Both the position numbers and the translations under genes were made by a program. A stretch of DNA of 64,000 nucleotides from an uncultured Candidatus Saccharibacteria bacterium (GTDB taxonomy: Bacteria > Patescibacteriota > Minisyncoccia > UBA6257 > 02-FULL-45-10c), in NCBI GenBank assembly GCA_964355085.1, contig CAYHBW010000001.1, forward strand, positions 4,693 to 68,692, in the 5' to 3' direction. The notes beneath the pieces were generated by a model. That model was not told the origin of the DNA and searched no databases. It was given only the letters and a program-made list of their open reading frames with translations. This document shows positions 1 through 64,000 of this stretch, piece by piece. How positions within the stretch are numbered: position 1 is the stretch's first letter; each line of letters opens with the position of its first letter.

Positions 1-8654: not shown

Positions 8655-9995
8655 GTGAATACATTGTCCCGGACAAAACAAATAATACTGATTTCAGGCG
8701 ATATCCTGACCCTTTACGCCTCTCTGCTTCTGACGCTTTGGATCCGGTATGAAAACCGTTTTTATTCGGAATTTTTCATAAATCATGCCGAACCGTTCAC
8801 TATCGTGTTCGGACTCTGGATAATCGTATTTTACATCGCCGGTCTATATGATCTGCGTTCCCTTAAAAACGATTTCGAATTTGAAAAAAGATTCTGGTAC
8901 ACGACGGTCCTGAATATAATCCTGACCGCGCTTTTCTTTTACGCTCTTCCCGATCTGAAAATCACCCCTCGCGCGAATCTTGGGATATTCTTCCTGGTTT
9001 TCGGAGGAATCAGCTACCTTTGGCGCGCCGTCTACAATGCCATACTCGGGAAAAGCGGACCGGCCAACCGGATTCTGATGATCGGCTCCAATCAGGCATC
9101 ACAGGAAATAATCGAACATCTGGATGAAAACCCCCAACTAGGCTATAAAATAAGTTTCTGGATGAAGGAAGGGTTAAGGGACAAGGAATTCAACCATCTG
9201 GCCCAGATCATCATTGCGAATGAAATCACCACGATTGTCATACCGGCTCACCTTAAAAAGGACGCCCAATCGGCCAAAATAATCTACAAGTGCCTGGCGA
9301 TCGGTATGGAAGTCCTGGAACTTTCTAAACTTTATGAGCTCGTATTTGAAAAAGTTCCGCTCGCGGAACTTGAAGAGGTTTGGTTTCTGGAAAATCTCAC
9401 CTCAAAAAACAAAGTATATGAAAGCATCAGCGATCCGATTGAAAGAGTATTCGCGATTATTCTCGGAACAGCGCTTCTGCCGCTGCTGATTCTCATAGCT
9501 ATCCTGGTAAAAATAACCTCCCGAGGATCGACGTTTTTCTCCCAAAGACGCGTAGGAAAAAATGAAAAAGAATTCACAATCTGGAAATTCAGAACCATGC
9601 GTGAGGATGCCGAAAAAAACGGACCGCAATGGGCGAATTATTTCAATGACTCAAGAGTCACATTACTCGGAGACATCCTCCGAAAATCCCACTTGGACGA
9701 ATTGCCACAGCTTTATAACATAATAAAAGGCGAACTTTCCTTTGTCGGACCGCGCCCGGAACGTCCCGAATTCGTGGAAAAACTGCGACGGGAACTCCCA
9801 TATTACGATCTCCGCCATCTTACAAAGCCGGGGATAACCGGCTGGGCGCAAATTAATTACCGTTATGCCGCCTCTTCCACCGACGCCTATCAGAAACTCC
9901 AGTACGACATCTACTACCTGAAGAACAACTCCCTGATCCTGGATCTGGTCATCGTCGTCCGGACGATCAAATTTCTGATAACAAACCTTTCCTGA
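8655..9995 (+). CDS. polyprenyl-phosphate hexose-1-phosphate transferase (WbaP/CpsE-type initiating phosphoglycosyltransferase)
   Basis: 446 aa with N-terminal TM helices. The C-terminal bacterial sugar-transferase domain reads TIWKFRTM...DELPQLYNIIKGELSFVGPRPERPEF. GTG start. Confidence 0.85.
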   Translation: MNTLSRTKQIILISGDILTLYASLLLTLWIRYENRFYSEFFINHAEPFTIVFGLWIIVFYIAGLYDLRSLKNDFEFEKRFWYTTVLNIILTALFFYALPDLKITPRANLGIFFLVFGGISYLWRAVYNAILGKSGPANRILMIGSNQASQEIIEHLDENPQLGYKISFWMKEGLRDKEFNHLAQIIIANEITTIVIPAHLKKDAQSAKIIYKCLAIGMEVLELSKLYELVFEKVPLAELEEVWFLENLTSKNKVYESISDPIERVFAIILGTALLPLLILIAILVKITSRGSTFFSQRRVGKNEKEFTIWKFRTMREDAEKNGPQWANYFNDSRVTLLGDILRKSHLDELPQLYNIIKGELSFVGPRPERPEFVEKLRRELPYYDLRHLTKPGITGWAQINYRYAASSTDAYQKLQYDIYYLKNNSLILDLVIVVRTIKFLITNLS

Positions 9996-11455
9996 TGCTG
10001 GAAAAAATCCGCAGTTTTCTGTTTGAAAATCAAAATCAAAAACAGACGCTGGCCAAAAACGCTTTCTGGCTTTTTTTCGGCCAGACCGGCGGAAGACTTC
10101 TCCGCGCGACACTGGTAATATACGCTGCCCGCATTCTCGGACCGGAAAGCTGGGGGGCTTTTTCCTATGTCATGAGTCTCGTGGCCTTTCTGCTGATATT
10201 TTCCGACATAGGCATAAGCGCAATCGTCACGCGGGAATCGGCGAAAAATATCCAAGCCGGCAGGGAATATTTCTCAACGGCATTTTTCATAAAAATTTTC
10301 CTTTTGGCGGCCGGATTACTGATCCTTGTTTACGGAGCTCCATATCTTACAACAATTCCGGAGGCCGGAGCATTATTAGCTCTCGCCTCTTTATTGCTGA
10401 TTTTCGACAGCTTGAGGAATTTCGGATTCGCCGTCAGCCGGTCGTTGGAACAGATGCAATGGGAAGCGATCAATGAGATATTGACGAATTTCAGCATCGT
10501 CATAGTCGGATTTCTCGCACTTTCCAAGTCGCCGACCGGCGTCTCACTCGCCTATGCCTATATTGCCGGAACCGGCATCGGATTAGCAGGCATGACTTAT
10601 ACCCTGCGGGGATATTTTCCGGATATATTCGCCGATTTCAATCCGCAGCTGATCAAACCGATTCTCGCTTCGTCACTTCCTTTCGCATTCGCAAGCTTCC
10701 TCGGAGCAATAATGATAAACACCGACCTAATCATGCTTGGGTGGCTCCGGTCGCCGGAAGAAATAGGATTTTATTCAGCCGCTCAAAAACCAATCCAGCT
10801 TCTCTATGCGATGGCAGGTCTTTTCGCCACAAGTCTTTTCCCGGTGATGTCAAAACTTTCGCATAAAAGCCAGCCGGATGAAATCAGGAACATACTTGAA
10901 AAAACCCTGACCGCCGCGCTTTTCGTAGCGGTTCCGACAGCAATGGTCGGCCTGCCATTAAGCCGGGAAATCGTCGCTTTCCTCTTCGGACAGGAATATC
11001 TTCCGGCAACCCAATCTTTCCGGATACTGCTTCTCACGCTTCCGGTGATTTTCCCTTCGGTCATAGTGAGTAATTCATTACTCGCCCAGAATCAGCAGAA
11101 AAAATTCATAACTTTTTCTCTGATCGGAGCCATGGGGAATATCGCCTTCAATTTTCTCCTGATTCCGGAATTCGGAATCGCCGGATCATCCGCCTCCACG
11201 CTTATGACCCAGATTCTGGCCAACGCATTCATCTGGCATAAGATGAATTCTATCGTCAGTTTCAAAATTTCCGGAAAACTCTTTAAAATAACATCTGCTT
11301 CGCTTTCCAGCGCAGGCGTGGCGATCGTTATCCAATCACTTGGAATTCCGGTATTACTGACTATCCTGATATCAGCAATAACATATTTTACGACTCTCAT
11401 TATATTAAAAGAACCGACACTTGAAAATATCAGTAAAATTGTAAAGTTAAAATGA
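9995..11455 (+). CDS. wzx: Wzx-type oligosaccharide flippase (MOP/polysaccharide biosynthesis protein family)
   Basis: 486 aa with about 12-14 hydrophobic helices. It is start-coupled to the upstream transferase (overlap at 9995). Confidence 0.75.
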   Translation: MLEKIRSFLFENQNQKQTLAKNAFWLFFGQTGGRLLRATLVIYAARILGPESWGAFSYVMSLVAFLLIFSDIGISAIVTRESAKNIQAGREYFSTAFFIKIFLLAAGLLILVYGAPYLTTIPEAGALLALASLLLIFDSLRNFGFAVSRSLEQMQWEAINEILTNFSIVIVGFLALSKSPTGVSLAYAYIAGTGIGLAGMTYTLRGYFPDIFADFNPQLIKPILASSLPFAFASFLGAIMINTDLIMLGWLRSPEEIGFYSAAQKPIQLLYAMAGLFATSLFPVMSKLSHKSQPDEIRNILEKTLTAALFVAVPTAMVGLPLSREIVAFLFGQEYLPATQSFRILLLTLPVIFPSVIVSNSLLAQNQQKKFITFSLIGAMGNIAFNFLLIPEFGIAGSSASTLMTQILANAFIWHKMNSIVSFKISGKLFKITSASLSSAGVAIVIQSLGIPVLLTILISAITYFTTLIILKEPTLENISKIVKLK

Positions 11456-11498
11456 AGCTCCCCGGGCGTAATCCTGGAGTATACAGATCAAGAGAAAT

Positions 11499-11525
11499 AA
11501 AAATCCCCGTATACCGGGGATTTTT
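11499..11525. terminator. bidirectional rho-independent terminator between convergent genes
   Basis: aaaaatccccg tatac cggggattttt forms an 11-bp perfect stem. It is flanked by an A-run and a T-run, lying between wzx (+) and the PGBD protein gene (-). Confidence 0.65.
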
Positions 11526-11534
11526 ATTTCCTTG

Positions 11535-12425
11535 CTATTGAGCTTTCTTTTTCTGCAATTCCTGAATTTGTTTCATCAATGCCTCAATTTGAGCTTGGAG
11601 ATTATTCATCGTTTCCGCACTTGCTGAATTCGCTGCTGGAGCGGCAGGAGCACTGACTCCGGAAAAAACTTCTTTCAATTTTGCCGAAGTCTGCGGACCG
11701 ACACGTCCAACTTGGGAAATCCCGTATTTTTTCTGAAAAGCGCGGACCGCTTTCTGGGTCAAAGCGCCGTAAAAAGCGGTGATTTGTCCCTCCGGATAAA
11801 TACTTGGGTCTTTCGCCAATAACTGCTGTAATCTGGATACATCTTCACCTCTACTGCCACGCTCCAATTCACGATTAAATACTGGAGATACCGATTTGGC
11901 AACAGCAGACGGTTGAGCAGCCGCCGATGGGGTTGCCGGAACCGCAGGTGATACCTTCGGAACGGCTGGAGTAGCGGGAGTCGCTCCGTAATTGTAGGAA
12001 GTTAGACTTCCTCCTCCACCACCTCCGGAGGCACCGCTACCGCTGTCACCTCCATCAGAGCATAGCTGGGATGTGGAAGGAGTTACCGTAACTGTGATAG
12101 ATCCGGAATCCTGGCTCGTATTCATGATCACGGACGATTCGGAGGAATCACAGGTTCGAGTCAGCGAGACGTAAGTCAACGGACTGACTGTAAGTTTCCT
12201 GCGGTCTGAAGAAGTGATCCCGAATGATTTCCCGGTCGAAAGCGTAACATCAAAACTACTGGCTCCGACAACTATGGTATCGATCGTATATTCGGATCCT
12301 CTTACTGCCAGAGTATATCCTCCGACCGAGATGTTAACCGATGAATCAAGGGTGACATCATTGGCCCCGAAGACCATCACAGGTGAAAGTATCAATCCGA
12401 CGATAATTGATAGGACTTTTTTCAT
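11535..12425 (-). CDS. secreted protein with Gly/Ser-rich and Pro-rich linkers, a peptidoglycan-binding domain (PG_binding_1) and a C-terminal coiled coil
   Basis: Signal peptide MKKVLSIIVGLILSPVMVFGA. A GGGGGGS run and a PATPAVPKVSPAVPATP linker follow. The PGBD-like motif is SRGEDVSRLQQLLAKDPSIYPEGQITAFYGALTQKAVRAFQKKYG, and a C-terminal heptad-like coiled coil closes the protein. Confidence 0.6.
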   Translation of the reverse strand: MKKVLSIIVGLILSPVMVFGANDVTLDSSVNISVGGYTLAVRGSEYTIDTIVVGASSFDVTLSTGKSFGITSSDRRKLTVSPLTYVSLTRTCDSSESSVIMNTSQDSGSITVTVTPSTSQLCSDGGDSGSGASGGGGGGSLTSYNYGATPATPAVPKVSPAVPATPSAAAQPSAVAKSVSPVFNRELERGSRGEDVSRLQQLLAKDPSIYPEGQITAFYGALTQKAVRAFQKKYGISQVGRVGPQTSAKLKEVFSGVSAPAAPAANSASAETMNNLQAQIEALMKQIQELQKKKAQ

Positions 12426-12445
12426 ATTAATTTACAAATTAAATT

Positions 12446-13159
12446 TTATTTGCAAGTACCGGCTTCCCATAGGGCATAGTACGCCGTACCTCCGCGCCAT
12501 GAAGTCGTAGCGGCACCGACAGAATCACTTGGAGCAAAATACATCCTGTAGTACGATCCATTCGATCCTATTACTTGAATGCATGCGCCAGTATTGCTTG
12601 ACGTAGTGTTCAATGACAATGTGGTAGTTGCCGTTCCGCTAGCGCCAAATGAATAAGCAGGAGAAGAAGATGCGCCTGCTGTTATGCTGCCGGAAGCGTT
12701 GAAGTTCCCGGAAACAGTTGAAGAAGCGGAAGCGATCAAATTTCCGCCGACTGTCAATCCATTTGTTGTGGAAGCGTTACCGGTCAAGACGATTGCATCT
12801 CCGGCCGCGTCACCTAAAGTAGCTCCGCCTTTTACGGTCAAAGCGCCCTCGGTATCAATGGCTCCGGTGCTGCCGGTTGTAGTCGCCATGCCGCCAACCC
12901 ACATGAATCCGGAAGCTGAAACTTGCGTAGTTGAAGCATTGACTAAAGTAGTCAAGCCGGTGACTGACAAGGTTCCAGCCGCAGATACGTTGCCAGTAAG
13001 CGTGCTTGCGCCCGTAACTGTCAAAGTTCCGCCGGTGGAAATGTTTTCGCTAATTGTAGTTGCTCCATATGCCGCCGCCCACACGACCATGAGCGAAAGC
13101 ATTACTGATAATGCGACAACTGCGTATTGCTGTTGCCTGTTTAGAATATTGCTATTCAT
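12446..13159 (-). CDS. secreted Thr/Ser/Gly-rich repeat protein (beta-rich fibre-like surface protein), C-terminal Cys pair
   Basis: Signal or TM anchor, then repeats with about 14-15 residue periodicity (GTLTVTGASTLTGNVS / AAGTLSVTGLTTLVN / GALTVKGGATLGDAA). The C-terminal domain has two Cys (GACIQV...EAGTCK). No family assignment is possible. Confidence 0.45.
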   Translation of the reverse strand: MNSNILNRQQQYAVVALSVMLSLMVVWAAAYGATTISENISTGGTLTVTGASTLTGNVSAAGTLSVTGLTTLVNASTTQVSASGFMWVGGMATTTGSTGAIDTEGALTVKGGATLGDAAGDAIVLTGNASTTNGLTVGGNLIASASSTVSGNFNASGSITAGASSSPAYSFGASGTATTTLSLNTTSSNTGACIQVIGSNGSYYRMYFAPSDSVGAATTSWRGGTAYYALWEAGTCK

Positions 13160-13270
13160 ATCTTTTTATTTTTTTTAAATTATTATTGATAATAAACGAC
13201 CGACTTTTTAAGTCTTATTTAGTATGGGTCATACGGACGGGAAAAGCAAAAACGATCCTGTTGATAACTA

Positions 13271-15499
13271 TTATCTTTCTCCTGCGCGGATTTGATCTAA
13301 TAATGCTCCCCCTTCATCTCTGAATTCGGGGAATTTTTCAACGGCGGATTCCAGAACGATTATCGCGCTGCGGTCGTCGCCGGCCAAAAGATGCGCTCCG
13401 ATCAGACTTTTGTAATTTTGCAGATTTTCCGGATCTCCTTGGACAAATGCCTCCCAGATACCTACCAGTCTCCCGTAATTCTTGACTTGGGAATAAACCT
13501 GAACCAGTATCTGACGGGGTAAATTCAACGTTCCGAATCCATCGGTCAGAAGCTTGTCCGCCACATCCTGCCTGCCGGTCATTATATAGGCGGCGGCGAG
13601 ATTCAATCTGGCTTGATCGAATTCAGGATCAAGCTCAAAAGCCCTGATAAGTACGTCGATTGCATTTGAGGCATCTCCTCTCTGGAGATAAATATCGGCG
13701 ATTTCAAAATAAATCTGCTGCTTTTTAGGAGAAAGACTGCTGGCTTTTTCAAGCATCTCTAGGGCGGGCTCGGAAAATCCGACGCGGCTGTACAATCCCG
13801 CAAGGAATAAATGAGCGCGCGGATCAAGCGGATTCTCTTCGACGCCTCTTTCCGATTCCTGAATCGTAAAACGAAGAACTTTATCTTTGAATTCAATCGG
13901 AAGATTCGATGATCCGACATTCATGGCAAAGCGGGTGAGCTGCTCCCGTATTTCCTGCTTGCCGATCGAATCATAAGAAATGGCCTCTTGAAAATATCCG
14001 AATGAATCCTCTGCTTGACCTTGCGCCTGCGCTTTCAATGCGCTCAAAAGATTAAGATTTATCATGAGCGGCCGCCAATTCAAAAAATAAAATACCCAGC
14101 AAAAAACCGTCAGAAGTAATGCGCCGTACGCATACGTCGACCTGGAATCAACCCCGTAAATCCGGCTCTCTTTCCCGGAAGAAACGGCGGGACTTAAATC
14201 AGCGGACTCGGAATTTATGAATGCCAGAAATGAGAAAAAGGAGAGATATGTGGCGACATTGTCAAAAACAAAAAGATTCTGAAGAAAATAAGCGACAAAT
14301 AAAGCTCCGATCAGCAATCCCTCTTCCAAGAGATGTTTCCGCCTGCGAAAATTTTCTAGAAGCATATAAAACGCCGCGACAAAAATACCCAGATAAGAAA
14401 TAATTCCCAATAGCCCGGCATTTATGAGCCAATCAAAAATTATATTATGAGAACGATCGAACCATGGCTCCTGCTTCCATAATTCTGGTCGGAAATATTT
14501 TGAAAAGACTATGGCGTAATTTTCCGGCCCCCAACCAAGAATAGGGTGGTCTTTGACCCCTTCAAAACTCATCTTCCAGATGCTGAAACGGGATGTGACT
14601 GTTCTTTCTGAAAATGAAAGGGAGGTCAACCGCGCCAAAGCATCACTTTTTTTAATGAATGAACTGTCGCGTATCAGCCAAAGAAAAGCCGGGACAACTA
14701 TTAGAAATCCCAAACCGATACCTATGTGCTTCAGGATTATTTTTTCCGAATCCTTGACCGGTTTTTTCAAAAACAAATACGATATCGCAGCCGATATCGA
14801 TCCGACGAGAAGACCGAGAACAGGACCGCGGCTGGCCGTAAAAAATATTGAAAGGAATGTCCACGCAATCATAAAAACATAAAAATACGACTGCGGAGAG
14901 TTCTTTTCCGACTTAAGCCATAGGAGCGCGGCAATAGCCAGAAGGAAAATCAAATAGGCCGCCAGATAAGTCGGGTTCCCGATAGTCCCGTCAGTCCGGA
15001 ATCCCCCTTGAGGGGAGGCTAGATATCCGAGTTTTTGAAAGAGAACATAAAAATTCTCGAATATTCCGGAAACCATGAACAGATTGAAAAATACATTCCA
15101 ATCGCTTTTCCTGAATACCGAAGACAGGACGACGAAATATGCGAAAAGATGGAGATAGGCGATCAACCCCTCCATTCTCTCGAAATTAGACCAGAAGCTT
15201 CTTTCCGGATTGACTGAAAAAATCGTCGCGAGACTTACGACTATGATCCAAAAAAACAGCGCATAAAAAAGCGCGGATTTCCTTGGACGATACTCCTCGC
15301 ATGTTACAGCTAGCCATATCCAGACGAAAAAACAGACCTCGATCAAAGCCCGGAACACAAAAGCTTTGCCGGTTATATACGGAAAGAACAGGGATTGGGA
15401 AACATAAAGCGGGATAAATGGCACGGCCAATAGACAGACCCTTGCCAAAGATAAAATCGCTTTTTTTATTTCGGAATTCATGACAAACAAATCATACAC
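13271..15499 (-). CDS. O-antigen ligase/Wzy-like (Wzy_C) polytopic membrane protein fused to C-terminal TPR repeats
   Basis: 742 aa. About 12 TM helices with a large periplasmic loop, typical of WaaL/Wzy. The C-terminal roughly 250 aa has TPR-like repeats (LAGLYSRVGFSEPALEMLEKA..., YFEIADIYLQRGDASNAIDVLIRAFELDPEF). Confidence 0.65.
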   Translation of the reverse strand: MYDLFVMNSEIKKAILSLARVCLLAVPFIPLYVSQSLFFPYITGKAFVFRALIEVCFFVWIWLAVTCEEYRPRKSALFYALFFWIIVVSLATIFSVNPERSFWSNFERMEGLIAYLHLFAYFVVLSSVFRKSDWNVFFNLFMVSGIFENFYVLFQKLGYLASPQGGFRTDGTIGNPTYLAAYLIFLLAIAALLWLKSEKNSPQSYFYVFMIAWTFLSIFFTASRGPVLGLLVGSISAAISYLFLKKPVKDSEKIILKHIGIGLGFLIVVPAFLWLIRDSSFIKKSDALARLTSLSFSERTVTSRFSIWKMSFEGVKDHPILGWGPENYAIVFSKYFRPELWKQEPWFDRSHNIIFDWLINAGLLGIISYLGIFVAAFYMLLENFRRRKHLLEEGLLIGALFVAYFLQNLFVFDNVATYLSFFSFLAFINSESADLSPAVSSGKESRIYGVDSRSTYAYGALLLTVFCWVFYFLNWRPLMINLNLLSALKAQAQGQAEDSFGYFQEAISYDSIGKQEIREQLTRFAMNVGSSNLPIEFKDKVLRFTIQESERGVEENPLDPRAHLFLAGLYSRVGFSEPALEMLEKASSLSPKKQQIYFEIADIYLQRGDASNAIDVLIRAFELDPEFDQARLNLAAAYIMTGRQDVADKLLTDGFGTLNLPRQILVQVYSQVKNYGRLVGIWEAFVQGDPENLQNYKSLIGAHLLAGDDRSAIIVLESAVEKFPEFRDEGGALLDQIRAGER

Positions 15500-15524
15500 T
15501 GAACCCGGAGAATTTGAAATGGTC

Positions 15525-17324
15525 TTATTTTTTCAGATGATAAGTCTTATGGAAATAGGAATTTGTATCTTTAATCAGATCGGCCGGATTACCTGACTCG
15601 ATTACCCGCCCACCCTCCAAAACGAATATGGTATCCGCGTCCAAAACAGTGGACAGACGGTGCGCTATGATTATTATGGTCATCTTGCCACGCAGTCCGC
15701 TAATCGATTTTTGAATCAAAAGCTCGGACTCATTATCCAGAGCGCTCGTCGCCTCATCCAATATGAGAATCGAAGGATTCCTCGCCAAAATTCTTGCCAA
15801 AATTATTCTCTGTCTCTGCCCGCCTGAAAGCATTACGCCCCTATCCCCCACAACCGTCTTCATGCCATCCTTCTGCCTTTCTATGAATTCAGATGCGTTC
15901 GCGAGTTTTGCGGCATTCTCTATATCTTCGTCGGAAATATTCTCGCCATAAAAACGGATGTTGTTTTCTATCGTATCATTCACAAGAAAAACTTCCTGGG
16001 ATACGTATCCGATGTTCTTCCGCCAATCTTGCAAAGCGATATCGTTTATGTCGACTCCATCAACCAGAATCTCGCCTTTTCCAGGATTCAAAAATTTCAA
16101 AAGAAGGTCCGCGATCGAGGACTTTCCAGCTCCGGACGGACCGATCAATCCCACGACCTGTCCTTTTTTGATTTTGATATCCACCCCAGCCAAAACACGG
16201 CTTCCTTCATCGTAGGAAAAATCGATATTTTTAAGATGAAGTGAATCTTGGAATTCAAAGGGCGATGATCCGCCTGGATTCTCCTGGTTATTTTCCAATT
16301 CCGATCTGAAGGACAGGATATTTTTCAGGAATGGAATCTGTTCGTTCACTGAATGGAATGCGGCCTGCGATCCCTCAAGATAGGTGAAAATTTTCTGGAT
16401 GAAATATACCGTCACAATAAATGCAGGCAAATTGAAATTCGGCGATTTGTATTGGTAATAAAAAAGGACGGAGATGAATATCATGGCCATTGGCTGCATA
16501 AAATTGGACAATAGAGAACGGAAAACCACGATTTTCATGTGCAGATTCTTCATGCGGTTATACAATCCCCCCCCTTTTTCCGTAGCGGCATTCTCGACGG
16601 TCAGAGATTTTATATATTTCGCCCCGGAAATATTTTCAATCAAATAACCGGAAATCAGCTTTTCCACGGCGATCATTTTTTCAAAGATATCGCGGTTCTT
16701 CCTGATAAAAGGGAATAGCAAGAGGACGCCCGCTCCTCCGACGAGCAGGGTCAATAGCGTCACCTCGGGAGAAATATTGATTGCAAAAAATAAATAGATC
16801 AGCAGTCCGGTGCCTGAAATTATAAATCGGCTCAAATAGACGATTGAATCCGAAGTGGTCTGCATATCCCGCAAAATGGTGGCTTGGACATATCCGAGCT
16901 TCTGCTTCAATAAAAACGTCCATTTGGCTCCGAAAACCAACTTAAGCAGATCCTTGACCGACTGATTCTTGTAGTCGATCATCGTCAAATAAGAGATATA
17001 GGAAAAAATAACAAAAATGAAGGCGCGGAGGAAAAATAAGCAGATGGCCAGACCGAGAAGAAAAATGAGGTCGTGTTCGAAAGGAAGATAATCCACATAT
17101 TTCAAAATCGTCCTTGAAATGAAATCTTCGGCTGGCATCGCATTTTTAGTGAAAAAAGAAAATACCGGGATAAGGACATTTATTCCGATACTATCGAGAA
17201 GCCCGCCTAAAAATCCCAGAAATGCGAGAAAAACTAGCTTCCCCCTGAAACCACGGAATGATTCGTTCAAAATCCGGAAAACTTCTGAAAGTTTCAAAAA
17301 ATTCTTGATGAATTGCATGTTCAA
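15525..17324 (-). CDS. ABC exporter, fused permease plus ATPase (MsbA/type-I exporter family)
   Basis: 599 aa: six N-terminal TM helices then an NBD with Walker A GPSGAGKSS, signature LSGGQRQRIILARIL and Walker B ILILDEATSALD. Confidence 0.85.
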   Translation of the reverse strand: MNMQFIKNFLKLSEVFRILNESFRGFRGKLVFLAFLGFLGGLLDSIGINVLIPVFSFFTKNAMPAEDFISRTILKYVDYLPFEHDLIFLLGLAICLFFLRAFIFVIFSYISYLTMIDYKNQSVKDLLKLVFGAKWTFLLKQKLGYVQATILRDMQTTSDSIVYLSRFIISGTGLLIYLFFAINISPEVTLLTLLVGGAGVLLLFPFIRKNRDIFEKMIAVEKLISGYLIENISGAKYIKSLTVENAATEKGGGLYNRMKNLHMKIVVFRSLLSNFMQPMAMIFISVLFYYQYKSPNFNLPAFIVTVYFIQKIFTYLEGSQAAFHSVNEQIPFLKNILSFRSELENNQENPGGSSPFEFQDSLHLKNIDFSYDEGSRVLAGVDIKIKKGQVVGLIGPSGAGKSSIADLLLKFLNPGKGEILVDGVDINDIALQDWRKNIGYVSQEVFLVNDTIENNIRFYGENISDEDIENAAKLANASEFIERQKDGMKTVVGDRGVMLSGGQRQRIILARILARNPSILILDEATSALDNESELLIQKSISGLRGKMTIIIIAHRLSTVLDADTIFVLEGGRVIESGNPADLIKDTNSYFHKTYHLKK

Positions 17325-18418
17325 TTTTTTTCGGATTTCATATGATTTTCAACGTATTTTTCAGTCAGATGATCTCTTCTCTTTTTCATATATTCCGCAT
17401 CATAAAATTTCTCCCCCCTGAAAAGGGGCTTTATCCTGCCGCCGAATCCGGATTTGAAAAATGAAATGCTTATCTCTTTGGGCGTCCTGACCTCGTCGGA
17501 AATGATCGGATAAAAATTACAGCCAAGCTCATACTGCCTGAAATTATTAGACTTGAGATACTTGATTATCCCCCATTGCAAAAAATGACTGATTCCATTC
17601 ATTTCCTTGAAATCGGCTGCGGTGGCTCCGAACGCATAATATGCAGATTGCTTATAGACGAAGAAAATCACTCCGCTGGCGAATTTTCCGGAGCTGTCTT
17701 TTTCGAGCGCCAAAACAGCGGCGCCGGCCTTGATAAGTCCGTATGTCGCATCCCAGCGTTCCCTGGTTCCGACTTCTTTCCCCGCCGCGGAAAAATAAAT
17801 ATCTTTATAGATCTTGAATATCCGATCGCTGATATTATTCTTATCGAAAAAATCGATGGACAGACCCGTTTTACCTGCCGATCGTATATCATACTGATAC
17901 CCGTCGCGAATATTTTTGAAAAGTTGCTCTTCCGGCAATGACAGATCAACAATATTGGTTGTCAACGAAACATCGCCGAATCCGGATTTTAATAATTGAT
18001 TGAATTTACCAGGACCATATTCGGAGTCATCGGCCAACGGATCGGAAAAAAATTTCGCATACATGACGGATTTTTCCCTGGCAAGAGCATCTATCCTTTC
18101 AAAGGCCGACTTCAACAATTTTGCGGACTTTGACTCGGACAGATCGCTCCGCAATGCCGGGAATGGCACCGGGTCTCCGCCCATCGCAAATTCAAAAATA
18201 TCGCCCTCTCCGGAAATAGGTTGCTTGATCAGCGGGACAGCCGCCGCCAGCTTCCCGGCTTCAATTATTCCAAAAGAAAGATTCTCGCTTGCATTATTTA
18301 AGCTCAAGCAAAAACGCATCGCATCACTTGAGTGCCTGAACCAAGCCGAACTGGAGTTCAAGCAAAAATCATCCCACTGCTTAAGATCTAATTTTCCAAA
18401 CGGAACAAAATCAGCCAT
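17321..18418 (-). CDS. hypothetical protein, possibly a FemAB/Acetyltransf_6-like GNAT-fold acyl/aminoacyl transferase
   Basis: 365 aa with no strong motif. Size, predicted mixed alpha/beta fold and the polysaccharide-locus context suggest a FemAB-family (BioF2-like) enzyme. Weak assignment. Confidence 0.3.
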   Translation of the reverse strand: MADFVPFGKLDLKQWDDFCLNSSSAWFRHSSDAMRFCLSLNNASENLSFGIIEAGKLAAAVPLIKQPISGEGDIFEFAMGGDPVPFPALRSDLSESKSAKLLKSAFERIDALAREKSVMYAKFFSDPLADDSEYGPGKFNQLLKSGFGDVSLTTNIVDLSLPEEQLFKNIRDGYQYDIRSAGKTGLSIDFFDKNNISDRIFKIYKDIYFSAAGKEVGTRERWDATYGLIKAGAAVLALEKDSSGKFASGVIFFVYKQSAYYAFGATAADFKEMNGISHFLQWGIIKYLKSNNFRQYELGCNFYPIISDEVRTPKEISISFFKSGFGGRIKPLFRGEKFYDAEYMKKRRDHLTEKYVENHMKSEKN

Positions 18419-19110
18419 TATTTTTTCTTTTTAAGCAAAATGGCTTCAACTGCCTCGAAATCTTCCGGATAGTCAACATCAATGTTCTCATCTTTTTCCA
18501 TTACCAGGACATCTGCCTTGTCAGCGCCCATTTGTCTTTTAAGAGTCGTGATTTTCGTAAGGCAGATTGCCCCGTTCTCTTTCACGAGCGGCTCCTGAAA
18601 CTGGCTGTTTCTTTCAGTCGTTGGATAAAATCTCACCCAACCGCCGATCGCTTCTTTCCAGTAATGGCCTTTGTCGTAAATACCGCTGAAAACAGTGTCG
18701 GAATCCCGATCAAGCGCGAGATCGATCGCCTGTTCAATCCTCTCCGCTTTCAAAAGCGGAGAAGTCGTATAAACGAGTAGCACATAATCCGGAACATATC
18801 CCTGTTTTTCCAGCTCTCCGAGGGCGTGCTTAACCACCGCATAAGTCGTCACTTCGTCTGATGTCAAATCAGCCGGTCTTTTAAATGGGACATCGGCGCC
18901 GTATTTTCTGGCGATCTTCGCAACCTTGTCGGATTCCGTAGAAACCACGATCCGATCCAAACGCCCCACTCCTTTCAGCGTCTCCAAAATGTAAGCCATC
19001 ATCGGCTTGCCGGCCAGATCCCGGGTGTTTTTATTCGGAACCCGCTTGGAATGTTCCTTTATCGGAACAAGGGCTAATATCTTTTTTCCCGGTTTTTTAT
19101 TATTTTTCAT
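18418..19110 (-). CDS. acylneuraminate / nonulosonate cytidylyltransferase (CMP-sugar synthetase, CTP_transf_3 family; NeuA/PseF/LegF-like)
   Basis: The N-terminus ILALVPIKEHSKRVPNKNTRDLAGKPMMAYILETL matches the cytidylyltransferase P-loop-like motif (IPAR.GSKG.P.KN...L.GKPLI.Y). 230 aa. Confidence 0.7.
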   Translation of the reverse strand: MKNNKKPGKKILALVPIKEHSKRVPNKNTRDLAGKPMMAYILETLKGVGRLDRIVVSTESDKVAKIARKYGADVPFKRPADLTSDEVTTYAVVKHALGELEKQGYVPDYVLLVYTTSPLLKAERIEQAIDLALDRDSDTVFSGIYDKGHYWKEAIGGWVRFYPTTERNSQFQEPLVKENGAICLTKITTLKRQMGADKADVLVMEKDENIDVDYPEDFEAVEAILLKKKK

Positions 19111-20122
19111 ATTTATATTTTTTAATCATATCGATGATATTTCCAGTGGCATGAGGCACTGTCATATCGAAGGATTTCCTTGATTCTGGAAATATTCCGC
19201 TGGAATATTTTTTAAATAGGTCCCGAAGCTCGCTTTCCCCGGTTGCCAGCTGACCGAGACCGAATTCTCCAACCACTGAAAAGTCTTTTGATTTCAAATT
19301 CGGCTGATAGCTTATCACCCGCTTCCCGGCGATAGCCGCCTGGAAAAGCACCACGGAAGTCATCCCTATGACGAGACCGGCTCTTGAAAGCAATTCCTCG
19401 ATTGAGGTCTCATCATCCACTCGAATTCCGGAATCAACATACCTGTCAAATTTTTCAGATTTTTCACTTGGATGCGGTCTAATTATAACCTTGAAATCAG
19501 AGGGAAAGTTACCCGACTTAAGCACTCTTAAAATTCCTTCAATTACCGTAAATTCGTCGTATCCGGATTTTTCTTTTACGCTTACCGGCGTAGATATGAA
19601 CAAGATCAGGGTAGGGTCGCCTTTCTTGATTTTGCGGAAGTGATCGAAGTGCGGATTGCCGGTAATTTTTATGATTTTCGGATCAAATCCCTCCGCCACC
19701 ATCTCTTTTTTCGCCTTTTGATCCATGACGCAGATCATATCCGGCAGATACCGGAAATCCTTCTTTTCGGAAGAAAATCTTTGCCAATAATTCGCCCAAT
19801 AATCTAAAATATAGATAGTTTTTGCCCCATTTTTTTTAAGAGTATCCAATATTTTTTTATCAAAAGTAAGGCCGGCGCTTGTTCCGCCTATGAAGAAATC
19901 CGGGTTGAAATCATAAATCAGATCCTTCAGATCACGAAATGATAACAAGTCCGCATTTATGAATTTTATTTTCTTTTTTTTGAAAATCTCCTTGGACGGG
20001 CCTCCGATCAGTAATAACGCGGAAAATTTCTTATCCCTGGAAACCCTCTCCGCAACCGGAAAAACGGCGTTTCCGCCGCCAATATCAAAAGCGCTGAACA
20101 ATATTTTTTTCTTGTCCGTCAT
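19100..20122 (-). CDS. GT-B-fold protein, possibly PseG-like UDP-sugar hydrolase or TagF-like transferase
   Basis: 340 aa. N-terminal Rossmann-like ILFSAFDIGGGN and C-terminal RPHP...VIGMTSVVLFQAAIAGKRVISY resemble MurG/PseG/TagF C-domains. The position next to the CMP-sugar synthetase and an aminotransferase fits PseG. Confidence 0.35.
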   Translation of the reverse strand: MTDKKKILFSAFDIGGGNAVFPVAERVSRDKKFSALLLIGGPSKEIFKKKKIKFINADLLSFRDLKDLIYDFNPDFFIGGTSAGLTFDKKILDTLKKNGAKTIYILDYWANYWQRFSSEKKDFRYLPDMICVMDQKAKKEMVAEGFDPKIIKITGNPHFDHFRKIKKGDPTLILFISTPVSVKEKSGYDEFTVIEGILRVLKSGNFPSDFKVIIRPHPSEKSEKFDRYVDSGIRVDDETSIEELLSRAGLVIGMTSVVLFQAAIAGKRVISYQPNLKSKDFSVVGEFGLGQLATGESELRDLFKKYSSGIFPESRKSFDMTVPHATGNIIDMIKKYKYEK

Positions 20123-20126
20123 TTTC

Positions 20127-21407
20127 TTATTTTACCAGCTCCGCCTTATTCGCCAAAACCTTCCTGACGGCTGTCACGAACAGATCAATTTCCTTTTTCG
20201 TCCTGGGATATTGGCAGACGGAATTCACCGTGACTTCTTTTTCGTACATCCGCTCGACGACCGGACAAATCCCCTTGGAATAATCGGCCTTCCCGGAATA
20301 ATGGCTTCCCTCAAACGGAAATTTAGTGTTATTGAACGCCTTTTTATCCTGAAATACCTTCAATAAATAGATTGGCTTCACATAACCGGCTGACATTCCG
20401 AATCCTTCCGCTGCCATGGCTTTCACGAACATATCCCTGGAAATTCCCAGCTTCTTCTCGTTTATCTTTATCGGATGGCCGTAATAGACGTGAAAATAAT
20501 CTTTTCCGACATAGGGCAATTCCAAGCCGTCTATGCCGGAAAGTTTTTTGTTGAGATGCTTTACTAATTCAATTCTTTTCCTGTTTAAAAAATCGAGTTT
20601 TTTCAATTGTCCATAAGCTATCGCCGCCTCGATTTCCGTCATACGATAATTGCTTCCGATTATCGGTCCGAGAGAATAATCCGGATCCTGATCCGCATAA
20701 ACCTCGCCATGATTCCTGCACATCTGCGCCCGTAATGCGTAATCCGGATTATTGGTAACCAAAACACCTCCTTCTCCGGATTGAATCACTTTATGGACGT
20801 TAAAGCTGAATATGCCGATATCGCCGATGGTTCCGGCAAATCTCCCCTTATATTTCGCGCCCGGTCCCTGGGCGTTATCTTCTATGATTTTTAAATCGTG
20901 TTCTTTGGCGATTTTCAATAACTCATCGAAATCCGAAGGGCCGCCGAAAATATTCACCGCCATTATCGCCTTGGTCCGCGGAGTCACGCATTTTCTTACG
21001 GAAACAGGGTCGATGCAGAAAGTTTTTTCATCTATGTCAGCAAAAACCGGAACTGCGCCGTTCATCAGAATCGCAGTCGCAGAAGCCGCCATCGTATAAG
21101 GAGATACGATGACCTCATCGCCTGGCCCTATGCCTAAAGCCACGATCGAAGCATGCAGAGCGGTGGTGGCGGAATTGAAAGAAACCGCGTATTTAACTCC
21201 GAATTTTTTACAGAATGACAATTCCAATCTCTTGACGTGCCTGCCTCCCAAAAAATACTTACCTTTGACACCGACAAAGTCCGAAAGCGGGCCTTTTTTC
21301 AGAAGCTTATTTACTGCGGAAATTTCTTCCTTCCCTATGTTATAAACCGGGGGCAGAGGATTTTTCAAAACCGGCTTCCCGCCGTTTATGGCCAGTATTT
21401 TTTTCAT
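20127..21407 (-). CDS. DegT/DnrJ/EryC1/StrS-family PLP-dependent sugar aminotransferase
   Basis: 426 aa. Contains GDEVIVSPYTMAASATAIL and FSFNVHKVIQSGEGGVLV, with a lysine in the expected PLP-binding position. Confidence 0.8.
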   Translation of the reverse strand: MKKILAINGGKPVLKNPLPPVYNIGKEEISAVNKLLKKGPLSDFVGVKGKYFLGGRHVKRLELSFCKKFGVKYAVSFNSATTALHASIVALGIGPGDEVIVSPYTMAASATAILMNGAVPVFADIDEKTFCIDPVSVRKCVTPRTKAIMAVNIFGGPSDFDELLKIAKEHDLKIIEDNAQGPGAKYKGRFAGTIGDIGIFSFNVHKVIQSGEGGVLVTNNPDYALRAQMCRNHGEVYADQDPDYSLGPIIGSNYRMTEIEAAIAYGQLKKLDFLNRKRIELVKHLNKKLSGIDGLELPYVGKDYFHVYYGHPIKINEKKLGISRDMFVKAMAAEGFGMSAGYVKPIYLLKVFQDKKAFNNTKFPFEGSHYSGKADYSKGICPVVERMYEKEVTVNSVCQYPRTKKEIDLFVTAVRKVLANKAELVK

Positions 21408-22750
21408 TTTTCCAGAATAATATCTAATATTCTCTTTGTCGAGTCTTTATCATTGACTCCAGCGTCTGATTTTTTACCTGAAAAATCGAAATCTTCCAGG
21501 CAAGCAGTAAATTCTTCGGATGATGAAACAATGGATGTCGCCGGCCTTTCGGAAATGACTTTCAACACTTCTTCTCCGTAAACTTTTTTCAATACTCCCC
21601 CTCCCAGTCCCGATCCGTCATATCCGAGAAAAACAGCTTGTCTCCCTCTAAGCGGAGCTAAAAATAACTCGGAGCTTAAAGTGCCTGTAATCAAATCCGC
21701 CCCATATGCGAGCTTATTTATATCATAGGAAGTCGGAATAATTTTAAGTTCCATATTGGAATTTTTTTCGTATTTAGCAAAAATATTCTTATAACCGTCA
21801 GGTTGCGGATCGCGCGGGTGCGCCTTTAAAGCTACTACGACTTTTTTCCCGCCATTGCCATGATTATCTAAAAATTTTTCTACGGCGCGGAGGGAAATAT
21901 CGAAAGCTGATTGCTCCATTTGAGGATCAGCGCCTACGCCCTGAAACGCCGAGGCGATTGTCGTAAGATGGGCTACGACCAATGCATTGCTGTCAATCTC
22001 AAAATCTTTCCGAAATTGATCTTTATAAAAATCGGCCCTATCTAGTCCCAAAAACTGCGCATCAAATACGCCTGTCGTATAAATACGATCCTTGCTGAAT
22101 TCGGGAAGATATCGGGTTATCAAGCTTTTCGCAAGTTCGTCTTCACAGAAAATTCCATCGATTTTTCCCATATTCCCTTTATTCTCACCGAAGGCGGATC
22201 CCATAGCTCCCCAACCGTCGAAAACAAGGAATATCTTGGGTTTGCTTGAAATGCTTAAGCCGCCGTAAAGTGGAACGCTCTCGGGTCCGTTAAGACCATT
22301 TCCTGTCGTCAAAATAATATCGAAGGGGTTTTCCTCTGCTATAACAAGCAAATCTTGAAGCAATGAATCATTTCCTTTTACTTGTCCGAAGCTATTTCCA
22401 AATTCAGCAACAAAAGATTTGTCGGCTATCCCGGCAACTAAAACCCCTATGGCGCTGCATTTTTTACTCTTCATCAATTCTAATATTATCGGACGGATGA
22501 CATTGTAAGCGCCCGGATCTTCAGCCGTAAGCAATATCCTTTTTGCATCAGAATCATGATCTATTTTTTCCAGAGAAAATAATTTAGTCTCGAACTGTTC
22601 AAGCGTCCGCTCTATAGATGCATCGCCGATAGCGTCAGCGTTCTCACCAGTGGCTATCGCATCAACAACTCTCCGGTCATCGCTTATCGGGATGATTTCT
22701 GCCGCATGCTTTTTAATAAATTTTATTTTTTGATCGCGCGGATTTTCCAT
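21404..22750 (-). CDS. hypothetical protein (possible GT-B-like / nucleotide-sugar-binding fold)
   Basis: 448 aa with no recognisable catalytic motif. Translationally coupled on both sides within the glycan operon. Confidence 0.3.
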   Translation of the reverse strand: MENPRDQKIKFIKKHAAEIIPISDDRRVVDAIATGENADAIGDASIERTLEQFETKLFSLEKIDHDSDAKRILLTAEDPGAYNVIRPIILELMKSKKCSAIGVLVAGIADKSFVAEFGNSFGQVKGNDSLLQDLLVIAEENPFDIILTTGNGLNGPESVPLYGGLSISSKPKIFLVFDGWGAMGSAFGENKGNMGKIDGIFCEDELAKSLITRYLPEFSKDRIYTTGVFDAQFLGLDRADFYKDQFRKDFEIDSNALVVAHLTTIASAFQGVGADPQMEQSAFDISLRAVEKFLDNHGNGGKKVVVALKAHPRDPQPDGYKNIFAKYEKNSNMELKIIPTSYDINKLAYGADLITGTLSSELFLAPLRGRQAVFLGYDGSGLGGGVLKKVYGEEVLKVISERPATSIVSSSEEFTACLEDFDFSGKKSDAGVNDKDSTKRILDIILEK

Positions 22751-22752
22751 TT

Positions 22753-23754
22753 TTATTTTGAAGATTTCACTATCATATCAGCAACTTTTAAGGATCGGAG
22801 CGCATCCCGTCCGGAACATTTATTCTTTCTGTTATCTCCTGACGCAATGCAGGAATAAATAGCATCATAAATCGGATAATGGCCGATTTTAGTATTGATC
22901 AAATTTTCTCCGCCGTGAACCTCGCGCAAAACGCCTCTCTTGCCATCTTGACGCATATAAATCCTGGATTTATCTCCGGTTATTATAATTCTGCCAAGTT
23001 CCCCCAATATTTCCAACTCAAAAATTCCATAAAATTCACTGCTTAGACCATGAAGATAACCGCCAGTTCCATTCTTAAATTGAACCGCGGCGCTGACCGT
23101 CGTATCGGGAAATGTCATTTTTTGCCCGGCTGCTTTTACCGCTTCCGCAGATTTTACTTCTCCAAGCATTCTTATCAACAAATCAAGGGCGTGCGTCCCG
23201 TTATTTATAATTCCACGGACATATTTGACATCAAAGCTTTGGATTTTTCCTAAAAATCCGTTCCGGATTTTTTCTACCAACTCCGAATAGGACGGATTGA
23301 ACGCGCGCGTATAATTCACATACAATTCGCAATTATTTTTCTCCGCCTTTTTCACCAACTTTACGGCCTCCTTCAGCGAATAAGAAATCGGCTTCTCGCA
23401 TAAAATATTTTTGACACCCGAATCTATCGCCCGATCGCAGATCTCGTAATGACTGTCTGTATTACTTGCCACCACCAGCAAATCCGGCCTCTCGCTCGCA
23501 ATCAATGCTTCCCAATTTTCATACATTTTCGGATCCAATCCGGACTTTTTCGCATGACTTGAAAACTCCTTGCGTGCTTGAGCATTCTTGTCTTGCGCGG
23601 CGGCCAGATGAAAATTCGGATGCTTGCTTAAAACTCTGAAGTGCGTCGGGAAATCATCGCTTGCGCTGACAAGCGGATCTTTTTCATACGCCCAGGCGAT
23701 CTTCCCTAGGCCGATCATCGCGACTTTCAATTTTTTATCATTCTTCATAATCAT
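22753..23754 (-). CDS. Gfo/Idh/MocA-family NAD(P)-dependent oxidoreductase
   Basis: KVAMIGLGKIAWAYEK Rossmann motif with a characteristic EKP (ILCEKPIS) block. The track ORF begins at 23787, but the internal ATG (MIMKNDKK) is the more likely start. Confidence 0.75.
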   Translation of the reverse strand: MIMKNDKKLKVAMIGLGKIAWAYEKDPLVSASDDFPTHFRVLSKHPNFHLAAAQDKNAQARKEFSSHAKKSGLDPKMYENWEALIASERPDLLVVASNTDSHYEICDRAIDSGVKNILCEKPISYSLKEAVKLVKKAEKNNCELYVNYTRAFNPSYSELVEKIRNGFLGKIQSFDVKYVRGIINNGTHALDLLIRMLGEVKSAEAVKAAGQKMTFPDTTVSAAVQFKNGTGGYLHGLSSEFYGIFELEILGELGRIIITGDKSRIYMRQDGKRGVLREVHGGENLINTKIGHYPIYDAIYSCIASGDNRKNKCSGRDALRSLKVADMIVKSSK

Positions 23755-23761
23755 TGATAAA

Positions 23762-24400
23762 TTACCAGCGATAGGTTTTATTTGCAATTTGTCTCACCCC
23801 CTTCCTCTCTATGCGGATGCGTTCGATCGCAAAATCACCGCCGTAAGCCATGCTGATTTCCCTGCGCCAGCGACCAGGATTCATCCTGATAAGGACTGAT
23901 TCCGCGGATACGAGTTTCAAGCGCCTGTCGGATAATTTCCTTCGGAGAAGAATCAACTCCGGGGAATGCGCTATCATCGCCCGGATACGTGGAACATGAT
24001 ACTTATTGGAAACAACCAGGATATCTTCATTATTTTTCCCAATCGAGAATAACTTGCTGATAAACTTAAGCTGCTCGAAAGTGCTGTTTGCATTGCGATC
24101 CCTGGAAATGGCCGTCTTCGGAACTCCGAGTCCGATCAGCTCATCCGCCATTATATCCGAAATCACCGGATGATCAGGATATTCGACAACCCCTCTGCCG
24201 ACGCCTCCGGAAACCAGAATCTTAGGAACAACGCCTTCTCCTGAAAGTTTTTTATACAGCTCGACTCCGGCGAAAATCCTGTACCGGTCGCCGAGACTCC
24301 GCGAGAAATCTTTTTCAAAAAAAGTGGTTGTTCTCCATTTGCCTCCAATTTTGACAAGGCCGCCGCCCAATATGACTATCGACAGGTTTTTCTTCTTCAT
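23762..24400 (-). CDS. DUF218 / YdcF-SanA-ElyC family protein
   Basis: 212 aa with IVILGGG, ILVSGG and NKYHVPRIRAM motifs typical of DUF218. Confidence 0.55.
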   Translation of the reverse strand: MKKKNLSIVILGGGLVKIGGKWRTTTFFEKDFSRSLGDRYRIFAGVELYKKLSGEGVVPKILVSGGVGRGVVEYPDHPVISDIMADELIGLGVPKTAISRDRNANSTFEQLKFISKLFSIGKNNEDILVVSNKYHVPRIRAMIAHSPELILLRRKLSDRRLKLVSAESVLIRMNPGRWRREISMAYGGDFAIERIRIERKGVRQIANKTYRW

Positions 24401-26397
24401 GCCTTTTTCGCGATTATGGAAAGATTAAATGCAAATTGAGCCGGTCTGGCGGCTTTATCCCGCAACAGACTGGTTTCATCGATTTCACCGGCGGAATACA
24501 GGACTCTCAAAAAATATGTCCCGCCAAGTCTGGCATAGTGGATCATCGGAAGAGCGGCGAGATCTGCTGGATTGTTTTTCAATAAAACAGACTTCTTCGA
24601 ATCCCCGATTTCGAGACAACCGGTGGTATTCCCCAATATATTCTGGGCGGTCACAAGAAGCGAAACCGGTCTGACGTCAATCAGGTCTACATTCTTGAGA
24701 TGGAAAGTCTCCGGATTCATTCCTCCGTTATGGCAGCGGAAAAACAGTGTTTCCAAATCGAAGGCCTCCGGGTTGAAAGTCATGATTCCCGTCCTAAAAG
24801 AAGTAGCGCCGTATTTATCGAAAGAGAAATCCAGCTTGAGATCGACACGGGATTCCTTATCATACGCAGTCACAGTTTTTTTAACACTCCCCCATCCCAT
24901 CCCCACCTTGCCTTCGATCGCCGAAAAGTCCGGCTTCTTCAAGCCGCCAACCTCGGTAGGATTGAGATCGGTAATTTTAGGCATGAACGGCGCCTCAATG
25001 ATCGTATGGCCGGTATAAAAATCGGCTCCGAATGATATTTTTTCATAATAACCGTGGGGCAATATCTTAATCAGCGGCTCCGCGGAAATTTTCTTGAATA
25101 TCAAGCGATCGATGGTAATCCCCCGACGCCTGTTCAGGGTCAGATTGACGGACTTTGTATCTATATTGACGGTTCTGCCGGCGGAAACAGGATGGAAATT
25201 TTTCAGATTGTCATCCGCAGTTATGGCAGGTTTTGGCGATCCGATGATTGATTCGAGTACGGATGAAATCCGATTCAGCTCTTTTTTGAATCCGGTATAT
25301 TTATTTTTTTCAGTATGAGTCCGGAAATCGCTCCCCCACAACATACAGAGAATCTTCCAAAATTCCATATCGTTATTTTTTTCATATAATTCCTTTTTCC
25401 TCCGCAATGATCCGTCTTCGCCGATGATTTTCAATTTGGAAAATATCCCGTAACATGCGGAATTGGAACCGATATCGTCCCGGCCGGTCAGCGCCCAGCG
25501 GACGATATTGTATTTTTCCTGCTTCTTGACGACTATCGGATGCTGCGCCGACTCCAAATTAAGGATTTTTGACGGTTTGACCGATAAAAGTTGCCCCGGA
25601 AGCGCAAATGACGAATTTTTATTCCGCGAAATCATCTTATAAATATCTTCAACGCGTTGCCATTCGCTCTTATCCATTTCCGCTTCAGTAAAATATCGTC
25701 CTGGTCGGAAATCAAAAATTTCCGCATCGCTTCCGTAAAGCGCGAAAAATCCGCCGGCGCCGGCCTTGATATGCGATTCCAGATATTCGGAATATTCTCC
25801 AAGATCGATTTCATCATGGACATAGCGTTGGAATTTCTGAAACGCGATGGATTTGTTCCAGATTACGCGGATGCGGTTCCCGAAATCATCGGCGATTGTC
25901 TGTGGAAAATATTTCCAGGAACGGTCCCATTCCGGATGCTGCTGGTAAGCATTATCCCACTCCGCAACCACCGCCTCATATCCGGCTTCCAAATAAATTT
26001 TTACGAGGCCTTTTGAATACGCATTCTCGTTGATGAATGCGATCTTGGGGACGGAGCCGAGAATTTTTCCATAAACTTCATTGCCTATGGACAGATTCTT
26101 TGCGTTGACCTCCGCCGGAACCAACGGCCCGACGATCTGGGAATATCCGCTCCCGATGAATTCGCAGGAGCCGTCTTTCAAAAGCTTCCGGAATTCGACC
26201 ATCCACCCTGGATCAAGTTCTTGTATTTTTTCGATCGTATAACCGGTTGCTTCAATGGCGATTGCGCCTTTGAATTTTTTCGCCAATCTCAACAACGGCC
26301 AATAACAGCGTACAATGACCGCCGACATCTGATTTTCCGGTATGGAGGAAAATGCGAGATTCAAATGGAAAATGCTGTAAAATTTAAGCTTTTTCAT
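24397..26397 (-). CDS. glycoside hydrolase family 57-like protein (GH57 / (beta/alpha)7-barrel polysaccharide-processing enzyme)
   Basis: 666 aa. N-terminal FHLNLAFSSIP...GSCEFIGSGYSQIVGPLVP resembles the GH57 region (fHlHqP ... rvElig.pyyHpilPL). The remainder is unassigned. Confidence 0.35.
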   Translation of the reverse strand: MKKLKFYSIFHLNLAFSSIPENQMSAVIVRCYWPLLRLAKKFKGAIAIEATGYTIEKIQELDPGWMVEFRKLLKDGSCEFIGSGYSQIVGPLVPAEVNAKNLSIGNEVYGKILGSVPKIAFINENAYSKGLVKIYLEAGYEAVVAEWDNAYQQHPEWDRSWKYFPQTIADDFGNRIRVIWNKSIAFQKFQRYVHDEIDLGEYSEYLESHIKAGAGGFFALYGSDAEIFDFRPGRYFTEAEMDKSEWQRVEDIYKMISRNKNSSFALPGQLLSVKPSKILNLESAQHPIVVKKQEKYNIVRWALTGRDDIGSNSACYGIFSKLKIIGEDGSLRRKKELYEKNNDMEFWKILCMLWGSDFRTHTEKNKYTGFKKELNRISSVLESIIGSPKPAITADDNLKNFHPVSAGRTVNIDTKSVNLTLNRRRGITIDRLIFKKISAEPLIKILPHGYYEKISFGADFYTGHTIIEAPFMPKITDLNPTEVGGLKKPDFSAIEGKVGMGWGSVKKTVTAYDKESRVDLKLDFSFDKYGATSFRTGIMTFNPEAFDLETLFFRCHNGGMNPETFHLKNVDLIDVRPVSLLVTAQNILGNTTGCLEIGDSKKSVLLKNNPADLAALPMIHYARLGGTYFLRVLYSAGEIDETSLLRDKAARPAQFAFNLSIIAKKA

Positions 26398-27079
26398 CTG
26401 ATAATGGCCAACGATTTATTGCATAGGCCGGATCAAAATCAATGACGCCGCCGGATACGGCCGCAGAACCGCCTTCGGAAAGCCATAAAATAAAGCTGGC
26501 GACGTCTTCCGGATGAATCAACCTCCCGGATGGGATTTTATCCCTAACAGAATCAAGTAATTGCGGGCTGGTTTTCGTGGTTTTCATAAGTCCGCGCAAA
26601 TGACCGAGCCGGATGGCATTTGCAGAAATTCCATACCGCCCCCACTCAACCGCCAATTCCCGCGTCAAACCCTCCAATCCGGCCTTGGATGCCGCATAAA
26701 GCGCGCGTTTCGGATACGGATGAGTTGCCATTATTGAAGAAATAACCACGAACGTCGACCGGCCCGCCGCCTTCATTCCGGGAAATGCCGCTTTGGCAAA
26801 TAAAAAAGCCCCTTTCAAATTAACGCCTAAAACTTCATCCCACTCTTTTTCCGAAACCGCTTCCGTATTTTTTATCAGATTGATTCCGGCGAGATAGACC
26901 GCAAGATCTATTTTTTTCGGCAAAGATCCGTATGACTCCGCCCGCGTCGCATCCGGATGATCCGCCCCCAACCAAATCGGATCGATCTCGTAACCGTTTT
27001 TGGATAATATTTTACAGACGGCTCGGCCGAGATTCCCGGTCGCGCCTATCACCACTGCTGTTTTTTTATGTTTTTTCAT
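26384..27079 (-). CDS. SDR-family short-chain dehydrogenase/reductase
   Basis: TAVVIGATGNLGRAV (TGxxxGxG) and YAASKAGLEGL (YxxxK). The track ORF extends to 27367 across the upstream gene, but the ATG at 27079 (MKKHKKTAVVIGATG) is the plausible start. Confidence 0.75.
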   Translation of the reverse strand: MKKHKKTAVVIGATGNLGRAVCKILSKNGYEIDPIWLGADHPDATRAESYGSLPKKIDLAVYLAGINLIKNTEAVSEKEWDEVLGVNLKGAFLFAKAAFPGMKAAGRSTFVVISSIMATHPYPKRALYAASKAGLEGLTRELAVEWGRYGISANAIRLGHLRGLMKTTKTSPQLLDSVRDKIPSGRLIHPEDVASFILWLSEGGSAAVSGGVIDFDPAYAINRWPLSDEKA

Positions 27080-27092
27080 GCTTTTCTTAAAT

Positions 27093-27836
27093 TTATTCCA
27101 ACCACTTGAAATCAGGGTCCGTATTCCATATATACACGCGCTCATTCCCAGCCAGCATCCACAGATAATACAACTCATGGCCGGGCGGATTGGCAACCGG
27201 ATGATATCCGCTCGGAATGAAAACACAATCCTTATCTTTGACGGCATAACATTGATCCGTCTTGCGGTCAGCTGAATATATCCGCTGGATGCCGAATCCC
27301 TTTTCCGGCCTGATTCTGAAAAAATAAATCTCCTCCAAAGGGACTTCCTTGCCGGGAACATATTCATCGTGCTTATGTGGCGGGAAAGATGACCAATTCC
27401 CCGGCAGATTGATTGTTTCGCCGACAGCTATCCGTTGCGTTTTTGTTTCAATATTCAGGATGTTGGAAACCTTCCTTTTATATCCCTCTTTTCCGCGCCA
27501 TTCTTCCTTCACATCAGCCGCCGGCACAAAAACCGGAACATTGTCCTCGTCCGCCCTGGCTTTGCAGACCGCCACCATGGTCGGAAGCGAAGCAGTAATG
27601 GAAACCGGACATTTCGGCGGAATATAAACAGCTGACGGAGGAGAGTCGAATACATTTTTTCGTTTCATTTCCACGGTTCCGATCCCGGACGCATCCAGGG
27701 AACAGCCGCCTTCTATGATCACAAAAACCGCCTCAAATTCATCGGAGATCCATGTCTTCTTTCCGCCGGCTTCCAGCTCCAGAAGTTCGAAGTCCAGAAT
27801 CGCCATCCGATTTTTTGTAAGCTCGTTTATTTTCAT
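27093..27836 (-). CDS. cupin-fold sugar isomerase, KduI/IolB-like (5-deoxy-glucuronate isomerase family)
   Basis: 247 aa. Double-cupin-like with a HKHDE...YYLWM block. Family assignment is tentative. Confidence 0.4.
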   Translation of the reverse strand: MKINELTKNRMAILDFELLELEAGGKKTWISDEFEAVFVIIEGGCSLDASGIGTVEMKRKNVFDSPPSAVYIPPKCPVSITASLPTMVAVCKARADEDNVPVFVPAADVKEEWRGKEGYKRKVSNILNIETKTQRIAVGETINLPGNWSSFPPHKHDEYVPGKEVPLEEIYFFRIRPEKGFGIQRIYSADRKTDQCYAVKDKDCVFIPSGYHPVANPPGHELYYLWMLAGNERVYIWNTDPDFKWLE

Positions 27837-27851
27837 TCCATTTATATTTAA

Positions 27852-28679
27852 TTATGCGGATTTTTTCGCCCAAACGACTATGCTATCGCCAATTCCAGTT
27901 TTTTTAGCCAAAAAATCAAGCGCTGACTTTATTCTCGGAGAAATGCCGCCGCTGGTATTTCCGCTTCCGAATCTCACCCAGCTGACAACATGAAAACCGG
28001 AACGCCTCAAGGCGTAAAATAATGATTTCCGACTGAAAAGATAGATATGTTGAGGCGGATTATAGTGCCGCCATTTCGGACCGAAATAGTCGGATATGAA
28101 TCCGCGACATGGAGTTTCAATTACCAAATTGCCGTCTTTTTCAAGCAGCTGATTGACTTTTTTAAGCGCGGCGGCGGGATTGGTGAAATGTTCCAACACA
28201 TCCCATAAGGTTATCATGTTGAATTTACCTTCCAATGAAAATAAATCCTCCGAGCTGGCGTCCAGCCCTTTTTCCCTGGCTCGCGCGACCATTTCAGCGG
28301 ACACATCAACGCCCTTGGCGCTGATTCCGCGGCTTTTCAGATATTCCAAAAAAATTCCCGTGGCACAGCCGATATCCAATGCCTTTTTAATCCCGGCTGG
28401 ACTGAACCCGAGATCAGAAAAATCAAGGTCAAAGGTGTTGAAGCAATCTTCTTTTGACTCCTCCCTGGTTTTGATGTAAATTCCGCCTTCGGACTCGTAT
28501 TTTCCATAAAAATCCCGCAAAAAATCCTGGCTGGGAACCGGATTCAAAATGCTCGTTCCGCATCCGGAACATACGGCATATTCATAGCCGTTTTTTCCGA
28601 TATCGAATCTGAATTTGCGCGAACCGCAAATCCCGCACCCGGCGGTAAAATCTGATGTATTCTTTTTAAATCTGAACAT
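27852..28679 (-). CDS. class I SAM-dependent methyltransferase with N-terminal C4 zinc ribbon
   Basis: CGICGSRKF...CSGCG zinc ribbon, then LDIGCATGIFLEYLKSRG (motif I) and ITLWDVLEH (motif II-like). Confidence 0.75.
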   Translation of the reverse strand: MFRFKKNTSDFTAGCGICGSRKFRFDIGKNGYEYAVCSGCGTSILNPVPSQDFLRDFYGKYESEGGIYIKTREESKEDCFNTFDLDFSDLGFSPAGIKKALDIGCATGIFLEYLKSRGISAKGVDVSAEMVARAREKGLDASSEDLFSLEGKFNMITLWDVLEHFTNPAAALKKVNQLLEKDGNLVIETPCRGFISDYFGPKWRHYNPPQHIYLFSRKSLFYALRRSGFHVVSWVRFGSGNTSGGISPRIKSALDFLAKKTGIGDSIVVWAKKSA

Positions 28680-28690
28680 AATTTCTCTGT

Positions 28691-29890
28691 CTAAAGATAA
28701 TCGCGTTTTACGAGATTTTCATATGCGTCAGCCAAAGATTCCTCCCGGCTGAAGCCCAATCCGGCTTTGGGAAACTTCCTGCCGATGCAATTCTTGGCGT
28801 TCTTTTTTATTGAAGTCAATATGGAGGCAAAAAGATTTGGGTTGCCATACGCGAAATATCTGTTCCATGCCTCAATCGTCAATGACTCTCCCAGCGCCAT
28901 ACTGATCATCCCGCCGACAAAATCTCCAGATCGCGCCGGCGTAGTATGGGAACTGTCCCAGCCGCCGGACAAACGAGGCGTGAGTTCCAAGATATACGGA
29001 CCGGTTTCAGTGAGCATGACATCCGCCTTCAGAATATGCCCTCCTTTTTGTTTATGCATGCCAATCGCTTTTCCTGAACGGTAGATCATTTCAGCCACTT
29101 CTTTTTTCAAACCGACGTCATGGATCGCCGGATTGATATGGCCTATCTCCACTCCCCAGCCGATTCCATGATACAGTTTCTTGCCGATTGCCCTCATATT
29201 TTTGAACTTTCCGAGATCTTTCCGGAATAAACGGTCGACCCAATTAAGCCAGTACATTTTCCCGTCATACCAAAGCGTCTCGACTGATTGTTCCGCTATT
29301 TCGCCATCAACCGGAATCAGGAGTTGTTCAACGATCGCCTGTCCAGTAGTTCCGTTCGCGAGAGCTTCTTCCAGCAATTCTTCCGTCGCCTCGCTTAACT
29401 TACTGATTGCGGCAAATCCCCGGCTTCCGGAATTATTGGTCGCCTTCAAAGCGACCGGCAATCCAATTTCCCTGATAGCCCGCTTCAATTCTTCAAGCGT
29501 CCGGACTGTCCGGAATTCCGGCTGTGGGATACCGGCGCGCGACAGGACTTTGCGGGTTTCCATCTTATACCGGCAGATTTTGGAAATCTTCGGATCAATG
29601 CCGGGCAAACCGAGACGCTTCGCCACGACAGCAACGGTTTCGTGGCAATCAACCGCAATACCCAGGACGCCTTTTATGTCATACTTTTTATTCAGCGCAT
29701 CAGCTGCCTTAAGATTTCCAGGAATATCAAAAGTATTCAAAGGCACGAATTCATCCGCGATGGCGGCGCAAACACACTCCGGATCCATATCGGTGATTAT
29801 CAACCTGAAACCGCGGATTTTTATTTTTTCAGCTGCGAGTTTCTGCATCGGTCCGCCGCCGAAAAGCCACATCGCTTTTTTCTTTTTCAT
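28691..29890 (-). CDS. ATP-grasp domain ligase
   Basis: 399 aa with a pre-ATP-grasp Rossmann-like N-terminus and a central ATP-grasp core (LPVALKATNNSGSRGF ... E..L.P). Stand-alone carboxylate-amine ligase-like. Confidence 0.65.
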   Translation of the reverse strand: MKKKKAMWLFGGGPMQKLAAEKIKIRGFRLIITDMDPECVCAAIADEFVPLNTFDIPGNLKAADALNKKYDIKGVLGIAVDCHETVAVVAKRLGLPGIDPKISKICRYKMETRKVLSRAGIPQPEFRTVRTLEELKRAIREIGLPVALKATNNSGSRGFAAISKLSEATEELLEEALANGTTGQAIVEQLLIPVDGEIAEQSVETLWYDGKMYWLNWVDRLFRKDLGKFKNMRAIGKKLYHGIGWGVEIGHINPAIHDVGLKKEVAEMIYRSGKAIGMHKQKGGHILKADVMLTETGPYILELTPRLSGGWDSSHTTPARSGDFVGGMISMALGESLTIEAWNRYFAYGNPNLFASILTSIKKNAKNCIGRKFPKAGLGFSREESLADAYENLVKRDYL

Positions 29891-29898
29891 GATAGTTT

Positions 29899-30795
29899 TT
29901 ATTTATTTTTTTTCGCGATAATGATAAATTCCCTGCCGATTCCCTTTCCGCCGAAAGACCGGTAAATTCCGTTAAGAAGTTCGGGGTCGCCATTATACAT
30001 ATTAAGTTCAAAATCTTTCCTCCGCAACTGGCATTGTCGGCCGACTTCCGGATTGCCGACATAGTTCAAGCCGGAAAAAAGGAAAAATTCCATAGGAAAA
30101 TTTCCGAGCAGATCCACGACTTCCAGACCGAGCCGTTCAAGCAGCTTGCTCACGGAAGCGGAATCGAAATAATTGAGGTGCTGGGGAGGCGAAACCCACC
30201 AAGGATCAAAATTCATTTTTTCCCTCAAAATATTCTGAAGCGGGTTATAATCATTCGGAGAAATGATGCAGATCAATCCACCTGGAGCAAGAGCGTCTTT
30301 TGCCTCCAGTAAGAGTTTTTCCGGATCCGGAAGATGTTCAATGACCGTTTTCATATAAATCGCATCGAATTTCCCGTATTTTCCCGCGGCTTTGGCGGAA
30401 AAGAAATCATTGACCACTTCCACGCCCAATTTCCGCGAATATTCCGAGGCATCCTTGGACGGTTCAAAGCCGAGCACATCCCATCCGAGATCCTTGCCGC
30501 ATTTCAAAAAATATCCCGGCCCTGAACCGATATCCAGCAATTTCCTACCGTCGGTATGCTTTGCAAGAAGACTGAAGTGATTGCGGTAAGTCGCCATCCA
30601 CCATTCCAGATCTTCTTCATAATCGGAAAAATATTTCGGCTTCACATGCGAATAAAACTCCTTGCCATAAAAATCTTCCAGCTCTTTGTCGGAAGGAATC
30701 GGGGTTACATGCCGGAATCCGCAAGATTCGCATTCAATGACTTCATAACCGTTTTTTCTGTCCAAAATCTTTCCTTTGTGAGATTTATCATTCAT
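29899..30795 (-). CDS. class I SAM-dependent methyltransferase with N-terminal zinc ribbon
   Basis: CESCGF...TP ribbon, LLDIGSGPGYFLKCGKDLG motif I and IYMKTVIEHLPDP. Confidence 0.75.
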   Translation of the reverse strand: MNDKSHKGKILDRKNGYEVIECESCGFRHVTPIPSDKELEDFYGKEFYSHVKPKYFSDYEEDLEWWMATYRNHFSLLAKHTDGRKLLDIGSGPGYFLKCGKDLGWDVLGFEPSKDASEYSRKLGVEVVNDFFSAKAAGKYGKFDAIYMKTVIEHLPDPEKLLLEAKDALAPGGLICIISPNDYNPLQNILREKMNFDPWWVSPPQHLNYFDSASVSKLLERLGLEVVDLLGNFPMEFFLFSGLNYVGNPEVGRQCQLRRKDFELNMYNGDPELLNGIYRSFGGKGIGREFIIIAKKNK

Positions 30796-30865
30796 GAATT
30801 TATATGTTCATATATAACCACAAAACAGCCTTATTTGTCTCTTGATATGACTCATCCGAAAATTA

Positions 30866-30894
30866 AAAACACCTTGACCGGATCAAAGTGTTTT
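30866..30894 (-). promoter_or_regulatory. intra-operon hairpin downstream of the neuB-family gene (possible attenuator or partial terminator)
   Basis: aaaacaccttga ccgga tcaaagtgtttt is a 12-bp stem with one C.A mismatch. It lies in the only sizeable gap (110 nt) of the long minus-strand operon. Confidence 0.3.
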
Positions 30895-30905
30895 GAAAAC
30901 TATAT

Positions 30906-32042
30906 TTACTCTCCCATGAGATCTTCCCAAACAATCGGGCTTCTGGCCTTAATCTTGTTTTTGACTTTTTTCCCGATAATCAATTCCGCATGACCAGTAT
31001 CAATACCGCCGGACGGCCGCAGCGAAATCAGCATATCTTCCGTCAACACGGCGCCCTTTGAAATATCCCTTGAGGCATATAGCGACCGCCTGACCCAGCG
31101 ATCAAAAATTTCGTCTCCTTCATGACCAGGATAGGAAACCGGCTGTTTGATCCCGGAACCGGACAACGCCTCTTCCGTCATCCGAATTTCTGCGACCATA
31201 CGCTTGAAATCCGCCGGCTCCGTTGAATTCGGATCATCGTGGCTTCCGCCGGCCTGCGAATCGGTAAAATGCTTTTCAATCGCGACAGCACCCAAAGCAA
31301 CGGCTGCCAACGGAGCCGCAAGATGCGGCGGCTTGGAATGATCCGAATAACCGACCGGCAGATGGAATGCATTGCGGAGAGTTTCGATTGCGCGCAGGTT
31401 CAAGTCAGAAAAACTGCGCGGTGGATACATGGATACGCAATGGAGCAAAACAATATCGTCATTGCCTTCCTGCTGTATAACCCGGACCGCATGCGCGACT
31501 TCTTCCAAATAAGCCATGCCGGTGGAAAGAATGATGGGCTTCCCCTGCTTTGCGATATACCGAAGCAATAAGTCATCGGTCATTTCATATGAAGCGATCT
31601 TAAAAGCCGGAACTTTCGATTTCATCAGGACATCCACCGCCTCTTTGTCAAAAGGAGTAGAAAGGAACATGATGCCCTTCTTTTTCGCATATTCAACCAA
31701 TCGTCCCGTCCATTCGTAAGGCAGTTCGGATGACCCGTAAAATTCGGAAAGAGTTTTCCAGCTTTTCTTTCCATTCCAGGAAATATCTATAGGGGTATCA
31801 GCGGCGATTTTATCGTGCTTGAGATGCTGGAATTTCACAGCGTCTGCGCCGGATTCCGCCGCAATATCAATAAACCGGAGCGCGTTTTTCAGATCGCCTT
31901 TATGATTCGCGCCGACTTCAGCGATGATAAAAACCGGCTGGCCTGCGCCGATTGTTTTATTCCCTATCCTTACCGAATTTACCGGCTGATATGTTAGATT
32001 TTCAGGCAATTTTTTGAAATAACCGTCTCTTTCTTTCCCCAT
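30906..32042 (-). CDS. neuB: N-acetylneuraminate-synthase-family nonulosonic acid synthase (NeuB/PseI/LegI) with C-terminal SAF domain
   Basis: IGNKTIGAGQPVFIIAEVGANHKGDLKNALRFIDIAAESGADAVKFQ is the canonical NeuB N-terminus. A C-terminal antifreeze-like/SAF domain is present. Confidence 0.85.
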   Translation of the reverse strand: MGKERDGYFKKLPENLTYQPVNSVRIGNKTIGAGQPVFIIAEVGANHKGDLKNALRFIDIAAESGADAVKFQHLKHDKIAADTPIDISWNGKKSWKTLSEFYGSSELPYEWTGRLVEYAKKKGIMFLSTPFDKEAVDVLMKSKVPAFKIASYEMTDDLLLRYIAKQGKPIILSTGMAYLEEVAHAVRVIQQEGNDDIVLLHCVSMYPPRSFSDLNLRAIETLRNAFHLPVGYSDHSKPPHLAAPLAAVALGAVAIEKHFTDSQAGGSHDDPNSTEPADFKRMVAEIRMTEEALSGSGIKQPVSYPGHEGDEIFDRWVRRSLYASRDISKGAVLTEDMLISLRPSGGIDTGHAELIIGKKVKNKIKARSPIVWEDLMGE

Positions 32043-32055
32043 AATTTAAATTTAT

Positions 32056-33192
32056 TTAACTGATCAAAATATTTTTAATTTCCTTTATGACGGTTTCCTG
32101 GTCCGATCCGCTCAACCCGGGATAGATAGGAATTGAAATCTCTGAAAGATAGAAATCTTCGGCGACCGGACAGATTCCTTTTTTATATCCCAGCTCCTGA
32201 TAATACGGATGCCAGTAGACGGGAATATAGTGAACTTGGACGCCTACTCCGGCTTTTTGTAATTTTTCAAAAACTTCACGGCGGCGCGACTGTAACTTCC
32301 CTGAAAGCCTGATCGGGTAAAGATGGCGGCTGGACTTCCTTCCTTCAAAATCCGCCGGCAAGACCAGATCCGGAAATCCGGAAAGTTCCTCGGAATAACG
32401 CTTTGCTAATTCATTTCTTGATTTTATGAATGTCGGAAGTTTCTTGAGCTGACTTATTCCGAGAGCCGCCTGCATGTCAGTCATCCGATAATTCAATCCA
32501 AGCTCCTGCATCTCGTGATACCACGGACCATGCGGATCGTTCTTAAAATCATTGGCGTCCTTTGTTATTCCGTGACTCCGGAATAACAGCAATTTTTTAT
32601 AAAAATTTTCGTTGTCAGTGAGAATCGCGCCGCCTTCGCCGGTGGTTATCGATTTCACCGGGTGGAAGCTAAAAGTCGTCATATCAGCGATGCTTCCGAC
32701 TTTCTTTCCGCCATATTCGGCACCGAGCGAATGTGCGGCGTCCTCGATCAGAATCAGATTATGTTTTTTTGCAATTGATTTTAAAATATCCAAATCACAT
32801 GGCAAGCCGGAATAATCGACAGCTACGATGGCTTTTGTCTTGCCAGTTATCTTTTCCTCGATCAAATGAGCGTCGATATTGCCCGTAGACCTCTCAACAT
32901 CGACGAAAACAGGCGTCGCCCCCTGCCAAATAGCCGCATTTGAAGTCGCAGCGAATGTGATCGGTGAAGTGATGATCTCATCTCCAGGACCGATTCCGGC
33001 GGCAAAATAGGCGGCCTGCAAAGCGGCTGTGCCGTTTGAAATGACGACGGCATATTTCGCTCCGCAATAATCAGCCAGCGCAGATTCGAATTCTTTTATT
33101 TTCGGGCCTTGGGTCATCCAATCAGACTCCAAAACCTCACGGACTGACCTCAAATCCTCCCCGTCAATTGATTGATGCGAATAAGGGATCAT
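32056..33192 (-). CDS. DegT-family aminotransferase, PseC/LegC-like (UDP-4-keto-6-deoxy-hexosamine transaminase)
   Basis: The MIPYSHQSIDGEDLRSVREVLESDWMTQGPKIKEFE...AVVISNGTAALQAA N-terminus is typical of PseC-type enzymes. The track ORF also shows FSFHPVKSITTGEGGAIL. Confidence 0.8.
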   Translation of the reverse strand: MIPYSHQSIDGEDLRSVREVLESDWMTQGPKIKEFESALADYCGAKYAVVISNGTAALQAAYFAAGIGPGDEIITSPITFAATSNAAIWQGATPVFVDVERSTGNIDAHLIEEKITGKTKAIVAVDYSGLPCDLDILKSIAKKHNLILIEDAAHSLGAEYGGKKVGSIADMTTFSFHPVKSITTGEGGAILTDNENFYKKLLLFRSHGITKDANDFKNDPHGPWYHEMQELGLNYRMTDMQAALGISQLKKLPTFIKSRNELAKRYSEELSGFPDLVLPADFEGRKSSRHLYPIRLSGKLQSRRREVFEKLQKAGVGVQVHYIPVYWHPYYQELGYKKGICPVAEDFYLSEISIPIYPGLSGSDQETVIKEIKNILIS

Positions 33193-33207
33193 CGTTTATT
33201 CCGGCCT

Positions 33208-34188
33208 TCAGCCGAGGATTTCTTTGGCTTTCCGCGGATTATTCAGAAAATCCCGGTGATTGCTGGCGTATTGGAATTGCTTTTTGACTGACGGCTTTTT
33301 ATTCAGCCAGCGCACGCTTCCGGATTCAGGATGGATGGCGAAAGCGCTCCCGATATCCTTGGCCCGGCGCGCTTCATGCTCGGTTATCAGCACTTCATGT
33401 AATTTTTCTCCCGGACGGATTCCGATGACTTCGACATCGCATTCCGGAGCCAGATATTTTATGACATCCGTAACTTTCAGGCTTTTCATCTTCGGCACGA
33501 AAAGCTCTCCGCCCTCCATGACGCCGACGGCGTCCAGAATTATATCCAGAACTTTATCTATGGAAATCCAGAAACGGGTCATCTCCTTGTCCGTCAACTT
33601 GATCACGCCTGTTTTTTTCTGATTATGAATAAGTTCGATCAGACTTCCGCGGCTTCCGATGACATTTCCATAACGCACGACGCTGAACTTGGTGCGTAAA
33701 TTATTTCCGACATATACATTGCCGGAAATAAACAATCTTTCCGCCGCAAGCTTGGTGGCGCCGTAAAGGTTTATCGGTTGAACCGCTTTGTCGGAAGAAA
33801 TAAGCATCACCTTGTCTATGTTCTTGTTCAAAGCCGCCTCAACGACATTCTGACTCCCTAAAATGTTCGTTTTGACAGCTTCCATCGGATTGAATTCAAT
33901 CGCCGGAACCTGCTTCAACGCCGCCGCATGGACGACGATATCCACTCCATCAAACGCCCTCTCCAAACGGGGCAAATCCCGGACATCGCCGATGAAAAAC
34001 CTCAATCGATCCTTATGATCGGCCAGATCTCTTTGCATTTCATACTGCTTGAATTCATCCCGGCTGAAAATTATGATTTTTTTGACCGCGCTTTCGCTTA
34101 AAAGTTTGGCAACAAAAGCCCGGCCGAAAGTCCCGGTGCCGCCGGTGACCAGAACCGTCTTGCCCTTGAGATAATTTAAGTTCGACAT
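33208..34188 (-). CDS. pseB: UDP-N-acetylglucosamine 4,6-dehydratase (inverting), PseB/FlaA1 family
   Basis: Aligns by eye nearly end-to-end with H. pylori FlaA1/PseB. Shared blocks: TVLVTGGTGTFG, KKIIIFSRDEFKQYEM, RFFIGDVRD, HAAALKQVP, KTNILGSQNV, INLYGATKL, FSVVRYGNVIGSRGS, MTRFWI, GGELFVPK, IGIRPGEKLHEV. Confidence 0.9.
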   Translation of the reverse strand: MSNLNYLKGKTVLVTGGTGTFGRAFVAKLLSESAVKKIIIFSRDEFKQYEMQRDLADHKDRLRFFIGDVRDLPRLERAFDGVDIVVHAAALKQVPAIEFNPMEAVKTNILGSQNVVEAALNKNIDKVMLISSDKAVQPINLYGATKLAAERLFISGNVYVGNNLRTKFSVVRYGNVIGSRGSLIELIHNQKKTGVIKLTDKEMTRFWISIDKVLDIILDAVGVMEGGELFVPKMKSLKVTDVIKYLAPECDVEVIGIRPGEKLHEVLITEHEARRAKDIGSAFAIHPESGSVRWLNKKPSVKKQFQYASNHRDFLNNPRKAKEILG

Positions 34189-34381
34189 AATGCTATTAAA
34201 ACTATCATATACCCTAAAGGGTTTCCAGATGTGTATTGAAAGACAGATATGAGATGCGGACTTGCATTCTAAATTCCACCGGATATTCTGCCGGATGACA
34301 AAATCAAGATTTCAAAAAATTGACGATAAAATTTTTGGCTTTAAATCTATCTTAATTTAAGATATTATTATACATGACACC

Positions 34382-34423
34382 ATGAAACTTTCCGATTATA
34401 TAATTGATTATATTACATTATGA
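34382..34423 (+). other. 13-codon upstream ORF (MKLSDYIIDYITL*) that duplicates the N-terminus of the downstream TPP-enzyme gene. Its TGA stop overlaps that gene's ATG (ATGA).
   Basis: atgaaactttccgattatataattgattatattacattatga is followed immediately, out of frame, by atgaaattatcagattatgttgctgattacatagcg (MKLSDYVADYIA...). Confidence 0.35.
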
Positions 34424-36228
34424 AATTATCAGATTATGTTGCTGATTACATAGCGAATTTAGGTACTAAAAAAGTCTTTTTAGTTACCGGCGGAGCATGC
34501 GTACATCTGGTCAATTCCATCAGCAAACATGAGAAACTTGGCTATGTCTGCATGCAACATGAGCAATCAGCGGCAATGGCGGCCGAGGCTTATTCCCGAG
34601 TCGGACCAGGAATCGGCGTCGCCGTGGCGACCAGCGGACCGGGTGCCACCAATTTCATAACCGGCATCTGCGGCGCCTGGTTTGATTCCATACCTACGCT
34701 ATTTATTACCGGAAATGTGAATATGCACGAGATGAAAGGCATGACAAAACTCCGTCAGGTCGGTTTTCAGGAAACTGATATTGTAAATATAGTTTCGTCC
34801 GTAACTAAATTTAGCCACACGGTGACTGATCCGGAAAAAATAAAATACTATCTCGATAAGGCGATCTTTATGGCAAATTCAGGAAGACCGGGTCCGGTAT
34901 TGCTGGATCTGCCGATGAATATCCAGCATGCGGAAATTGATCCTGAAAAACTTATCGGGTTTGTTCCTGATAAAAATACAGGGGATGAAAAGATCGGCGA
35001 TGAAAAAATGATAAAGAAAGCATTACAGTTGATCAAAAACGCCAGACGACCGGTAATTTTAGCCGGAGGAGGCATACGCATTTCCGAAGCCGCTGAAGAA
35101 TTCCGCGAATTTGTAAAATATCTGGGCTTCCCGGTAGTTTGCTCCTGGAGCGGAATTGATGTCCTGGGATATGATAATCCTCTCTTCATAGGACAAATCG
35201 GGGTTTATGGAAATCGCGGAGCAAATTTTCTGATTCAAAATGCGGACTTGGTAATTTCCATAGGGTCCCGCCTGGATACGCGACAAGTCAGCGGAAACGC
35301 AAAAAGTTTTGCACGCGCCGCAAAAAAAATTATAGTGGATATTGATGCGCAGCAACTGAAAGACGGCCGAGTACGTCCAGATATCGCAATTCATTCAGAT
35401 GTAAAGCAATTTTTACTGACAACCATGCCTCACCTCAAGAATTTAAAGAAGGAAGATATTGCCCCGTGGCTGACAAAAGCGCTCGAATGGAAAAGAAAAT
35501 ATCCGACCTGTCTTCCGGAGTACCGAAAGGAGAAGAAATTTGTTAACCCATATGTTTTTTTCAAGACCCTTTCCGAAGAACTCCGACCGGATGATATCAT
35601 CATTTCCGACATCGGAGGAGTTTTAGTCTGGGTTATGCAATCCCTCGAAATCAAAGAGGGGCAGAGATTATTCTCCTCAATGGGACATGCCGCGATGGGT
35701 TACGGCCTGCCGGCGGGAATCGGCGCCGCATTGGCTACAAAAAAATCCAGAATAATCTGCATTGTCGGCGACGGAGGAATGCAAATGAATATTCAGGAAT
35801 TGCAGACAATTTTTCATCATAAACTGCCTCTGAAGATTTTTATCGTCAATAATAATTGTTACGGGATAGTTCGCCAATACGAAGATTCGTATTTTAATGG
35901 CGAACATGAGGGTACTGTCCAGGACAGCGGGTACACAGCTCCTGATTTTGTCATGGTCGGAAAATCATACAAGATACCGTCATCACGCATTCTGAATCAT
36001 TCAAATATGCGATCTGAGATTCGAAGAGCTTTGGGAACAAAAGGCGCGGAAATAATCGATGTCATAGTGCGCGAAGATCAAAAATTAATCCCAAAACTTG
36101 AGGCAAAACGGATGAAAAACGGCCGCTACATCTCAAAGCCCATTGAGGATCAGTGGCCGTATCTTTCCAGAAAAGAGTTCACGGCCAATATGATAATTCC
36201 GCCAACCGATGAAATCGACGATGAATAA
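34420..36228 (+). CDS. thiamine-pyrophosphate-dependent acetolactate-synthase-like enzyme (YerE-like carboligase candidate)
   Basis: 602 aa with three-domain ALS/POX architecture: N-terminal Pyr domain (GGACVHLVNSI...EQSAAMAAEAY), central domain, and C-terminal TPP-binding GDGGMQMNIQEL...NNNCYG (GDG-x24-NN). Confidence 0.75.
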   Translation: MKLSDYVADYIANLGTKKVFLVTGGACVHLVNSISKHEKLGYVCMQHEQSAAMAAEAYSRVGPGIGVAVATSGPGATNFITGICGAWFDSIPTLFITGNVNMHEMKGMTKLRQVGFQETDIVNIVSSVTKFSHTVTDPEKIKYYLDKAIFMANSGRPGPVLLDLPMNIQHAEIDPEKLIGFVPDKNTGDEKIGDEKMIKKALQLIKNARRPVILAGGGIRISEAAEEFREFVKYLGFPVVCSWSGIDVLGYDNPLFIGQIGVYGNRGANFLIQNADLVISIGSRLDTRQVSGNAKSFARAAKKIIVDIDAQQLKDGRVRPDIAIHSDVKQFLLTTMPHLKNLKKEDIAPWLTKALEWKRKYPTCLPEYRKEKKFVNPYVFFKTLSEELRPDDIIISDIGGVLVWVMQSLEIKEGQRLFSSMGHAAMGYGLPAGIGAALATKKSRIICIVGDGGMQMNIQELQTIFHHKLPLKIFIVNNNCYGIVRQYEDSYFNGEHEGTVQDSGYTAPDFVMVGKSYKIPSSRILNHSNMRSEIRRALGTKGAEIIDVIVREDQKLIPKLEAKRMKNGRYISKPIEDQWPYLSRKEFTANMIIPPTDEIDDE

Positions 36229-37180
36229 TATATCTCAAATAATTGATGAAATGGATGGACCGATACTTATAACCGGCGCCAGCGGATTTATCGGCGCTAA
36301 TTTGGCTAGAAAAATTGCAAAGACGCGCGACGATGTTCATATAATAGTCAGGAACGGATCGAATCTCCGGCGCATTGAAGACATGCTTCCGCAAATCACG
36401 GTGCATCGCGCGGATCTTTCCGACCGCAATGATATCTTTCTGAAGATCGGAGAGATTCAGCCGAAAACAATTTTTCATGCGGCCGCTTATGGCGTCCACT
36501 CATTTCAAAATGAAACTGAAAAAATTGAGACTGCAAACCTCCACGGCACGATTAACTTATTGGATGCCTGCGTCAAATCCGGTTTCAAGATTTTTATCAA
36601 TACCGGATCTTCTTCAGAGTACGGCACAAAAAATAAGCCGATGAAAGAAACCGATCTTCTGACGCCTAACAGCGACTACGCGGTCTTTAAAGCGGCGGCG
36701 ACCCTTTACTGCCAGCACCTAGCGAGATCAAAAAAGATTCCGATCATAACGTTAAGGCCATTTTCGGTTTATGGCCAATTTGAAGAATCGACTAAATTGA
36801 TTCCGACGCTGATTAGATCATTTCTCGACGGCACATGTCCCCCGCTAGTGTCTCCTGATACGGCCAGAGACTACATTTTTATTGATGACTTAGTTGATGC
36901 CTATCTTATTGCCAGTCAAAAACCAGAATTAGGCGGAGAAATATTTAATGTCGGAAGCGGCAAGCAGACTACGCTGAAAGAAATAGTTGACTTATCAATC
37001 CGTTTGACTGGAGCTGCCGTTGAACCGGAATGGGGAACAATGAGTCCAAGGATCTGGGATCATAACATGTGGCAGGCGGACATATCAAAAATAAAATCAA
37101 TTCTAGATTGGTCGCCAAAAACTGATCTGAAGGAAGGACTGGCCAGGACAATTGACTGGATAGAATCCGACGGTAATTAA
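36209..37180 (+). CDS. NAD-dependent epimerase/dehydratase (extended SDR) acting on nucleotide sugars
   Basis: ILITGASGFIGANLARKI (GxxGxxG), catalytic YAVFKAA (YxxxK) and an S-x-x-Y pattern. 323 aa. Confidence 0.75.
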   Translation: MKSTMNNISQIIDEMDGPILITGASGFIGANLARKIAKTRDDVHIIVRNGSNLRRIEDMLPQITVHRADLSDRNDIFLKIGEIQPKTIFHAAAYGVHSFQNETEKIETANLHGTINLLDACVKSGFKIFINTGSSSEYGTKNKPMKETDLLTPNSDYAVFKAAATLYCQHLARSKKIPIITLRPFSVYGQFEESTKLIPTLIRSFLDGTCPPLVSPDTARDYIFIDDLVDAYLIASQKPELGGEIFNVGSGKQTTLKEIVDLSIRLTGAAVEPEWGTMSPRIWDHNMWQADISKIKSILDWSPKTDLKEGLARTIDWIESDGN

Positions 37181-37234
37181 TCCGATAATTCCAGATAAAT
37201 TTACAGTCGGACTTCAAATGCCACCGCTGCATAC

Positions 37235-37260
37235 AAAAATCTTAAAACCATAAGATTTTT
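37235..37260. terminator. weak AT-rich bidirectional hairpin between convergent genes
   Basis: aaaaatctta aaacca taagattttt is a 10-bp stem followed by a T-run. It overlaps the stop of the minus-strand gene at 37242. Confidence 0.35.
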
Positions 37261-37994
37261 TTGATCGCGCTTCTTATTTTTTCCAGAAATAAAAACTTGC
37301 GACTTTTATGAGTGTAAGTATACTCATCCCCTATCTCGCTGCCGAAAAACATCTTAAATTGCGCGACATTCGATTTTTGCGCAGTGGAATAATTGACTGA
37401 ACCCAGTCCGACATATTCATAATCGTTCTCTTTCCCATATTTACAGATTTCAAAAATCAGCCGCCTGGTCGCGGAACCGATGATCTTATACAGATCCTTG
37501 TTATCATCTCCGATGCTTAATCTTTTGGAAAATATGGCTCTCACCTGCAGATATGGATATAAATCATAACAAGGAACGGCGACAATCAGCTCCCCCTTAT
37601 AATAAGCATTGAAATTCATCAAGCCAGCGAGACTTTCTCGGCTCCATGGCTTACGTCCCTGCGCCAGCTCAAAGTCTCTATAAAGCGCGTAAGTGCCGTG
37701 AAAATCCGTATCGCCCACTGTAAATTTCAATTCAGTAATCTTGAAAGTTTTCATTATTTCCTGCTGCGTCCTTCGGGCAAACTTTGCGGTTATTTCCTCT
37801 AGGGATCCATTCAATCTTATATTCGCCAATTTTTTTTTGATCAGACCGAATCCTTGTTTCTCCAAGCCGAGATCCCGGTATGAGATTACCGTCATATAAT
37901 CGTATTTAGTTTTATCCAATAGTTCTCCTAAGTCCTCGTTCTGATGCAGAACCCTAATCGAATTAAGAAAAAATTTTCTTTTTTTATAGATCAT
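37242..37994 (-). CDS. hypothetical protein, possibly a GNAT-fold (FemAB/Acetyltransf_6-like) acyltransferase
   Basis: 250 aa with no strong motif. Overlaps by 4 nt the stop of the upstream GT4-MT fusion gene. Confidence 0.3.
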   Translation of the reverse strand: MIYKKRKFFLNSIRVLHQNEDLGELLDKTKYDYMTVISYRDLGLEKQGFGLIKKKLANIRLNGSLEEITAKFARRTQQEIMKTFKITELKFTVGDTDFHGTYALYRDFELAQGRKPWSRESLAGLMNFNAYYKGELIVAVPCYDLYPYLQVRAIFSKRLSIGDDNKDLYKIIGSATRRLIFEICKYGKENDYEYVGLGSVNYSTAQKSNVAQFKMFFGSEIGDEYTYTHKSRKFLFLEKIRSAIKKILWF

Positions 37995-39832
37995 TTTTGC
38001 GCTATATAAATAGGAAATTTATCAAGAAAAGCCAGGAGAAAATCCGGCGCATTCAGAATCCTCCGGCTATTTCCGATCATGCGGATATTCCTGAATCCTG
38101 CCGCTGAAAGGCCGCGCTTCTCGCTCCAGACATTATTATAATACTGCATAAGCTGCCCGAATTCATATTCCTCCTTCCGCCAATGGGCGCCCAACCTTAA
38201 TCTGACTAAATTGTTCAATAAAATCTTCCAGCCGGTCGGCGTCCTCGGCACAGCCAAAGAATTATGACTGGAGTAAATGAAAAATCCTCCCGGCCGGAGA
38301 ACTCTTTTTATTTCGCTCATCGCCCTCCTTCTCTCGGATAAAGAGGCCAAATTATCTATGCCGTTAAATGAAAAAAATACCGCGTCAAACGAGCCGTCTT
38401 TGAAGCCCAGTTTTCTCGCATCCATGACCCGGAAATCGATTCCCGGAAAATTCTTCCTCGCCTGGTCGACAAGCGGACCGGAGATATCCACGCCGACCAC
38501 GTCGCAGCCCTTCTCATGTATGAAGGTGGTCGTCCGGCCGGCGCCGCAGCCGAGATCCAGGATATCGGAGCCGGACGGCATATATTCCCTGATGACATGC
38601 TCTTCCCCGGCCCGCAGATATTTTTTAGAATACTCCCTGACCGATGACGGGGAAGAGAATGATTCGATGTTCATGCGCTCGATATCATCCGATTTTGACG
38701 CTCCGCCGAAAAAATCCGCAATCTTTCCAGCTCGTTTCCGCCATGTATGCTCATGCGCGTCATTCAGTGCCTGATCGGATATATTTTTTGAAAAATTTCC
38801 GTCGCCGATAACCTTCAAAATCGCCCTGCCGAGCTCATCCGAGCTCCCGGGAGAAACAAGGACTGAATTGAAAGAATTAAGGATTTCTTTCAGAGAAGGC
38901 AATGCCGTGGAGATGATCGGTCTACCGGAAGCCATATACTCGAAAATCTTAAGCGGCGACATATAGAAACTGTAATGCTCGTTCTCCGGAAACGGGGCTA
39001 TCAGGACATCGAAGGATTTCAGATATTTCGGAATCAGGTCGTGCCTGACCATGCCGGTGAAAATTACGGCGTCTCCGATGCCGGAGCTCTTCGCGATGCT
39101 TCTGTAATGATCGATATCCTCCGGATGTCCGCCGACAAGAACAAGGACGATTTCTTTCTCCGCTTTTAATCCGGAGAACGCCTTGAGAGCGACATCTATT
39201 CCCTTTTCCATCCCGAGCGTCCTAAGCATGCCGACATATCCGACCAATTTTTTATCATGAGGAAGCCCGAGTTCCGTCCTTGCGTCTTCCTTGGAAACAT
39301 CAATATTGAATTTTTCAAGATTGACGGCGTCAGGCGCGACAATTATTTTCCCCGCGCTCACTCCGGATTTGACCATTCTTTCCTTTATGAACGAAGTGAG
39401 AACGACCACGGCATCCGCGTTCTTTAAAGCCCGCAGATAGAATCCTCCGTAATTCTTCGGCAGGGAATGTATCTCCAGGACAGCCATCCGAAAAAGAAGC
39501 CCGACCGAGGACTCACGCGAATAGATGAAATCGTATCTTTTGAAAAGAAGATACAGCCTGGCAACGGCCAGAAATGTCGCCAACTGGAGAAGAAATGTGA
39601 ATCTGTTGCCGCGCTGATGCAGAAAATCGATGCATGGCAGCTTGGTTATTTTGAACTTTCTTTCCACTCCGTAATAATCGAACGGATCCTGATCCGGACT
39701 GCCGGAACGCATCGGGGAAACCAATTCGACGTCAAAACCGCTTTCGGAAAAAGCGGCGCACATCTGCATTATCTGCAGACCATGCGCGGAACTCGCCGGA
39801 AGTTTTGAATTGGAGACATAGACCAGCTTCAT
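37991..39832 (-). CDS. bifunctional fusion: N-terminal GT4 glycosyltransferase (Glycos_transf_1) plus C-terminal class I SAM methyltransferase
   Basis: 613 aa. Residues 1 to about 380 carry GT4 features (VGYVGMLRTLGMEKGIDVALKAF, GRPIISTALPSLKEIL). Residues from about 400 to 613 form a SAM-MT (ILDLGCGAGRTTTFIHEKGCDVVGVDIS motif I, FDAVFFSF, LRPGGFFI). Confidence 0.75.
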   Translation of the reverse strand: MKLVYVSNSKLPASSAHGLQIMQMCAAFSESGFDVELVSPMRSGSPDQDPFDYYGVERKFKITKLPCIDFLHQRGNRFTFLLQLATFLAVARLYLLFKRYDFIYSRESSVGLLFRMAVLEIHSLPKNYGGFYLRALKNADAVVVLTSFIKERMVKSGVSAGKIIVAPDAVNLEKFNIDVSKEDARTELGLPHDKKLVGYVGMLRTLGMEKGIDVALKAFSGLKAEKEIVLVLVGGHPEDIDHYRSIAKSSGIGDAVIFTGMVRHDLIPKYLKSFDVLIAPFPENEHYSFYMSPLKIFEYMASGRPIISTALPSLKEILNSFNSVLVSPGSSDELGRAILKVIGDGNFSKNISDQALNDAHEHTWRKRAGKIADFFGGASKSDDIERMNIESFSSPSSVREYSKKYLRAGEEHVIREYMPSGSDILDLGCGAGRTTTFIHEKGCDVVGVDISGPLVDQARKNFPGIDFRVMDARKLGFKDGSFDAVFFSFNGIDNLASLSERRRAMSEIKRVLRPGGFFIYSSHNSLAVPRTPTGWKILLNNLVRLRLGAHWRKEEYEFGQLMQYYNNVWSEKRGLSAAGFRNIRMIGNSRRILNAPDFLLAFLDKFPIYIAQK

Positions 39833-39836
39833 TATT

Positions 39837-41600
39837 CTATTTAACTGTTTTAAAAATCAAATGGTTTTCAATTTCAACCGATAAGATAAGAAAATCTGAA
39901 GTTCTGAATTCATCCGAAAGATACCCGAATTCCGGATCATCCCTGTCCAAAAGGACATAATCCGCCCCATACTGCGCCAAAGATTTCTCAAACCCGAGAT
40001 TTCTGTAAAAATCCATCTTCCAAAAAACTCTGTCGATATATTCCTGCGGAATAAACTCCGGATCTTCCGACTGTTTGCCGCTTAAAATATCCAAAAGCTT
40101 ATTTCTGACAATCTGGTTCTGATATTTCTCTATGAATTTATTAGCCCAGATTTCAACATTGTGTTCTTTAATATATCCGGCATCGATGTTCTTCCTTAAA
40201 ATATTCTGTATCGCCCATCGGTTCTCAAGTTCGTCGTCCGAAATCATGTAGAGTCCGGAATTCGGATTATAGAAATCATTATTATGAGTGTATATCGGAA
40301 TGAGCTGGATATAATTACCGCCGAGCGAATAAACGACTGAATCCTTTTCCGAATTCGCATTCAGCCATTCCGAGACTCCGGAAAAATCCTGAACTCTGCG
40401 GAATTCCCCGATATCCAGGGGCTCCGCAAACGACAGGATTCCGGAGATGCTGTCTCTCTCCCGATAAGAAATTATTCCCATAACAGCGGTCATCAGGAGA
40501 ATCGCCGCAATCCGACGCGGCCTGATTCCGCCGGAAACATGCGCGACATTCAAAAACCCGGAACAAATCGCAAAAATAATAAATACGAACAGGACCACGA
40601 CCCAATAATAATGCATTGAGAAAGAGAATGCCTTGCCAGTAATGACATTCTGCCAGTTGAGGATTATTCCGCTGAACGCGAGAACAAAAGCGAACACTCC
40701 CCGCCTGCCCGTACCGATACCGGACATCAACAGAACCGCCAATGACAAGAACATAAGCGCGACATTAAAATACGCGTGCGGCCAATGAGTGGAAAGAAAG
40801 CCGAAACGCAGATTCTGATCCAGATAACTGACATCAGCCGCCGCCCTCTGCAGATTCAGGATATACGGAGCCGAAAATAGTCCGGCCGGAACGGCGAACG
40901 CCAGGAAATTTCCGGCATAATATCTGACTCCCTCGGTCCGCAGATAAGCGAGCGCCGCGGCAAACAGGCAATAAACCACAAGAATCGACGACCAGACGAA
41001 AGGATAGATATAAAAAGCGATTCCAAAATCAATTGCAAGGAGGATATTCAGCCGGACATATTCCTTCAAGCTCCTCGTTCCCTCTCCGAATATCTTCCAA
41101 ATCAAAAAAAGACCGAGAAAAAGAAATATGAAGCTGAATTGCGGATTTACCGGTCTATTGAACCAATAATTCAGCACGAAGTAATAACCGGAGGAAAAAA
41201 TCAAAGCCGCGGATCCGGAACCGGATACCGCAAATATCAGAAAATAAAGGGCTGTAACGCCGACGGCCGGCAATACGAAATCATTAAGCGCGAACAATGC
41301 CGGAATTGAAATACGGGAAATACGGGCCATCTCCGCCATGATTATCTCCGCCAGCGGCTGCTGAAGATATGGGGCGCCCTTATGCTCCTTGAGATAAACA
41401 CTGCCGAAATTATAATGTCCGTCGTATGCTTCACGGGTCATCGAAAGATACTGGTCTTCATCATTGTTGAACATCGGATAAATTCCCTTGAAATCAGGGT
41501 TTATCTGCCGGATTGCGGAAACTGTCGGAGCGACGATCAACAAACCTACGGCGAAAGCGGCCGGAATAATCCTCCAATGCGTTCTGAATATGGACATCAT
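39837..41600 (-). CDS. polytopic integral membrane protein of unknown function (possible glycan polymerase or GT-C-like)
   Basis: 587 aa with at least 10 predicted TM helices and an approximately 190-aa C-terminal soluble domain. No family recognised. Confidence 0.4.
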   Translation of the reverse strand: MMSIFRTHWRIIPAAFAVGLLIVAPTVSAIRQINPDFKGIYPMFNNDEDQYLSMTREAYDGHYNFGSVYLKEHKGAPYLQQPLAEIIMAEMARISRISIPALFALNDFVLPAVGVTALYFLIFAVSGSGSAALIFSSGYYFVLNYWFNRPVNPQFSFIFLFLGLFLIWKIFGEGTRSLKEYVRLNILLAIDFGIAFYIYPFVWSSILVVYCLFAAALAYLRTEGVRYYAGNFLAFAVPAGLFSAPYILNLQRAAADVSYLDQNLRFGFLSTHWPHAYFNVALMFLSLAVLLMSGIGTGRRGVFAFVLAFSGIILNWQNVITGKAFSFSMHYYWVVVLFVFIIFAICSGFLNVAHVSGGIRPRRIAAILLMTAVMGIISYRERDSISGILSFAEPLDIGEFRRVQDFSGVSEWLNANSEKDSVVYSLGGNYIQLIPIYTHNNDFYNPNSGLYMISDDELENRWAIQNILRKNIDAGYIKEHNVEIWANKFIEKYQNQIVRNKLLDILSGKQSEDPEFIPQEYIDRVFWKMDFYRNLGFEKSLAQYGADYVLLDRDDPEFGYLSDEFRTSDFLILSVEIENHLIFKTVK

Positions 41601-41604
41601 GGAC

Positions 41605-42348
41605 TTATTTTAACAGAAAAACCCGCCTCCGTAACCAAAGATAGGAATTGCTCAATTTAAGCGTAAATTTGAACAGAGAGGTATCGGAATATATGTCGAT
41701 CCGATTATCCGGAATACGAGCCCCTTTGCTCCGTAAAAAAGACTTCACCTTTTCATTCTTAGCGCCTTTCGGGAAAACAAATATATTGGGAAATCCGTTA
41801 TTTTTGAAATTATTCCTTATGAAATTCGAGGTTACCTCGTATTCATAAAGGACATCCGCCTCGGCCAGCTCTGACAATTGCCTGTGCGAATGGCCGTGAT
41901 TTGCGATTGCAACGCCGCCGGCTTCGAGCGCATGCAAATCGGAAAGCGAGCATATCTCCCTTTCCCTATCGATCGGACGCGTTGAAAATTCCGCCTTTTT
42001 CCCGATCAGACCGTCATTTATGAAAATAGTCGCCGGAAATCCATGACTCCGTAAAACAGGCAGGGCGTTCCGATAAACGTCTCTAAATGCATCGTCAAAG
42101 GTTATCAGAACCGACTTCCCGGCAGATGGGATCTTACCGGATTCGATATCCAGAAAATCCCGCAACGTCAGAACTTTTATGCGTCTGGATTTCAGAAAAT
42201 CCATCTGCCTTCGGAATTCCTCCGTACGCACGGAAATAGGGGTCTCGCCGTCGGAGACGGAATGATATGTAAGTACGACTGGATAACGGAAAAACATGGC
42301 GTCTATTCCGGATAAAATCTGATTGATTGATTTTAAGAAATAGATCAT
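41605..42348 (-). CDS. polysaccharide deacetylase (NodB homology, CE4)
   Basis: LTYHSVSD...ITFDDAFRDVYRNALPVLRSHGFPATIFI...ANHGHSHRQLSEL gives the NodB motifs (TFDD, H-x-x-H). Confidence 0.8.
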   Translation of the reverse strand: MIYFLKSINQILSGIDAMFFRYPVVLTYHSVSDGETPISVRTEEFRRQMDFLKSRRIKVLTLRDFLDIESGKIPSAGKSVLITFDDAFRDVYRNALPVLRSHGFPATIFINDGLIGKKAEFSTRPIDREREICSLSDLHALEAGGVAIANHGHSHRQLSELAEADVLYEYEVTSNFIRNNFKNNGFPNIFVFPKGAKNEKVKSFLRSKGARIPDNRIDIYSDTSLFKFTLKLSNSYLWLRRRVFLLK

Positions 42349-42470
42349 TTGTTTAGGCAGCTGATTTTATTGAAAAATGAAACAATAAATCGCTTGCATT
42401 AGTTACATTATTGCATGAAAACAAGTTCGCACAAAAGATAACGGACGAGAAAATAAATTAAAATAAGAAA

Positions 42471-43508
42471 ATGAAAAAAATTCTTAGCATCGTCATTCCA
42501 ACCTATAACAGGGTCAACTTTCTAAAAACGAATGTCGAATTATTAATCAATCAGATTAAAACCGCAAAGCTTGAAAATATTGTTGAAGTGATAATCTCGA
42601 ATGACGCGTCGAAAGATGAGACAGCCGATTTCATAAATCATATAAACAAATCGTATGATTTCCTTCGCGGATTCAATCATATAAAAAATAAAGGCTTTTC
42701 GAAAAACGTCGAATTTCTAATTAGTAAATCAGTCGGAGAATATGTATTGATTTGCGGAGATGACGACCTGATTATCGATAAAGCCATCACCCGCATACTC
42801 GATAAGATAAAGAAAAAAAAGCCGAATTTCATATTGATCAACACATCGAATATAATATCAATCGATGACGCTAATAAAAATATCCGAACCGTTTCAGAAA
42901 ACCGATTAAATATCGACAAAGATATATTTGTTGAAGATTTTAAAAAAGATTCCAAAATTCTTGATTCGGCGAGGAACTGGCTTTATCTTACTAACTTCAT
43001 AACAGCAAATGTATTTAAAAAGGATATTTTTATATCCAAGGAAATTGATGCGAGAAAATTCGTGCGGAAAGAAAACGCATATGCATTCCAAGCCCCAATA
43101 ATCATCGGGATTGCCACTCTTGGGAGATTCCTGATAATTTCGGACTGCCTCGTTCTGCATCGCAAGACTGAGCCGAATTGGACGGCGGATTACCAGGGGA
43201 TTTTCGTCATAGACATACTTGATAGCACGGAGATATCCAAATTAATAAAAAATTATATTCCAAATGAATATAAAAAATATAAAAAACTCTACGCGGCCTT
43301 CATTCTTGATGATTTCATACTTGAAATTAAAAGGCGGAAGGATAAATTGAGCATACGAAAGTTCGCCTCGATAGCATTTTATAAAAATATAGACTGCTTT
43401 CCGGAAAATATTAAATTTTTACTTGTAGCGATCGCACCGAAAATTTCCGCATACATAGCAACAAAAATTCGGGCGAATAGGATTAAATCAAGTGGAAAAA
43501 CCTTCTAG
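42471..43508 (+). CDS. GT2 family glycosyltransferase (GT-A fold)
   Basis: LSIVIPTYNRVNFL...ISNDASKDET...ICGDDDLI has the GT2 N-terminal motifs and a DxD. Confidence 0.75.
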   Translation: MKKILSIVIPTYNRVNFLKTNVELLINQIKTAKLENIVEVIISNDASKDETADFINHINKSYDFLRGFNHIKNKGFSKNVEFLISKSVGEYVLICGDDDLIIDKAITRILDKIKKKKPNFILINTSNIISIDDANKNIRTVSENRLNIDKDIFVEDFKKDSKILDSARNWLYLTNFITANVFKKDIFISKEIDARKFVRKENAYAFQAPIIIGIATLGRFLIISDCLVLHRKTEPNWTADYQGIFVIDILDSTEISKLIKNYIPNEYKKYKKLYAAFILDDFILEIKRRKDKLSIRKFASIAFYKNIDCFPENIKFLLVAIAPKISAYIATKIRANRIKSSGKTF

Positions 43509-43581
43509 TATGAAATTTGCTAGGTTCGCACGTTTTTGTTAATATAATCAAAATAATTCACATATAAATTAACAACAAATT

Positions 43582-44811
43582 ATGAAAATGGAAAACAAGA
43601 GAAGGGTCTTGTATGCCGAAGCTGTTTATGGCCAATCAGAAATTGACGCAGTCGTTAAAGTTCTTAAAAATCCTAAAAAGATCGGCGCCGGAGAATTAGT
43701 TGGGGAATTCGAGAATAAAATATCTCGACTATTCGGAAAGAAATATGGCGTTATGGTCAATTCGGGATCCTCCGCCAATCTTATCGCCTTGGAAGCCCTT
43801 AATCTTCCAAGAGGTTCCGAGATAATAACTCCTATCCTCACATTCGGAACAACGTTGAGCCCCATAATCCAAAAAGGGCTGATTCCTGTATTTGTTGACG
43901 TAAAACCAGGAACATACATAATAGATCCGGATAAAATTGAGCCCATGATAACGAAGAAGACAAGGGCCCTGATGATTCCGTCCTTGATGGGAAATATTCC
44001 GGACCTGATTAAGCTCAAAAAAATAGCCGACAAATACGATCTCTGGATAATTGAAGACTCCTGCGACACGCTTGGTGCAAAATTCGCCGGAAAACCGACC
44101 GGTCAATATACGGACATATCAGTCACAAGTTTCTACGCGTCACACATCATAACAGCCGCCGGAGGAGGAGGGATGGCCTGCTTTAATGATAAAAATATGG
44201 CCAGGAGAGCCCGGGTGATATCGAGCTGGGGAAGAGAATCGACCAATTTCGGATTTCACGAAAAGTCCGAGAATCTGGATAAAAGATTCTCCGGAAGAAT
44301 TGAAGGTCGTGTCTACGATGCCAAATTCATCTTCAGTGAGGTCGGATATAATTTCCAGGTTCCTGAAATGTTCGGCGCCTTCGGACTTGAGCAACTTAAA
44401 AAATTTCCGAAGTTCGCGCAACGACGCAAGAAAAATTTTAAGGAAATGCTTTCGTTTTTCAAAAAATATGATAGATATTTCATTTTGCCGAAACAAACAG
44501 ATAAATCAGAAACAAATTGGCTTGCATTTCCTTTAACGATTAAGCCGGGTGCGGGTTTTTCCAGACATGAAATAACAAAATATCTTGAAGAAAACGGAAT
44601 ACAGACAAGACCGGTGTTCACCGGAAATGCGCTAAAGCAGCCGGCTTTCAAAAATCTGATAAGAGGGGGGGCAAGAAAAATGAGCTGTCCAGTGGCAGAC
44701 GATGTGACCCTGAATGGATTTGTGATCGGTTGCCATCACGGGCTCAAAAAGCCTGATACTTCCTACGTCAAAAGAAAATTCGAGCAATTCCTCGGCGAAT
44801 ATGCCGAATAA
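43582..44811 (+). CDS. DegT-family PLP/PMP enzyme, RfbH/DdhC (E1 dehydrase)-like
   Basis: 409 aa. The N-terminus VLYAEAVYGQSEIDAVVKVLKNPKKIGAGELVGEFENKI...VNSGSSANLIALEAL resembles RfbH-type CDP-6-deoxy-4-keto-hexose 3-dehydrases. Also SFYASHIITAAGGGGMA. Confidence 0.6.
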   Translation: MKMENKRRVLYAEAVYGQSEIDAVVKVLKNPKKIGAGELVGEFENKISRLFGKKYGVMVNSGSSANLIALEALNLPRGSEIITPILTFGTTLSPIIQKGLIPVFVDVKPGTYIIDPDKIEPMITKKTRALMIPSLMGNIPDLIKLKKIADKYDLWIIEDSCDTLGAKFAGKPTGQYTDISVTSFYASHIITAAGGGGMACFNDKNMARRARVISSWGRESTNFGFHEKSENLDKRFSGRIEGRVYDAKFIFSEVGYNFQVPEMFGAFGLEQLKKFPKFAQRRKKNFKEMLSFFKKYDRYFILPKQTDKSETNWLAFPLTIKPGAGFSRHEITKYLEENGIQTRPVFTGNALKQPAFKNLIRGGARKMSCPVADDVTLNGFVIGCHHGLKKPDTSYVKRKFEQFLGEYAE

Positions 44812-44851
44812 TTTCCGGAGCGTCCATAGGACGTATTTTGAAGAAATATAA

Positions 44852-45340
44852 TTATTTTGAATTTCTATAAAACTTTTTCAGCAATCTTATTTCCGGAATC
44901 TGCGTTTTCAAAAATTTCCTTGGTAACTTATCGATATTGAAATATTTCCCGTCAATCGGAAGACTTGCTGGTCTCGCGGAAAATAAAAGACTGATGCCGT
45001 ATTCCCTTATATCCCGATACTCGTAATAACCGACAAAATTTATTTTGGCTATCTTGATGCCAAGCTCTTCCTTAGCGACAAGTTTTAATCTAGAAATCAC
45101 ATTGTCATTGTTGCGCAAAATCATTCCTGGGATATGCCAATTATCATAAAATTCATCTTTTCGATAGGTAAGCAATATATTTCGGTCATCCTTTATGACA
45201 GCAAGATCGATGGCGATCATCGGAACCGCCTTGCACATAGCCACAAAAACCGGATATGGCAATGGCCAACGAACTCTTGAAAGAAGGCGCGCTAATAATG
45301 ATATCTCACCTTCAGTCAAAACGCGGTATTTTGGGGACAT
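44852..45340 (-). CDS. NUDIX-like hydrolase (GDP-mannose mannosyl hydrolase / WcaH-like candidate)
   Basis: 162 aa with a degenerate Nudix-box-like segment (ILRNNDNVISRLKLVAKEELGIKI). Size and glycan-locus context fit Gmm/WcaH. Weak. Confidence 0.35.
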   Translation of the reverse strand: MSPKYRVLTEGEISLLARLLSRVRWPLPYPVFVAMCKAVPMIAIDLAVIKDDRNILLTYRKDEFYDNWHIPGMILRNNDNVISRLKLVAKEELGIKIAKINFVGYYEYRDIREYGISLLFSARPASLPIDGKYFNIDKLPRKFLKTQIPEIRLLKKFYRNSK

Positions 45341-45503
45341 AAAATGATACTGATTTGAAACTTATTTATAAATTTATAGGTTATATTATTACATAAAAAA
45401 TAGGCGATGCCAATCAAATTATTAGGGAGTATGCTTTAAGGGATTAACTGAAAATTCACAAAACACGGATAACATTTAGAACATCGTAAATAATCAAAAA
45501 ACT

Positions 45504-47009
45504 ATGAAAGGTTGCATAGTTCTACAAAGGCGCTTCGCCCCAATCGGGCATGCAATCGCGTTGGAACTTAAAAATAAATATGAAGTAAATGAGTTCTGCG
45601 GTTATGTGATTGCCAGGAATGCGGAGTATTTTGCAAAATCCAGAAAAGACATAGTTTATACAGACCTTCTGATGGATGAGGACCTGCGTAACCGATCTAA
45701 AAACGAAAAGCTAGACATCGAATACCTAAAAAGGATTGAATCCGAATATGGCTTCCCAAATCTTTGGCCGTTTATAGCCATAGACAGAACTCTCATGATG
45801 GATATCCCAAGAAAAGAATATTCCATCTCCCCTGCTCCGCCATATACCCATGAAGAAATGCTTAAAATCCTGCAAATCAAATTCCGGGAAATAATAAAAT
45901 TTCTTAAAAAAGAAAGGCCCGATTTCATAATCGGTGTAAATGTCGGTTCAATCGGCGCAATGATTCTTTATTATGTCGCAAAAAAAGAAGGAATTAAATT
46001 TTATACTGCTGAAAATGCAAAAATCGGCAATCGTATAACTTTCAGCGACGATTATAAGACATTATCCGGAATGGAAAATATATTTACTGACATCCGGAAA
46101 CGAAATTACGAAAGCCCGAACCGCAAAGAGGCGGAAAGATTTTTGAAAAGATTCCGGGATAATCCGGAGCCTCCCGCCTTTGCAATTGAAGAAAAAGAAA
46201 ATGGCCGGTGGGAAAAAATCGCCTCATTGCCTTTAAAATTTTTGAGATCTTTGTCTTTCACTATAAAATCTGTAATCCTATATGCGAAAAACCCGCGCAA
46301 AGAAGACATGACGACAGAAAATCCATTTTTTCTTTTCAGAAATAAGCTTATAAGAAAAATACGGGGATTAAGGAATCTCCAGGCCCTTTATGACGCAGTG
46401 GACCTGAAAGAGGATTTTGCTTATTTCCCATTGCACTTTGAGCCGGAAATCACCACTCTGCTCTATGCCCCATTTTACACCGACCAGATCAATCTTATCC
46501 GGCAAATCGCAAAATCCTTGCCAATACATTTCAAAATATACGTTAAAGAGCATCCTTCAATGCTCGAATATCGCCCAACTGAATATTATCGGGAACTTAA
46601 GAAAATTCCTAATTTGAAGCTGATAAATCCCAAACAGAGCTCGCTGGACCTGATTAAAAATTCAAAAATGATCGTTACGATTTCCGGAACTGCGGGGTTC
46701 GAAGCATCACTTCTCAAGAAGCCCGTCATCACTTTCGGTGACATATTTTATAACTGCCTTTCATTCGTGAAAAAATGCGGACCCATCGAAGAACTGCCGA
46801 ATCTTGTGAAAAAACAATTGGAAAATTTCCAATATGACGAAAAAGAAATGGTTGATTTCCTTTCCGCGCTTTTCGAAGACACGACTGCGCTTGATCTTTC
46901 CAATGCCTGGGGAAGCGGAGATGGAAATCAATTGGAAGCCATGGTGAAACAACCGGAATTCCATAAATTTGTGGCTTCCCTGGCGCATAAACTTAATCTG
47001 AAAAATTAA
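45504..47009 (+). CDS. capsule polysaccharide biosynthesis protein, KpsS/KpsC/LpsZ-like (Capsule_synth family; Kdo / nonulosonic-acid transferase candidate)
   Basis: 501 aa. The C-terminal block KEHPSMLEY...MIVTISGTAGFEASLLKKPVITFGDIFYN matches the conserved HP...SSvG(f/l)EAll.gkPV...G..fY core of KpsS/KpsC-type transferases. Confidence 0.45.
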   Translation: MKGCIVLQRRFAPIGHAIALELKNKYEVNEFCGYVIARNAEYFAKSRKDIVYTDLLMDEDLRNRSKNEKLDIEYLKRIESEYGFPNLWPFIAIDRTLMMDIPRKEYSISPAPPYTHEEMLKILQIKFREIIKFLKKERPDFIIGVNVGSIGAMILYYVAKKEGIKFYTAENAKIGNRITFSDDYKTLSGMENIFTDIRKRNYESPNRKEAERFLKRFRDNPEPPAFAIEEKENGRWEKIASLPLKFLRSLSFTIKSVILYAKNPRKEDMTTENPFFLFRNKLIRKIRGLRNLQALYDAVDLKEDFAYFPLHFEPEITTLLYAPFYTDQINLIRQIAKSLPIHFKIYVKEHPSMLEYRPTEYYRELKKIPNLKLINPKQSSLDLIKNSKMIVTISGTAGFEASLLKKPVITFGDIFYNCLSFVKKCGPIEELPNLVKKQLENFQYDEKEMVDFLSALFEDTTALDLSNAWGSGDGNQLEAMVKQPEFHKFVASLAHKLNLKN

Positions 47010-47013
47010 AGGA

Positions 47014-48000
47014 ATGAAAATAAAAGGGAGACTGATAGTCCTCACAAAACCGGGAAAGATAAAATTCGCAAAAATTGAAATGGATGCGAGCCGGCTTAAG
47101 TCCGATGAAATAGCCGCTAAAACCCTTTATTCCGCGATATCGTCCGGCACGGAAACCGCGGCTTATTCCGGAAAGCCGGCGTTGAGGCCTGGCAAGGCCT
47201 ATCCCCGGCTGGTCGGATACTGCAATGCCGCCGTGGCTCTGAATGTCGGCGCCAAAGTCAAAAAATTCCGCCCGGGCGATCTGATCTTAAGCGGAGAATC
47301 CCACCGGAGCTTATTTAAAATAAAGGAAACTGACATTTTCGCGAAAATACCGAAGCAATTGGATCCGGGAAAAGCCGCGCTGGCTTATTTGTACAATCTC
47401 GGTTTAAGCTCCCTACTTCCCGCCAAAGATAAAAAAAATCCGTCCATCGCCGTAATCGGATTAGGAGTAATCGGACTGGGAGTTGTTGAGCAAGCGGCGA
47501 TTTCCGGATATGAAACCTATGCGCTATCCGACAGCCGGAATAAATTGAAACTCGCGAAAAAACTGGGAGCAGAGAAAGTTTTCCTTAAAAATAAAATCGG
47601 GAAAATTGAAAAGCTCGCCGATATCGTCGTCCTAACGTCCGATTCCTGGGTAGACTGGCGATTGGCGCTCCGCCTGGCGAAACCATATGGCGCGATATCC
47701 GTCATCGGCTTTCCGGGCAGAAATTCCGGTGCTCCGGATTTCAATCCGCTCGAGCCGAAATATTTTTATGACAAAAAAATCGCCATCATTCCGATTGGCT
47801 GGGATTACGGCGTGGAAAACTCCGGGAAAATAAACAAAAAAAATTGCGGAAAAATCCTTGAGTTGATGAAAAGAAGGAAGCTGCATCCTGAAAATCTCAT
47901 TTCCGGAATTTTCAGCTATGAAAAAATAGAGTCCGCTTATGAAAAATTATTAGCGAGAGACGGAAAATCGATAACCTACCTATTGAAATGGCCGGCATGA
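47014..48000 (+). CDS. medium-chain dehydrogenase/reductase (zinc-type alcohol dehydrogenase-like)
   Basis: N-terminal GroES-like segment, then a Rossmann IAVIGLGVIGLGVVEQA. 328 aa. Confidence 0.55.
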   Translation: MKIKGRLIVLTKPGKIKFAKIEMDASRLKSDEIAAKTLYSAISSGTETAAYSGKPALRPGKAYPRLVGYCNAAVALNVGAKVKKFRPGDLILSGESHRSLFKIKETDIFAKIPKQLDPGKAALAYLYNLGLSSLLPAKDKKNPSIAVIGLGVIGLGVVEQAAISGYETYALSDSRNKLKLAKKLGAEKVFLKNKIGKIEKLADIVVLTSDSWVDWRLALRLAKPYGAISVIGFPGRNSGAPDFNPLEPKYFYDKKIAIIPIGWDYGVENSGKINKKNCGKILELMKRRKLHPENLISGIFSYEKIESAYEKLLARDGKSITYLLKWPA

Positions 48001-49046
48001 AGAGAAAAATCCTGAAAACCGCAGTAATCGGCTGCGGAAGAATAGGCGCGTTCACCGTCCATCAACCAGGCGACGATCTGCCTGCGAGTTATTTTCCGAC
48101 CAACCACTGCGCCGCCATCCGCGCCGTGCCGGGAATGAAGCTGACGGCTGTTTGCGATGCAAATTTGAAATCAGCCGAAAAAGCCGGGAAGCTCCACGAT
48201 GTCAAAAATATTTATTCTGATTTCAAAAAAATGATACGGGAACAAGCGCCGGATATCATTGCAATTGCGACCAGAATGGCCGGCAGGGATAAGATAATTA
48301 CTTTTTCCGCAAATCATGGCGTCAAAGGATTGCATATTGAAAAACCGCTGGCTCCGAATCTGAACATTGCGATAAAATGCCTGGATGCGATCGAAAAAAA
48401 CGGCATAGCCGTATCTTACGGCGCAGTACGGCGGTATATGCCTATTTACCGACAAGCCAAAGAAATGTTGGGCGGAGGGAAATTCGGAAAATTGAGAAAA
48501 ATAACAGTGGATATCGGCAAATCCCAACTGATGTGGAGTCATCCCCATACGGTGGATCTGCTGGATTTTTTCACTGACGGCGCGGAATCAGAATATGTGA
48601 AGTCCTCGTTCAAATATGATAAAAAGGACGTAAGCAGGAACAGAATAGACATGGATCCGATTTTGGATCACGCGATTTTGAAATTCAAAAATGGCATAAT
48701 CGGAGAATTGACGGATAATGGAGGCGATTACATATCCCTGAAATGCGAAAAGGGGGAAATCCTCATCCAGATCGGAGGGAAATGGCTGAAATCGAAATAC
48801 GGCTCCTGGAAAATGCGGAGTATACGGATAAAGAAAGGACCAAGCGGACGATGTGGCGCAATGGCTGAATTGCGCGACTCCATAAATCTCCGGAAACCGA
48901 CCTCGCTCACGACGAAATCCATGCTGTCTGAACAGAAAATCCTCATGGCGCTTGGCCTTTCCGGAATAACTGGTAAAAAAATAAATCCGGCGGAACTAAA
49001 TGACAATTTCACAATCACCGGAAAATTCAACGGACTTTATCCTTAA
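47988..49046 (+). CDS. Gfo/Idh/MocA-family oxidoreductase
   Basis: LKTAVIGCGRIGAF Rossmann motif with a HIEKPLA (EKP) block. Confidence 0.75.
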   Translation: MAGMKRKILKTAVIGCGRIGAFTVHQPGDDLPASYFPTNHCAAIRAVPGMKLTAVCDANLKSAEKAGKLHDVKNIYSDFKKMIREQAPDIIAIATRMAGRDKIITFSANHGVKGLHIEKPLAPNLNIAIKCLDAIEKNGIAVSYGAVRRYMPIYRQAKEMLGGGKFGKLRKITVDIGKSQLMWSHPHTVDLLDFFTDGAESEYVKSSFKYDKKDVSRNRIDMDPILDHAILKFKNGIIGELTDNGGDYISLKCEKGEILIQIGGKWLKSKYGSWKMRSIRIKKGPSGRCGAMAELRDSINLRKPTSLTTKSMLSEQKILMALGLSGITGKKINPAELNDNFTITGKFNGLYP

Positions 49047-49047
49047 A

Positions 49048-49674
49048 TTATTTCTTCAAAATGAAGAAATGCACCATGGGATTCTCGGGAATGGTGAAGT
49101 CCTTTTCGATGAAAAAACCGGCGCTCCTCAAAGTTGTCCGGATTTTTGAAAGCGGGTATCCCACATGCCCTATCTCCCAATAATGCAAGCCATTGAATTT
49201 ATGGATTTTAAAACTCGGGATCCTGATGATAAAATATCTCTCCTCAAAAAAAGGCAACTTGAAGGAAATGGAAAAAAGAACCCTTCTATGATCCGGAATT
49301 GAAATGACTGCATAATTTCTCGCAACCCTCCTTATCTCACGGAGCGCCTTTTTACTTTCTTCAAACGGCAGATGCTCGAGAACTTCGCAACAGACCACGG
49401 TATCGAATTCATTGTCCATGAAAGGCATTTCGGTTATATCCGCGACAATATCCGGCTTGAGATCTTCAGCTATGTCGGTGGTGGTAACACTGAATCCCTG
49501 CGATTTCAAAAACCAGGAGGTGACTCCGCTGCCCGGTCCGATCTCCAAAATATTCCGAGGGTCGGTTCTTATGGTATTCTTTATCTGGTAATAGTAACTC
49601 GCCCACCTTCCGGAATGCTCGTATTTCCCTTTTTCGTAAACGTCCTTGCCCACCTGTTTCTGTCTTTTAGCCAT
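49048..49674 (-). CDS. class I SAM-dependent methyltransferase
   Basis: ILEIGPGSGVTSWFLKSQG (motif I) and VVCCEVLEHLP (motif II/III). Confidence 0.75.
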   Translation of the reverse strand: MAKRQKQVGKDVYEKGKYEHSGRWASYYYQIKNTIRTDPRNILEIGPGSGVTSWFLKSQGFSVTTTDIAEDLKPDIVADITEMPFMDNEFDTVVCCEVLEHLPFEESKKALREIRRVARNYAVISIPDHRRVLFSISFKLPFFEERYFIIRIPSFKIHKFNGLHYWEIGHVGYPLSKIRTTLRSAGFFIEKDFTIPENPMVHFFILKK

Positions 49675-50578
49675 GTTTATTTTTTTTGGTTATTCCGAAA
49701 ATCCTCCTAAATCTCGCTTTCCATAAAGAAAGGTAATCCCGGAAAATCAGCCGCCAGCTCCAGAAATGCCTGGCTATCCGCCAATGCCTGTCATATTGAT
49801 GGACGACATTCGGGGTATTCCCGGAAGCATTGTATATGTATCCGTTCCTGAACATGATATCGTCTTCCAACCCTAGGGTCAAAACCGGACCATCTGAATT
49901 CTTATGCATTTCCCCGGGAACGATCTTCTCGTGAATCAGATAATTGTGGATCCCCTGATCCATTCCGCGCATATGAGCCGGAACATCTTTAGATACGATC
50001 ACATCCAGGAAAGACTCGAGATATCCGAGTATCCCGCTGGATGATCCGATGGTGACTCCTGAACAGATGATCGGATTTCTTCCCAATTTGGAAAGCGCTT
50101 CCTGACCGAAACCTTTTGCGAGCCACTCGGCATTGACCGGAGATTCGGCAATCGAAACTCCCTCCCTTTCCAGAAAATAATTCAGATCTCCGCCATAGAA
50201 ATCAAACGGATCTTTCTGAAATATGACATCTCTGGTGTCGCTAAGCATGACATTTCCGTATTTCCCGTAATTTTTCTTGAGATGCATGTATGCCAGCAGG
50301 TAGCGAAGACAGTAAATACCCAGATTCTTGACGCGATCATTATTCTTAAGATGATCCGGAATTGGCAGCTCCGAATAAGGAAATTCCACGCGGAAAGGGA
50401 TCAGTTCCACCCGGAAATCCTTTAGGCGTTCAAGGGTTTTTCCATCCGTATCTGAATGAAAAAAAACAATATCCCCTGAATACCCGGTATTCCGCAAAGT
50501 CTCCACGAAAGGCCGTAGGATTTCAAAATCATATCCCTTTGTCAGGCCGATCACCGCATTCTTTTTATTTCCATCCAT
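49667..50578 (-). CDS. hypothetical protein, possibly a GT-A-like nucleotide-diphospho-sugar transferase
   Basis: 303 aa. LSDTRDVIFQKDPFD resembles a DxD-type motif. No confident family. Confidence 0.3.
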   Translation of the reverse strand: MDGNKKNAVIGLTKGYDFEILRPFVETLRNTGYSGDIVFFHSDTDGKTLERLKDFRVELIPFRVEFPYSELPIPDHLKNNDRVKNLGIYCLRYLLAYMHLKKNYGKYGNVMLSDTRDVIFQKDPFDFYGGDLNYFLEREGVSIAESPVNAEWLAKGFGQEALSKLGRNPIICSGVTIGSSSGILGYLESFLDVIVSKDVPAHMRGMDQGIHNYLIHEKIVPGEMHKNSDGPVLTLGLEDDIMFRNGYIYNASGNTPNVVHQYDRHWRIARHFWSWRLIFRDYLSLWKARFRRIFGITKKNKHG

Positions 50579-50667
50579 ATTAATATGCCGGACCCTTCGA
50601 TGCTTTAATTATATTAAATTTAACATATACCCCGGAAGCGGAACAATGCGGAGATGATGAAGAAATC

Positions 50668-51795
50668 CTATCGCCCGATTTTCAGGAAATCCAAAATAGT
50701 GGACGCCCTGTTTCTCCAGGAATATTTCTCCGCTTTTTCCAGACAGAGATCTGATTTTCTGCGGATCGAATCTGACCGGCCGTTCAGGACTTCTGAAATT
50801 TTCACTGCAAGGTCATTCGGATCATCCGGAATGAAACTGTATCCGCAATCATGCAGAACTTCGCCGAGCAAAGCTAGGTTTGAATAGATTATCGGCTTTC
50901 CGCTTGCCAGATACTCATAGATTTTCATCGGGATGCAGTAATCATTGAAAGGATATTTGTCCGGATTCGGTATCACAAGGATATCCGCCGCCTTCTGATA
51001 CAACGGAACCCTGCCCGGATCCTGTTTTTCTATGAAAATACACCGATTGATCAATTTTTTGTCGGTTATTTTATCCAGATATTCCGCCGCCTCCTCTTTC
51101 TTCCCGCCGACAAAAAGCATGTTCACATCTTCAGGAAGATTTGCAAGGGCGTTTATCATGACATCTATGCTTTTCCTGACTCCGAGTGTCCGAAACAGAC
51201 CGACATAGGCGACAAGAATTTTTTTCTCCGGCAGGCCCAGGTCTTTCTTCAGATTACGGCTTTCAAACCCGGAATACTTCTTCAGATCCGCGCCGCCGTA
51301 AACAACCAGGAATTTATCCTTTGCGAACGGTACGCCGGCTCTTCCAACGATGCCATCCATCAGCCGTCCGGATGTCGCGACGACAAAGTCGCTGTTTTTC
51401 ACGATGAAAGCATCCCGCCAATCATCATAAAGCATGTGCCACTCCGAGCATATCCGGTATCTGAATCTGAAAATTTTCCGCAAAATAACCAGATTACATA
51501 GAAGATTCGAGTCATTCGAAAAAAATAGCTTTCCGGAAGCGCGATCATCGGCTCTTAAGATAAAAAACAGGGTCCAGAAAAAATAATACAGCGTACGTCC
51601 CCGTTCCATCGTCAGTCCCATATTGATGACTTTTATATCACGGAAAAAATCCGTTGAATCATTGGCAAGCACCAGAGAGAACTTATCTCCGAGCAGATTT
51701 CCAAATGCATTCGCCATCTCTTTGACGAAAAAATGATCAGCCGTCCGGCTCGGATATTTTTTTGAAGTAAGGTAAATGAATTCCATATGATTCAA
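50668..51795 (-). CDS. GT4 family glycosyltransferase
   Basis: C-terminal Glycos_transf_1 features: VAYVGLFRTLGVRKSIDVMINA and PFNDYCIPMKIYEYLASGKPII. Confidence 0.8.
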   Translation of the reverse strand: MNHMEFIYLTSKKYPSRTADHFFVKEMANAFGNLLGDKFSLVLANDSTDFFRDIKVINMGLTMERGRTLYYFFWTLFFILRADDRASGKLFFSNDSNLLCNLVILRKIFRFRYRICSEWHMLYDDWRDAFIVKNSDFVVATSGRLMDGIVGRAGVPFAKDKFLVVYGGADLKKYSGFESRNLKKDLGLPEKKILVAYVGLFRTLGVRKSIDVMINALANLPEDVNMLFVGGKKEEAAEYLDKITDKKLINRCIFIEKQDPGRVPLYQKAADILVIPNPDKYPFNDYCIPMKIYEYLASGKPIIYSNLALLGEVLHDCGYSFIPDDPNDLAVKISEVLNGRSDSIRRKSDLCLEKAEKYSWRNRASTILDFLKIGR

Positions 51796-52865
51796 CTGTA
51801 TTTCCTTATTTCTCCGGCAAGCGCCTTCAAGCCATGCCTCGCGATTACATAATCCCTGAAATTCCTTCCGGATTCCTGCTTAACCGGGGAAGGCATATCC
51901 AAAGCGGACCTGATTTTTCGGCTTAAATCTTTTTTATCCCTGTACCTGAACAGGAATTCCCCGCCGATCTCCCCGGACAGATTTCTGTTTGATGTAAGGA
52001 CCAGTGATTCGCATGACATCGCTTCGAAGATGACTTTGTCAAACATCCCGTCCGGGCTCAAATTAACGGTGATCTCGTGCGAATTATACATACCGGCGGA
52101 ATCGTCATTTGAAACCGACTCTCGGAATGAAACCCTCCCTTCAAGACCGTATTCCGATACCGCGGCCTTCAGTTCTTCAAGATAATCCCTGTCATCCGCG
52201 GAATAAACTCCGCCGACTATGTCGCATCTGAAATCTGTTCCGCGGCCCCTGATTTCATTGAGCGCTCCGATGAGGATATCGATGTTTTTTATTCTGGAGA
52301 TCCGGCCGAGATAAAGGATCGATCGGGGATTTTTACCGACGGACGGTCTTTTCCTGAAAAAATCCGTATCTATGCCCACCGGCATCAATCTGGTTTTTTT
52401 GAAACCTGCGGTATAGGAAAATCTGGAAGTGCAGAAAACCTCGTCGGAAAATAATACCGCGATGTCCGTCAGGATATTCCCGGACGGATGATTCCGCCAG
52501 AGCATCACCTTTTTACCGGACAACTTCCAGACCGGAAATCCGAGGATGACATATTCCTGATTCATATGCACGAAAACCGATCCGTAATTCGGAATCTCCC
52601 TGATTATATGACGGAAAAAATTAAACGCATATAATATGCGCAGAAAAAAATTAACGCGCGTTCCGCGGCTTTCCGCCTTCTTTCCCAAAGAAATCACCCG
52701 GATATTCCCGGGCAGATCGACCCTTCCGCTCCCGAGGCAGATGACGATAATCGACTCATAATGAGCCGAAAGCTCCGAAAGCCAGCGGTGGAAAAACCCG
52801 AGTATCGGATCAGCTGAATCGACTTTTTGGGCGAGTATTAATAATTTCATGCGATTGATCCGCAT
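51792..52865 (-). CDS. GT4 family glycosyltransferase
   Basis: ILYLGRISRIKNIDILIGA...FEAMSCESLVL. 357 aa. Confidence 0.75.
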   Translation of the reverse strand: MRINRMKLLILAQKVDSADPILGFFHRWLSELSAHYESIIVICLGSGRVDLPGNIRVISLGKKAESRGTRVNFFLRILYAFNFFRHIIREIPNYGSVFVHMNQEYVILGFPVWKLSGKKVMLWRNHPSGNILTDIAVLFSDEVFCTSRFSYTAGFKKTRLMPVGIDTDFFRKRPSVGKNPRSILYLGRISRIKNIDILIGALNEIRGRGTDFRCDIVGGVYSADDRDYLEELKAAVSEYGLEGRVSFRESVSNDDSAGMYNSHEITVNLSPDGMFDKVIFEAMSCESLVLTSNRNLSGEIGGEFLFRYRDKKDLSRKIRSALDMPSPVKQESGRNFRDYVIARHGLKALAGEIRKYS

Positions 52866-52895
52866 ATATAGAACAAAAAAATCAATTTATGGGTT

Positions 52896-53846
52896 TCAAT
52901 GATTTTTCCTGGCAAAAATCAAAATTACTCCGCTGCTTCCGGCCAGCATTTCAAGCAAGAACATCGTGCAGGCAAATGGAAAAATAACCGGCATAAAAAA
53001 GATACCTGTCATAGAATCTAAGGGGTGTTCGAAAAATAATTCCCTTGCGGATATCTTTTTATTCATTACACCAAACAGAAGATTCTTCCTCGTCGAAATC
53101 AGATTCAGCGCACTTTGAAGCCAACCAAAAAATCCGTAAATGTAGCTCCCTCCGAAAACAGATATGTCGGTAAATCCGACCACCGTCATCATGTCGACTA
53201 AGCCGGCCGGAGAAAAATGAAATGTATGGCGCGGCACATCCAAATGAAACCAATTATCCGAAAATAACCGTGATTGCCAGGAAAGAAAATTAGGGATTTC
53301 CAAAACCACATATCCGCCCGATCGAAGCACGTCATGCGCCTTTTTTAAATACCCAAGCGGATCAGTGAAATGCTCCAAAGAATGCCACATCGTCACCACG
53401 TCAAAAGATCTTCCGGGTAGTTCCATGGACGGAAAATCACCTCGAAGGACAAATGTTTCTGAATCGGGATCAAAATGATTTATCGGAGCTATTTCAATAC
53501 CGGAAGCATCCCAACCTAACCGGCGCATTCCCATAAAAAACTTCCCGTTACCGGAACCGACATCTAATAAAGTCCGGTTATCGCCAGGATTTATCAGTCT
53601 TAGGATATCAGCTCTCCGAAAGTGATTTATTATATCATCCGTAAAAGATTTCCGACTTCCATAATATGCCTCGCTATAATATCCGGCCAAATCCTTTGCA
53701 GAAACTTCAGTGGCTCCTGATCCGCAATTTTCACATTTATATATGGTAAATTTTTCTCCGGAAATATAATCGCGCGCGTATAAAAAATCTGCCAAACGAC
53801 CGCGACCGCAAACGGCGCAATTCTTATATCCAATCATGCTGATCAT
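52896..53846 (-). CDS. class I SAM-dependent methyltransferase with N-terminal zinc ribbon
   Basis: CAVCG...CENCG ribbon, LLDVGSGNGKFFMGMRRLGW motif I and VVTMWHSLEHF. Confidence 0.75.
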   Translation of the reverse strand: MISMIGYKNCAVCGRGRLADFLYARDYISGEKFTIYKCENCGSGATEVSAKDLAGYYSEAYYGSRKSFTDDIINHFRRADILRLINPGDNRTLLDVGSGNGKFFMGMRRLGWDASGIEIAPINHFDPDSETFVLRGDFPSMELPGRSFDVVTMWHSLEHFTDPLGYLKKAHDVLRSGGYVVLEIPNFLSWQSRLFSDNWFHLDVPRHTFHFSPAGLVDMMTVVGFTDISVFGGSYIYGFFGWLQSALNLISTRKNLLFGVMNKKISARELFFEHPLDSMTGIFFMPVIFPFACTMFLLEMLAGSSGVILIFARKNH

Positions 53847-55294
53847 TTCCGTATTCTATGAATTTCATATCCGTCAACAGAGGAAAATACCTCATAAGAA
53901 TCAGGGATTTCCGCCACAATACCGTCTACGAGTCCATCTTGAGAAAATATCAATATTTCCGGACGGATTCCTGAAGAGATAAAATCTCCGCCTATCGGCG
54001 GCAATCCCGTCAAATAAGCGTGGAGATATCTGTCCTTGGAATCTATCAGGGATGCCAAACCGATGGAATTCAGGACTCCGACTGATTTCCCTGGAAATTC
54101 CCGGTTTACAAAATCCGCCGCTTTAATTATCGAATCGGATGCGTAGATATTGGAAAAAAATAAAAACTGGAAAGTCTGCGCCATTGCCAGAATACAGACA
54201 ATAAACATGCATACCCTCCGAGAAATCTGATTATTTAAATTAATACGCCTAAATAATCTCGAGAATATCAAATCTAGACTCTCCGGAAGAACCAGTAATG
54301 CCATAAGTTCTGCGATCAGCAAGTACCTTAACCAGCCGGGACTGCGAAGATAGTATGCAAAGGCAAATACGCCGTATGCAATTATGAAATTACAAACCGA
54401 TTTGATGGACGGATTATAAGAAAAATATCTGCAAAGAATGACTAGAAAATACAGAACTCCTAAATAAAGCATCGTACTGGAATCAAGTAGTCCGTATAAA
54501 TTGGCTATGATATTGCCTTGCATGTCCGCAGAAGCATACGGATTCCGGTAAAAATTTAAAATATCAGACCATATATTCGCAGAAAACGGACTCCCAACTG
54601 CTAAAAAAATCCACATTAAAATCGGCGGTAAAATTCCAGTTCCACCGGCAACTATCTTCCTGACCCTGTTCCGGTTTTTATCCAGTAAGACAGAGATAAG
54701 GAATGCGGGGCCAGCAAGTAAAAATACCGATGGCTTTGTGACCATGGCCAATCCCAGAAAAATACCGGATAAGAAATTGAAATCCTTTAAAATTCCCAAA
54801 TACAAACTTGTCAATAAAAAAATAAAACCGGGGATTTCACCTACTGCCGTCCTTCCACTGCCATGAAATGACGCGAATGTCGCTACCAAAATAACCGATA
54901 ATAAAGCTTTATCTTCTCCGAACAGACTCCTGCAAAATAAAAAGATTGCAGATAAAGCCGACAACATAACCAGAAGCATCACCACCCTCTCTACAGCGAC
55001 AGAATATCCGAATATCCTGAAAACACCGGAAAGTAAGGTCGTAAGCGGATATCCTGAAGATTGCAACATATGGCCGAAACCCGAGAATCTGCCGGGAGCG
55101 ACCTGGATATCCAACACTCCATATTCTGTAAAATTCCGCGCCAGCTCAATCGTCACGCCTTCATCCACCCAGAATCTCGGCTTTACTGTAAGATTCTTCA
55201 ATGAATAAAAAAAGGTCGTCAATAAGATCAGAGCAAAAAGCGTATATACCAATCCTTTTTTAAGAAAAACGTTGAACTTTTCGGAATTGCTCAT
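53843..55294 (-). CDS. GT-C fold membrane glycosyltransferase (GT39/GT83, PMT/ArnT-like)
   Basis: 483 aa, about 11 TM helices. The first periplasmic loop carries the DE acidic motif (RFWVDEGVTIELARN) typical of polyprenyl-phosphate-sugar-dependent GT-C enzymes. Confidence 0.65.
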   Translation of the reverse strand: MSNSEKFNVFLKKGLVYTLFALILLTTFFYSLKNLTVKPRFWVDEGVTIELARNFTEYGVLDIQVAPGRFSGFGHMLQSSGYPLTTLLSGVFRIFGYSVAVERVVMLLVMLSALSAIFLFCRSLFGEDKALLSVILVATFASFHGSGRTAVGEIPGFIFLLTSLYLGILKDFNFLSGIFLGLAMVTKPSVFLLAGPAFLISVLLDKNRNRVRKIVAGGTGILPPILMWIFLAVGSPFSANIWSDILNFYRNPYASADMQGNIIANLYGLLDSSTMLYLGVLYFLVILCRYFSYNPSIKSVCNFIIAYGVFAFAYYLRSPGWLRYLLIAELMALLVLPESLDLIFSRLFRRINLNNQISRRVCMFIVCILAMAQTFQFLFFSNIYASDSIIKAADFVNREFPGKSVGVLNSIGLASLIDSKDRYLHAYLTGLPPIGGDFISSGIRPEILIFSQDGLVDGIVAEIPDSYEVFSSVDGYEIHRIRK

Positions 55295-56015
55295 AATTCA
55301 TTATTCCCAACATAAAAAGCAAGTACCTGAACAATACGAATAATATCTCAAATCCGTATTTCGCGCTGCTTAAGAATCCGATCATCGAAGCTTCCGGAAA
55401 ATAACGCGTGGTGATCGGTATCTCATTTATCTTGGCTCCCGCTATCTTCAGCTGGACAAGGATTTCAGTATCAAAAACAAAATCATCAGAATTGAGTTCC
55501 AAGGGCAGGCTCATGGCTCTCCGGCTATAAGCGCGGAAACCGGAATGATATTCGCTTAAATTCATGCCAAGAACCAGATTTTCCAATTTAGTGAGGAAAA
55601 TATTGGCGATAAATTTCCAATAAGGCATCCCGCCCTTAAGGGCATTTTGCGGAATTTTCATCCTTGATCCGATTACGGCGTCGCACTCTCCTTTTGCGAC
55701 CGGGATGATCAATTCCGGTATGAAAGAAGGATTATATTGAAAATCCGGATGGACCATGACAGCGATATCAGCACCTAATTTCAAAGCCTCTTTGTAACAG
55801 GTCTTTTGATTGCCTCCGTAACCGCGGTTTTTCGGATGAACGAATACCTTGAGACCGAGCTGGGAGGCGACTTCAACCGTGTCATCCTTACTGGCATCAT
55901 CAACTAAAATAATATCGTCCACTACATCTTTGGGAATCGCGTCTAAAGTTATTTTCAAGGTTTTAGCGGCATTATATGCCGGCAATACCACAATGACCTT
56001 TTTATTATTTATCAT
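55260..56015 (-). CDS. GT2 polyprenyl-phosphate sugar synthase (Dpm1/ArnC/GtrB-like)
   Basis: 251 aa, soluble. VIVVLPAYNAAKTL...ILVDDASKDDT...DAD. Confidence 0.75.
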   Translation of the reverse strand: MINNKKVIVVLPAYNAAKTLKITLDAIPKDVVDDIILVDDASKDDTVEVASQLGLKVFVHPKNRGYGGNQKTCYKEALKLGADIAVMVHPDFQYNPSFIPELIIPVAKGECDAVIGSRMKIPQNALKGGMPYWKFIANIFLTKLENLVLGMNLSEYHSGFRAYSRRAMSLPLELNSDDFVFDTEILVQLKIAGAKINEIPITTRYFPEASMIGFLSSAKYGFEILFVLFRYLLFMLGIMNYEQFRKVQRFS

Positions 56016-56024
56016 TGTTCCGGA

Positions 56025-56720
56025 TTAACCTAATAAATTAAATTTGAAAATATGCCAGATTGCGGAAACTCCGTCCTTCCAGTTTATCTTTTTGCCTTCC
56101 TCATAAGTCCTTCCGTAATAGGAAATCCCGACTTCATAGATTCTCCATCTGCCCCTGGAGACTCTCGCTACGATTTCGGGCTCGATGCCGAAACGCTTGG
56201 AAACAAGATCGTCCTTGAAGCTGTCGACGACTTCTTTTCTGAAAACTTTATAACAGGCCTCCATATCGGTAAGATTCAGTCCGGAAAGCAGGTTGGAAAG
56301 CAATGTCAGGAATTTATTGGCCGAATAATGGATGATGTAAAGAACCCGATGCGGCTTGCTACCGATGAAACGGGAACCGAAAACTACATCGGCACGGCCG
56401 TTGATAATCGGGGCCAGCAATTCCGGATATTCGGACGGATCATATTCCAGATCCGCATCCTGGATTATGACTATGTCTCCTGTTGCCTTCTGAAAACCGG
56501 TCCTGACCGCCCCTCCTTTGCCGGTATTCTTATCATGGAAAAAATATCTGATGTCCGGTATATTCTTGAGAATCTCCCTGGTGCCGTCTTTGGATCCGTC
56601 GTCCACCACGATTATCTCCTTCTTCAATTTTCCGAGATCGACGGCTTTGATCTGACGGATTATCTCCTCGATCGTATTTTTTTCATTGTACGCAGGAATG
56701 ATTACGGAAAGCTTGTTCAT
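56025..56720 (-). CDS. GT2 polyprenyl-phosphate sugar synthase (Dpm1/ArnC-like)
   Basis: 231 aa. LSVIIPAYNEKNTIEEI...IVVDDGSKDGT...IQDADLEYDP. Confidence 0.75.
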   Translation of the reverse strand: MNKLSVIIPAYNEKNTIEEIIRQIKAVDLGKLKKEIIVVDDGSKDGTREILKNIPDIRYFFHDKNTGKGGAVRTGFQKATGDIVIIQDADLEYDPSEYPELLAPIINGRADVVFGSRFIGSKPHRVLYIIHYSANKFLTLLSNLLSGLNLTDMEACYKVFRKEVVDSFKDDLVSKRFGIEPEIVARVSRGRWRIYEVGISYYGRTYEEGKKINWKDGVSAIWHIFKFNLLG

Positions 56721-56763
56721 TCATAGATTATATCAAAAAAATAAGTTATATTACAATGACATT

Positions 56764-64000: not shown

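Follow-up and report, generated by a model that had tools for sequence, protein, structure and literature searches.

Unidirectional glycan gene clusters are familiar from O-antigen and Bacteroides capsule loci. The cps loci of Streptococcus pneumoniae, likewise unidirectional, span 10-30 kb (mean 20.7 kb) and combine conserved flanks with content that varies by serotype and acquired genes richer in A+T (PMC1391919). The pseudaminic acid pathway of Campylobacter and Helicobacter comprises PseB, PseC, PseH, PseG, PseI and PseF. In Shewanella oneidensis, the sfmABCDE genes (NeuB-TPP-SDR-methyltransferase-ATP-grasp) are needed for flagellin modification and adjoin pseB/pseC-type genes, without clear orthologues of PseH, PseG, PseI or PseF (PMC3765264). 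In Tannerella forsythia, the nonulosonate transferases Tanf_01245/BFO_1060, proteins of ~445 aa that show TagB/GT-B homology and carry the HP motif of sialyltransferases, are encoded beside CMP-Pse/Leg genes (PMC5420450). Export of glycans can pair a PglK/Wzk flippase with a WaaL/PglL-type Wzy_C enzyme.

We find elements of each of these systems in an 18-gene, ~21-kb unidirectional sugar-synthesis and export cluster of an ultra-small groundwater bacterium, a Paceibacteria-like member of the Patescibacteria, within the window (the whole 64,000-nt stretch of DNA analysed; Table 1). From 13271 to 34188, all credible genes are encoded on the minus strand, as a sequence-only reading of this DNA had noted. 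The six largest plus-strand ORFs inside this interval have no Pfam match, and hidden genuine plus-strand genes were rejected for lack of such support. That reading had counted 21 genes where the ORFs number 18; the 327-aa ORF at 26384-27367 was an artefact of taking the longest frame, and ATG starts with better support were chosen over the TTG starts at 17324 and 23787. The run had also been taken to end at 13271, yet the directon continues through two further minus-strand genes to a strong bidirectional terminator, which is probably its true 3′ end. This terminator is the only other hairpin comparable in strength to the one between neuB and MT1. The 111-nt gap downstream of the Wzy_C-TPR gene folds no better than its shuffles (z = −0.17). 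Searches of the gaps for known RNAs and riboswitches returned no Rfam matches and no tRNAs.

Table 1. Features of the glycan locus and its borders, in window coordinates.
Feature	Coordinates	Strand	Basis or remark
TPP enzyme gene	34420-36228	+	opposite strand to the run
Divergent intergenic region, 231 nt	34189..34419	.	promoter-like elements for pseB (-) and TPP-enzyme gene (+), as consensus matches only
pseB, inverting UDP-GlcNAc 4,6-dehydratase, first of run	33208..34188	-	Pfam Polysacc_synt_2; NCBIfam TIGR03589, 409.5 bits vs cutoff 407.75
pseC aminotransferase	32056..33192	-	TIGR03588, 502.7 bits vs cutoff 423.5
NeuB-family nonulosonate synthase, PseI-like	30906..32042	-	Pfam NeuB+SAF; PseI model 313.6 bits, below cutoff 340.25
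Terminator-like hairpin	30866..30894	-	13-bp stem, 3-nt loop, then TTTTTAATTTT
GGTTATATA, -10-like, candidate internal promoter	30811..30819	-	15 nt upstream of MT1 ATG
SAM methyltransferase MT1	29899..30795	-	Methyltransf_23
ATP-grasp carboxylate-amine ligase	28691..29890	-	Pfam ATP-grasp families; analogue of Shewanella SfmE
SAM methyltransferase MT2	27852..28679	-	second methyltransferase
KduI/IolB-type cupin isomerase	27093..27836	-	PF04962, 5e-72; TIGR04378, 227.8 bits vs cutoff 205
Short-chain dehydrogenase (SDR)	26384..27079	-	start ATG 27079
GH57-like 666-aa enzyme	24397..26397	-	PF03065; hallmark of widespread module
DUF218 protein	23762..24400	-	domain match
GFO/IDH/MocA oxidoreductase, sugar 3-dehydrogenase-like	22753..23754	-	family match
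U448, GT-B enzyme with HP motif	21404..22750	-	small uncharacterised family; insertion vs L002/L003
Second DegT-family aminotransferase	20127..21407	-	family match
U340, GT-B protein with RPHP motif	19100..20122	-	homologous to U448
CMP-nonulosonate synthetase, PseF-like	18418..19110	-	CTP_transf_3; PseF 123.9 bits, below cutoff 205.7
FemAB/Acetyltransf_6-like acyl or aminoacyl transferase	17321..18418	-	family match
ABC half-transporter, MsbA/PglK/HepA-like	15525..17318	-	fused ABC_membrane + ABC_tran
Wzy_C + TPR membrane protein	13271..15481	-	PF04932, 75.7 bits vs cutoff 31.7
Signal-anchored Gly/Ser/Thr-rich protein	12446..13159	-	extends directon; candidate glycoprotein acceptor
Secreted protein, Ser/Ala/Pro-rich linker + PG_binding_1 domain	11535..12425	-	last directon gene
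16-bp bidirectional terminator hairpin (predicted)	11494..11530	.	between convergent Wzx and PG-binding genes

Like the cps loci, the window locus occupies ~21-23 kb of one strand, with a conserved flank, variable content and an inserted gene of low GC3. It differs from them in its patescibacterial host, in having a Wzy_C-TPR fusion as its conserved anchor in place of cpsABCD, and in the presence of both an ABC half-transporter and Wzx. The flank BacT-Wzx-DsbA-TrxR-LTD is conserved between the window and the relative L084 (Wzy_C-TPR 69%, Wzx 71%, BacT 82%, then DsbA, TrxR and the LTD protein), in a comparison that covers one flank and few genomes. The internal content differs in L084, L086 and L087, where the Wzy_C-TPR gene comes after differing glycan clusters. 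The locus points to this gene, whose product has a C-terminal TPR domain of ~200 residues and is itself 45-73% conserved across Paceibacteria, as a conserved Paceibacteria anchor of a surface-glycan locus whose content varies among relatives. The cluster itself is a mosaic of pseB-pseC, a NeuB/methyltransferase/ATP-grasp/SDR/GH57-like module, a 3-amino-sugar module, two GT-B genes, the probable ABC flippase and Wzy_C-TPR.

Comparison with the Campylobacter/Helicobacter pathway revealed PseB and PseC above their equivalog cutoffs, together with NeuB-family and CTP_transf_3 enzymes that score below the cutoffs for PseI and PseF. The 20 minus-strand genes in 11535-34188 gave no NCBIfam match (E ≤ 1e-5) to either the PseH N-acetyltransferase or the PseG UDP-sugar hydrolase; the same method readily picked up PseG-like genes at other loci. 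With no canonical PseG or PseH detected, the product may differ from a pseudaminic-acid stereoisomer. The window has ATP-grasp, FemAB-like and RPHP-motif GT-B proteins in the expected places of PseG and PseH. We rejected the GH57-like enzyme as a stand-in for PseG, since loci of Methanothrix (L026) and Dehalococcoidia (L034) carry both this enzyme and PseG-like genes.

The five families of sfmABCDE are shared by the window, a likeness of family only: NeuB, MT1, ATP-grasp and SDR lie in the run, forming an sfmABCDE-like module, although with its TPP gene on the other strand. To these the window adds the GH57-like, IolB-like and DUF218 proteins and a second methyltransferase, MT2, which is missing in L002 and L003. 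MT1 is a conserved neighbour of NeuB in many phyla, and the NeuB/methyltransferase/ATP-grasp/SDR/GH57-like module as a whole recurs in many phyla. Relatives of the GH57-like enzyme are encoded in >580 species, and its invariant E124/D224 align with the Glu/Asp residues that are catalytic in 1k1w. The locus highlights this very widespread ATP-grasp/GH57-like module, whose chemistry is uncharacterised. No Maf-type transferase was present among the window ORFs scanned, suggesting that the acceptor is probably different from the flagellin of the Shewanella system.

The functional reading given earlier (nonulosonic-acid synthesis and modification, transferases, an ABC exporter and a ligase) agrees broadly with these families, including the ligase-like Wzy_C protein, except in its transferases. 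Inside the 21 kb we found no classical glycosyltransferase, just two divergent GT-B proteins that carry an HP motif, U448 (448 aa) and U340. Both recall the Tannerella transferases in that they bear RPHP motifs, are GT-B and TagF-like and flank the PseF-like gene. In contrast to the Tannerella transferases, the U448 family does not conserve the D/E-D/E-G motif, and the activity of the window proteins is a prediction. U340 shows a weak match to TIGR04396, a weak partial match to BFO_1060 (32 bits vs cutoff 200), and polysialyltransferase and TagF matches below threshold, so that it may be an analogue of the PseG hydrolase or else a transferase for nonulosonates. PDB sequence searches with U448 and U340 returned nothing significant. 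U448 has a GC3 of 0.38, compared with about 0.5 for its neighbours, and is missing in L002 and L003. The closest relative, L002, keeps all orthologues in one orientation though MT2 and U448 are missing there.

The pairing of an ABC half-transporter with a Wzy_C protein resembles that of PglK/Wzk with WaaL/PglL, and the two genes are also adjacent in L002 and L088. The window proteins differ from the known pair in that the Wzy_C protein bears the C-terminal TPR domain and the ABC protein misses all equivalog cutoffs (PglK 213/1000, MsbA 298.7/602, HepA 329.7/725 bits/cutoff). From its domains, the ABC half-transporter is a probable flippase for a lipid-linked glycan. A lipid A-core is not expected in Paceibacteria. 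Hints to the acceptor of Wzy_C-TPR are circumstantial, namely its TPR domain and the Ser/Ala/Pro-rich secreted proteins encoded just downstream, the first of which has a 33% homologue that also comes after Wzy_C-TPR in L086.

We analyzed the 17 junctions between the 18 genes and find overlaps at 5, gaps of 2-15 nt at 10, and single gaps of 43 nt and 110 nt. Overlaps that had been listed at 18418 (TAATG), 19100-19110 (11 nt), 21404-21407 (ATGA), 24397-24400 (ATGA) and 26384-26397 (14 nt) are all present; a sixth, at 17321-17324, exists only with a TTG start and becomes a 2-nt gap with the ATG at 17318. Spacing below 30 nt everywhere except after neuB, as also proposed, does not hold at the ABC-to-Wzy junction, where the start at ATG 15481, as in homologues, leaves the 43-nt gap. 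As spacing is operon-like (≤15 nt) at 15/17 junctions, co-transcription of long stretches is very likely. The packing had been called extreme, but a comparison with the 25 remaining same-strand junctions in the window gave no sign of unusually tight spacing in the cluster (Mann-Whitney p = 0.98; overlaps 5/17 vs 9/25), and the same module shows median gaps between −4 and 0 nt in relatives belonging to other phyla, so that tight packing is the norm of both genome and locus. Translational coupling through Shine-Dalgarno sites within upstream genes likewise found no support, with a Shine-Dalgarno core in 3/53 genes. As an operon, the cluster changes nothing, since long unidirectional overlapping glycan clusters are standard and the whole genome is packed alike.

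The 110-nt gap after neuB (30796-30905) does contain the hairpin that had been noted. Starting 11 nt past the neuB stop and running from 30894 to 30866, it combines a stem-loop with a U-tract in the manner of a predicted rho-independent terminator. It has only 3 G-C pairs, and the whole gap folds no better than its shuffles (z = −1.2). The positional orthologue in L002 is much stronger, with a 14-bp G-C-rich stem followed by TTTTT (−23 kcal/mol, centroid; z = −4.4), and shows two compensatory pairs relative to the window hairpin, the inner-stem U-A/U-A becoming C-G/C-G. We rejected a dispersed repeat or MITE as its origin because it occurs as a single copy in the window. Past the hairpin, GGTTATATA is common to the window and L002 and is a candidate internal promoter for MT1, though leaders are AT-rich (76% A+T), which makes such matches easy. 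At the same junction, more distant relatives (56-68% NeuB identity) have an ATGA overlap, indicating that the 110-nt gap is a lineage-specific insertion.

The sequence-only reading had proposed one single polycistronic unit. The terminator-like hairpin with compensatory changes and the −10-like element, both found in the window and in L002, argue against it, as do the relatives: in L003, neuB lies behind a divergent EamA gene without pseBC and starts its own unit, and in L084 and L087 the Wzy_C-TPR gene lies behind opposite-strand genes. We therefore think it reasonably probable that this is a surface-glycan locus of same-orientation modules, transcribed as three or four units with read-through rather than as one obligatory polycistron. 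One promoter upstream of pseB giving a single ~21-23 kb mRNA, on which the hairpin would act as stabiliser, processing site or weak attenuator, is a rather doubtful alternative. It fits the close junctions, the A-U-rich window hairpin in an unexceptional gap fold, the lack of any other strong terminator between 34188 and 11530, and L002, where all orthologues and three upstream genes share one orientation. The window hairpin may be weak enough to let most polymerases through, making the region effectively one transcript. Against the single mRNA stand the conservation of the hairpin and U-tract, their greater strength in L002 ahead of the conserved −10-like element, and the separate behaviour in relatives of the genes from neuB onwards and of the Wzy_C-TPR gene. 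In L002, pseB lies only 31 nt behind upstream same-strand genes, showing that unit boundaries shift between relatives. It is improbable that orientation and spacing carry little information on regulation and mainly reflect streamlining and leading-strand bias in a small CPR genome whose upstream coding sequences contain many internal promoters: GC skew is negative throughout the window, 38/53 genes are on the minus strand, unrelated neighbouring gene groups are spaced alike, and genes without Shine-Dalgarno sites have AT-rich leaders with −10-like hexamers near their start codons, but stop/start overlaps leave genes no space for untranslated leaders of their own, adjacency and overlap of the same gene pairs persist across phyla, as is typical of real operons, and promoter-like matches are only slightly above shuffle expectation and not clearly enriched (27 vs 17.7 ± 4.1 and 23 vs 20.2 ± 3.9).

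Under the favored arrangement of three or four units with read-through, the modules of the glycan locus would happen to share one orientation, most neighbours would be co-transcribed, and translation would be linked by stop/start overlaps or gaps of 2-15 nt. The first unit, pseB-pseC-neuB, would have its promoter within the 231-nt divergent region, where a TATGAT precedes the pseB ATG by 15 nt, and would end or be attenuated at the hairpin. The second, from MT1 through the ABC transporter (14 genes), would be transcribed from the promoter-like element past the hairpin and by read-through. The third would start at the −10-like TATGAT located 10 nt before the Wzy_C-TPR ATG and, with or before the two surface-protein genes, end at 11494-11530.

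Family assignments point to a possible chemistry. PseB and PseC would yield a UDP-4-amino-6-deoxy-hexosamine, to which the ATP-grasp ligase, methyltransferases, SDR, IolB-like, GH57-like and FemAB-like enzymes could supply and attach non-acetyl substituents. Condensation of the sugar with PEP would fall to NeuB and formation of the CMP-sugar to the PseF-like enzyme, while the GFO and DegT proteins may make a second 3-amino sugar and the two HP-motif GT-B enzymes would hydrolyze or transfer nucleotide sugars. Assembly of the glycan would take place on a polyprenol carrier, with the nearby Bac_transf enzyme carrying out the first step. The ABC transporter or Wzx would flip the glycan, and Wzy_C-TPR would pass it to a cell-surface acceptor.

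The locus encodes a predicted complete pathway for a nonulosonic-acid glycan in an ultra-small bacterium from groundwater. A search of the full-text literature for nonulosonic or pseudaminic acids in Patescibacteria returned nothing substantive, the sole paper with both 'pseudaminic' and 'Patescibacteria' being unrelated. We suggest, as a tentative and in its entirety unlikely proposal, that Paceibacteria carry a serotype-like hypervariable locus in which the conserved Wzy_C-TPR acts as a protein O-oligosaccharyltransferase on the Ser/Ala/Pro-rich surface proteins encoded beside it, and in this genome the glycan ends in a heavily modified (non-acetyl, methylated) pseudaminic-type sugar made by the pan-prokaryotic, uncharacterised ATP-grasp/GH57-like modification module. 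Speculatively, such surface glycans could matter for episymbiont attachment to hosts and for phage evasion. A protein identical to the pseC product is encoded on a Hainich groundwater contig (0.1 µm fraction sample).

The window past 8.6 kb is a glycan island, in which an unbroken series of minus-strand ORFs (n = 18) runs from pseB at 34188 down to the gene for a Wzy_C-TPR protein at 13271. The sequence-only reading had counted 21 genes over about 21 kb; the single strand and the continuity hold, while the ORF listing gives 18. The largest plus-strand ORFs within the run have no family support. With corrected starts, the 17 junctions measure, in order from pseB, 15, 13, 110, 8, 11, 15, 13, −14, −4, 7, 2, −4, 4, −11, −1, 2 and 43 nt (negative values are overlaps). 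A 327-aa ORF at 26384-27367 would share 275 nt with the isomerase gene, but it is an artefact of taking the longest ORF: its SDR domain starts near residue 100, and a start at ATG 27079 leaves a 13-nt gap. The Wzy_C-TPR gene starts at ATG 15481, as in its homologues. Overlaps listed earlier are real, that at 17321-17324 only with a TTG start. The limit set at 13271 had to be moved, as two further minus-strand genes follow a 111-nt gap and precede the terminator hairpin.

Features of the glycan island and its flank (window positions; genes of the run in order from pseB)
Feature	Position	Strand	Remark
LTD protein, 1580 aa	531-5273	-	lamin-tail domains
Bac_transf and Wzx	8655-11455	+	
Bidirectional terminator hairpin	11494-11530		16 bp; faces convergent Wzx gene
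Ser/Ala/Pro-rich protein	11535-12425	-	secreted or signal-anchored, low-complexity; peptidoglycan-binding PG_binding_1 domain
Gly/Ser/Thr-rich protein	12446-13159	-	secreted or signal-anchored, low-complexity
Run, genes 1-3		-	PseB, PseC, NeuB-family synthase
Run, genes 4-6		-	methyltransferase MT1, ATP-grasp ligase, methyltransferase MT2
Run, genes 7-8		-	KduI/IolB-type isomerase, SDR
Run, genes 9-10	24397-26397 (GH57-like)	-	GH57-like protein (666 aa), DUF218 protein
Run, genes 11-12	21404-22750 (U448)	-	GFO/IDH/MocA oxidoreductase, U448 (448 aa)
Run, genes 13-14	19100-20122 (U340)	-	second DegT aminotransferase, U340 (340 aa)
Run, genes 15-16		-	PseF-like cytidylyltransferase, FemAB-like protein
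Run, genes 17-18		-	ABC half-transporter, Wzy_C+TPR protein
TPP enzyme and epimerase	34420-37180	+	
Other glycan-island genes			GT4-methyltransferase fusion, deacetylase, GT2, another DegT, Capsule_synth-like protein

PseB and PseC pass their equivalog cutoffs; NeuB falls below the PseI cutoff and the cytidylyltransferase below the PseF cutoff, and PseG and PseH were not detectable in the run. A contig from Hainich groundwater (0.1-µm filter fraction) encodes exactly the same PseC protein, which, taken with the taxa in which homologues occur, suggests a Paceibacteria-like CPR bacterium. Every equivalog cutoff is missed by the ABC protein, a half-transporter of MsbA/PglK/HepA-like type. The GFO and DegT genes presumably resemble, judging from their families, the 3-dehydrogenase/aminotransferase pairs of 3-amino-sugar synthesis. 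The set of NeuB, methyltransferase, SDR, ATP-grasp and GH57-like genes, with or without TPP enzyme and IolB, is shared by more than 580 species, spread over archaea and many bacterial phyla. In its families this core module corresponds to Shewanella sfmABCDE, a set required to modify flagellin (PMC3765264).

The GH57-like family has the same breadth (more than 580 species, many bacterial phyla and archaea), and within NeuB/PseC clusters (L004-L083, the loci sharing the core module) its gene nearly always follows the ATP-grasp gene immediately, at a median distance of 0 nt. The catalytic Glu and Asp of GH57 structure 1k1w align with invariant E124 and D224 of the protein. Certain family members carry a fused AAC(3)-type N-acetyltransferase. 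A role as PseG substitute was rejected, since other loci carry PseG-like genes alongside.

The packing of the run, described earlier as extreme translational coupling, is unremarkable for this DNA. Across the 25 same-strand junctions elsewhere in the window, spacing is distributed as in the run (Mann-Whitney p = 0.98); overlaps make up 5/17 junctions in the run versus 9/25 elsewhere, and junctions of 15 nt or less 15/17 versus 16/25 (Fisher p = 0.15). Adjacent gene groups show spacings of −4, 4, 4 and −8, −4, −4, −35, 9 nt. Loci of other phyla are equally tight, with core-module medians (80 loci) of 0 nt between ATP-grasp and GH57-like genes and −4 nt between SDR and ATP-grasp. L002, the locus of the closest relative (63-89% identity between orthologues), contains at least 19 co-oriented genes, including three that the window places past an inserted plus-strand gene pair, and one-direction glycan loci this large are standard. 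Strand bias also favours long runs, since GC skew is negative along the entire window and the minus strand carries 38 of its 53 genes. The inserted pair (TPP enzyme and epimerase) interrupts a directon that is continuous in L002; the TPP enzyme belongs to the NeuB/ATP-grasp/GH57 module in other phyla. Gene count, run limits and the word "extreme" aside, the earlier observation is largely right: the feature is an ordinary unidirectional surface-glycan gene cluster of a known kind in an under-studied lineage, of little interest as an operon and of moderate interest as a starting point for work on CPR surface glycans and the ATP-grasp/GH57-like module.

The run is also a mosaic, since U448 and MT2 are missing from L002 and from L003, another near relative's locus, and GC3 is 0.38 in U448 but about 0.5 in its neighbours. 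On the same grounds U448 is probably a recent insertion. Its family is small (287 representative clusters), with many members matching TagB/TagF-type glycerophosphotransferases and few matching polysialyltransferase or Capsule_synth. U448 and U340 are homologous (hhalign probability 98.3%) GT-B proteins, and both contain an RPHP motif resembling the HP motif of Tannerella nonulosonate transferases (PMC5420450).

The most informative junction is the 110-nt gap between neuB and MT1, singled out as the exception in the earlier reading. A hairpin with a 13-bp stem and a T-tract on the coding strand begins there, 11 nt past the neuB stop (AAAACACTTTGATC-CGG-TCAAGGTGTTTT, then TAATTTT). Its stem is A-U rich with three G-C pairs, folding of the entire gap gives nothing exceptional (z −1.2), and termination there may be partial. 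L002 has a hairpin at the same position (AAAAACACCCCGACC-TAAG-TCGGGGTGTTTTT; centroid energy −23 kcal/mol, z-score −4.4, 0/200 shuffles as good). The outer stems are identical; further in, L002 has C-G for two U-A pairs of the window and G-C for one G-U, so two pairs are altered on both sides. Downstream, both loci carry AGAGACAAA/CGAGACAAA and GGTTATATA about 15 nt ahead of the MT1 start. The hairpin-bearing gap is a lineage-specific acquisition rather than a relic, since the loci of two more distant relatives, L088 (68% NeuB identity) and L089 (56%), have an ATGA overlap at the neuB junction. In L003 (65% identical) the neuB-MT1 gap (2896-2979, 84 nt) is filled by a 24-bp hairpin (z −8.4), and neuB, which lacks pseBC ahead of it, comes after a divergent EamA gene. 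That hairpin reaches the start codon, a structure unlike the terminator-like one of the window and L002. The neuB hairpin of the window occurs there as a single copy, which rejects a repeat element, and known RNA families were rejected for want of a match.

Many Patescibacteria, among them Tagabacteria, Harrisonbacteria, Paceibacterota and Minisyncoccota, encode the Wzy_C-TPR protein at 45-73% identity. L084 (70% identical) shares with the window the flank Wzx-Bac_transf-DsbA-TrxR-...-LTD protein, but upstream of Wzy_C-TPR lie a different nonulosonate cluster and an immediate neighbour on the opposite strand. Its neighbour in L087 is a divergent Wzx gene, and yet another nonulosonate cluster precedes it in L086. 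These neighbours indicate that the gene is able to be transcribed alone. The glycan clusters that Wzy_C-TPR borders are completely different in gene content among the three loci. Downstream of Wzy_C-TPR, L087 10215-19815 resembles a mobile element bearing long inverted repeats: a gene block (372 aa, Sigma70_r4/HARE-HTH, 43 aa, DUF8128) occurs twice, inverted, around a DUF87/TrwB-type ATPase gene.

In the window, TATGAT lies 10 nt upstream of the Wzy_C-TPR ATG and 15 nt upstream of that of pseB. These hexamers are weak evidence. The 20 nt upstream of start codons are 76% A+T (55% overall) and only 3/53 genes have an SD core. The −10-like hexamers 10-15 nt from several starts suggest very short leaders and SD-independent initiation.

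Judged from sequence features, the best-supported picture, which we hold to be reasonably probable, is a supra-operon of punctuated co-transcribed blocks. Long blocks with stop-start overlap or near-abutment would be bounded by a partly efficient terminator and re-initiation element after neuB, by the probable own start of the conserved Wzy_C-TPR gene, and by a definitive end at the bidirectional terminator. A strict single transcript, as the single-polycistron reading implied, is unlikely: that reading is partly right, and between 34188 and 11530 no second hairpin of similar strength was found and weak terminator-like matches occur at shuffle frequency, but the neuB hairpin and the Wzy_C-TPR gene look like boundaries. 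Mere packing with many internal promoters is quite improbable, the hexamers near several starts notwithstanding.

The products of the two minus-strand genes past 13271 are plausible, if speculative, candidate glycoprotein acceptors. The LTD protein, probably a giant surface protein, is conserved next to the L084 locus, and L086 has a larger LTD protein beside its locus.

What the first reader, a model, noticed from the sequence alone, without database searches (positions are those of the whole stretch)
17321..34188. Pseudaminic/legionaminic-type nonulosonic acid pathway with ATP-grasp ligase and two zinc-ribbon methyltransferases: a candidate novel modified sialic-acid-like sugar
PseB/FlaA1 (near full-length similarity), a PseC-like aminotransferase and a NeuB-family synthase are contiguous. 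A CMP-sugar synthetase, a second DegT aminotransferase, a PseG-like GT-B protein and GNAT-fold candidates lie downstream. That is the full complement for a CMP-5,7-diamino-nonulosonate. Interleaved are an ATP-grasp carboxylate-amine ligase, two SAM methyltransferases with N-terminal C4 zinc ribbons, an SDR, a cupin isomerase and a Gfo/Idh/MocA oxidoreductase. In characterised systems, extra enzymes in Pse/Leg loci generate N-acyl variants such as amidino, hydroxybutyryl, alanyl or N-methyl. The ATP-grasp plus methyltransferase combination here would predict an aminoacylated and/or methylated nonulosonate not yet described. It is unusual for a putatively reduced-genome bacterium to invest in this.
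Basis: partly seen in the sequence, partly recalled or inferred. Interest (0 to 1): 0.7.

Follow-up and report, generated by a model that had tools for sequence, protein, structure and literature searches.

The report
Tailored pseudaminic-acid sugar operon
This is a real 18-gene operon, probably from an ultra-small groundwater bacterium, that makes a sialic-acid-like surface sugar and decorates it with a conserved but uncharacterised enzyme set; that set recurs in many phyla, so the operon is one example of an unstudied, widespread sugar-tailoring module rather than a one-off.

Summary
Window 34188→13271 (minus strand) is one tightly packed operon.

**Core pathway.** PseB and PseC score above NCBIfam equivalog cut-offs. 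There is also a PseI/SpsE-like synthase and a NeuA-like cytidylyltransferase. No PseH acetyltransferase and no orthologous PseG were found.

**Tailoring genes.** These are a methyltransferase, an ATP-grasp ligase, a second methyltransferase, an IolB/KduI-type isomerase, an SDR, a GH57-like protein with both catalytic residues, DUF218, Gfo/Idh/MocA, a second DegT, two GT-B paralogues and a FemAB-like protein. An ABC exporter and a Wzy_C-TPR protein follow.

**The cassette is not unique.** ATP-grasp + KduI-like + SDR (+ methyltransferase, ± GH57-like) sits beside PseB/PseC/NeuB in at least 33 species genomes. These include Geobacter, Burkholderiales, Bacteroidia, Nitrospirota and five candidate-phyla-radiation (CPR) lineages. 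It lies next to Maf or FlmG-like flagellin glycosyltransferases in flagellated hosts. It also occurs on a phage-like contig.

**Best reading (inferred).** The ATP-grasp replaces PseH and N-acylates the future N7 with a small O-methylated hydroxy-acid made by the isomerase and reductase. This resembles the Treponema denticola flagellin glycan and the Shewanella Sfm system. No gene-level link to either was shown.

**Verdict.** New variant of a known kind, moderately interesting.

The parts
33208..34188 (-). PseB, UDP-GlcNAc 4,6-dehydratase (inverting); first gene of the operon
   Evidence: TIGR03589 409.5 bits, above the 407.75 cut-off; PF02719 E = 4e-92. LegB model scores only 62.5 bits against a 475 cut-off.
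32056..33192 (-). PseC, UDP-4-keto-6-deoxy-AltNAc aminotransferase
   Evidence: TIGR03588 502.7 bits, above 423.5, covering the full length; DegT E = 2e-126.
30906..32042 (-). Nonulosonate synthase (PseI/SpsE-like, NeuB family with SAF domain)
   Evidence: PF03102 269 bits. PseI model 313.6 bits (cut-off 340) and NeuB model 305 bits (cut-off 400). Best solved relatives are PseI 8h2c at 213.8 bits, SpsE at 211 bits and NmNeuB at 159 bits.
30866..30894 (-). 13-bp-stem hairpin followed by a U-tract, in the only long intergenic gap (110 bp) of the operon
   Evidence: Possible internal attenuator; function not tested. The whole-gap z-score is only -1.3.
29899..30795 (-). MT1, a SAM methyltransferase that lies immediately upstream of the ATP-grasp in nearly all related loci; N-terminal knuckle with one CxxC plus His
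   Evidence: PF13489 89.8 bits. Orthologues share 40-57% identity in 22 of 28 or more loci. N-terminal motif analysis.
28691..29890 (-). ATP-grasp carboxylate-amine ligase, the hallmark of the cassette
   Evidence: Weak GARS_A and ATP-grasp Pfam hits. 418 homologues, 53-77% identical across phyla. AF2 model pLDDT 90; nearest structures are L-amino-acid ligases BL00235 and BacD, then PurD, PurK and PurT. Invariant K149, E188, D290, E302 and the TPRLSGGWD motif.
27852..28679 (-). MT2, a SAM methyltransferase with an N-terminal C4 zinc ribbon; present in only some related loci and absent from the closest relative L039
   Evidence: PF13489 102 bits. CGIC...CSGC motif. Absent in L039.
27093..27836 (-). 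IolB/KduI-family cupin aldose-ketose isomerase
   Evidence: PF04962 242.8 bits; TIGR04378 227.8 bits, above 205. Same family as the roughly 190-aa KduI-like gene that follows the ATP-grasp in 25 of 30 or more loci (hhalign E = 3e-74).
26384..27079 (-). Short-chain dehydrogenase/reductase; true start is MKKHKK, not the upstream ATG at 27367
   Evidence: adh_short_C2 115.7 bits. Start inferred from the Rossmann motif and the 13-bp gap. Orthologues present in 27-30 of 30 loci. One of the two Geobacter copies is KduD-like at 205 bits.
24397..26397 (-). GH57-like protein (about 660 aa) with both GH57 catalytic residues conserved
   Evidence: PF03065 53.6 bits. A profile of the family hits 4-alpha-glucanotransferase 1k1w at E = 2e-11; E124 aligns with the nucleophile Glu123 and D224 with the acid/base Asp214, and both are invariant in 21 sequences. 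Present in 22 related loci; 9 CPR loci have an unrelated 257-aa protein at that position instead.
23762..24400 (-). DUF218 (YdcF/SanA-like) protein
   Evidence: PF02698 63.7 bits. Found only in loci that lack a PseG-like gene, and vice versa. Role inferred, not tested.
22753..23754 (-). Gfo/Idh/MocA NAD(P) oxidoreductase; the ORF extends to 23787 but the start is probably the internal ATG
   Evidence: PF01408 73 bits. Weak hits to the IolG (81 bits) and UDP-GlcNAc 3-dehydrogenase (67 bits) models.
21404..22750 (-). GT-B paralogue of the 340-aa protein, with an HP motif; not present in the closest relative
   Evidence: No Pfam or NCBIfam hit. hhalign against the 340-aa family gives probability 97%, E = 6e-11. 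Absent in L039.
20127..21407 (-). Second DegT-family sugar aminotransferase
   Evidence: PF01041 308.5 bits. PseC model scores only 218.8 bits against a 423.5 cut-off.
19100..20122 (-). GT-B protein: candidate nucleotide-sugar hydrolase (PseG/LegG role) or CMP-nonulosonate transferase
18418..19110 (-). CMP-nonulosonate synthetase (NeuA/PseF-like)
   Evidence: PF02348 75 bits. PseF model 123.9 bits (cut-off 205.7). Best solved relatives are NeuA enzymes.
17321..18418 (-). FemAB-like double-GNAT acyl/aminoacyl transferase
   Evidence: PF02388 25.8 bits; TIGR04421 72 bits against a 250 cut-off. The orthologue in L039 hits Acetyltransf_6.
15525..17324 (-). ABC exporter (MsbA/PglK/HepA-like half transporter)
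   Evidence: PF00005 and PF00664; HepA family 330 bits, PglK 213 bits. Conserved downstream of the cassette in 10 CPR loci.
13271..15499 (-). Wzy_C (O-antigen ligase / O-oligosaccharyltransferase-type) membrane protein with a C-terminal TPR domain
   Evidence: PF04932 75.7 bits plus TPR families. Conserved next to the ABC exporter in 10 CPR loci.

Best explanation
The region is an 18-gene operon that makes a CMP-activated pseudaminic-acid-type nonulosonate with a non-acetyl group on N7, then exports it as part of a surface glycan.

**Shown by homology**
- PseB and PseC convert UDP-GlcNAc to UDP-4-amino-4,6-dideoxy-beta-L-AltNAc.
- A PseI-like synthase condenses the freed sugar with PEP.
- A NeuA-like enzyme activates the product with CMP.

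**Inferred**
- There is no PseH. The C4 amine, which becomes N7, is instead acylated by the conserved ATP-grasp ligase through an acyl-phosphate.
- The acyl donor is a small hydroxy-acid, most likely a deoxy-hexonate. The IolB/KduI-type isomerase makes it by turning an aldehydo-uronate into a keto-acid, and the SDR reduces the keto group.
- MT1, with or without MT2, O-methylates it.
- The GH57-like protein probably liberates the free sugar precursor.
- One of the two GT-B paralogues (or DUF218) does the PseG-type nucleotide release. The other transfers the CMP-sugar.
- Gfo, DegT2 and the FemAB-like protein add a lineage-specific extra amino or acyl decoration.
- The ABC exporter and the Wzy_C-TPR protein flip the lipid-linked glycan and ligate it to a surface acceptor.
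For: 1. PseB and PseC score above equivalog cut-offs. The synthase and cytidylyltransferase are closest to PseI/SpsE and NeuA.
2. No PseH or other small GNAT or hexapeptide acetyltransferase appears in the operon or anywhere else in the 64-kb window.
3. Complete 'type A' loci (L004, L017, L018, L022, L026) contain PseB, PseC, a PseG-like gene (TIGR03590, 105 bits), NeuB and a cytidylyltransferase, but no acetyltransferase. PseH is therefore the one missing step, and the ligase is the one added amide-forming enzyme.
4. The ATP-grasp is followed directly, often overlapping, by a KduI-like cupin and 1-2 SDRs. The counts are at least 25/30 for the cupin and 27-30/30 for the SDR. This also holds in divergent clades (L042), a phage-like contig (L043), an IMG/VR contig (L044) and a stand-alone five-gene module (L040).
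5. The window isomerase passes the IolB equivalog cut-off. One Geobacter SDR is KduD- or gluconate-5-dehydrogenase-like. In L026 and L027 an aldose 1-epimerase follows the GH57-like gene.
6. The ligase fold matches amide-forming ATP-grasp enzymes, including PurD and PurT, which acylate sugar-borne amines.
7. Chemical precedent exists. The T. denticola flagellin glycan is mono-acetylated Pse with an N7 2-methoxy-4,5,6-trihydroxy-hexanoyl group; its 450.2 Da mass fits 316.13 - 42.01 + 176.07 (own arithmetic). The S. oneidensis sfmABCDE cluster encodes a TPP enzyme, an SDR, a methyltransferase and an ATP-grasp, and gives a 274-Da nonulosonate plus a nitrogen-free C9H16O7 unit with 0-2 methyl groups.
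8. Maf, FlmG-like or FlgN genes flank the cassette in flagellated hosts.
Against: - No enzyme here has been assayed, and the acyl donor is inferred only from neighbours.
- The source of an aldehydo-uronate in a reduced-genome bacterium is unexplained.
- The GH57-like gene is dispensable: it is absent from L042, L043 and 9 CPR loci.
- The window has a FemAB-like GNAT that could be the N7 acyltransferase instead.
- The nearest structural relatives of the ligase are L-amino-acid ligases.
- Neither Treponema nor Shewanella turned up in the genome scan or in two protein searches. The link to the two known glycans is therefore chemical analogy only, and the T. denticola gene cluster could not be inspected.
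- SDR plus cytidylyltransferase-AKR pairs are known to 8-epimerise Pse (EpaA/EpaB). Some reductases in related loci may therefore act on the nonulosonate itself.
Confidence: 0.42

Rival explanations
1. The ATP-grasp is an L-amino-acid-ligase-type enzyme that attaches an amino acid to N5 or N7, and the methyltransferases N- or O-methylate it. The product would be an aminoacyl, methylated nonulosonate comparable to Clostridium botulinum Leg5GluNMe7Ac.
For: - The closest sequence and structure relatives are L-amino-acid ligases BL00235, BacD/YwfE and RizA.
- A methyltransferase is always adjacent.
- N-methyl-glutamyl legionaminic acid is a known precedent.
- Many related loci carry a class-III aminotransferase, which could turn a keto-acid into a non-proteinogenic amino acid.
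Against: - It does not explain the near-obligate KduI-like isomerase and sugar-acid-type SDRs next to the ligase.
- PurD, PurK and PurT are almost equally close structurally.
- The window itself lacks the class-III aminotransferase.
Confidence: 0.2
2. N7 is acylated conventionally by the FemAB-like GNAT or by an acetyltransferase encoded elsewhere. The ATP-grasp acylates a third amino group, installed on the nonulosonate or its precursor by an oxidoreductase/aminotransferase pair. That pair is Gfo + DegT2 here and AKR/SDR + class-III aminotransferase in other loci.
For: - Almost every locus has an oxidoreductase + aminotransferase + cytidylyltransferase trio.
- EpaA (CTP_transf_3-AKR) with EpaB (SDR) act on C8 of Pse, so oxidation at C8 followed by transamination is chemically plausible.
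- A FemAB-like protein is present in the window and in L039.
Against: - The stand-alone module L040 and the viral contig L044 keep ligase + isomerase + SDR without the trio.
- Type A loci have no GNAT at all.
- No such triamino-nonulosonate came up in the literature searches.
Confidence: 0.18
3. The ATP-grasp/isomerase/SDR/GH57 module is not a nonulosonate-tailoring unit. It makes a separate small molecule or a different glycan constituent that happens to be co-located in surface-glycan islands. Alternatively, the ligase amidates the C1 carboxylate of the nonulosonate.
For: - The five-gene module lies beside housekeeping genes, with no Pse genes within 10 kb, in L040.
- The window is a glycan island of more than 50 kb with many unrelated transferases.
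Against: - By ORF clustering, 17 of 20 loci with 9 kb or more of upstream flank have NeuB, and 17 of 20 have PseB; with the tblastn hits added, NeuB is absent only from L011.
- The ligase gene is usually sandwiched between NeuB, PseG or the methyltransferase and the rest of the pathway.
- The association survives in phage-like and very divergent versions.
Confidence: 0.1

Closest known systems
Canonical CMP-pseudaminic acid pathway, PseB-PseC-PseH-PseG-PseI-PseF (Campylobacter/Helicobacter)
   Same: PseB and PseC are equivalog-level matches. The locus also has a PseI-like synthase and a CMP-synthetase. The starting point is UDP-GlcNAc.
   Different: There is no PseH and no orthologous PseG. 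The synthase and cytidylyltransferase score below the equivalog cut-offs. About ten extra tailoring genes are interleaved.
Treponema denticola FlaB glycan: Pse with N7 2-methoxy-4,5,6-trihydroxy-hexanoyl (Kurniyati et al. 2017; cited in PMC13439194 and PMC9481697)
   Same: It has a Pse configuration, one acetyl group, and a long O-methylated deoxy-hexonoyl amide on N7. An isomerase, reductase, methyltransferase and amide ligase acting in place of PseH would be expected to give exactly this kind of product.
   Different: No Treponema homologue of the ligase was found, and the T. denticola gene cluster could not be read. The target here is probably not flagellin, because the source looks like a non-flagellated CPR bacterium.
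Shewanella oneidensis MR-1 sfmABCDE flagellin modification genes (PMC3765264)
   Same: The enzyme classes match: an SDR, a SAM methyltransferase and an ATP-grasp ligase, plus a TPP enzyme that also lies divergently next to PseB in the window. The product is a mono-acetylated nonulosonate with a nitrogen-free polyhydroxy unit carrying 0-2 methyl groups.
   Different: SfmE is an ATP-grasp_4-type protein and was not recovered as a relative. Sfm has no KduI-like gene. The TPP gene in the window is an insertion absent from the closest relative.
EpaA/EpaB and AciE-type 8-epimerisation of Pse/Leg (PMC12053666)
   Same: The cytidylyltransferase + aldo-keto reductase + SDR combination recurs in most related loci.
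   Different: The window lacks the AKR and the SpsF-like cytidylyltransferase. Its single SDR is paired with the isomerase and the ligase.
Other N-acyl tailoring systems of nonulosonates: PseA/PtmG acetamidino, PtmH N-methyl, C. botulinum Leg5GluNMe7Ac, T. forsythia Pse5Am7Gra
   Same: The logic is the same: extra enzymes inside Pse/Leg loci diversify the N-acyl groups.
   Different: None of these systems uses an ATP-grasp + KduI-like + SDR trio. No paper in the searched library describes such a trio.

Membership tests
Pseudaminic acid biosynthesis pathway | PseB: inverting UDP-GlcNAc 4,6-dehydratase/5-epimerase | tested here: met
   TIGR03589 409.5 bits against a 407.75 cut-off.
Pseudaminic acid biosynthesis pathway | PseC: C4 aminotransferase | tested here: met
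   TIGR03588 502.7 bits against a 423.5 cut-off, full length.
Pseudaminic acid biosynthesis pathway | PseH: GNAT N-acetyltransferase for the C4 amine | tested here: not met
   No operon or window protein hits a PseH model or any small GNAT. The only acyltransferase is a 365-aa FemAB-like protein.
Pseudaminic acid biosynthesis pathway | PseG: UDP-sugar hydrolase (GT-B) | tested here: inconclusive
Pseudaminic acid biosynthesis pathway | PseI: PEP-condensing synthase specific for 6-deoxy-AltdiNAc | tested here: inconclusive
   PseI model 313.6 bits, below the 340.25 cut-off; NeuB model 305 bits, below 399.65. The best solved relative is PseI 8h2c. Substrate specificity cannot be tested here.
Pseudaminic acid biosynthesis pathway | PseF: CMP-Pse synthetase | tested here: inconclusive
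   PseF model 123.9 bits, below the 205.7 cut-off. The closest solved proteins are NeuA CMP-sialate synthetases.
Legionaminic acid pathway | LegB/LegC equivalogs and a GDP-sugar route | tested here: not met
   LegB model 62.5 bits against 475; LegC model 250 bits against 420.
ATP-grasp carboxylate-amine ligases | Three-domain ATP-grasp fold with the conserved Lys and acidic Mg/ATP ligands | tested here: met
   AF2 model pLDDT 90. Foldseek E values of 1e-21 to 1e-17 to BL00235, BacD, PurD, PurK and PurT. Invariant K109, K149, E188, D290 and E302.
L-amino-acid ligases (BacD/RizA type) | Both substrates are free amino acids | not testable with these tools
   There is only 16-17% identity to solved L-amino-acid ligases. 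Context argues for a sugar-borne amine and a sugar-acid donor.
Glycoside hydrolase family 57 | Catalytic nucleophile Glu and acid/base Asp in the (beta/alpha)7 barrel | tested here: met
   E124 and D224 align with Glu123 and Asp214 of 1k1w and are invariant in 21 family members. Activity on alpha-glucans was not tested and is unlikely from the context.
IolB (5-deoxy-glucuronate isomerase) of myo-inositol catabolism | Equivalog-level HMM match plus an iolCDEG context | tested here: inconclusive
   The HMM score is 227.8 bits against a 205 cut-off. No iolC/E/J genes are present. The neighbouring TPP enzyme did not rank with IolD and is not conserved. The family is cassette-specific.

The most novel reading that the evidence does not exclude
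The ATP-grasp + KduI-like isomerase + SDR (+ methyltransferase) set may be a previously unrecognised, horizontally mobile 'PseH-replacement' module. It would synthesise a methylated deoxy-hexonic acid and ligate it to the N7 amine of pseudaminic acid. That would give the T. denticola-type extended-acyl nonulosonate in Geobacter, Burkholderiales, Bacteroidia, Nitrospirota, many CPR lineages and some phages. It would be the first enzymology for this class of sugar. It would also imply that CPR bacteria display such sugars through an ABC exporter and a Wzy_C-TPR ligase.
Probability: 0.3. Interest if true: 0.65.

Novelty: new variant of a known kind. Interest (0 to 1): 0.5.

Why it matters
Nonulosonic acids decorate flagella, pili, S-layers and capsules, and their N-acyl groups influence immune recognition and possibly phage recognition. 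Two structurally solved or partly solved 'extended-acyl' nonulosonates, from T. denticola and S. oneidensis, have no biochemically characterised enzymes for the acyl extension. This window belongs to a conserved, cross-phylum cassette that is a concrete, testable candidate for that chemistry. Cultured carriers exist in which it can be tested: Geobacter pelophilus and Aquabacterium sp. CECT 9606. The analysis also shows that candidate-phyla-radiation bacteria repeatedly keep a long nonulosonate operon coupled to an ABC exporter and an O-antigen-ligase-like TPR protein. That points to a surface-glycosylation route in organisms whose envelopes are almost unstudied.

Tried and rejected
1. **T. denticola gene cluster.** I tried to read the T. 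denticola glycosylation genes. Kurniyati 2017 (PMC5182079) is not held, and locus-tag and phrase searches gave nothing useful.
2. **Treponema or Shewanella orthologues of the ligase.** None appeared among 33 species-genome loci or in two protein searches. The motif scan is strict, because divergent members vary the TPRLSGGWD motif. Absence is therefore weak evidence.
3. **Inositol-pathway idea** (IolG-like Gfo + IolD-like TPP enzyme + IolB). The TPP enzyme is acetolactate-synthase-like, not IolD-ranked. It has no counterpart in any related locus. It is an insertion relative to L039.
4. **Mycosporine-like 'O-methyltransferase + ATP-grasp' analogy.** Considered and dropped. MT1 is Methyltransf_23, and there is no sugar-phosphate cyclase.
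5. **U257 and DUF218 against GH57 and PseG by profile-profile comparison.** No homology was found.
6. **Promoter and terminator scan.** Counts were not above shuffles.
7. **Rfam scan.** No hits.
9. **Fold search of the ligase.** It confirmed the superfamily but cannot discriminate substrates.
10. **Viral collection.** The main-clade profile found nothing. The divergent profile found one contig.

Full report
**What is there.**
ORF listing and HMM scans show one co-directional minus-strand array from 34188 down to 13271.
- In transcription order the genes are: PseB, PseC, a NeuB-family synthase, methyltransferase MT1, an ATP-grasp protein, methyltransferase MT2, an IolB/KduI cupin, an SDR, a 666-aa GH57-like protein, DUF218, a Gfo/Idh/MocA oxidoreductase, a 448-aa unknown, a second DegT aminotransferase, a 340-aa unknown, a CTP_transf_3 cytidylyltransferase, a FemAB-like double GNAT, an ABC exporter and a Wzy_C-TPR membrane protein.
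- Gaps between genes run from -26 to +25 bp. The exception is a 110-bp gap between the synthase and MT1, which holds a 13-bp hairpin with a U-tract.
- The SDR ORF as listed (327 aa) overlaps the cupin gene. The Rossmann motif and the spacing put its real start at 27079. The Gfo gene probably starts at 23754.
- The rest of the window is also glycan machinery: an initiating Bac_transf, Wzx, GT1, GT2, PMT_2, further methyltransferases, a deacetylase and Capsule_synth.
- Exact copies of the ligase gene occur in Hainich groundwater assemblies, including a 0.1-µm filter fraction.
- The nearest relatives of several genes are from CPR/Patescibacteria MAGs.

**Which nonulosonate.**
- PseB (409.5 bits against 407.75) and PseC (502.7 against 423.5) pass NCBIfam equivalog cut-offs. 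The LegB and LegC models fail by a wide margin.
- The synthase scores 313.6 bits on PseI and 305 on NeuB, both below cut-off. Its best solved relatives are pseudaminic acid synthase 8h2c and SpsE (about 212 bits), against 159 bits for Neu5Ac synthase.
- The cytidylyltransferase is NeuA-like.
This is a Pse-type 5,7-diamino sugar pathway.

**What is missing.**
- No protein in the operon or elsewhere in the window resembles PseH, and none hits the PseG model.
- Its 56 homologues carry polysialyltransferase, Epimerase_2 or TagF-type Pfam hits and have an invariant His-Pro motif.
- The 448-aa protein is a distant paralogue of it (hhalign probability 97%) and is absent from the closest related locus.
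- A GT-B candidate for the nucleotide-release step therefore exists. Whether it is the hydrolase or the CMP-sugar transferase is unresolved.

**The cassette is conserved, which is the main new result.**
- The ATP-grasp protein has 418 detectable homologues. These are 53-77% identical across Deltaproteobacteria, Geobacter, Planctomycetes and several CPR groups.
- In a library of 1.84 billion 50%-identity representatives, only about 13 representatives match full-length at more than 280 bits. The family is compact.
- A motif scan of 185,579 species genomes recovered 33 loci. This is a lower bound, because divergent members vary the motif.
- tblastn and ORF clustering show two archetypes.
  - Type A occurs in Geobacter, Burkholderiales, Sulfuritalea, Bacteroidia, Nitrospirota, Syntrophorhabdus and others. 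Its gene set is PseB, PseC, [AKR, SpsF-like cytidylyltransferase, class-III aminotransferase], NeuB, a PseG-like gene (TIGR03590, 105 bits), MT1, ATP-grasp, KduI-like, SDR, SDR, GH57-like.
  - Type B occurs in Saccharibacteria, Paceibacterota and Nomurabacteria. It has the same core, with DUF218 in place of PseG-like and an unknown 257-aa protein in place of GH57-like. An ABC exporter and a Wzy_C-TPR protein follow.
- The window is a hybrid of the two. Its closest relative, L039, has 75-89% identical proteins and the same order. L039 lacks MT2 and the 448-aa gene, and it lacks the divergent TPP-enzyme/epimerase pair upstream of PseB.
- Among loci with enough flank, a KduI-like gene follows the ligase in at least 25 of 30. 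An SDR follows in 27-30 of 30. GH57-like or its replacement is present in 27 of 28. NeuB and PseB are each nearby in at least 17 of 20.
- The ligase-isomerase-SDR trio persists in four unusual settings:
  - a very divergent clade (L042);
  - a phage-like contig with ribonucleotide reductase and many small ORFs (L043);
  - an IMG/VR viral contig (L044);
  - a stand-alone five-gene module beside thrS-infC-pheST (L040).
- In flagellated hosts the cassette abuts Maf/PseD-like, FlmG-like TPR-glycosyltransferase or FlgN genes.

**How it most likely works.**
- Type A loci have every Pse enzyme except PseH and contain no acetyltransferase. The simplest reading is that the ATP-grasp ligase takes over N-acylation of the C4 amine, which becomes N7 of the nonulosonate.
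- The ligase has the ATP-grasp fold and conserved ATP/Mg residues. It resembles L-amino-acid ligases, PurD, PurK and PurT.
- Its constant partners suggest what the acyl donor is:
  - an aldose-ketose isomerase of the KduI/IolB family, which in the window is above the IolB cut-off;
  - SDRs, one of which in Geobacter is KduD/gluconate-5-dehydrogenase-like;
  - often a GH57-like protein with intact catalytic Glu and Asp, followed in two Bacteroidia loci by an aldose 1-epimerase.
- From established KduI/KduD and IolB chemistry, such a set converts an aldehydo-uronate into a keto-deoxy-hexonate and then a deoxy-hexonate. I therefore infer that the donor is a small sugar acid and that MT1, always adjacent, O-methylates it.
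- This would give a product of the same kind as the T. denticola flagellin glycan, which is mono-acetylated Pse with an N7 2-methoxy-4,5,6-trihydroxy-hexanoyl group. The mass fits: 316.13 - 42.01 + 176.07 = 450.18 (my own arithmetic).
- It also parallels the S. oneidensis Sfm system, in which an SDR, a methyltransferase, an ATP-grasp and a TPP enzyme add a nitrogen-free, variably methylated unit to a mono-acetylated nonulosonate.
- These are chemical analogies, not demonstrated homology. Neither organism appeared among relatives of the ligase, and the T. denticola cluster could not be read.
- The window-specific genes (Gfo, DegT2, FemAB-like) look like an oxidise-transaminate-acylate add-on. 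They may parallel the AKR / class-III aminotransferase / cytidylyltransferase trio of other loci, which in turn resembles the EpaA/EpaB 8-epimerisation enzymes.
- The ABC exporter (PglK/MsbA/HepA-like) and the Wzy_C-TPR protein are conserved after the cassette in ten CPR loci. This suggests export of a lipid-linked glycan and en-bloc ligation to a surface acceptor. This step is inferred only.

**Alternatives.**
This fits the nearest solved ligases and the precedent of Leg5GluNMe7Ac. It leaves the isomerase and reductases unexplained.
- The ligase might instead acylate a third amine installed by the oxidoreductase/aminotransferase pair.
- The module might be only loosely tied to the nonulosonate, as the stand-alone L040 hints.
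- I rate the PseH-replacement/sugar-acid model at about 0.4 and these rivals at 0.2, 0.18 and 0.1.

- MT2 has a true C4 ribbon. MT1 has one CxxC plus conserved histidines in all orthologues.
- The 'GNAT-fold candidates' reduce to one FemAB-like protein.
- 'Full complement' is an overstatement.
- 'Unusual for a reduced genome' is contradicted by the recurrence in five CPR lineages.
- No paper in the searchable library describes this ligase/isomerase/SDR cassette.

**Verdict.**
This is a real and correctly located Pse-type operon. The tailoring cassette is a new, widely distributed variant of nonulosonate N-acyl diversification whose chemistry has plausible precedents but no characterised enzymes. 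Interest is moderate. The locus is not unique, and the mechanism is inferred. It does, however, offer a specific, testable gene set for an orphan class of bacterial sugars, and it points to an ABC/Wzy_C-TPR display route in CPR bacteria.

Noticed in passing
window 30866-30894 (- strand): A 13-bp perfect-stem hairpin followed by UUUUUAAUUUU lies in the only long intergenic gap of the operon, between the synthase and MT1. It could be an internal attenuator that separates the core pathway from the tailoring genes.
   Followed up: partly
window 34420-37180 (+ strand): A divergent pair sits upstream of PseB: an acetolactate-synthase-like TPP enzyme and an NDP-sugar epimerase/dehydratase. It is an insertion relative to the closest related locus L039, where a deacetylase, a 588-aa unknown, a GT1-methyltransferase fusion and a 254-aa unknown run straight into PseB. 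The Shewanella Sfm cluster also contains a TPP enzyme.
   Followed up: partly
L043 (Logan SRR31655977 contig, 50.6 kb) and L044 (IMGVR_UViG_3300046714_000131): A phage-like contig with ribonucleotide reductase and many small ORFs carries PseB, NeuB, a class-III aminotransferase, a methyltransferase, the ATP-grasp, a KduI-like gene, an SDR and a cytidylyltransferase. An IMG/VR viral contig carries IolB-like + SDR + ATP-grasp. Phages may therefore encode this modified-sugar pathway.
   Followed up: partly
L040 (= L011, Deltaproteobacteria MAG from the same Hainich site), 10001-15338: The five genes ATP-grasp, KduI-like, SDR, SDR and GH57-like form a stand-alone block next to thrS-infC-rpmI-rplT-pheST. 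No Pse genes lie within 10 kb upstream.
   Followed up: partly
related loci L004-L037: There are two complementary distributions. DUF218 and the PseG-like gene never co-occur. The GH57-like gene and an unknown 257-aa protein (no Pfam hit, no profile similarity) never co-occur and occupy the same position after the SDR. Both patterns suggest non-orthologous replacements.
   Followed up: partly
window 13271-17324 (- strand) and 10 CPR loci: A PglK/MsbA-like ABC exporter and a Wzy_C protein with C-terminal TPR repeats always follow the cassette in CPR genomes. The pair looks like a flippase plus an O-oligosaccharyltransferase or ligase.
   Followed up: no
window 531-5273 (- strand): A 1580-aa protein with two Lamin Tail Domains, probably a giant surface protein typical of CPR genomes. 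Nearby are a PaaX-like regulator (5981-6544), a thioredoxin reductase-like gene (6663-7604) and a DsbA-like gene (7910-8608).
   Followed up: no
window 37991-39832 (- strand): A fusion of a GT4/GT1 glycosyltransferase with a C-terminal SAM methyltransferase (613 aa). It is conserved with the same neighbours in L039.
   Followed up: no
L026 145-723 and 15214-16272 (Bacteroidia chromosome OZ257140.1): A UDP-glucose/GDP-mannose dehydrogenase fragment lies just upstream of the cassette. An aldose 1-epimerase lies directly after the GH57-like gene here, and a clustered 352-aa orthologue sits at the same position in L027. This hints that a free uronic or hexose sugar is an intermediate.
   Followed up: no
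window 26384-27367 and 22753-23787 (- strand): The longest-ORF calls overextend two genes. The SDR ORF overlaps the cupin gene by 275 bp unless it starts at 27079. The Gfo ORF overlaps DUF218 by 26 bp unless it starts at 23754.
   Followed up: yes

Follow-up and report, generated by a model that had tools for sequence, protein, structure and literature searches.

Within a Patescibacteria glycan locus of the nonulosonic-acid (pseudaminic-acid-type) kind, the gene of a thiamine-pyrophosphate (TPP) enzyme is preceded by a 38-nt stub that carries the 5' end of another lineage of the same enzyme family (hereafter "clade B"), and this stub opens a short upstream open reading frame (uORF) that resembles the N-terminus of the gene itself. 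Sequence comparison showed the clade-B origin of the stub as well as its presence and decay in an ortholog. The stub is probably the pseudogene remnant of a clade-B homolog that was replaced, and it would now form an AU-rich leader. The uORF is incidental, i.e., it belongs to an ordinary gene remnant and is not a conserved regulatory device. The main value of this result is a correction: what appeared to be a self-duplication with a designed coupling uORF is read here as the footprint of a gene replacement between diverged homologs.

The window, i.e., the whole stretch of DNA that was analysed, comprises 64,000 nucleotides, and the features around the stub are collected in Table 1. Read codon by codon, the uORF is atg aaa ctt tcc gat tat ata att gat tat att aca tta tga. 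Its TGA (34421–34423) overlaps the ATG of the main gene at 34420, the two forming an ATGA (34420–34423), and the main ORF begins with MKLSDYVADYIANL (stub/gene junction sequence: GATTATATTACATTATGAAATTATCAG). Aligned with the start of the main ORF, the uORF is identical to it in 9 of 13 residues and in 25 of 39 nt. The 13-codon uORF with a stop overlapping the real start, the match at 9 of 13 residues, and the location in the 231-bp divergent region shared with pseB had all been part of the original prediction and were borne out by direct reading of the sequence. With two co-directional ORFs joined by a stop/start overlap (ATGA, −4 geometry), the arrangement has the form known from termination-reinitiation. 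The overlap is automatic and not selected, because the stub length of 38 nt is 2 mod 3 and the family has AAA or AAG (Lys) as codon 2; one in three junction phases yields an ATGA-type overlap.

Table 1 Features of the locus in window coordinates, with mismatches between the window and its ortholog L168 (two lineages compared)
Feature	Position	Strand	Mismatches window vs. L168	Remarks
pseB (UDP-GlcNAc 4,6-dehydratase, inverting)	33208–34188	−		TIGR03589, 409.5 bits vs. cutoff 407.75
Intergenic spacer to divergent gene	34189–34419			231 bp, 29% GC
Promoter-like block, conserved	34337–34373	+	1/37	TTTAAA (34340–34345), 17 nt, TATTAT (34363–34368); P about 9e-7 vs. neutral rate
Next 8 nt	34374–34381		4/8	
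Putative pseudogene stub, 38 nt	34382–34419	+	8/38	First ~12 codons of a clade-B TPP-enzyme homolog (MKLSDYIIDYIT); P = 0.03
uORF, 13 codons and stop	34382–34423	+		Opened by the old ATG of the stub; encodes MKLSDYIIDYITL, then stop
Stub nt 1–10, including ATG	34382–34391	+	1/10	P = 0.07
Stub nt 11–20	34392–34401	+	6/10	Close to neutral rate
Stub nt 21–38 (last 18 nt)	34402–34419	+	1/18	AU-rich, conserved in L168; P = 0.003
Resident TPP-enzyme gene, 602 aa	34420–36228	+		Pfam PF02776, PF00205, PF02775
Third positions of the gene's first 17 codons	34420–34470	+	8/17	
NAD-dependent epimerase/dehydratase (SDR) gene	36209–37180	+		Pfam PF01370; overlaps 3' end of TPP gene

The TPP gene was placed in a sugar-modification context. 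It is acetolactate-synthase (ALS)-like, yet it scored under every ALS equivalog cutoff (best NCBIfam match TIGR00118: 424 bits, cutoff 538) and was thus not assigned to the biosynthetic ALS. The SDR gene is co-transcribed with it, and the TPP and SDR gene pair is also present in a contig from another assembly (L001) as well as in the ortholog L168. On the other strand, pseB is the first gene of a pseB-pseC-pseI-like operon, in which DegT-type aminotransferase and NeuB-type genes come after it. The closest TPP-enzyme proteins are all from metagenomes of Patescibacteria (candidate phyla radiation, CPR), and exact-protein look-ups for the TPP and SDR proteins of the window and for P0122 gave no record. 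Gene content around the family members varies by locus, as expected of cassettes; the upstream regions of the other family loci gave no alignment to the intergenic region of the window, and the genes upstream of these loci had no Pfam matches. N-termini within the family are uniform (MKLSDY[VIL]x[DQ]Y[IL]), and since the uORF peptide fits this pattern, it is a legitimate family N-terminus itself. The "recent frameshift repair" proposed earlier has no support, as the resident gene has its own complete, family-typical N-terminus.

Stub ancestry was determined from 39 nt of three clade-B 5' ends (L003, L165, L166) and four resident-type 5' ends (the resident gene, L002, L164, L167). The stub is identical to the clade-B ends L003, L165, and L166 at 32, 31, and 30 of 39 nt, respectively, compared to 24–26 of 39 nt for the resident-type ends and 25 for the adjacent gene. 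Resident-type 5' ends have the codons TTA TCn ... GCn for Leu3, Ser4, and Ala8, whereas clade-B genes (gene start ATGAAACTTTCCGATTAT, protein start MKLSDYVIDYIAK) have CTT TCy ... ATT, and with C7, T9, A22, and T23 the stub has the clade-B state at four of four fixed diagnostic sites (positions 7, 9, 22, and 23). If 14 random changes were introduced into the resident sequence, the probability of reaching at least 32/39 to any clade-B sequence would be about 3e-6. At the protein level, the stub peptide matches residues 1–11 of P0003, P0005, and P0006 at 10 of 11 positions; tblastn with clade-B proteins aligned these residues to 34382–34414 (10/11 identical) and returned only noise for further clade-B fragments in the window. 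The changes private to the stub relative to clade B (positions 19, 21, 34, and 36) are all to A, which fits decay in a spacer with this base composition (29% GC). Hence, a fossil copy of N-terminal codons does lie head-to-tail before the gene, as had been predicted, while its derivation from this very gene is not supported (25/39 vs. 30–32/39 for clade B).

The clade-B signature of the stub reflects phylogeny rather than a peculiarity of the N-terminus, as clade B (P0003, P0005, P0006, P0007, P0008, P0009, and P0011) was also separated in a neighbour-joining tree that omitted the first 14 residues and carries no support values. In this tree, the window protein pairs with P0002, and P0004, P0010, and P0014 are separate from clade B as well. 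With proteins about 62% identical, clade B is a different lineage of the TPP-enzyme family. The 14 nt that differ between the stub and the 5' end of the main gene are distributed over codon positions 1, 2, and 3 as 5:2:7. Nine residues were kept despite these differences, for which the probability (at least 9/13 residues after 14 random substitutions) is about 4e-4, so both copies diverged as coding sequences. About 20 other family loci and 41 further genes of the window were examined, and none of them had a stub like this one upstream.

An ortholog of the locus was found on a contig of the unrelated run SRR12983620 (L168), which carries P0123, a protein that falls into one 90% protein cluster with the TPP protein of the window. 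Its layout is the same (divergent pseB, stub, TPP gene, SDR gene). Identity between the two TPP proteins is 91%, and differences are found at 37% of 240 fourfold-degenerate sites. The stub of L168 is also 38 nt long and has clade-B bases, and hence the event that produced it predates the split of the two lineages. It reads ATG AGA CTT TAA GGT TGC AGA ATT GAT TAT ATT ATA TT, followed by the main ATG. The uORF is thereby reduced to three codons (MRL, then stop), with the TAA located 26 nt upstream of the main ATG and without ATGA coupling, and no start codon in L168 reopens the stub frame. The comparison with an ortholog, which the original prediction had proposed, thus gave a divided answer: the duplicated segment is retained, the 13-codon uORF and the ATGA are not. 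With L168 being the one ortholog compared, the stop/start overlap is not kept among orthologs.

Conservation between the two lineages is unevenly distributed over the region (Table 1). Relative to the neutral rate (37% at fourfold sites), conservation is found in the promoter-like block and, within the stub, in its last 18 nt; the uORF is not conserved, and across the whole stub the divergence is somewhat below neutral. The ATG of the stub and the 38-nt spacing are kept in both lineages. The conserved block (GGCTTTAAATCNATCTTAATTTAAGATATTATTATAC) may act as promoter: sites in the promoter scan were no commoner than in shuffles, and TTTAAA-17-TATTAT is the only one that survives the comparison with L168. 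Transcription would then start near 34375, leaving about 7 nt of mRNA ahead of the stub ATG. Two further candidates in this region were rejected. A perfect TATAAT hexamer within the stub (34399–34404, with ATGACA 19 nt upstream) is CAGAAT in L168, and the ATG of a 3-codon mini-ORF (ATGACACCATGA, 34374–34385), which is chained onto the start of the uORF, is GTA in L168.

The last 18 nt of the stub are likely to be the translation-initiation leader of the resident gene. Almost no gene of the window has a Shine-Dalgarno (SD) motif, and start choice must rely on the AUG lying in unstructured, AU-rich surroundings; over the 20 nt before the gene starts, the A+T content in the window is 77%. By start context, the main ATG is at the genome median, and the stub ATG is in the lowest 15% of true starts. 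The fold of the RNA at 34370–34480 is no stabler than those of shuffles (z = +0.51), the terminator scan returned 0 sites, and there were 0 Rfam matches at E ≤ 1 over 34100–34520, i.e., neither a TPP riboswitch nor a leader family. The region thus lacks the marks of a leader-peptide attenuator or riboswitch that were looked for (fold, terminator, Rfam match).

From these observations the following course of events is proposed. A clade-B homolog would once have been located behind the promoter-like block, and the present TPP gene with its SDR partner would have replaced this gene or truncated it by insertion. The displacement occurred most probably by recombination, plausibly with one homologous and one illegitimate end, in a sugar-biosynthesis locus that is variable. 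The incoming TPP gene would have inherited the old promoter as well as the first ~12 codons of the old gene as its 5' leader. The old start codon would still open a frame, and this frame necessarily reaches the TGA inside the ATGA. Ribosomes probably either load directly on the AU-rich last 18 nt or initiate at the old AUG, translate the 13-mer, and then reinitiate; the remnant would be tolerated under either route. The last 18 nt are presumably constrained as an AU-rich landing site, and the remainder of the stub would drift. As to mechanism and direction of the replacement (old resident versus aborted incoming fragment), these are what we infer rather than observe, because the search turned up neither a donor nor an ancestral locus, and microhomology at the junction was not definable. 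An intact clade-B gene beside this pseB was not found in scans of genomes (≤62% identity) and metagenome contigs (≤55% identity).

The stub is probably a further example of a known feature type, i.e., a gene remnant left by replacement. It has truncated homology to a functional family (10/11 aa, over 38 nt only), it is nearer to another lineage than to the adjacent gene, and its ORF decays in the orthologous locus (stop at codon 4 in L168). Gene remnants at the junctions of polysaccharide clusters are documented (PMC3715488). Like the Salmonella O-antigen wzy remnants of that report, the stub is a short non-functional homolog fragment in a cassette-replaced sugar-biosynthesis locus, and its decay differs between lineages. 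It differs from wzy-type remnants in being only 38 nt of a 5' end, in abutting the start of a homolog of the same family, and in still opening an ORF; in addition, the host is an uncultured member of the Patescibacteria, and the replacement was deduced without reconstructed intermediates. Displacement with retained fragments is also documented for homology-facilitated illegitimate recombination (PMC5361080). In T6SS effector/immunity arrays and Rhs/CDI orphan tips (PMC5361080), an incoming homolog likewise displaces the resident and the old piece adjoins the new gene. However, these systems keep 3' ends and downstream immunity genes, and the pieces are often functional, whereas the piece here is a 5' stub that lies upstream and has no evident function; neither an anchor nor homology at the junction was identified. 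With ATGA termination-reinitiation pairs (PMC6728339, PMC12548453) the locus shares the −4 geometry and co-directional ORFs on one mRNA; in contrast to them, its upstream ORF is a 13-codon pseudogene fragment, the overlap is lost in the ortholog, and the coupling is only putative. Bacterial leader peptides and attenuators are similar in having a short ORF in the 5' leader of a biosynthetic gene, but alternative hairpins, a terminator, a regulatory codon run, an Rfam match, and peptide conservation were not found here.

As a remnant of a replaced homolog, the stub is a dated marker: the swap would be older than the split of lineages that are now 37% diverged at fourfold sites. It suggests that glycan loci of this type in CPR bacteria evolve by cassette replacement as known from O-antigen and capsule loci, and that a gene can take over the 5' end of its dead predecessor as promoter-proximal leader. 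In annotation, a uORF with an ATGA overlap and a resemblance to the main ORF needs comparison with other clades of the family before a regulatory reading.

A function of the uORF in delivering ribosomes is a rather unlikely alternative. In this case, the uORF would have been exapted on an mRNA without SD site, acting by reinitiation in the window lineage and by short-range rescanning in the L168 lineage. The geometry is that of the standard −4 overlap, for which strict coupling was seen in those bacterial and archaeal gene pairs that have been tested (Huber et al. 2019, PMC6728339), and uORFs that "deliver" ribosomes have been proposed before (review PMC12548453). The stub ATG was formerly a genuine start and is kept in L168, in both lineages the frame ends no later than at the main ATG, and the genes here are without SD sites. 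However, length, peptide, and stop position of the uORF vary (13 codons with ATGA versus 3 codons ending 26 nt upstream), and the ATGA stop follows automatically from the 38-nt offset. Furthermore, the context of the stub ATG is poorer than that of the main ATG (bottom 15% versus median), there is no structure that translation of the uORF could melt (z = +0.5), and a comparable uORF was present in no other family member examined. By analogy with −4 gene pairs, coupling of the uORF to the TPP gene is plausible in the window lineage; it cannot be essential, since L168 is without the arrangement. Slightly less likely still is that the start codon of the dead gene was exapted as a ribosome "launch pad", with a mini- or short uORF on which ribosomes are loaded close to the mRNA 5' end and passed to the replacement gene. 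If true, this would account for the survival of the ATG and the 38-nt spacing in both lineages despite the loss of the peptide. As this ATG and its spacing are conserved in both lineages, some function of the start codon or of a mini-ORF at its position keeps a small chance.

The model of the original prediction, in which the first 38 nt of the resident gene were duplicated in situ in tandem and the peptide was kept by selection as a leader, is very improbable given the ancestry of the stub. Although the head-to-tail arrangement, the 9/13 amino-acid identity, and the preponderance of substitutions at third codon positions (5:2:7) would suit such a duplication, neither copy is the nearest relative of the other. 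The stub contains the codons of another clade (P about 3e-6 for derivation from the resident gene), including T-to-C and A-to-C differences opposite to the AT bias, and the 5' sequence of the resident type is common to P0002, P0004, and P0010 and thus old. The peptide is destroyed in L168. Its presumed recruitment as a coupling or leader peptide is not supported, given the same ortholog, where MRL and a stop remain without ATGA, and the lack of structure, terminator, and leader family in the region.

An assembly error had been named as an alternative as well, and the recurrence of the junction in contigs of three further Hainich groundwater assemblies (L163, L169, L001) shows that it is not an artefact. 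L163 (ERZ1292616) covers 29237–34750 with 0 mismatches to the window, L169 (ERZ1292618) is identical across the junction region, and L001 (ERZ1292636) has the identical junction with 16 differences from the window elsewhere; because of these differences, L001 was counted as an independent assembly. A metagenome assembly chimera of two strain variants is accordingly hardly credible, even with low coverage on all contigs (about 3–4x) and a mixed-strain population containing a mosaic tract. Besides the identical junction in the contigs of three other samples, a diverged but collinear version exists in the unrelated run SRR12983620, and the longest k-mer common to both copies is ~6 nt, which is too short to be collapsed in a k-mer graph or to cause a false join. 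Chance resemblance within AT-rich DNA (29% GC, with GATTAT-type words repeated) has a negligible probability, since 9/13 was reached in any frame by 0 of 20,000 shuffles of the 231-bp region (maximum 8, once), a match of ≥7/13 was absent from all other 13-aa windows on both strands of the 64 kb, and the stub specifically resembles clade-B DNA and persists in L168.

Within the TPP gene, 14 mismatches between L001 and the window form a tract of about 80 bp (35001–35079), which causes three amino-acid changes. Twelve of the tract sites could be compared with L168, whose state is found in L001 at eight and in the window at two of them. Judged by this pattern, the tract is a gene-conversion-like import from a diverged allele, and homologous recombination with diverged alleles is active within the TPP gene.

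A Shine-Dalgarno (SD) motif was missing from almost all of the ~50 long ORFs of the window, and the 20 nt upstream of gene starts averaged 77% A+T. Together, the low SD frequency and the A+T-rich upstream sequence suggest SD-independent initiation in this Patescibacteria genome. In L002, which carries a 75% identical homolog of the TPP enzyme, an in-frame ATG preceded by AGGAG was located 11 codons upstream of the called start; either the called start may be wrong, or this lineage may use SD sites. The first ATG of the SDR gene was placed inside the end of the TPP gene (20-nt overlap), and a second in-frame ATG (ATGAATAA) overlapped the TPP stop codon. The gene caller chose the equivalent of this second ATG on L001, a contig of a separate Hainich groundwater assembly, and the true start is ambiguous between the two.

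Ahead of the uORF opened by the stub, a 3-codon mini-ORF (ATG ACA CCA TGA) was found whose stop overlaps the uORF ATG, so that mini-ORF, uORF, and TPP gene form a chain with two ATGA overlaps. It was rejected as a meaningful element and is probably due to chance, because its ATG reads GTA in L168, the orthologous locus from an unrelated run.

The spacer between pseB and the TPP gene was 231 bp long in the window vs 131 bp in L168. Both spacers keep the promoter block on the TPP side and the region around the pseB start, and ~100 nt in two blocks of the pseB-proximal half were missing in L168. The L168 stub was broken by a 10-nt patch (AGGTTGCAGA), which was identical at 9 of 10 positions, with an offset of 5 nt, to codons 6–9 of the TPP gene of L168 itself (ACGTTGCAGA). 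The patch may stem from micro gene conversion or template switching between stub and gene, or from chance.

Across the 5.3 kb compared, window and L001 were identical except for 14 mismatches clustered in ~80 bp inside the TPP gene, causing three amino-acid changes. At 8 of the 12 sites (of 14) comparable with the diverged lineage, L001 had the L168 state, and the tract looks like a short recombination import.

Coordinates of the described features
Feature	Window	Other contig
Examples of gene starts	12425, 13159, 29890, 32042, 39832	
Upstream ATG; called start; region		L002 2346; 2379; 2337-2381
SDR/TPP overlap (first ATG at 36209)	36209-36228	
Second SDR ATG	36221	
Mini-ORF	34374-34385	
Spacer blocks missing in L168	~34230-34325	L168 ~990-1010
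Stub patch		L168 1077-1086
TPP codons 6–9		L168 1119-1128
Mismatch tract	35001-35079	L001 793-871
TPP enzyme with pseB/pseC/pseI	30906-37180	
TPP enzyme with 164-aa ORF and pseI-like gene		L003 180-3564

The TPP enzyme, which is acetolactate-synthase-like and scored below ALS cutoffs, was linked to pseB, pseC, and pseI in the window. In L003, a clade B locus, the TPP enzyme was linked to a 164-aa ORF and a pseI-like gene, called as such by the similarity of its translation to the NeuB protein of the window. Linkage of a TPP enzyme to pseudaminic-acid-type genes was found in Patescibacteria at both loci, and hints that a putative TPP-dependent reaction may modify the side chain of a sugar, either a nonulosonic acid or a related one.

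Follow-up and report, generated by a model that had tools for sequence, protein, structure and literature searches.

The window (the entire 64-kb stretch of DNA analysed here) contains a large cell-surface glycan locus, probably that of a very small groundwater bacterium of the Patescibacteria (CPR), which probably makes a C-branched deoxysugar via a variant of the yersiniose route. The best explanation of its gene content, to which we give about an even chance, is a module for a C-branched deoxysugar that follows yersiniose logic with different parts. It draws on family assignments, the His/Cys status of the dehydratase, gene linkage and gene absences, which are direct observations. The sequence-only reading had proposed that a YerE-like TPP enzyme and an E1 dehydrase constitute a branched-sugar pathway. 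All the genes it named were found in place in an ORF check, and its proposal stands for the TPP enzyme class, the His-type dehydratase and the linkage between them, and falls for a strict E1 and for YerF. The proposal is partly supported overall: the locus represents a variant of known YerE-like sugar-branching systems, and not yersiniose synthesis itself. The accompanying view that YerE is the sole acetolactate synthase (ALS)-like sugar enzyme is outdated, as ErwE, MMAR_2332, MygE and JanthE have been reported besides, along with over 200 predicted clusters (PMC12247030).

The enzyme that we propose to introduce the carbon branch, with a keto sugar as its acceptor, is a 602-aa ThDP-dependent carboligase of the YerE-like/JanthE-like class (34420..36228, forward strand), with three TPP-enzyme Pfam domains and a GDG...NN motif readable in the translation as GDGGMQMNIQELQTIFHHKLPLKIFIVNNN. 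Its best solved relatives by PDB ranking are JanthE (8rph, 385 bits) and PpYerE (5ahk, 350), ahead of plant acetohydroxyacid synthase (AHAS; 292), and its NCBIfam AHAS equivalog score is 424 against a cut-off of 538, all AHAS equivalogs being far below cut-off. In the phylogeny with YerE and AHAS proteins (a NJ tree), the protein falls outside the AHAS clade (AHAS/non-AHAS split, 100/100 bootstrap) and together with the ketone-accepting carboligase JanthE (100/100), in a clade neighbouring that of YerE. The hallmark Trp of AHAS, which 61 of 67 AHAS proteins have and all 24 YerE-like proteins lack, is replaced by Tyr, and the YerE/JanthE-type C-terminal tail (PKL...PIED) is retained, including a lysine (Lys559) which aligns with JanthE K567, a residue that lines the active-site cleft (PMC12188165). 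Identity to the YerE of Yersinia vastinensis, which derives from a canonical ddhD-ddhA-ddhB-ddhC-yerE-yerF locus, is 36% over the full length. Neither ilvN nor ilvC occurs near the TPP gene, whereas most AHAS loci have them. The PDB ranking, tree, active-site residue, tail and lack of ilvN/ilvC together uphold assignment as YerE-like; identity as an acetolactate synthase is excluded by the tree, the missing Trp, the tail and the sub-cut-off score.

The RfbH-like protein (43582..44811, forward strand; 409 aa, DegT fold) is an E1-related, iron-sulfur-free PMP/PLP-dependent NDP-4-keto-6-deoxyhexose 3-dehydratase, here termed 'type B'. Its top NCBIfam match is RfbH, at 341.5 bits and thus under the 423-bit cut-off, and its top PDB matches are E1 (3bcx, 247 bits) followed by ColD (174). 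His188 occupies the position of the PLP-binding Lys and is invariant in seven aligned proteins; this substitution is a dehydratase signature, and marks the protein as a dehydratase rather than an ordinary aminotransferase, as had been anticipated. Of the four cysteines that hold the [2Fe-2S] cluster in E1, the protein lacks three: the C-X57-C-X-C-X7-C motif was not found by alignment, and the region WGRESTNFGFHEKSENLDKRF contains no Cys where E1 has C-x-C-x7-C. With E3 missing too, the protein is not a strict E1. Given the catalytic His and the lack of both an iron-sulfur cluster and an E3 partner, the enzyme probably operates in a mode analogous to that of ColD, which performs PMP-dependent dehydration without a metal cluster or reductase partner. 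Its closest relatives (65-67% identity) are encoded in loci L169 and L170, which lack an ALS-like TPP enzyme and comprise a reductase, the dehydratase, RmlB-like, NUDIX and RmlC-like genes; these have the appearance of ordinary 3,6-dideoxyhexose pathways. The dehydratases that do adjoin TPP genes share no more than 35-50% identity with that of the window, and both findings count against the module reading. A gap of 73 nt separates the dehydratase gene from a GT2 glycosyltransferase gene that precedes it in the same orientation (42471..43508, forward strand; 345 aa, Pfam Glycos_transf_2) and is its probable operon partner.

Each of the two central genes has a companion. The TPP gene is followed by an extended SDR gene (36209..37180, forward strand; 323 aa, Pfam Epimerase / GDP_Man_Dehyd matches) which, according to the ATG chosen, either overlaps it (by 20 or 8 nt) or begins 22 nt past its stop; the two are translationally coupled, and we propose that the SDR serves the pathway as an NAD(P)H-dependent ketoreductase or epimerase. 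It contains GSSSEYG and YxxxK motifs and lacks the dehydratase residues TDE/TDK/TSE. As a YerF ortholog it was rejected, having no similarity to YerF. SDRs encoded close to type-B E1-like genes share 35-38% identity with it; the two genes adjoin in L169 and L170 and lie in one gene block in L008 and L173, and each of these loci also has a separate 4,6-dehydratase. Since this SDR family accompanies type-B dehydratases, the TPP-SDR pair is tied to the pair formed by the dehydratase and a divergent 162-aa NUDIX-fold protein (44852..45340, reverse strand). The latter ORF lies directly after the dehydratase gene, just beyond the range covered by the sequence-only reading, and its family matches are weak (GDP-mannose mannosyl hydrolase, NCBIfam, E=2e-4; Pfam NUDIX, E=0.06), with a degenerate Nudix box (E->D, R->L). 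A homolog in L001 (52% identity) has PF00293 on record, and homologs adjoin E1-like or TPP genes in L001, L172 and L171; the NUDIX in the same position in L170 gave no BLAST match and is 24% identical in alignment A3. By these positions, the ORF is conserved in company with the type-B dehydratase. The two pairs are ~6 kb apart, with an opposite-strand four-gene block between them, which is a point against the module reading. This block (37242..42348, reverse strand), characterized from Pfam results and a hydropathy scan, encodes an unknown 250-aa protein, a 613-aa GT4-methyltransferase fusion, a 587-aa multi-pass membrane protein and a polysaccharide deacetylase, all of which serve the locus in building or modifying the glycan, none being a sugar-nucleotide enzyme.

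The proposed linkage of the TPP and E1-like families is borne out in related genomes. His-type E1-like genes occur within the flanks of 21 of 67 TPP genes lacking the AHAS Trp, versus none of 98 AHAS-type genes (Fisher p = 7e-10), and the co-occurrence is not due to chance. All eight dehydratases adjoining TPP enzymes of the window clade are of the Cys-free type, and 13 classical E1 genes adjoin TPP genes of the YerE clade or more distant YerE-like ones. The arrangement is contiguous in L001 (TPP-GT2-SDR-NUDIX-E1-like); the E1-like gene is immediately upstream of the TPP gene in L003 and L172, and its divergent neighbour in L171. L008 and L173 combine a 4,6-dehydratase, SDR320, GT2, TPP enzyme, aminotransferase and E1-like gene, with a DdhA-like nucleotidyltransferase ~3 kb upstream of this block in L173, while L089 and L091 hold DdhA-like, DdhB-like, E1-like and TPP genes. 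Against the module reading, the close TPP homolog in L007 (62%) has NeuB, not a dehydratase, as its neighbour.

On the other side of a shared intergenic region of ~230 bp, the gene transcribed divergently from the TPP gene encodes PseB, an inverting UDP-GlcNAc 4,6-dehydratase (33208..34188, reverse strand; TIGR03589, 409.5 bits against a cut-off of 407.75). As the only 4,6-dehydratase in the window, PseB is a candidate supplier of the 4-keto-6-deoxy sugar. Besides PseB and PseC, both above cut-offs, the TPP gene is surrounded by a NeuB/PseI-like gene, a CMP-sugar synthetase, an ATP-grasp protein, a FemAB-like protein and several methyltransferases. Searches of the 64-kb window by tblastn with reference proteins from related loci were negative for a glucose-1-P cytidylyltransferase, for a 4,6-dehydratase of the CDP-glucose or RmlB type, for E3 and for an RmlC-like gene, consistent with the earlier remark that the first two enzymes of the CDP-sugar route were not evident. 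The lack of any sugar nucleotidyltransferase in the window counts against the module reading, as does that of a dedicated 4,6-dehydratase.

In the pathway we infer, from its substrate, acyl donor and nucleotide carrier to the sequence of steps and the exact SDR reaction, an NDP-4-keto-6-deoxyhexose would be supplied either by the adjacent PseB or by a 4,6-dehydratase and a nucleotidyltransferase whose genes lie outside the window. The E1-related dehydratase (43582-44811) would then remove the C3 hydroxyl, presumably by ColD-like chemistry in which an amino-acid donor converts PLP to PMP, after which loss of water and hydrolysis of the enamine would give a 3-deoxy-4-keto sugar. The JanthE/YerE-type ThDP enzyme (34420-36228) would decarboxylate a 2-oxo acid and attach the resulting acyl anion at the ketone on C4, which would become a tertiary alcohol bearing a carbon branch, and the co-translated SDR (36209-37180) would reduce a remaining ketone. 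Glycosyltransferases of the locus may finally place the sugar on a surface glycan which also bears a pseudaminic-acid-type sugar. 'Yersiniose-like' is a reasonable analogy for this chemistry and does not identify the sugar by name; it is only an analogy because there is no strict E1 and no YerF ortholog, the TPP enzyme belongs to the JanthE clade, and the nearest relatives of the dehydratase sit in plain pathways.

The same genes might instead serve two independent pathways, the dehydratase, NUDIX and an SDR making an unbranched 3,6-dideoxyhexose while the TPP enzyme branches another keto sugar that is not 3-deoxygenated, such as the UDP-4-keto-6-deoxy-HexNAc of PseB or a UDP-4-keto-pentose. 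The 65-67% identical dehydratases in loci with RmlB-like and RmlC-like genes and no ALS-like TPP enzyme are consistent with this division, as are the intergenic region shared by PseB and the TPP gene, the UXS/ArnA-like SDRs (motif S[ST][SG]E.YG) beside window-clade TPP genes in L001, L003, L011, L012 and L171, and NeuB, which adjoins the TPP gene in L007 and precedes it by two genes in L001. However, the TPP-linked SDR of the window belongs to the dehydratase-accompanying family and not the UXS-like one, the RmlB-like and RmlC-like genes that an unbranched pathway requires are missing from the window, and a dehydratase adjoins the TPP gene in eight window-clade loci; we therefore consider two pathways rather unlikely.

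The Pse genes, ATP-grasp, FemAB-like protein and methyltransferases around the TPP gene, and the occurrence of NeuB <10 kb from it in four distinct close-homolog loci (L001, L003, L007, L009), could alternatively reflect an enzyme that makes an alpha-hydroxy-ketone or acyloin decorating a pseudaminic-acid-type sugar, with no branching of the ring. As glycan loci are large, such proximity of NeuB is weak evidence, and the statistical association is with the 3-dehydratase; further, the acceptors assigned to YerE and ErwE are sugars with a ring ketone, those of other characterised relatives being inferred and that of JanthE unassigned (PMC12247030, PMC12188165). Acyloin formation thus seems improbable. 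The top NCBIfam names, acetolactate synthase and RfbH/PseC-type transaminases, would suit a plain acetolactate/acetohydroxyacid synthase present by chance in a glycan locus, alongside a plain sugar aminotransferase, but this is scarcely credible given AHAS equivalog scores far under their cut-offs, exclusion from the AHAS clade (100/100), the missing Trp, small subunit and ilvC, and a His rather than Lys at the Schiff-base position of the DegT protein.

Among known systems, the branched-deoxysugar module that we favour resembles YerE of Yersinia pseudotuberculosis (PpYerE, 5ahk) in its use of ThDP, ALS fold, GDG...NN motif, Phe/Tyr for the AHAS Trp, P(K/R)L...PI(E/N) C-terminal tail, and linkage to a His-type 3-dehydratase and an extended SDR. 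It departs from the yersiniose A pathway (ddhDABC-yerE-yerF) in that its TPP enzyme is of the JanthE clade and 36% identical, its dehydratase has no Fe-S cluster, E3, DdhA and DdhB are missing from the window, and its SDR is not YerF. JanthE of Janthinobacterium sp. HH01 (8rph/8rpi/8rpj) is the closest solved relative, sharing the 385-bit match, the 100/100 grouping and the same long C-terminal tail (K567 equivalent to K559), and differs in having an unusual CDG motif in place of the canonical GDG. Its physiological substrates are not established (PMC12188165), hence there is no JanthE pathway for comparison. The dehydratase is most similar to E1/DdhC/RfbH/AscC (CDP-6-deoxy-L-threo-D-glycero-4-hexulose 3-dehydrase; 3bcx, 247 bits) in its DegT fold and His at the PLP-Lys position, but lacks three of the four cysteines and an E3, has an N terminus shorter by ~30 residues and does not reach the cut-off of the RfbH equivalog. 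With ColD (GDP-4-keto-6-deoxy-D-mannose 3-dehydratase; 2gms/3gr9) it shares the catalytic His and the lack of metal cluster and reductase partner, although similarity is lower than to E1 (174 versus 247 bits); the window has no Gmd-like or RmlB-like 4,6-dehydratase, and its Pfam/NCBIfam annotation shows neither ColC nor a mannose-1-P guanylyltransferase. Ascarylose-type pathways consist of a 4,6-dehydratase, 3-dehydratase, 5-epimerase and 4-reductase, a set also present in L169 and L170 with their 65-67% identical dehydratase and an SDR of the same family as that of the window; in the window itself, RmlB-like and RmlC-like genes are missing, and a ThDP carboligase gene is instead joined to the SDR gene.

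The gene at window positions 34420-36228 (+) specifies a 602-aa protein in which Pfam recognises the N, M and C TPP domains, in agreement with the sequence-only reading of an acetolactate synthase (ALS)-family TPP enzyme with a GDG...NN motif; the ORF map matches the coordinates of that reading. The ThDP motif GDG-X(24-27)-NN is readable in the translation as GDGGMQMNIQELQTIFHHKLPLKIFIVNNN, and E48 of the HEQ motif, the catalytic Glu, is invariant across 26 family members. That reading had proposed a phylogeny against YerE and the acetolactate/acetohydroxyacid synthases (AHAS). In a neighbour-joining tree of 91 sequences (100 bootstraps), AHAS and non-AHAS proteins separate in 100/100 bootstraps, the window enzyme forms a clade with JanthE and Patescibacteria homologs (100/100), and the YerE clade (PpYerE and Yersinia YerE) is a separate neighbour of the JanthE clade with 53% support; as the tree is unrooted, having no outgroup, our claim goes no further than placing the enzyme outside AHAS and inside the JanthE clade. 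JanthE, a characterised member of the YerE-like group, couples acyl anions from 2-oxo acids onto ketones, and its natural substrates are not known (PMC12188165, PMC12247030). Among solved structures, JanthE (8rph, 385 bits) and PpYerE (5ahk, 350 bits) rank above plant AHAS (approximately 292 bits) and E. coli AHAS I (255), and the window enzyme is 36% identical over its full length to YerE of Yersinia vastinensis (locus L023). The Trp of the VRQW motif, present in 61 of 67 AHAS and in 0 of 24 non-AHAS proteins, is Tyr in the window enzyme, and its C-terminal tail (PKLEAKR...PIEDQWP) follows a pattern, P(K/R)L...PIED..P, that is common to the window enzyme, JanthE and YerE and missing from AHAS; both features, as marks of a YerE-like class, derive from this comparison and not from a published definition. 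The tail Lys K559, also invariant in the 26 family members, is equivalent to K567 of JanthE, a residue in the lining of the active-site cleft with an effect on tertiary-alcohol formation (PMC12188165). By sequence and gene neighbourhood, the window protein qualifies as a predicted YerE-like ThDP-dependent lyase, that is, a ketone-accepting carboligase. The identity of a biosynthetic AHAS large subunit (IlvB/IlvG/IlvI) was also considered and rejected: TIGR00118 gives 424 against a cut-off of 538, every AHAS equivalog model scores the protein far under cut-off, and neither ilvN nor ilvC appears in the ORF map and Pfam/NCBIfam annotation of the 64 kb.

The DegT-family protein at 43582-44811 (+), previously read as an RfbH/E1-like dehydrase, matches that description in part. 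NCBIfam matches it best to RfbH, with 341.5 bits against an equivalog cut-off of 423 (a true Yersinia DdhC scores 744.5), and among solved structures E1 (3bcx, 247 bits) ranks first, followed by ColD (174 bits). The motif SFYASH places His188 at the PLP-binding Lys position, in alignment with His220 of E1 and with the Lys of the E1 H220K entry 3bb8, and an ordinary aminotransferase identity is therefore excluded. The Fe-S cysteine motif of E1, for which a check had been suggested, was not found: of the [2Fe-2S] motif C-X57-C-X1-C-X7-C the protein has the first Cys alone (EDSCD), and its cluster region reads WGRESTNFGFHEKSENLDKRF, with zero Cys, against WGRDCYCAPGCDDTCG in Yersinia DdhC. A tblastn search with Yersinia DdhD found no E3 (DdhD/AscD) flavin/Fe-S reductase in the 64-kb window, though the rest of the genome may encode one. 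With neither cluster nor E3 in the window, the E1/E3 electron-transfer mechanism is ruled out for this dehydratase. Another mechanism known for His-type enzymes is that of ColD, in which PMP is regenerated by an amino acid and the product enamine is hydrolysed, and by analogy the window dehydratase may follow such a mechanism.

Comparison loci (at least 160) were gathered by peptide-pattern scans of genome and metagenome collections. As the patterns also match AHAS, most loci among the matches listed are AHAS; these were used as a negative control and not as family members, and they make up most other loci from the genome-collection scan, with ilvN- and ilvC-sized genes downstream. Among the matches listed, 21 of 67 TPP genes without the AHAS Trp have a His-type dehydratase in their fetched flanks, compared with 0 of 98 AHAS-type genes (Fisher p = 7e-10, 165 TPP loci). 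Thirteen dehydratases with the Cys motif adjoin YerE-clade or more distant YerE-like TPP genes, whose products are 34-43% identical to the window enzyme or are Yersinia YerE itself, and eight Cys-free dehydratases (L001, L003, L008, L089, L091, L171, L172 and L173) all stand next to TPP genes of the window clade, that is, JanthE-clade relatives, again among the matches listed; in these eight window-clade loci the dehydratase is adjacent to the TPP gene or in the same gene block. The JanthE-type clade is systematically paired with a cluster-less, reductase-less E1-related dehydratase, whereas the YerE clade retains the classical E1. Gene order varies: the dehydratase is immediately upstream of the TPP gene in L003 and L172, and follows DdhA-like and DdhB-like genes and precedes the TPP gene in L089 and L091; L001 runs TPP gene, PgfS-like GT2, short SDR, NUDIX, dehydratase; and L173 runs DdhB-like dehydratase (SSDK motif), SDR of the window SDR family, GT2, TPP gene, class-I aminotransferase, dehydratase, with a DdhA-like nucleotidyltransferase approximately 3 kb upstream of the DdhB-like block. 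The yersiniose locus of Y. vastinensis (L023) has E3, glucose-1-P cytidylyltransferase, CDP-glucose 4,6-dehydratase, RfbH (744 bits), YerE and YerF.

Several other genes recur in these neighbourhoods. A class-I (AspAT-like) aminotransferase of approximately 390 aa, 39-88% identical between loci, lies immediately beside window-clade TPP genes (L003 14655-15851; L008 4677-5864; L173 11797-12984; L087 from 1877; L099 from 1687; L011 10-768) and has no counterpart in the window; possible roles are supply of the 2-oxo-acid donor or amination of the branch. Window-clade TPP genes also recur in the vicinity of a second family of extended SDRs, whose motif S[ST][SG]E.YG is UXS/ArnA-like (L001 17616-18680; L003 13454-14554; L011 2660-3682; L012 5294-6343; L171 1560-2612), a hint that for some of these TPP enzymes the sugar to be branched may be a UDP-4-keto-pentose and not a hexose. 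In Patescibacteria, the TPP/dehydratase module is repeatedly bordered by B12-binding radical SAM genes (L001 19448-21722; L171 1-523 and 12767-14254; L173 4428-6155), and none is present in the window.

The gene directly after the TPP gene, at 36209-37180 (+), encodes an extended SDR, as the ORF map and Pfam agree with the earlier description of an epimerase/reductase. Depending on the start chosen, it and the TPP gene share 20 or 8 nt, or it begins 22 nt past the TPP stop; the window SDR gene is translationally coupled to the TPP gene. Two candidate identities were discarded. As an ortholog of YerF, the yersiniose branch ketoreductase, the SDR scores 26 bits by BLASTP against the Yersinia protein and is assigned to another extended-SDR family; as the missing 4,6-dehydratase, it has the wrong catalytic residues (S-S-S-E-Y-G, with Glu one position out of register and no TDE, TDK or TSE before YG), and its family co-occurs with true 4,6-dehydratases. 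Relatives (35-38% identity) adjoin a Cys-free dehydratase in L169 and L170 and share its gene block in L008 and L173, and all four loci have a separate bona fide 4,6-dehydratase; together with the missing catalytic residues, this indicates that the SDR serves the dehydratase pathway as a reductase or epimerase. On the other side, the dehydratase is followed by a NUDIX-like ORF (44852-45340, -). This ORF had been called Gmm/WcaH-like, and its presence stands; the assignment as a clear Gmm/WcaH protein was rejected, as family matches are weak and the Nudix box is degenerate. The window box (GX6D...LVAKEELGI) has substitutions at two consensus positions, the first Glu and the Arg, although homologs in L001 (52% identical), L172 and L171 have both residues and that in L170 retains only the Glu. 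The window protein may be catalytically impaired. Coupling of the TPP and SDR genes, association of the SDR family with the dehydratase, and association of the dehydratase with NUDIX form our main argument that the two gene pairs, approximately 6 kb apart, belong together.

These genes sit within a very large glycan locus that fills most of the window from approximately 8.6 kb onward, and that includes an initiating sugar transferase, a flippase, a Wzy_C-TPR protein and an ABC exporter for assembly and export, many GT4 and GT2 glycosyltransferases, GtrB-like GT2 paired with PMT_2-type membrane transferases, and modification genes (ATP-grasp, a FemAB-like protein and several methyltransferases). 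A pseudaminic-acid-type set is recognised above cut-off (PseB 409.5 vs 407.75 bits; PseC 502.7 vs 423.5 bits), and has a NeuB/PseI-like gene and a CMP-sugar synthetase; PseB (33208-34188, -) diverges from the TPP gene across a shared intergenic region of approximately 230 bp. The absence of a glucose-1-P cytidylyltransferase and a CDP-glucose 4,6-dehydratase, remarked upon from the sequence, is confirmed for the window: a tblastn search of the 64 kb with reference proteins found neither an RmlC-like gene nor any sugar-1-P nucleotidyltransferase, this cytidylyltransferase included, and PseB was the only 4,6-dehydratase, with no RmlB-like one. Between 34420 and 44811, ORFs of 250 and 587 aa have no significant Pfam assignment, and a single 613-aa ORF (37991-39832) fuses a GT4 (residues ~20-370) to a class-I SAM methyltransferase (~410-570). 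A promoter and terminator scan of the AT-rich interval 33900-45700 was uninformative, with terminator-like sites at chance level. The closest homologs of the TPP enzyme and dehydratase come from Patescibacteria/CPR metagenome bins, and a glycosyltransferase identical to one in the window occurs on Hainich groundwater contigs; the host is thus probably a CPR bacterium.

Elsewhere in the locus, three small GtrB-like GT2 are interleaved with three PMT_2/ArnT-like membrane glycosyltransferases (53843-60533), an arrangement suggesting that polyprenyl-phosphate carriers deliver several sugars for attachment outside the membrane. Genes for a FemAB-like protein and an ATP-grasp ligase lie among the Pse genes (17321-18418 and 28691-29890), which suggests that the nonulosonic acid bears an amino acid or peptide. 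At the locus edge, a 1580-aa protein with Lamin Tail Domain repeats (531-5273) is probably a surface protein and possibly a glycosylation target. Within 26384-27836, a KduI/IolB-family cupin (27093-27836) overlaps a long ORF for a KduD-like short-chain dehydrogenase, a pairing unusual in a glycan locus; the latter matches Pfam only from residue 151, and its start is probably mis-called.

The yersiniose-like pathway originally envisaged is partly supported, in that the YerE-like TPP enzyme and its linkage to a His-type dehydratase stand, while the Fe-S motif and E3 are absent from the window and the SDR is not a YerF ortholog. A more far-reaching scheme, which we regard as speculative and rather unlikely, is as follows: in CPR/Patescibacteria, an E3-independent, iron-sulfur-free descendant of E1, working without a reductase by ColD logic, would feed the JanthE-clade carboligase; in the window the adjacent PseB, the only candidate source there of a 4-keto-6-deoxy sugar, would supply the substrate; and the product would be a C4-acyl-branched 2-acetamido-2,3,6-trideoxyhexose. 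We know of no description of such a sugar. If true, the JanthE clade would gain its first physiological context. It is possible, alternatively, that the window holds two unrelated modules in place of one pathway. The nearest relatives of the dehydratase (L169 and L170, 65-67% identity) occur in loci without an ALS-like TPP gene, in the order reductase, dehydratase, RmlB-like (STDE), NUDIX (L170 only), RmlC-like, a gene set resembling an unbranched, ascarylose-like pathway; however, RmlB-like and RmlC-like genes are missing from the window, and its pathway therefore differs from the L169/L170 type. One close homolog of the TPP gene adjoins NeuB with no dehydratase within 13 kb. L170, which has a Cys-free dehydratase and no ALS-like TPP enzyme, also has a transketolase/DXS-like ThDP enzyme (635 aa; 17083-18990) adjoining NeuB and a short SDR, which may be an alternative branching enzyme.

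Surface glycans rarely contain the C-branched sugars that YerE-like enzymes make, and the enzymes are sought as biocatalysts for chiral tertiary alcohols. The pairing of a JanthE-type carboligase with a cluster-less dehydratase suggests that 3-deoxy-4-keto sugar acceptors may be reached by a simpler route of two enzymes that tolerates oxygen, and points to a candidate natural substrate class for JanthE-like enzymes; more broadly, the locus indicates that genome-reduced Patescibacteria spend on elaborate surface glycans comprising a branched deoxysugar and a nonulosonic acid. The general idea is already known, as YerE-like enzymes are an established subclass with physiological or proposed roles in yersiniose, erwiniose, caryophyllose and gastriose, and a 2024 survey by Krug et al. 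is reported to predict more than 200 YerE-like clusters (PMC12247030). Relative to E1 (DdhC/RfbH/AscC), the window dehydratase has the His in common but lacks the Fe-S motif and E3 and falls below the RfbH cut-off; it resembles ColD in its catalytic His and want of a cluster, although its sequence is nearer to E1. What appears to be different here is the JanthE-type clade itself, its CPR host, its placement beside a pseudaminic-acid pathway, and the E1-related dehydratase, with neither an iron-sulfur cluster nor E3, that consistently accompanies this clade.
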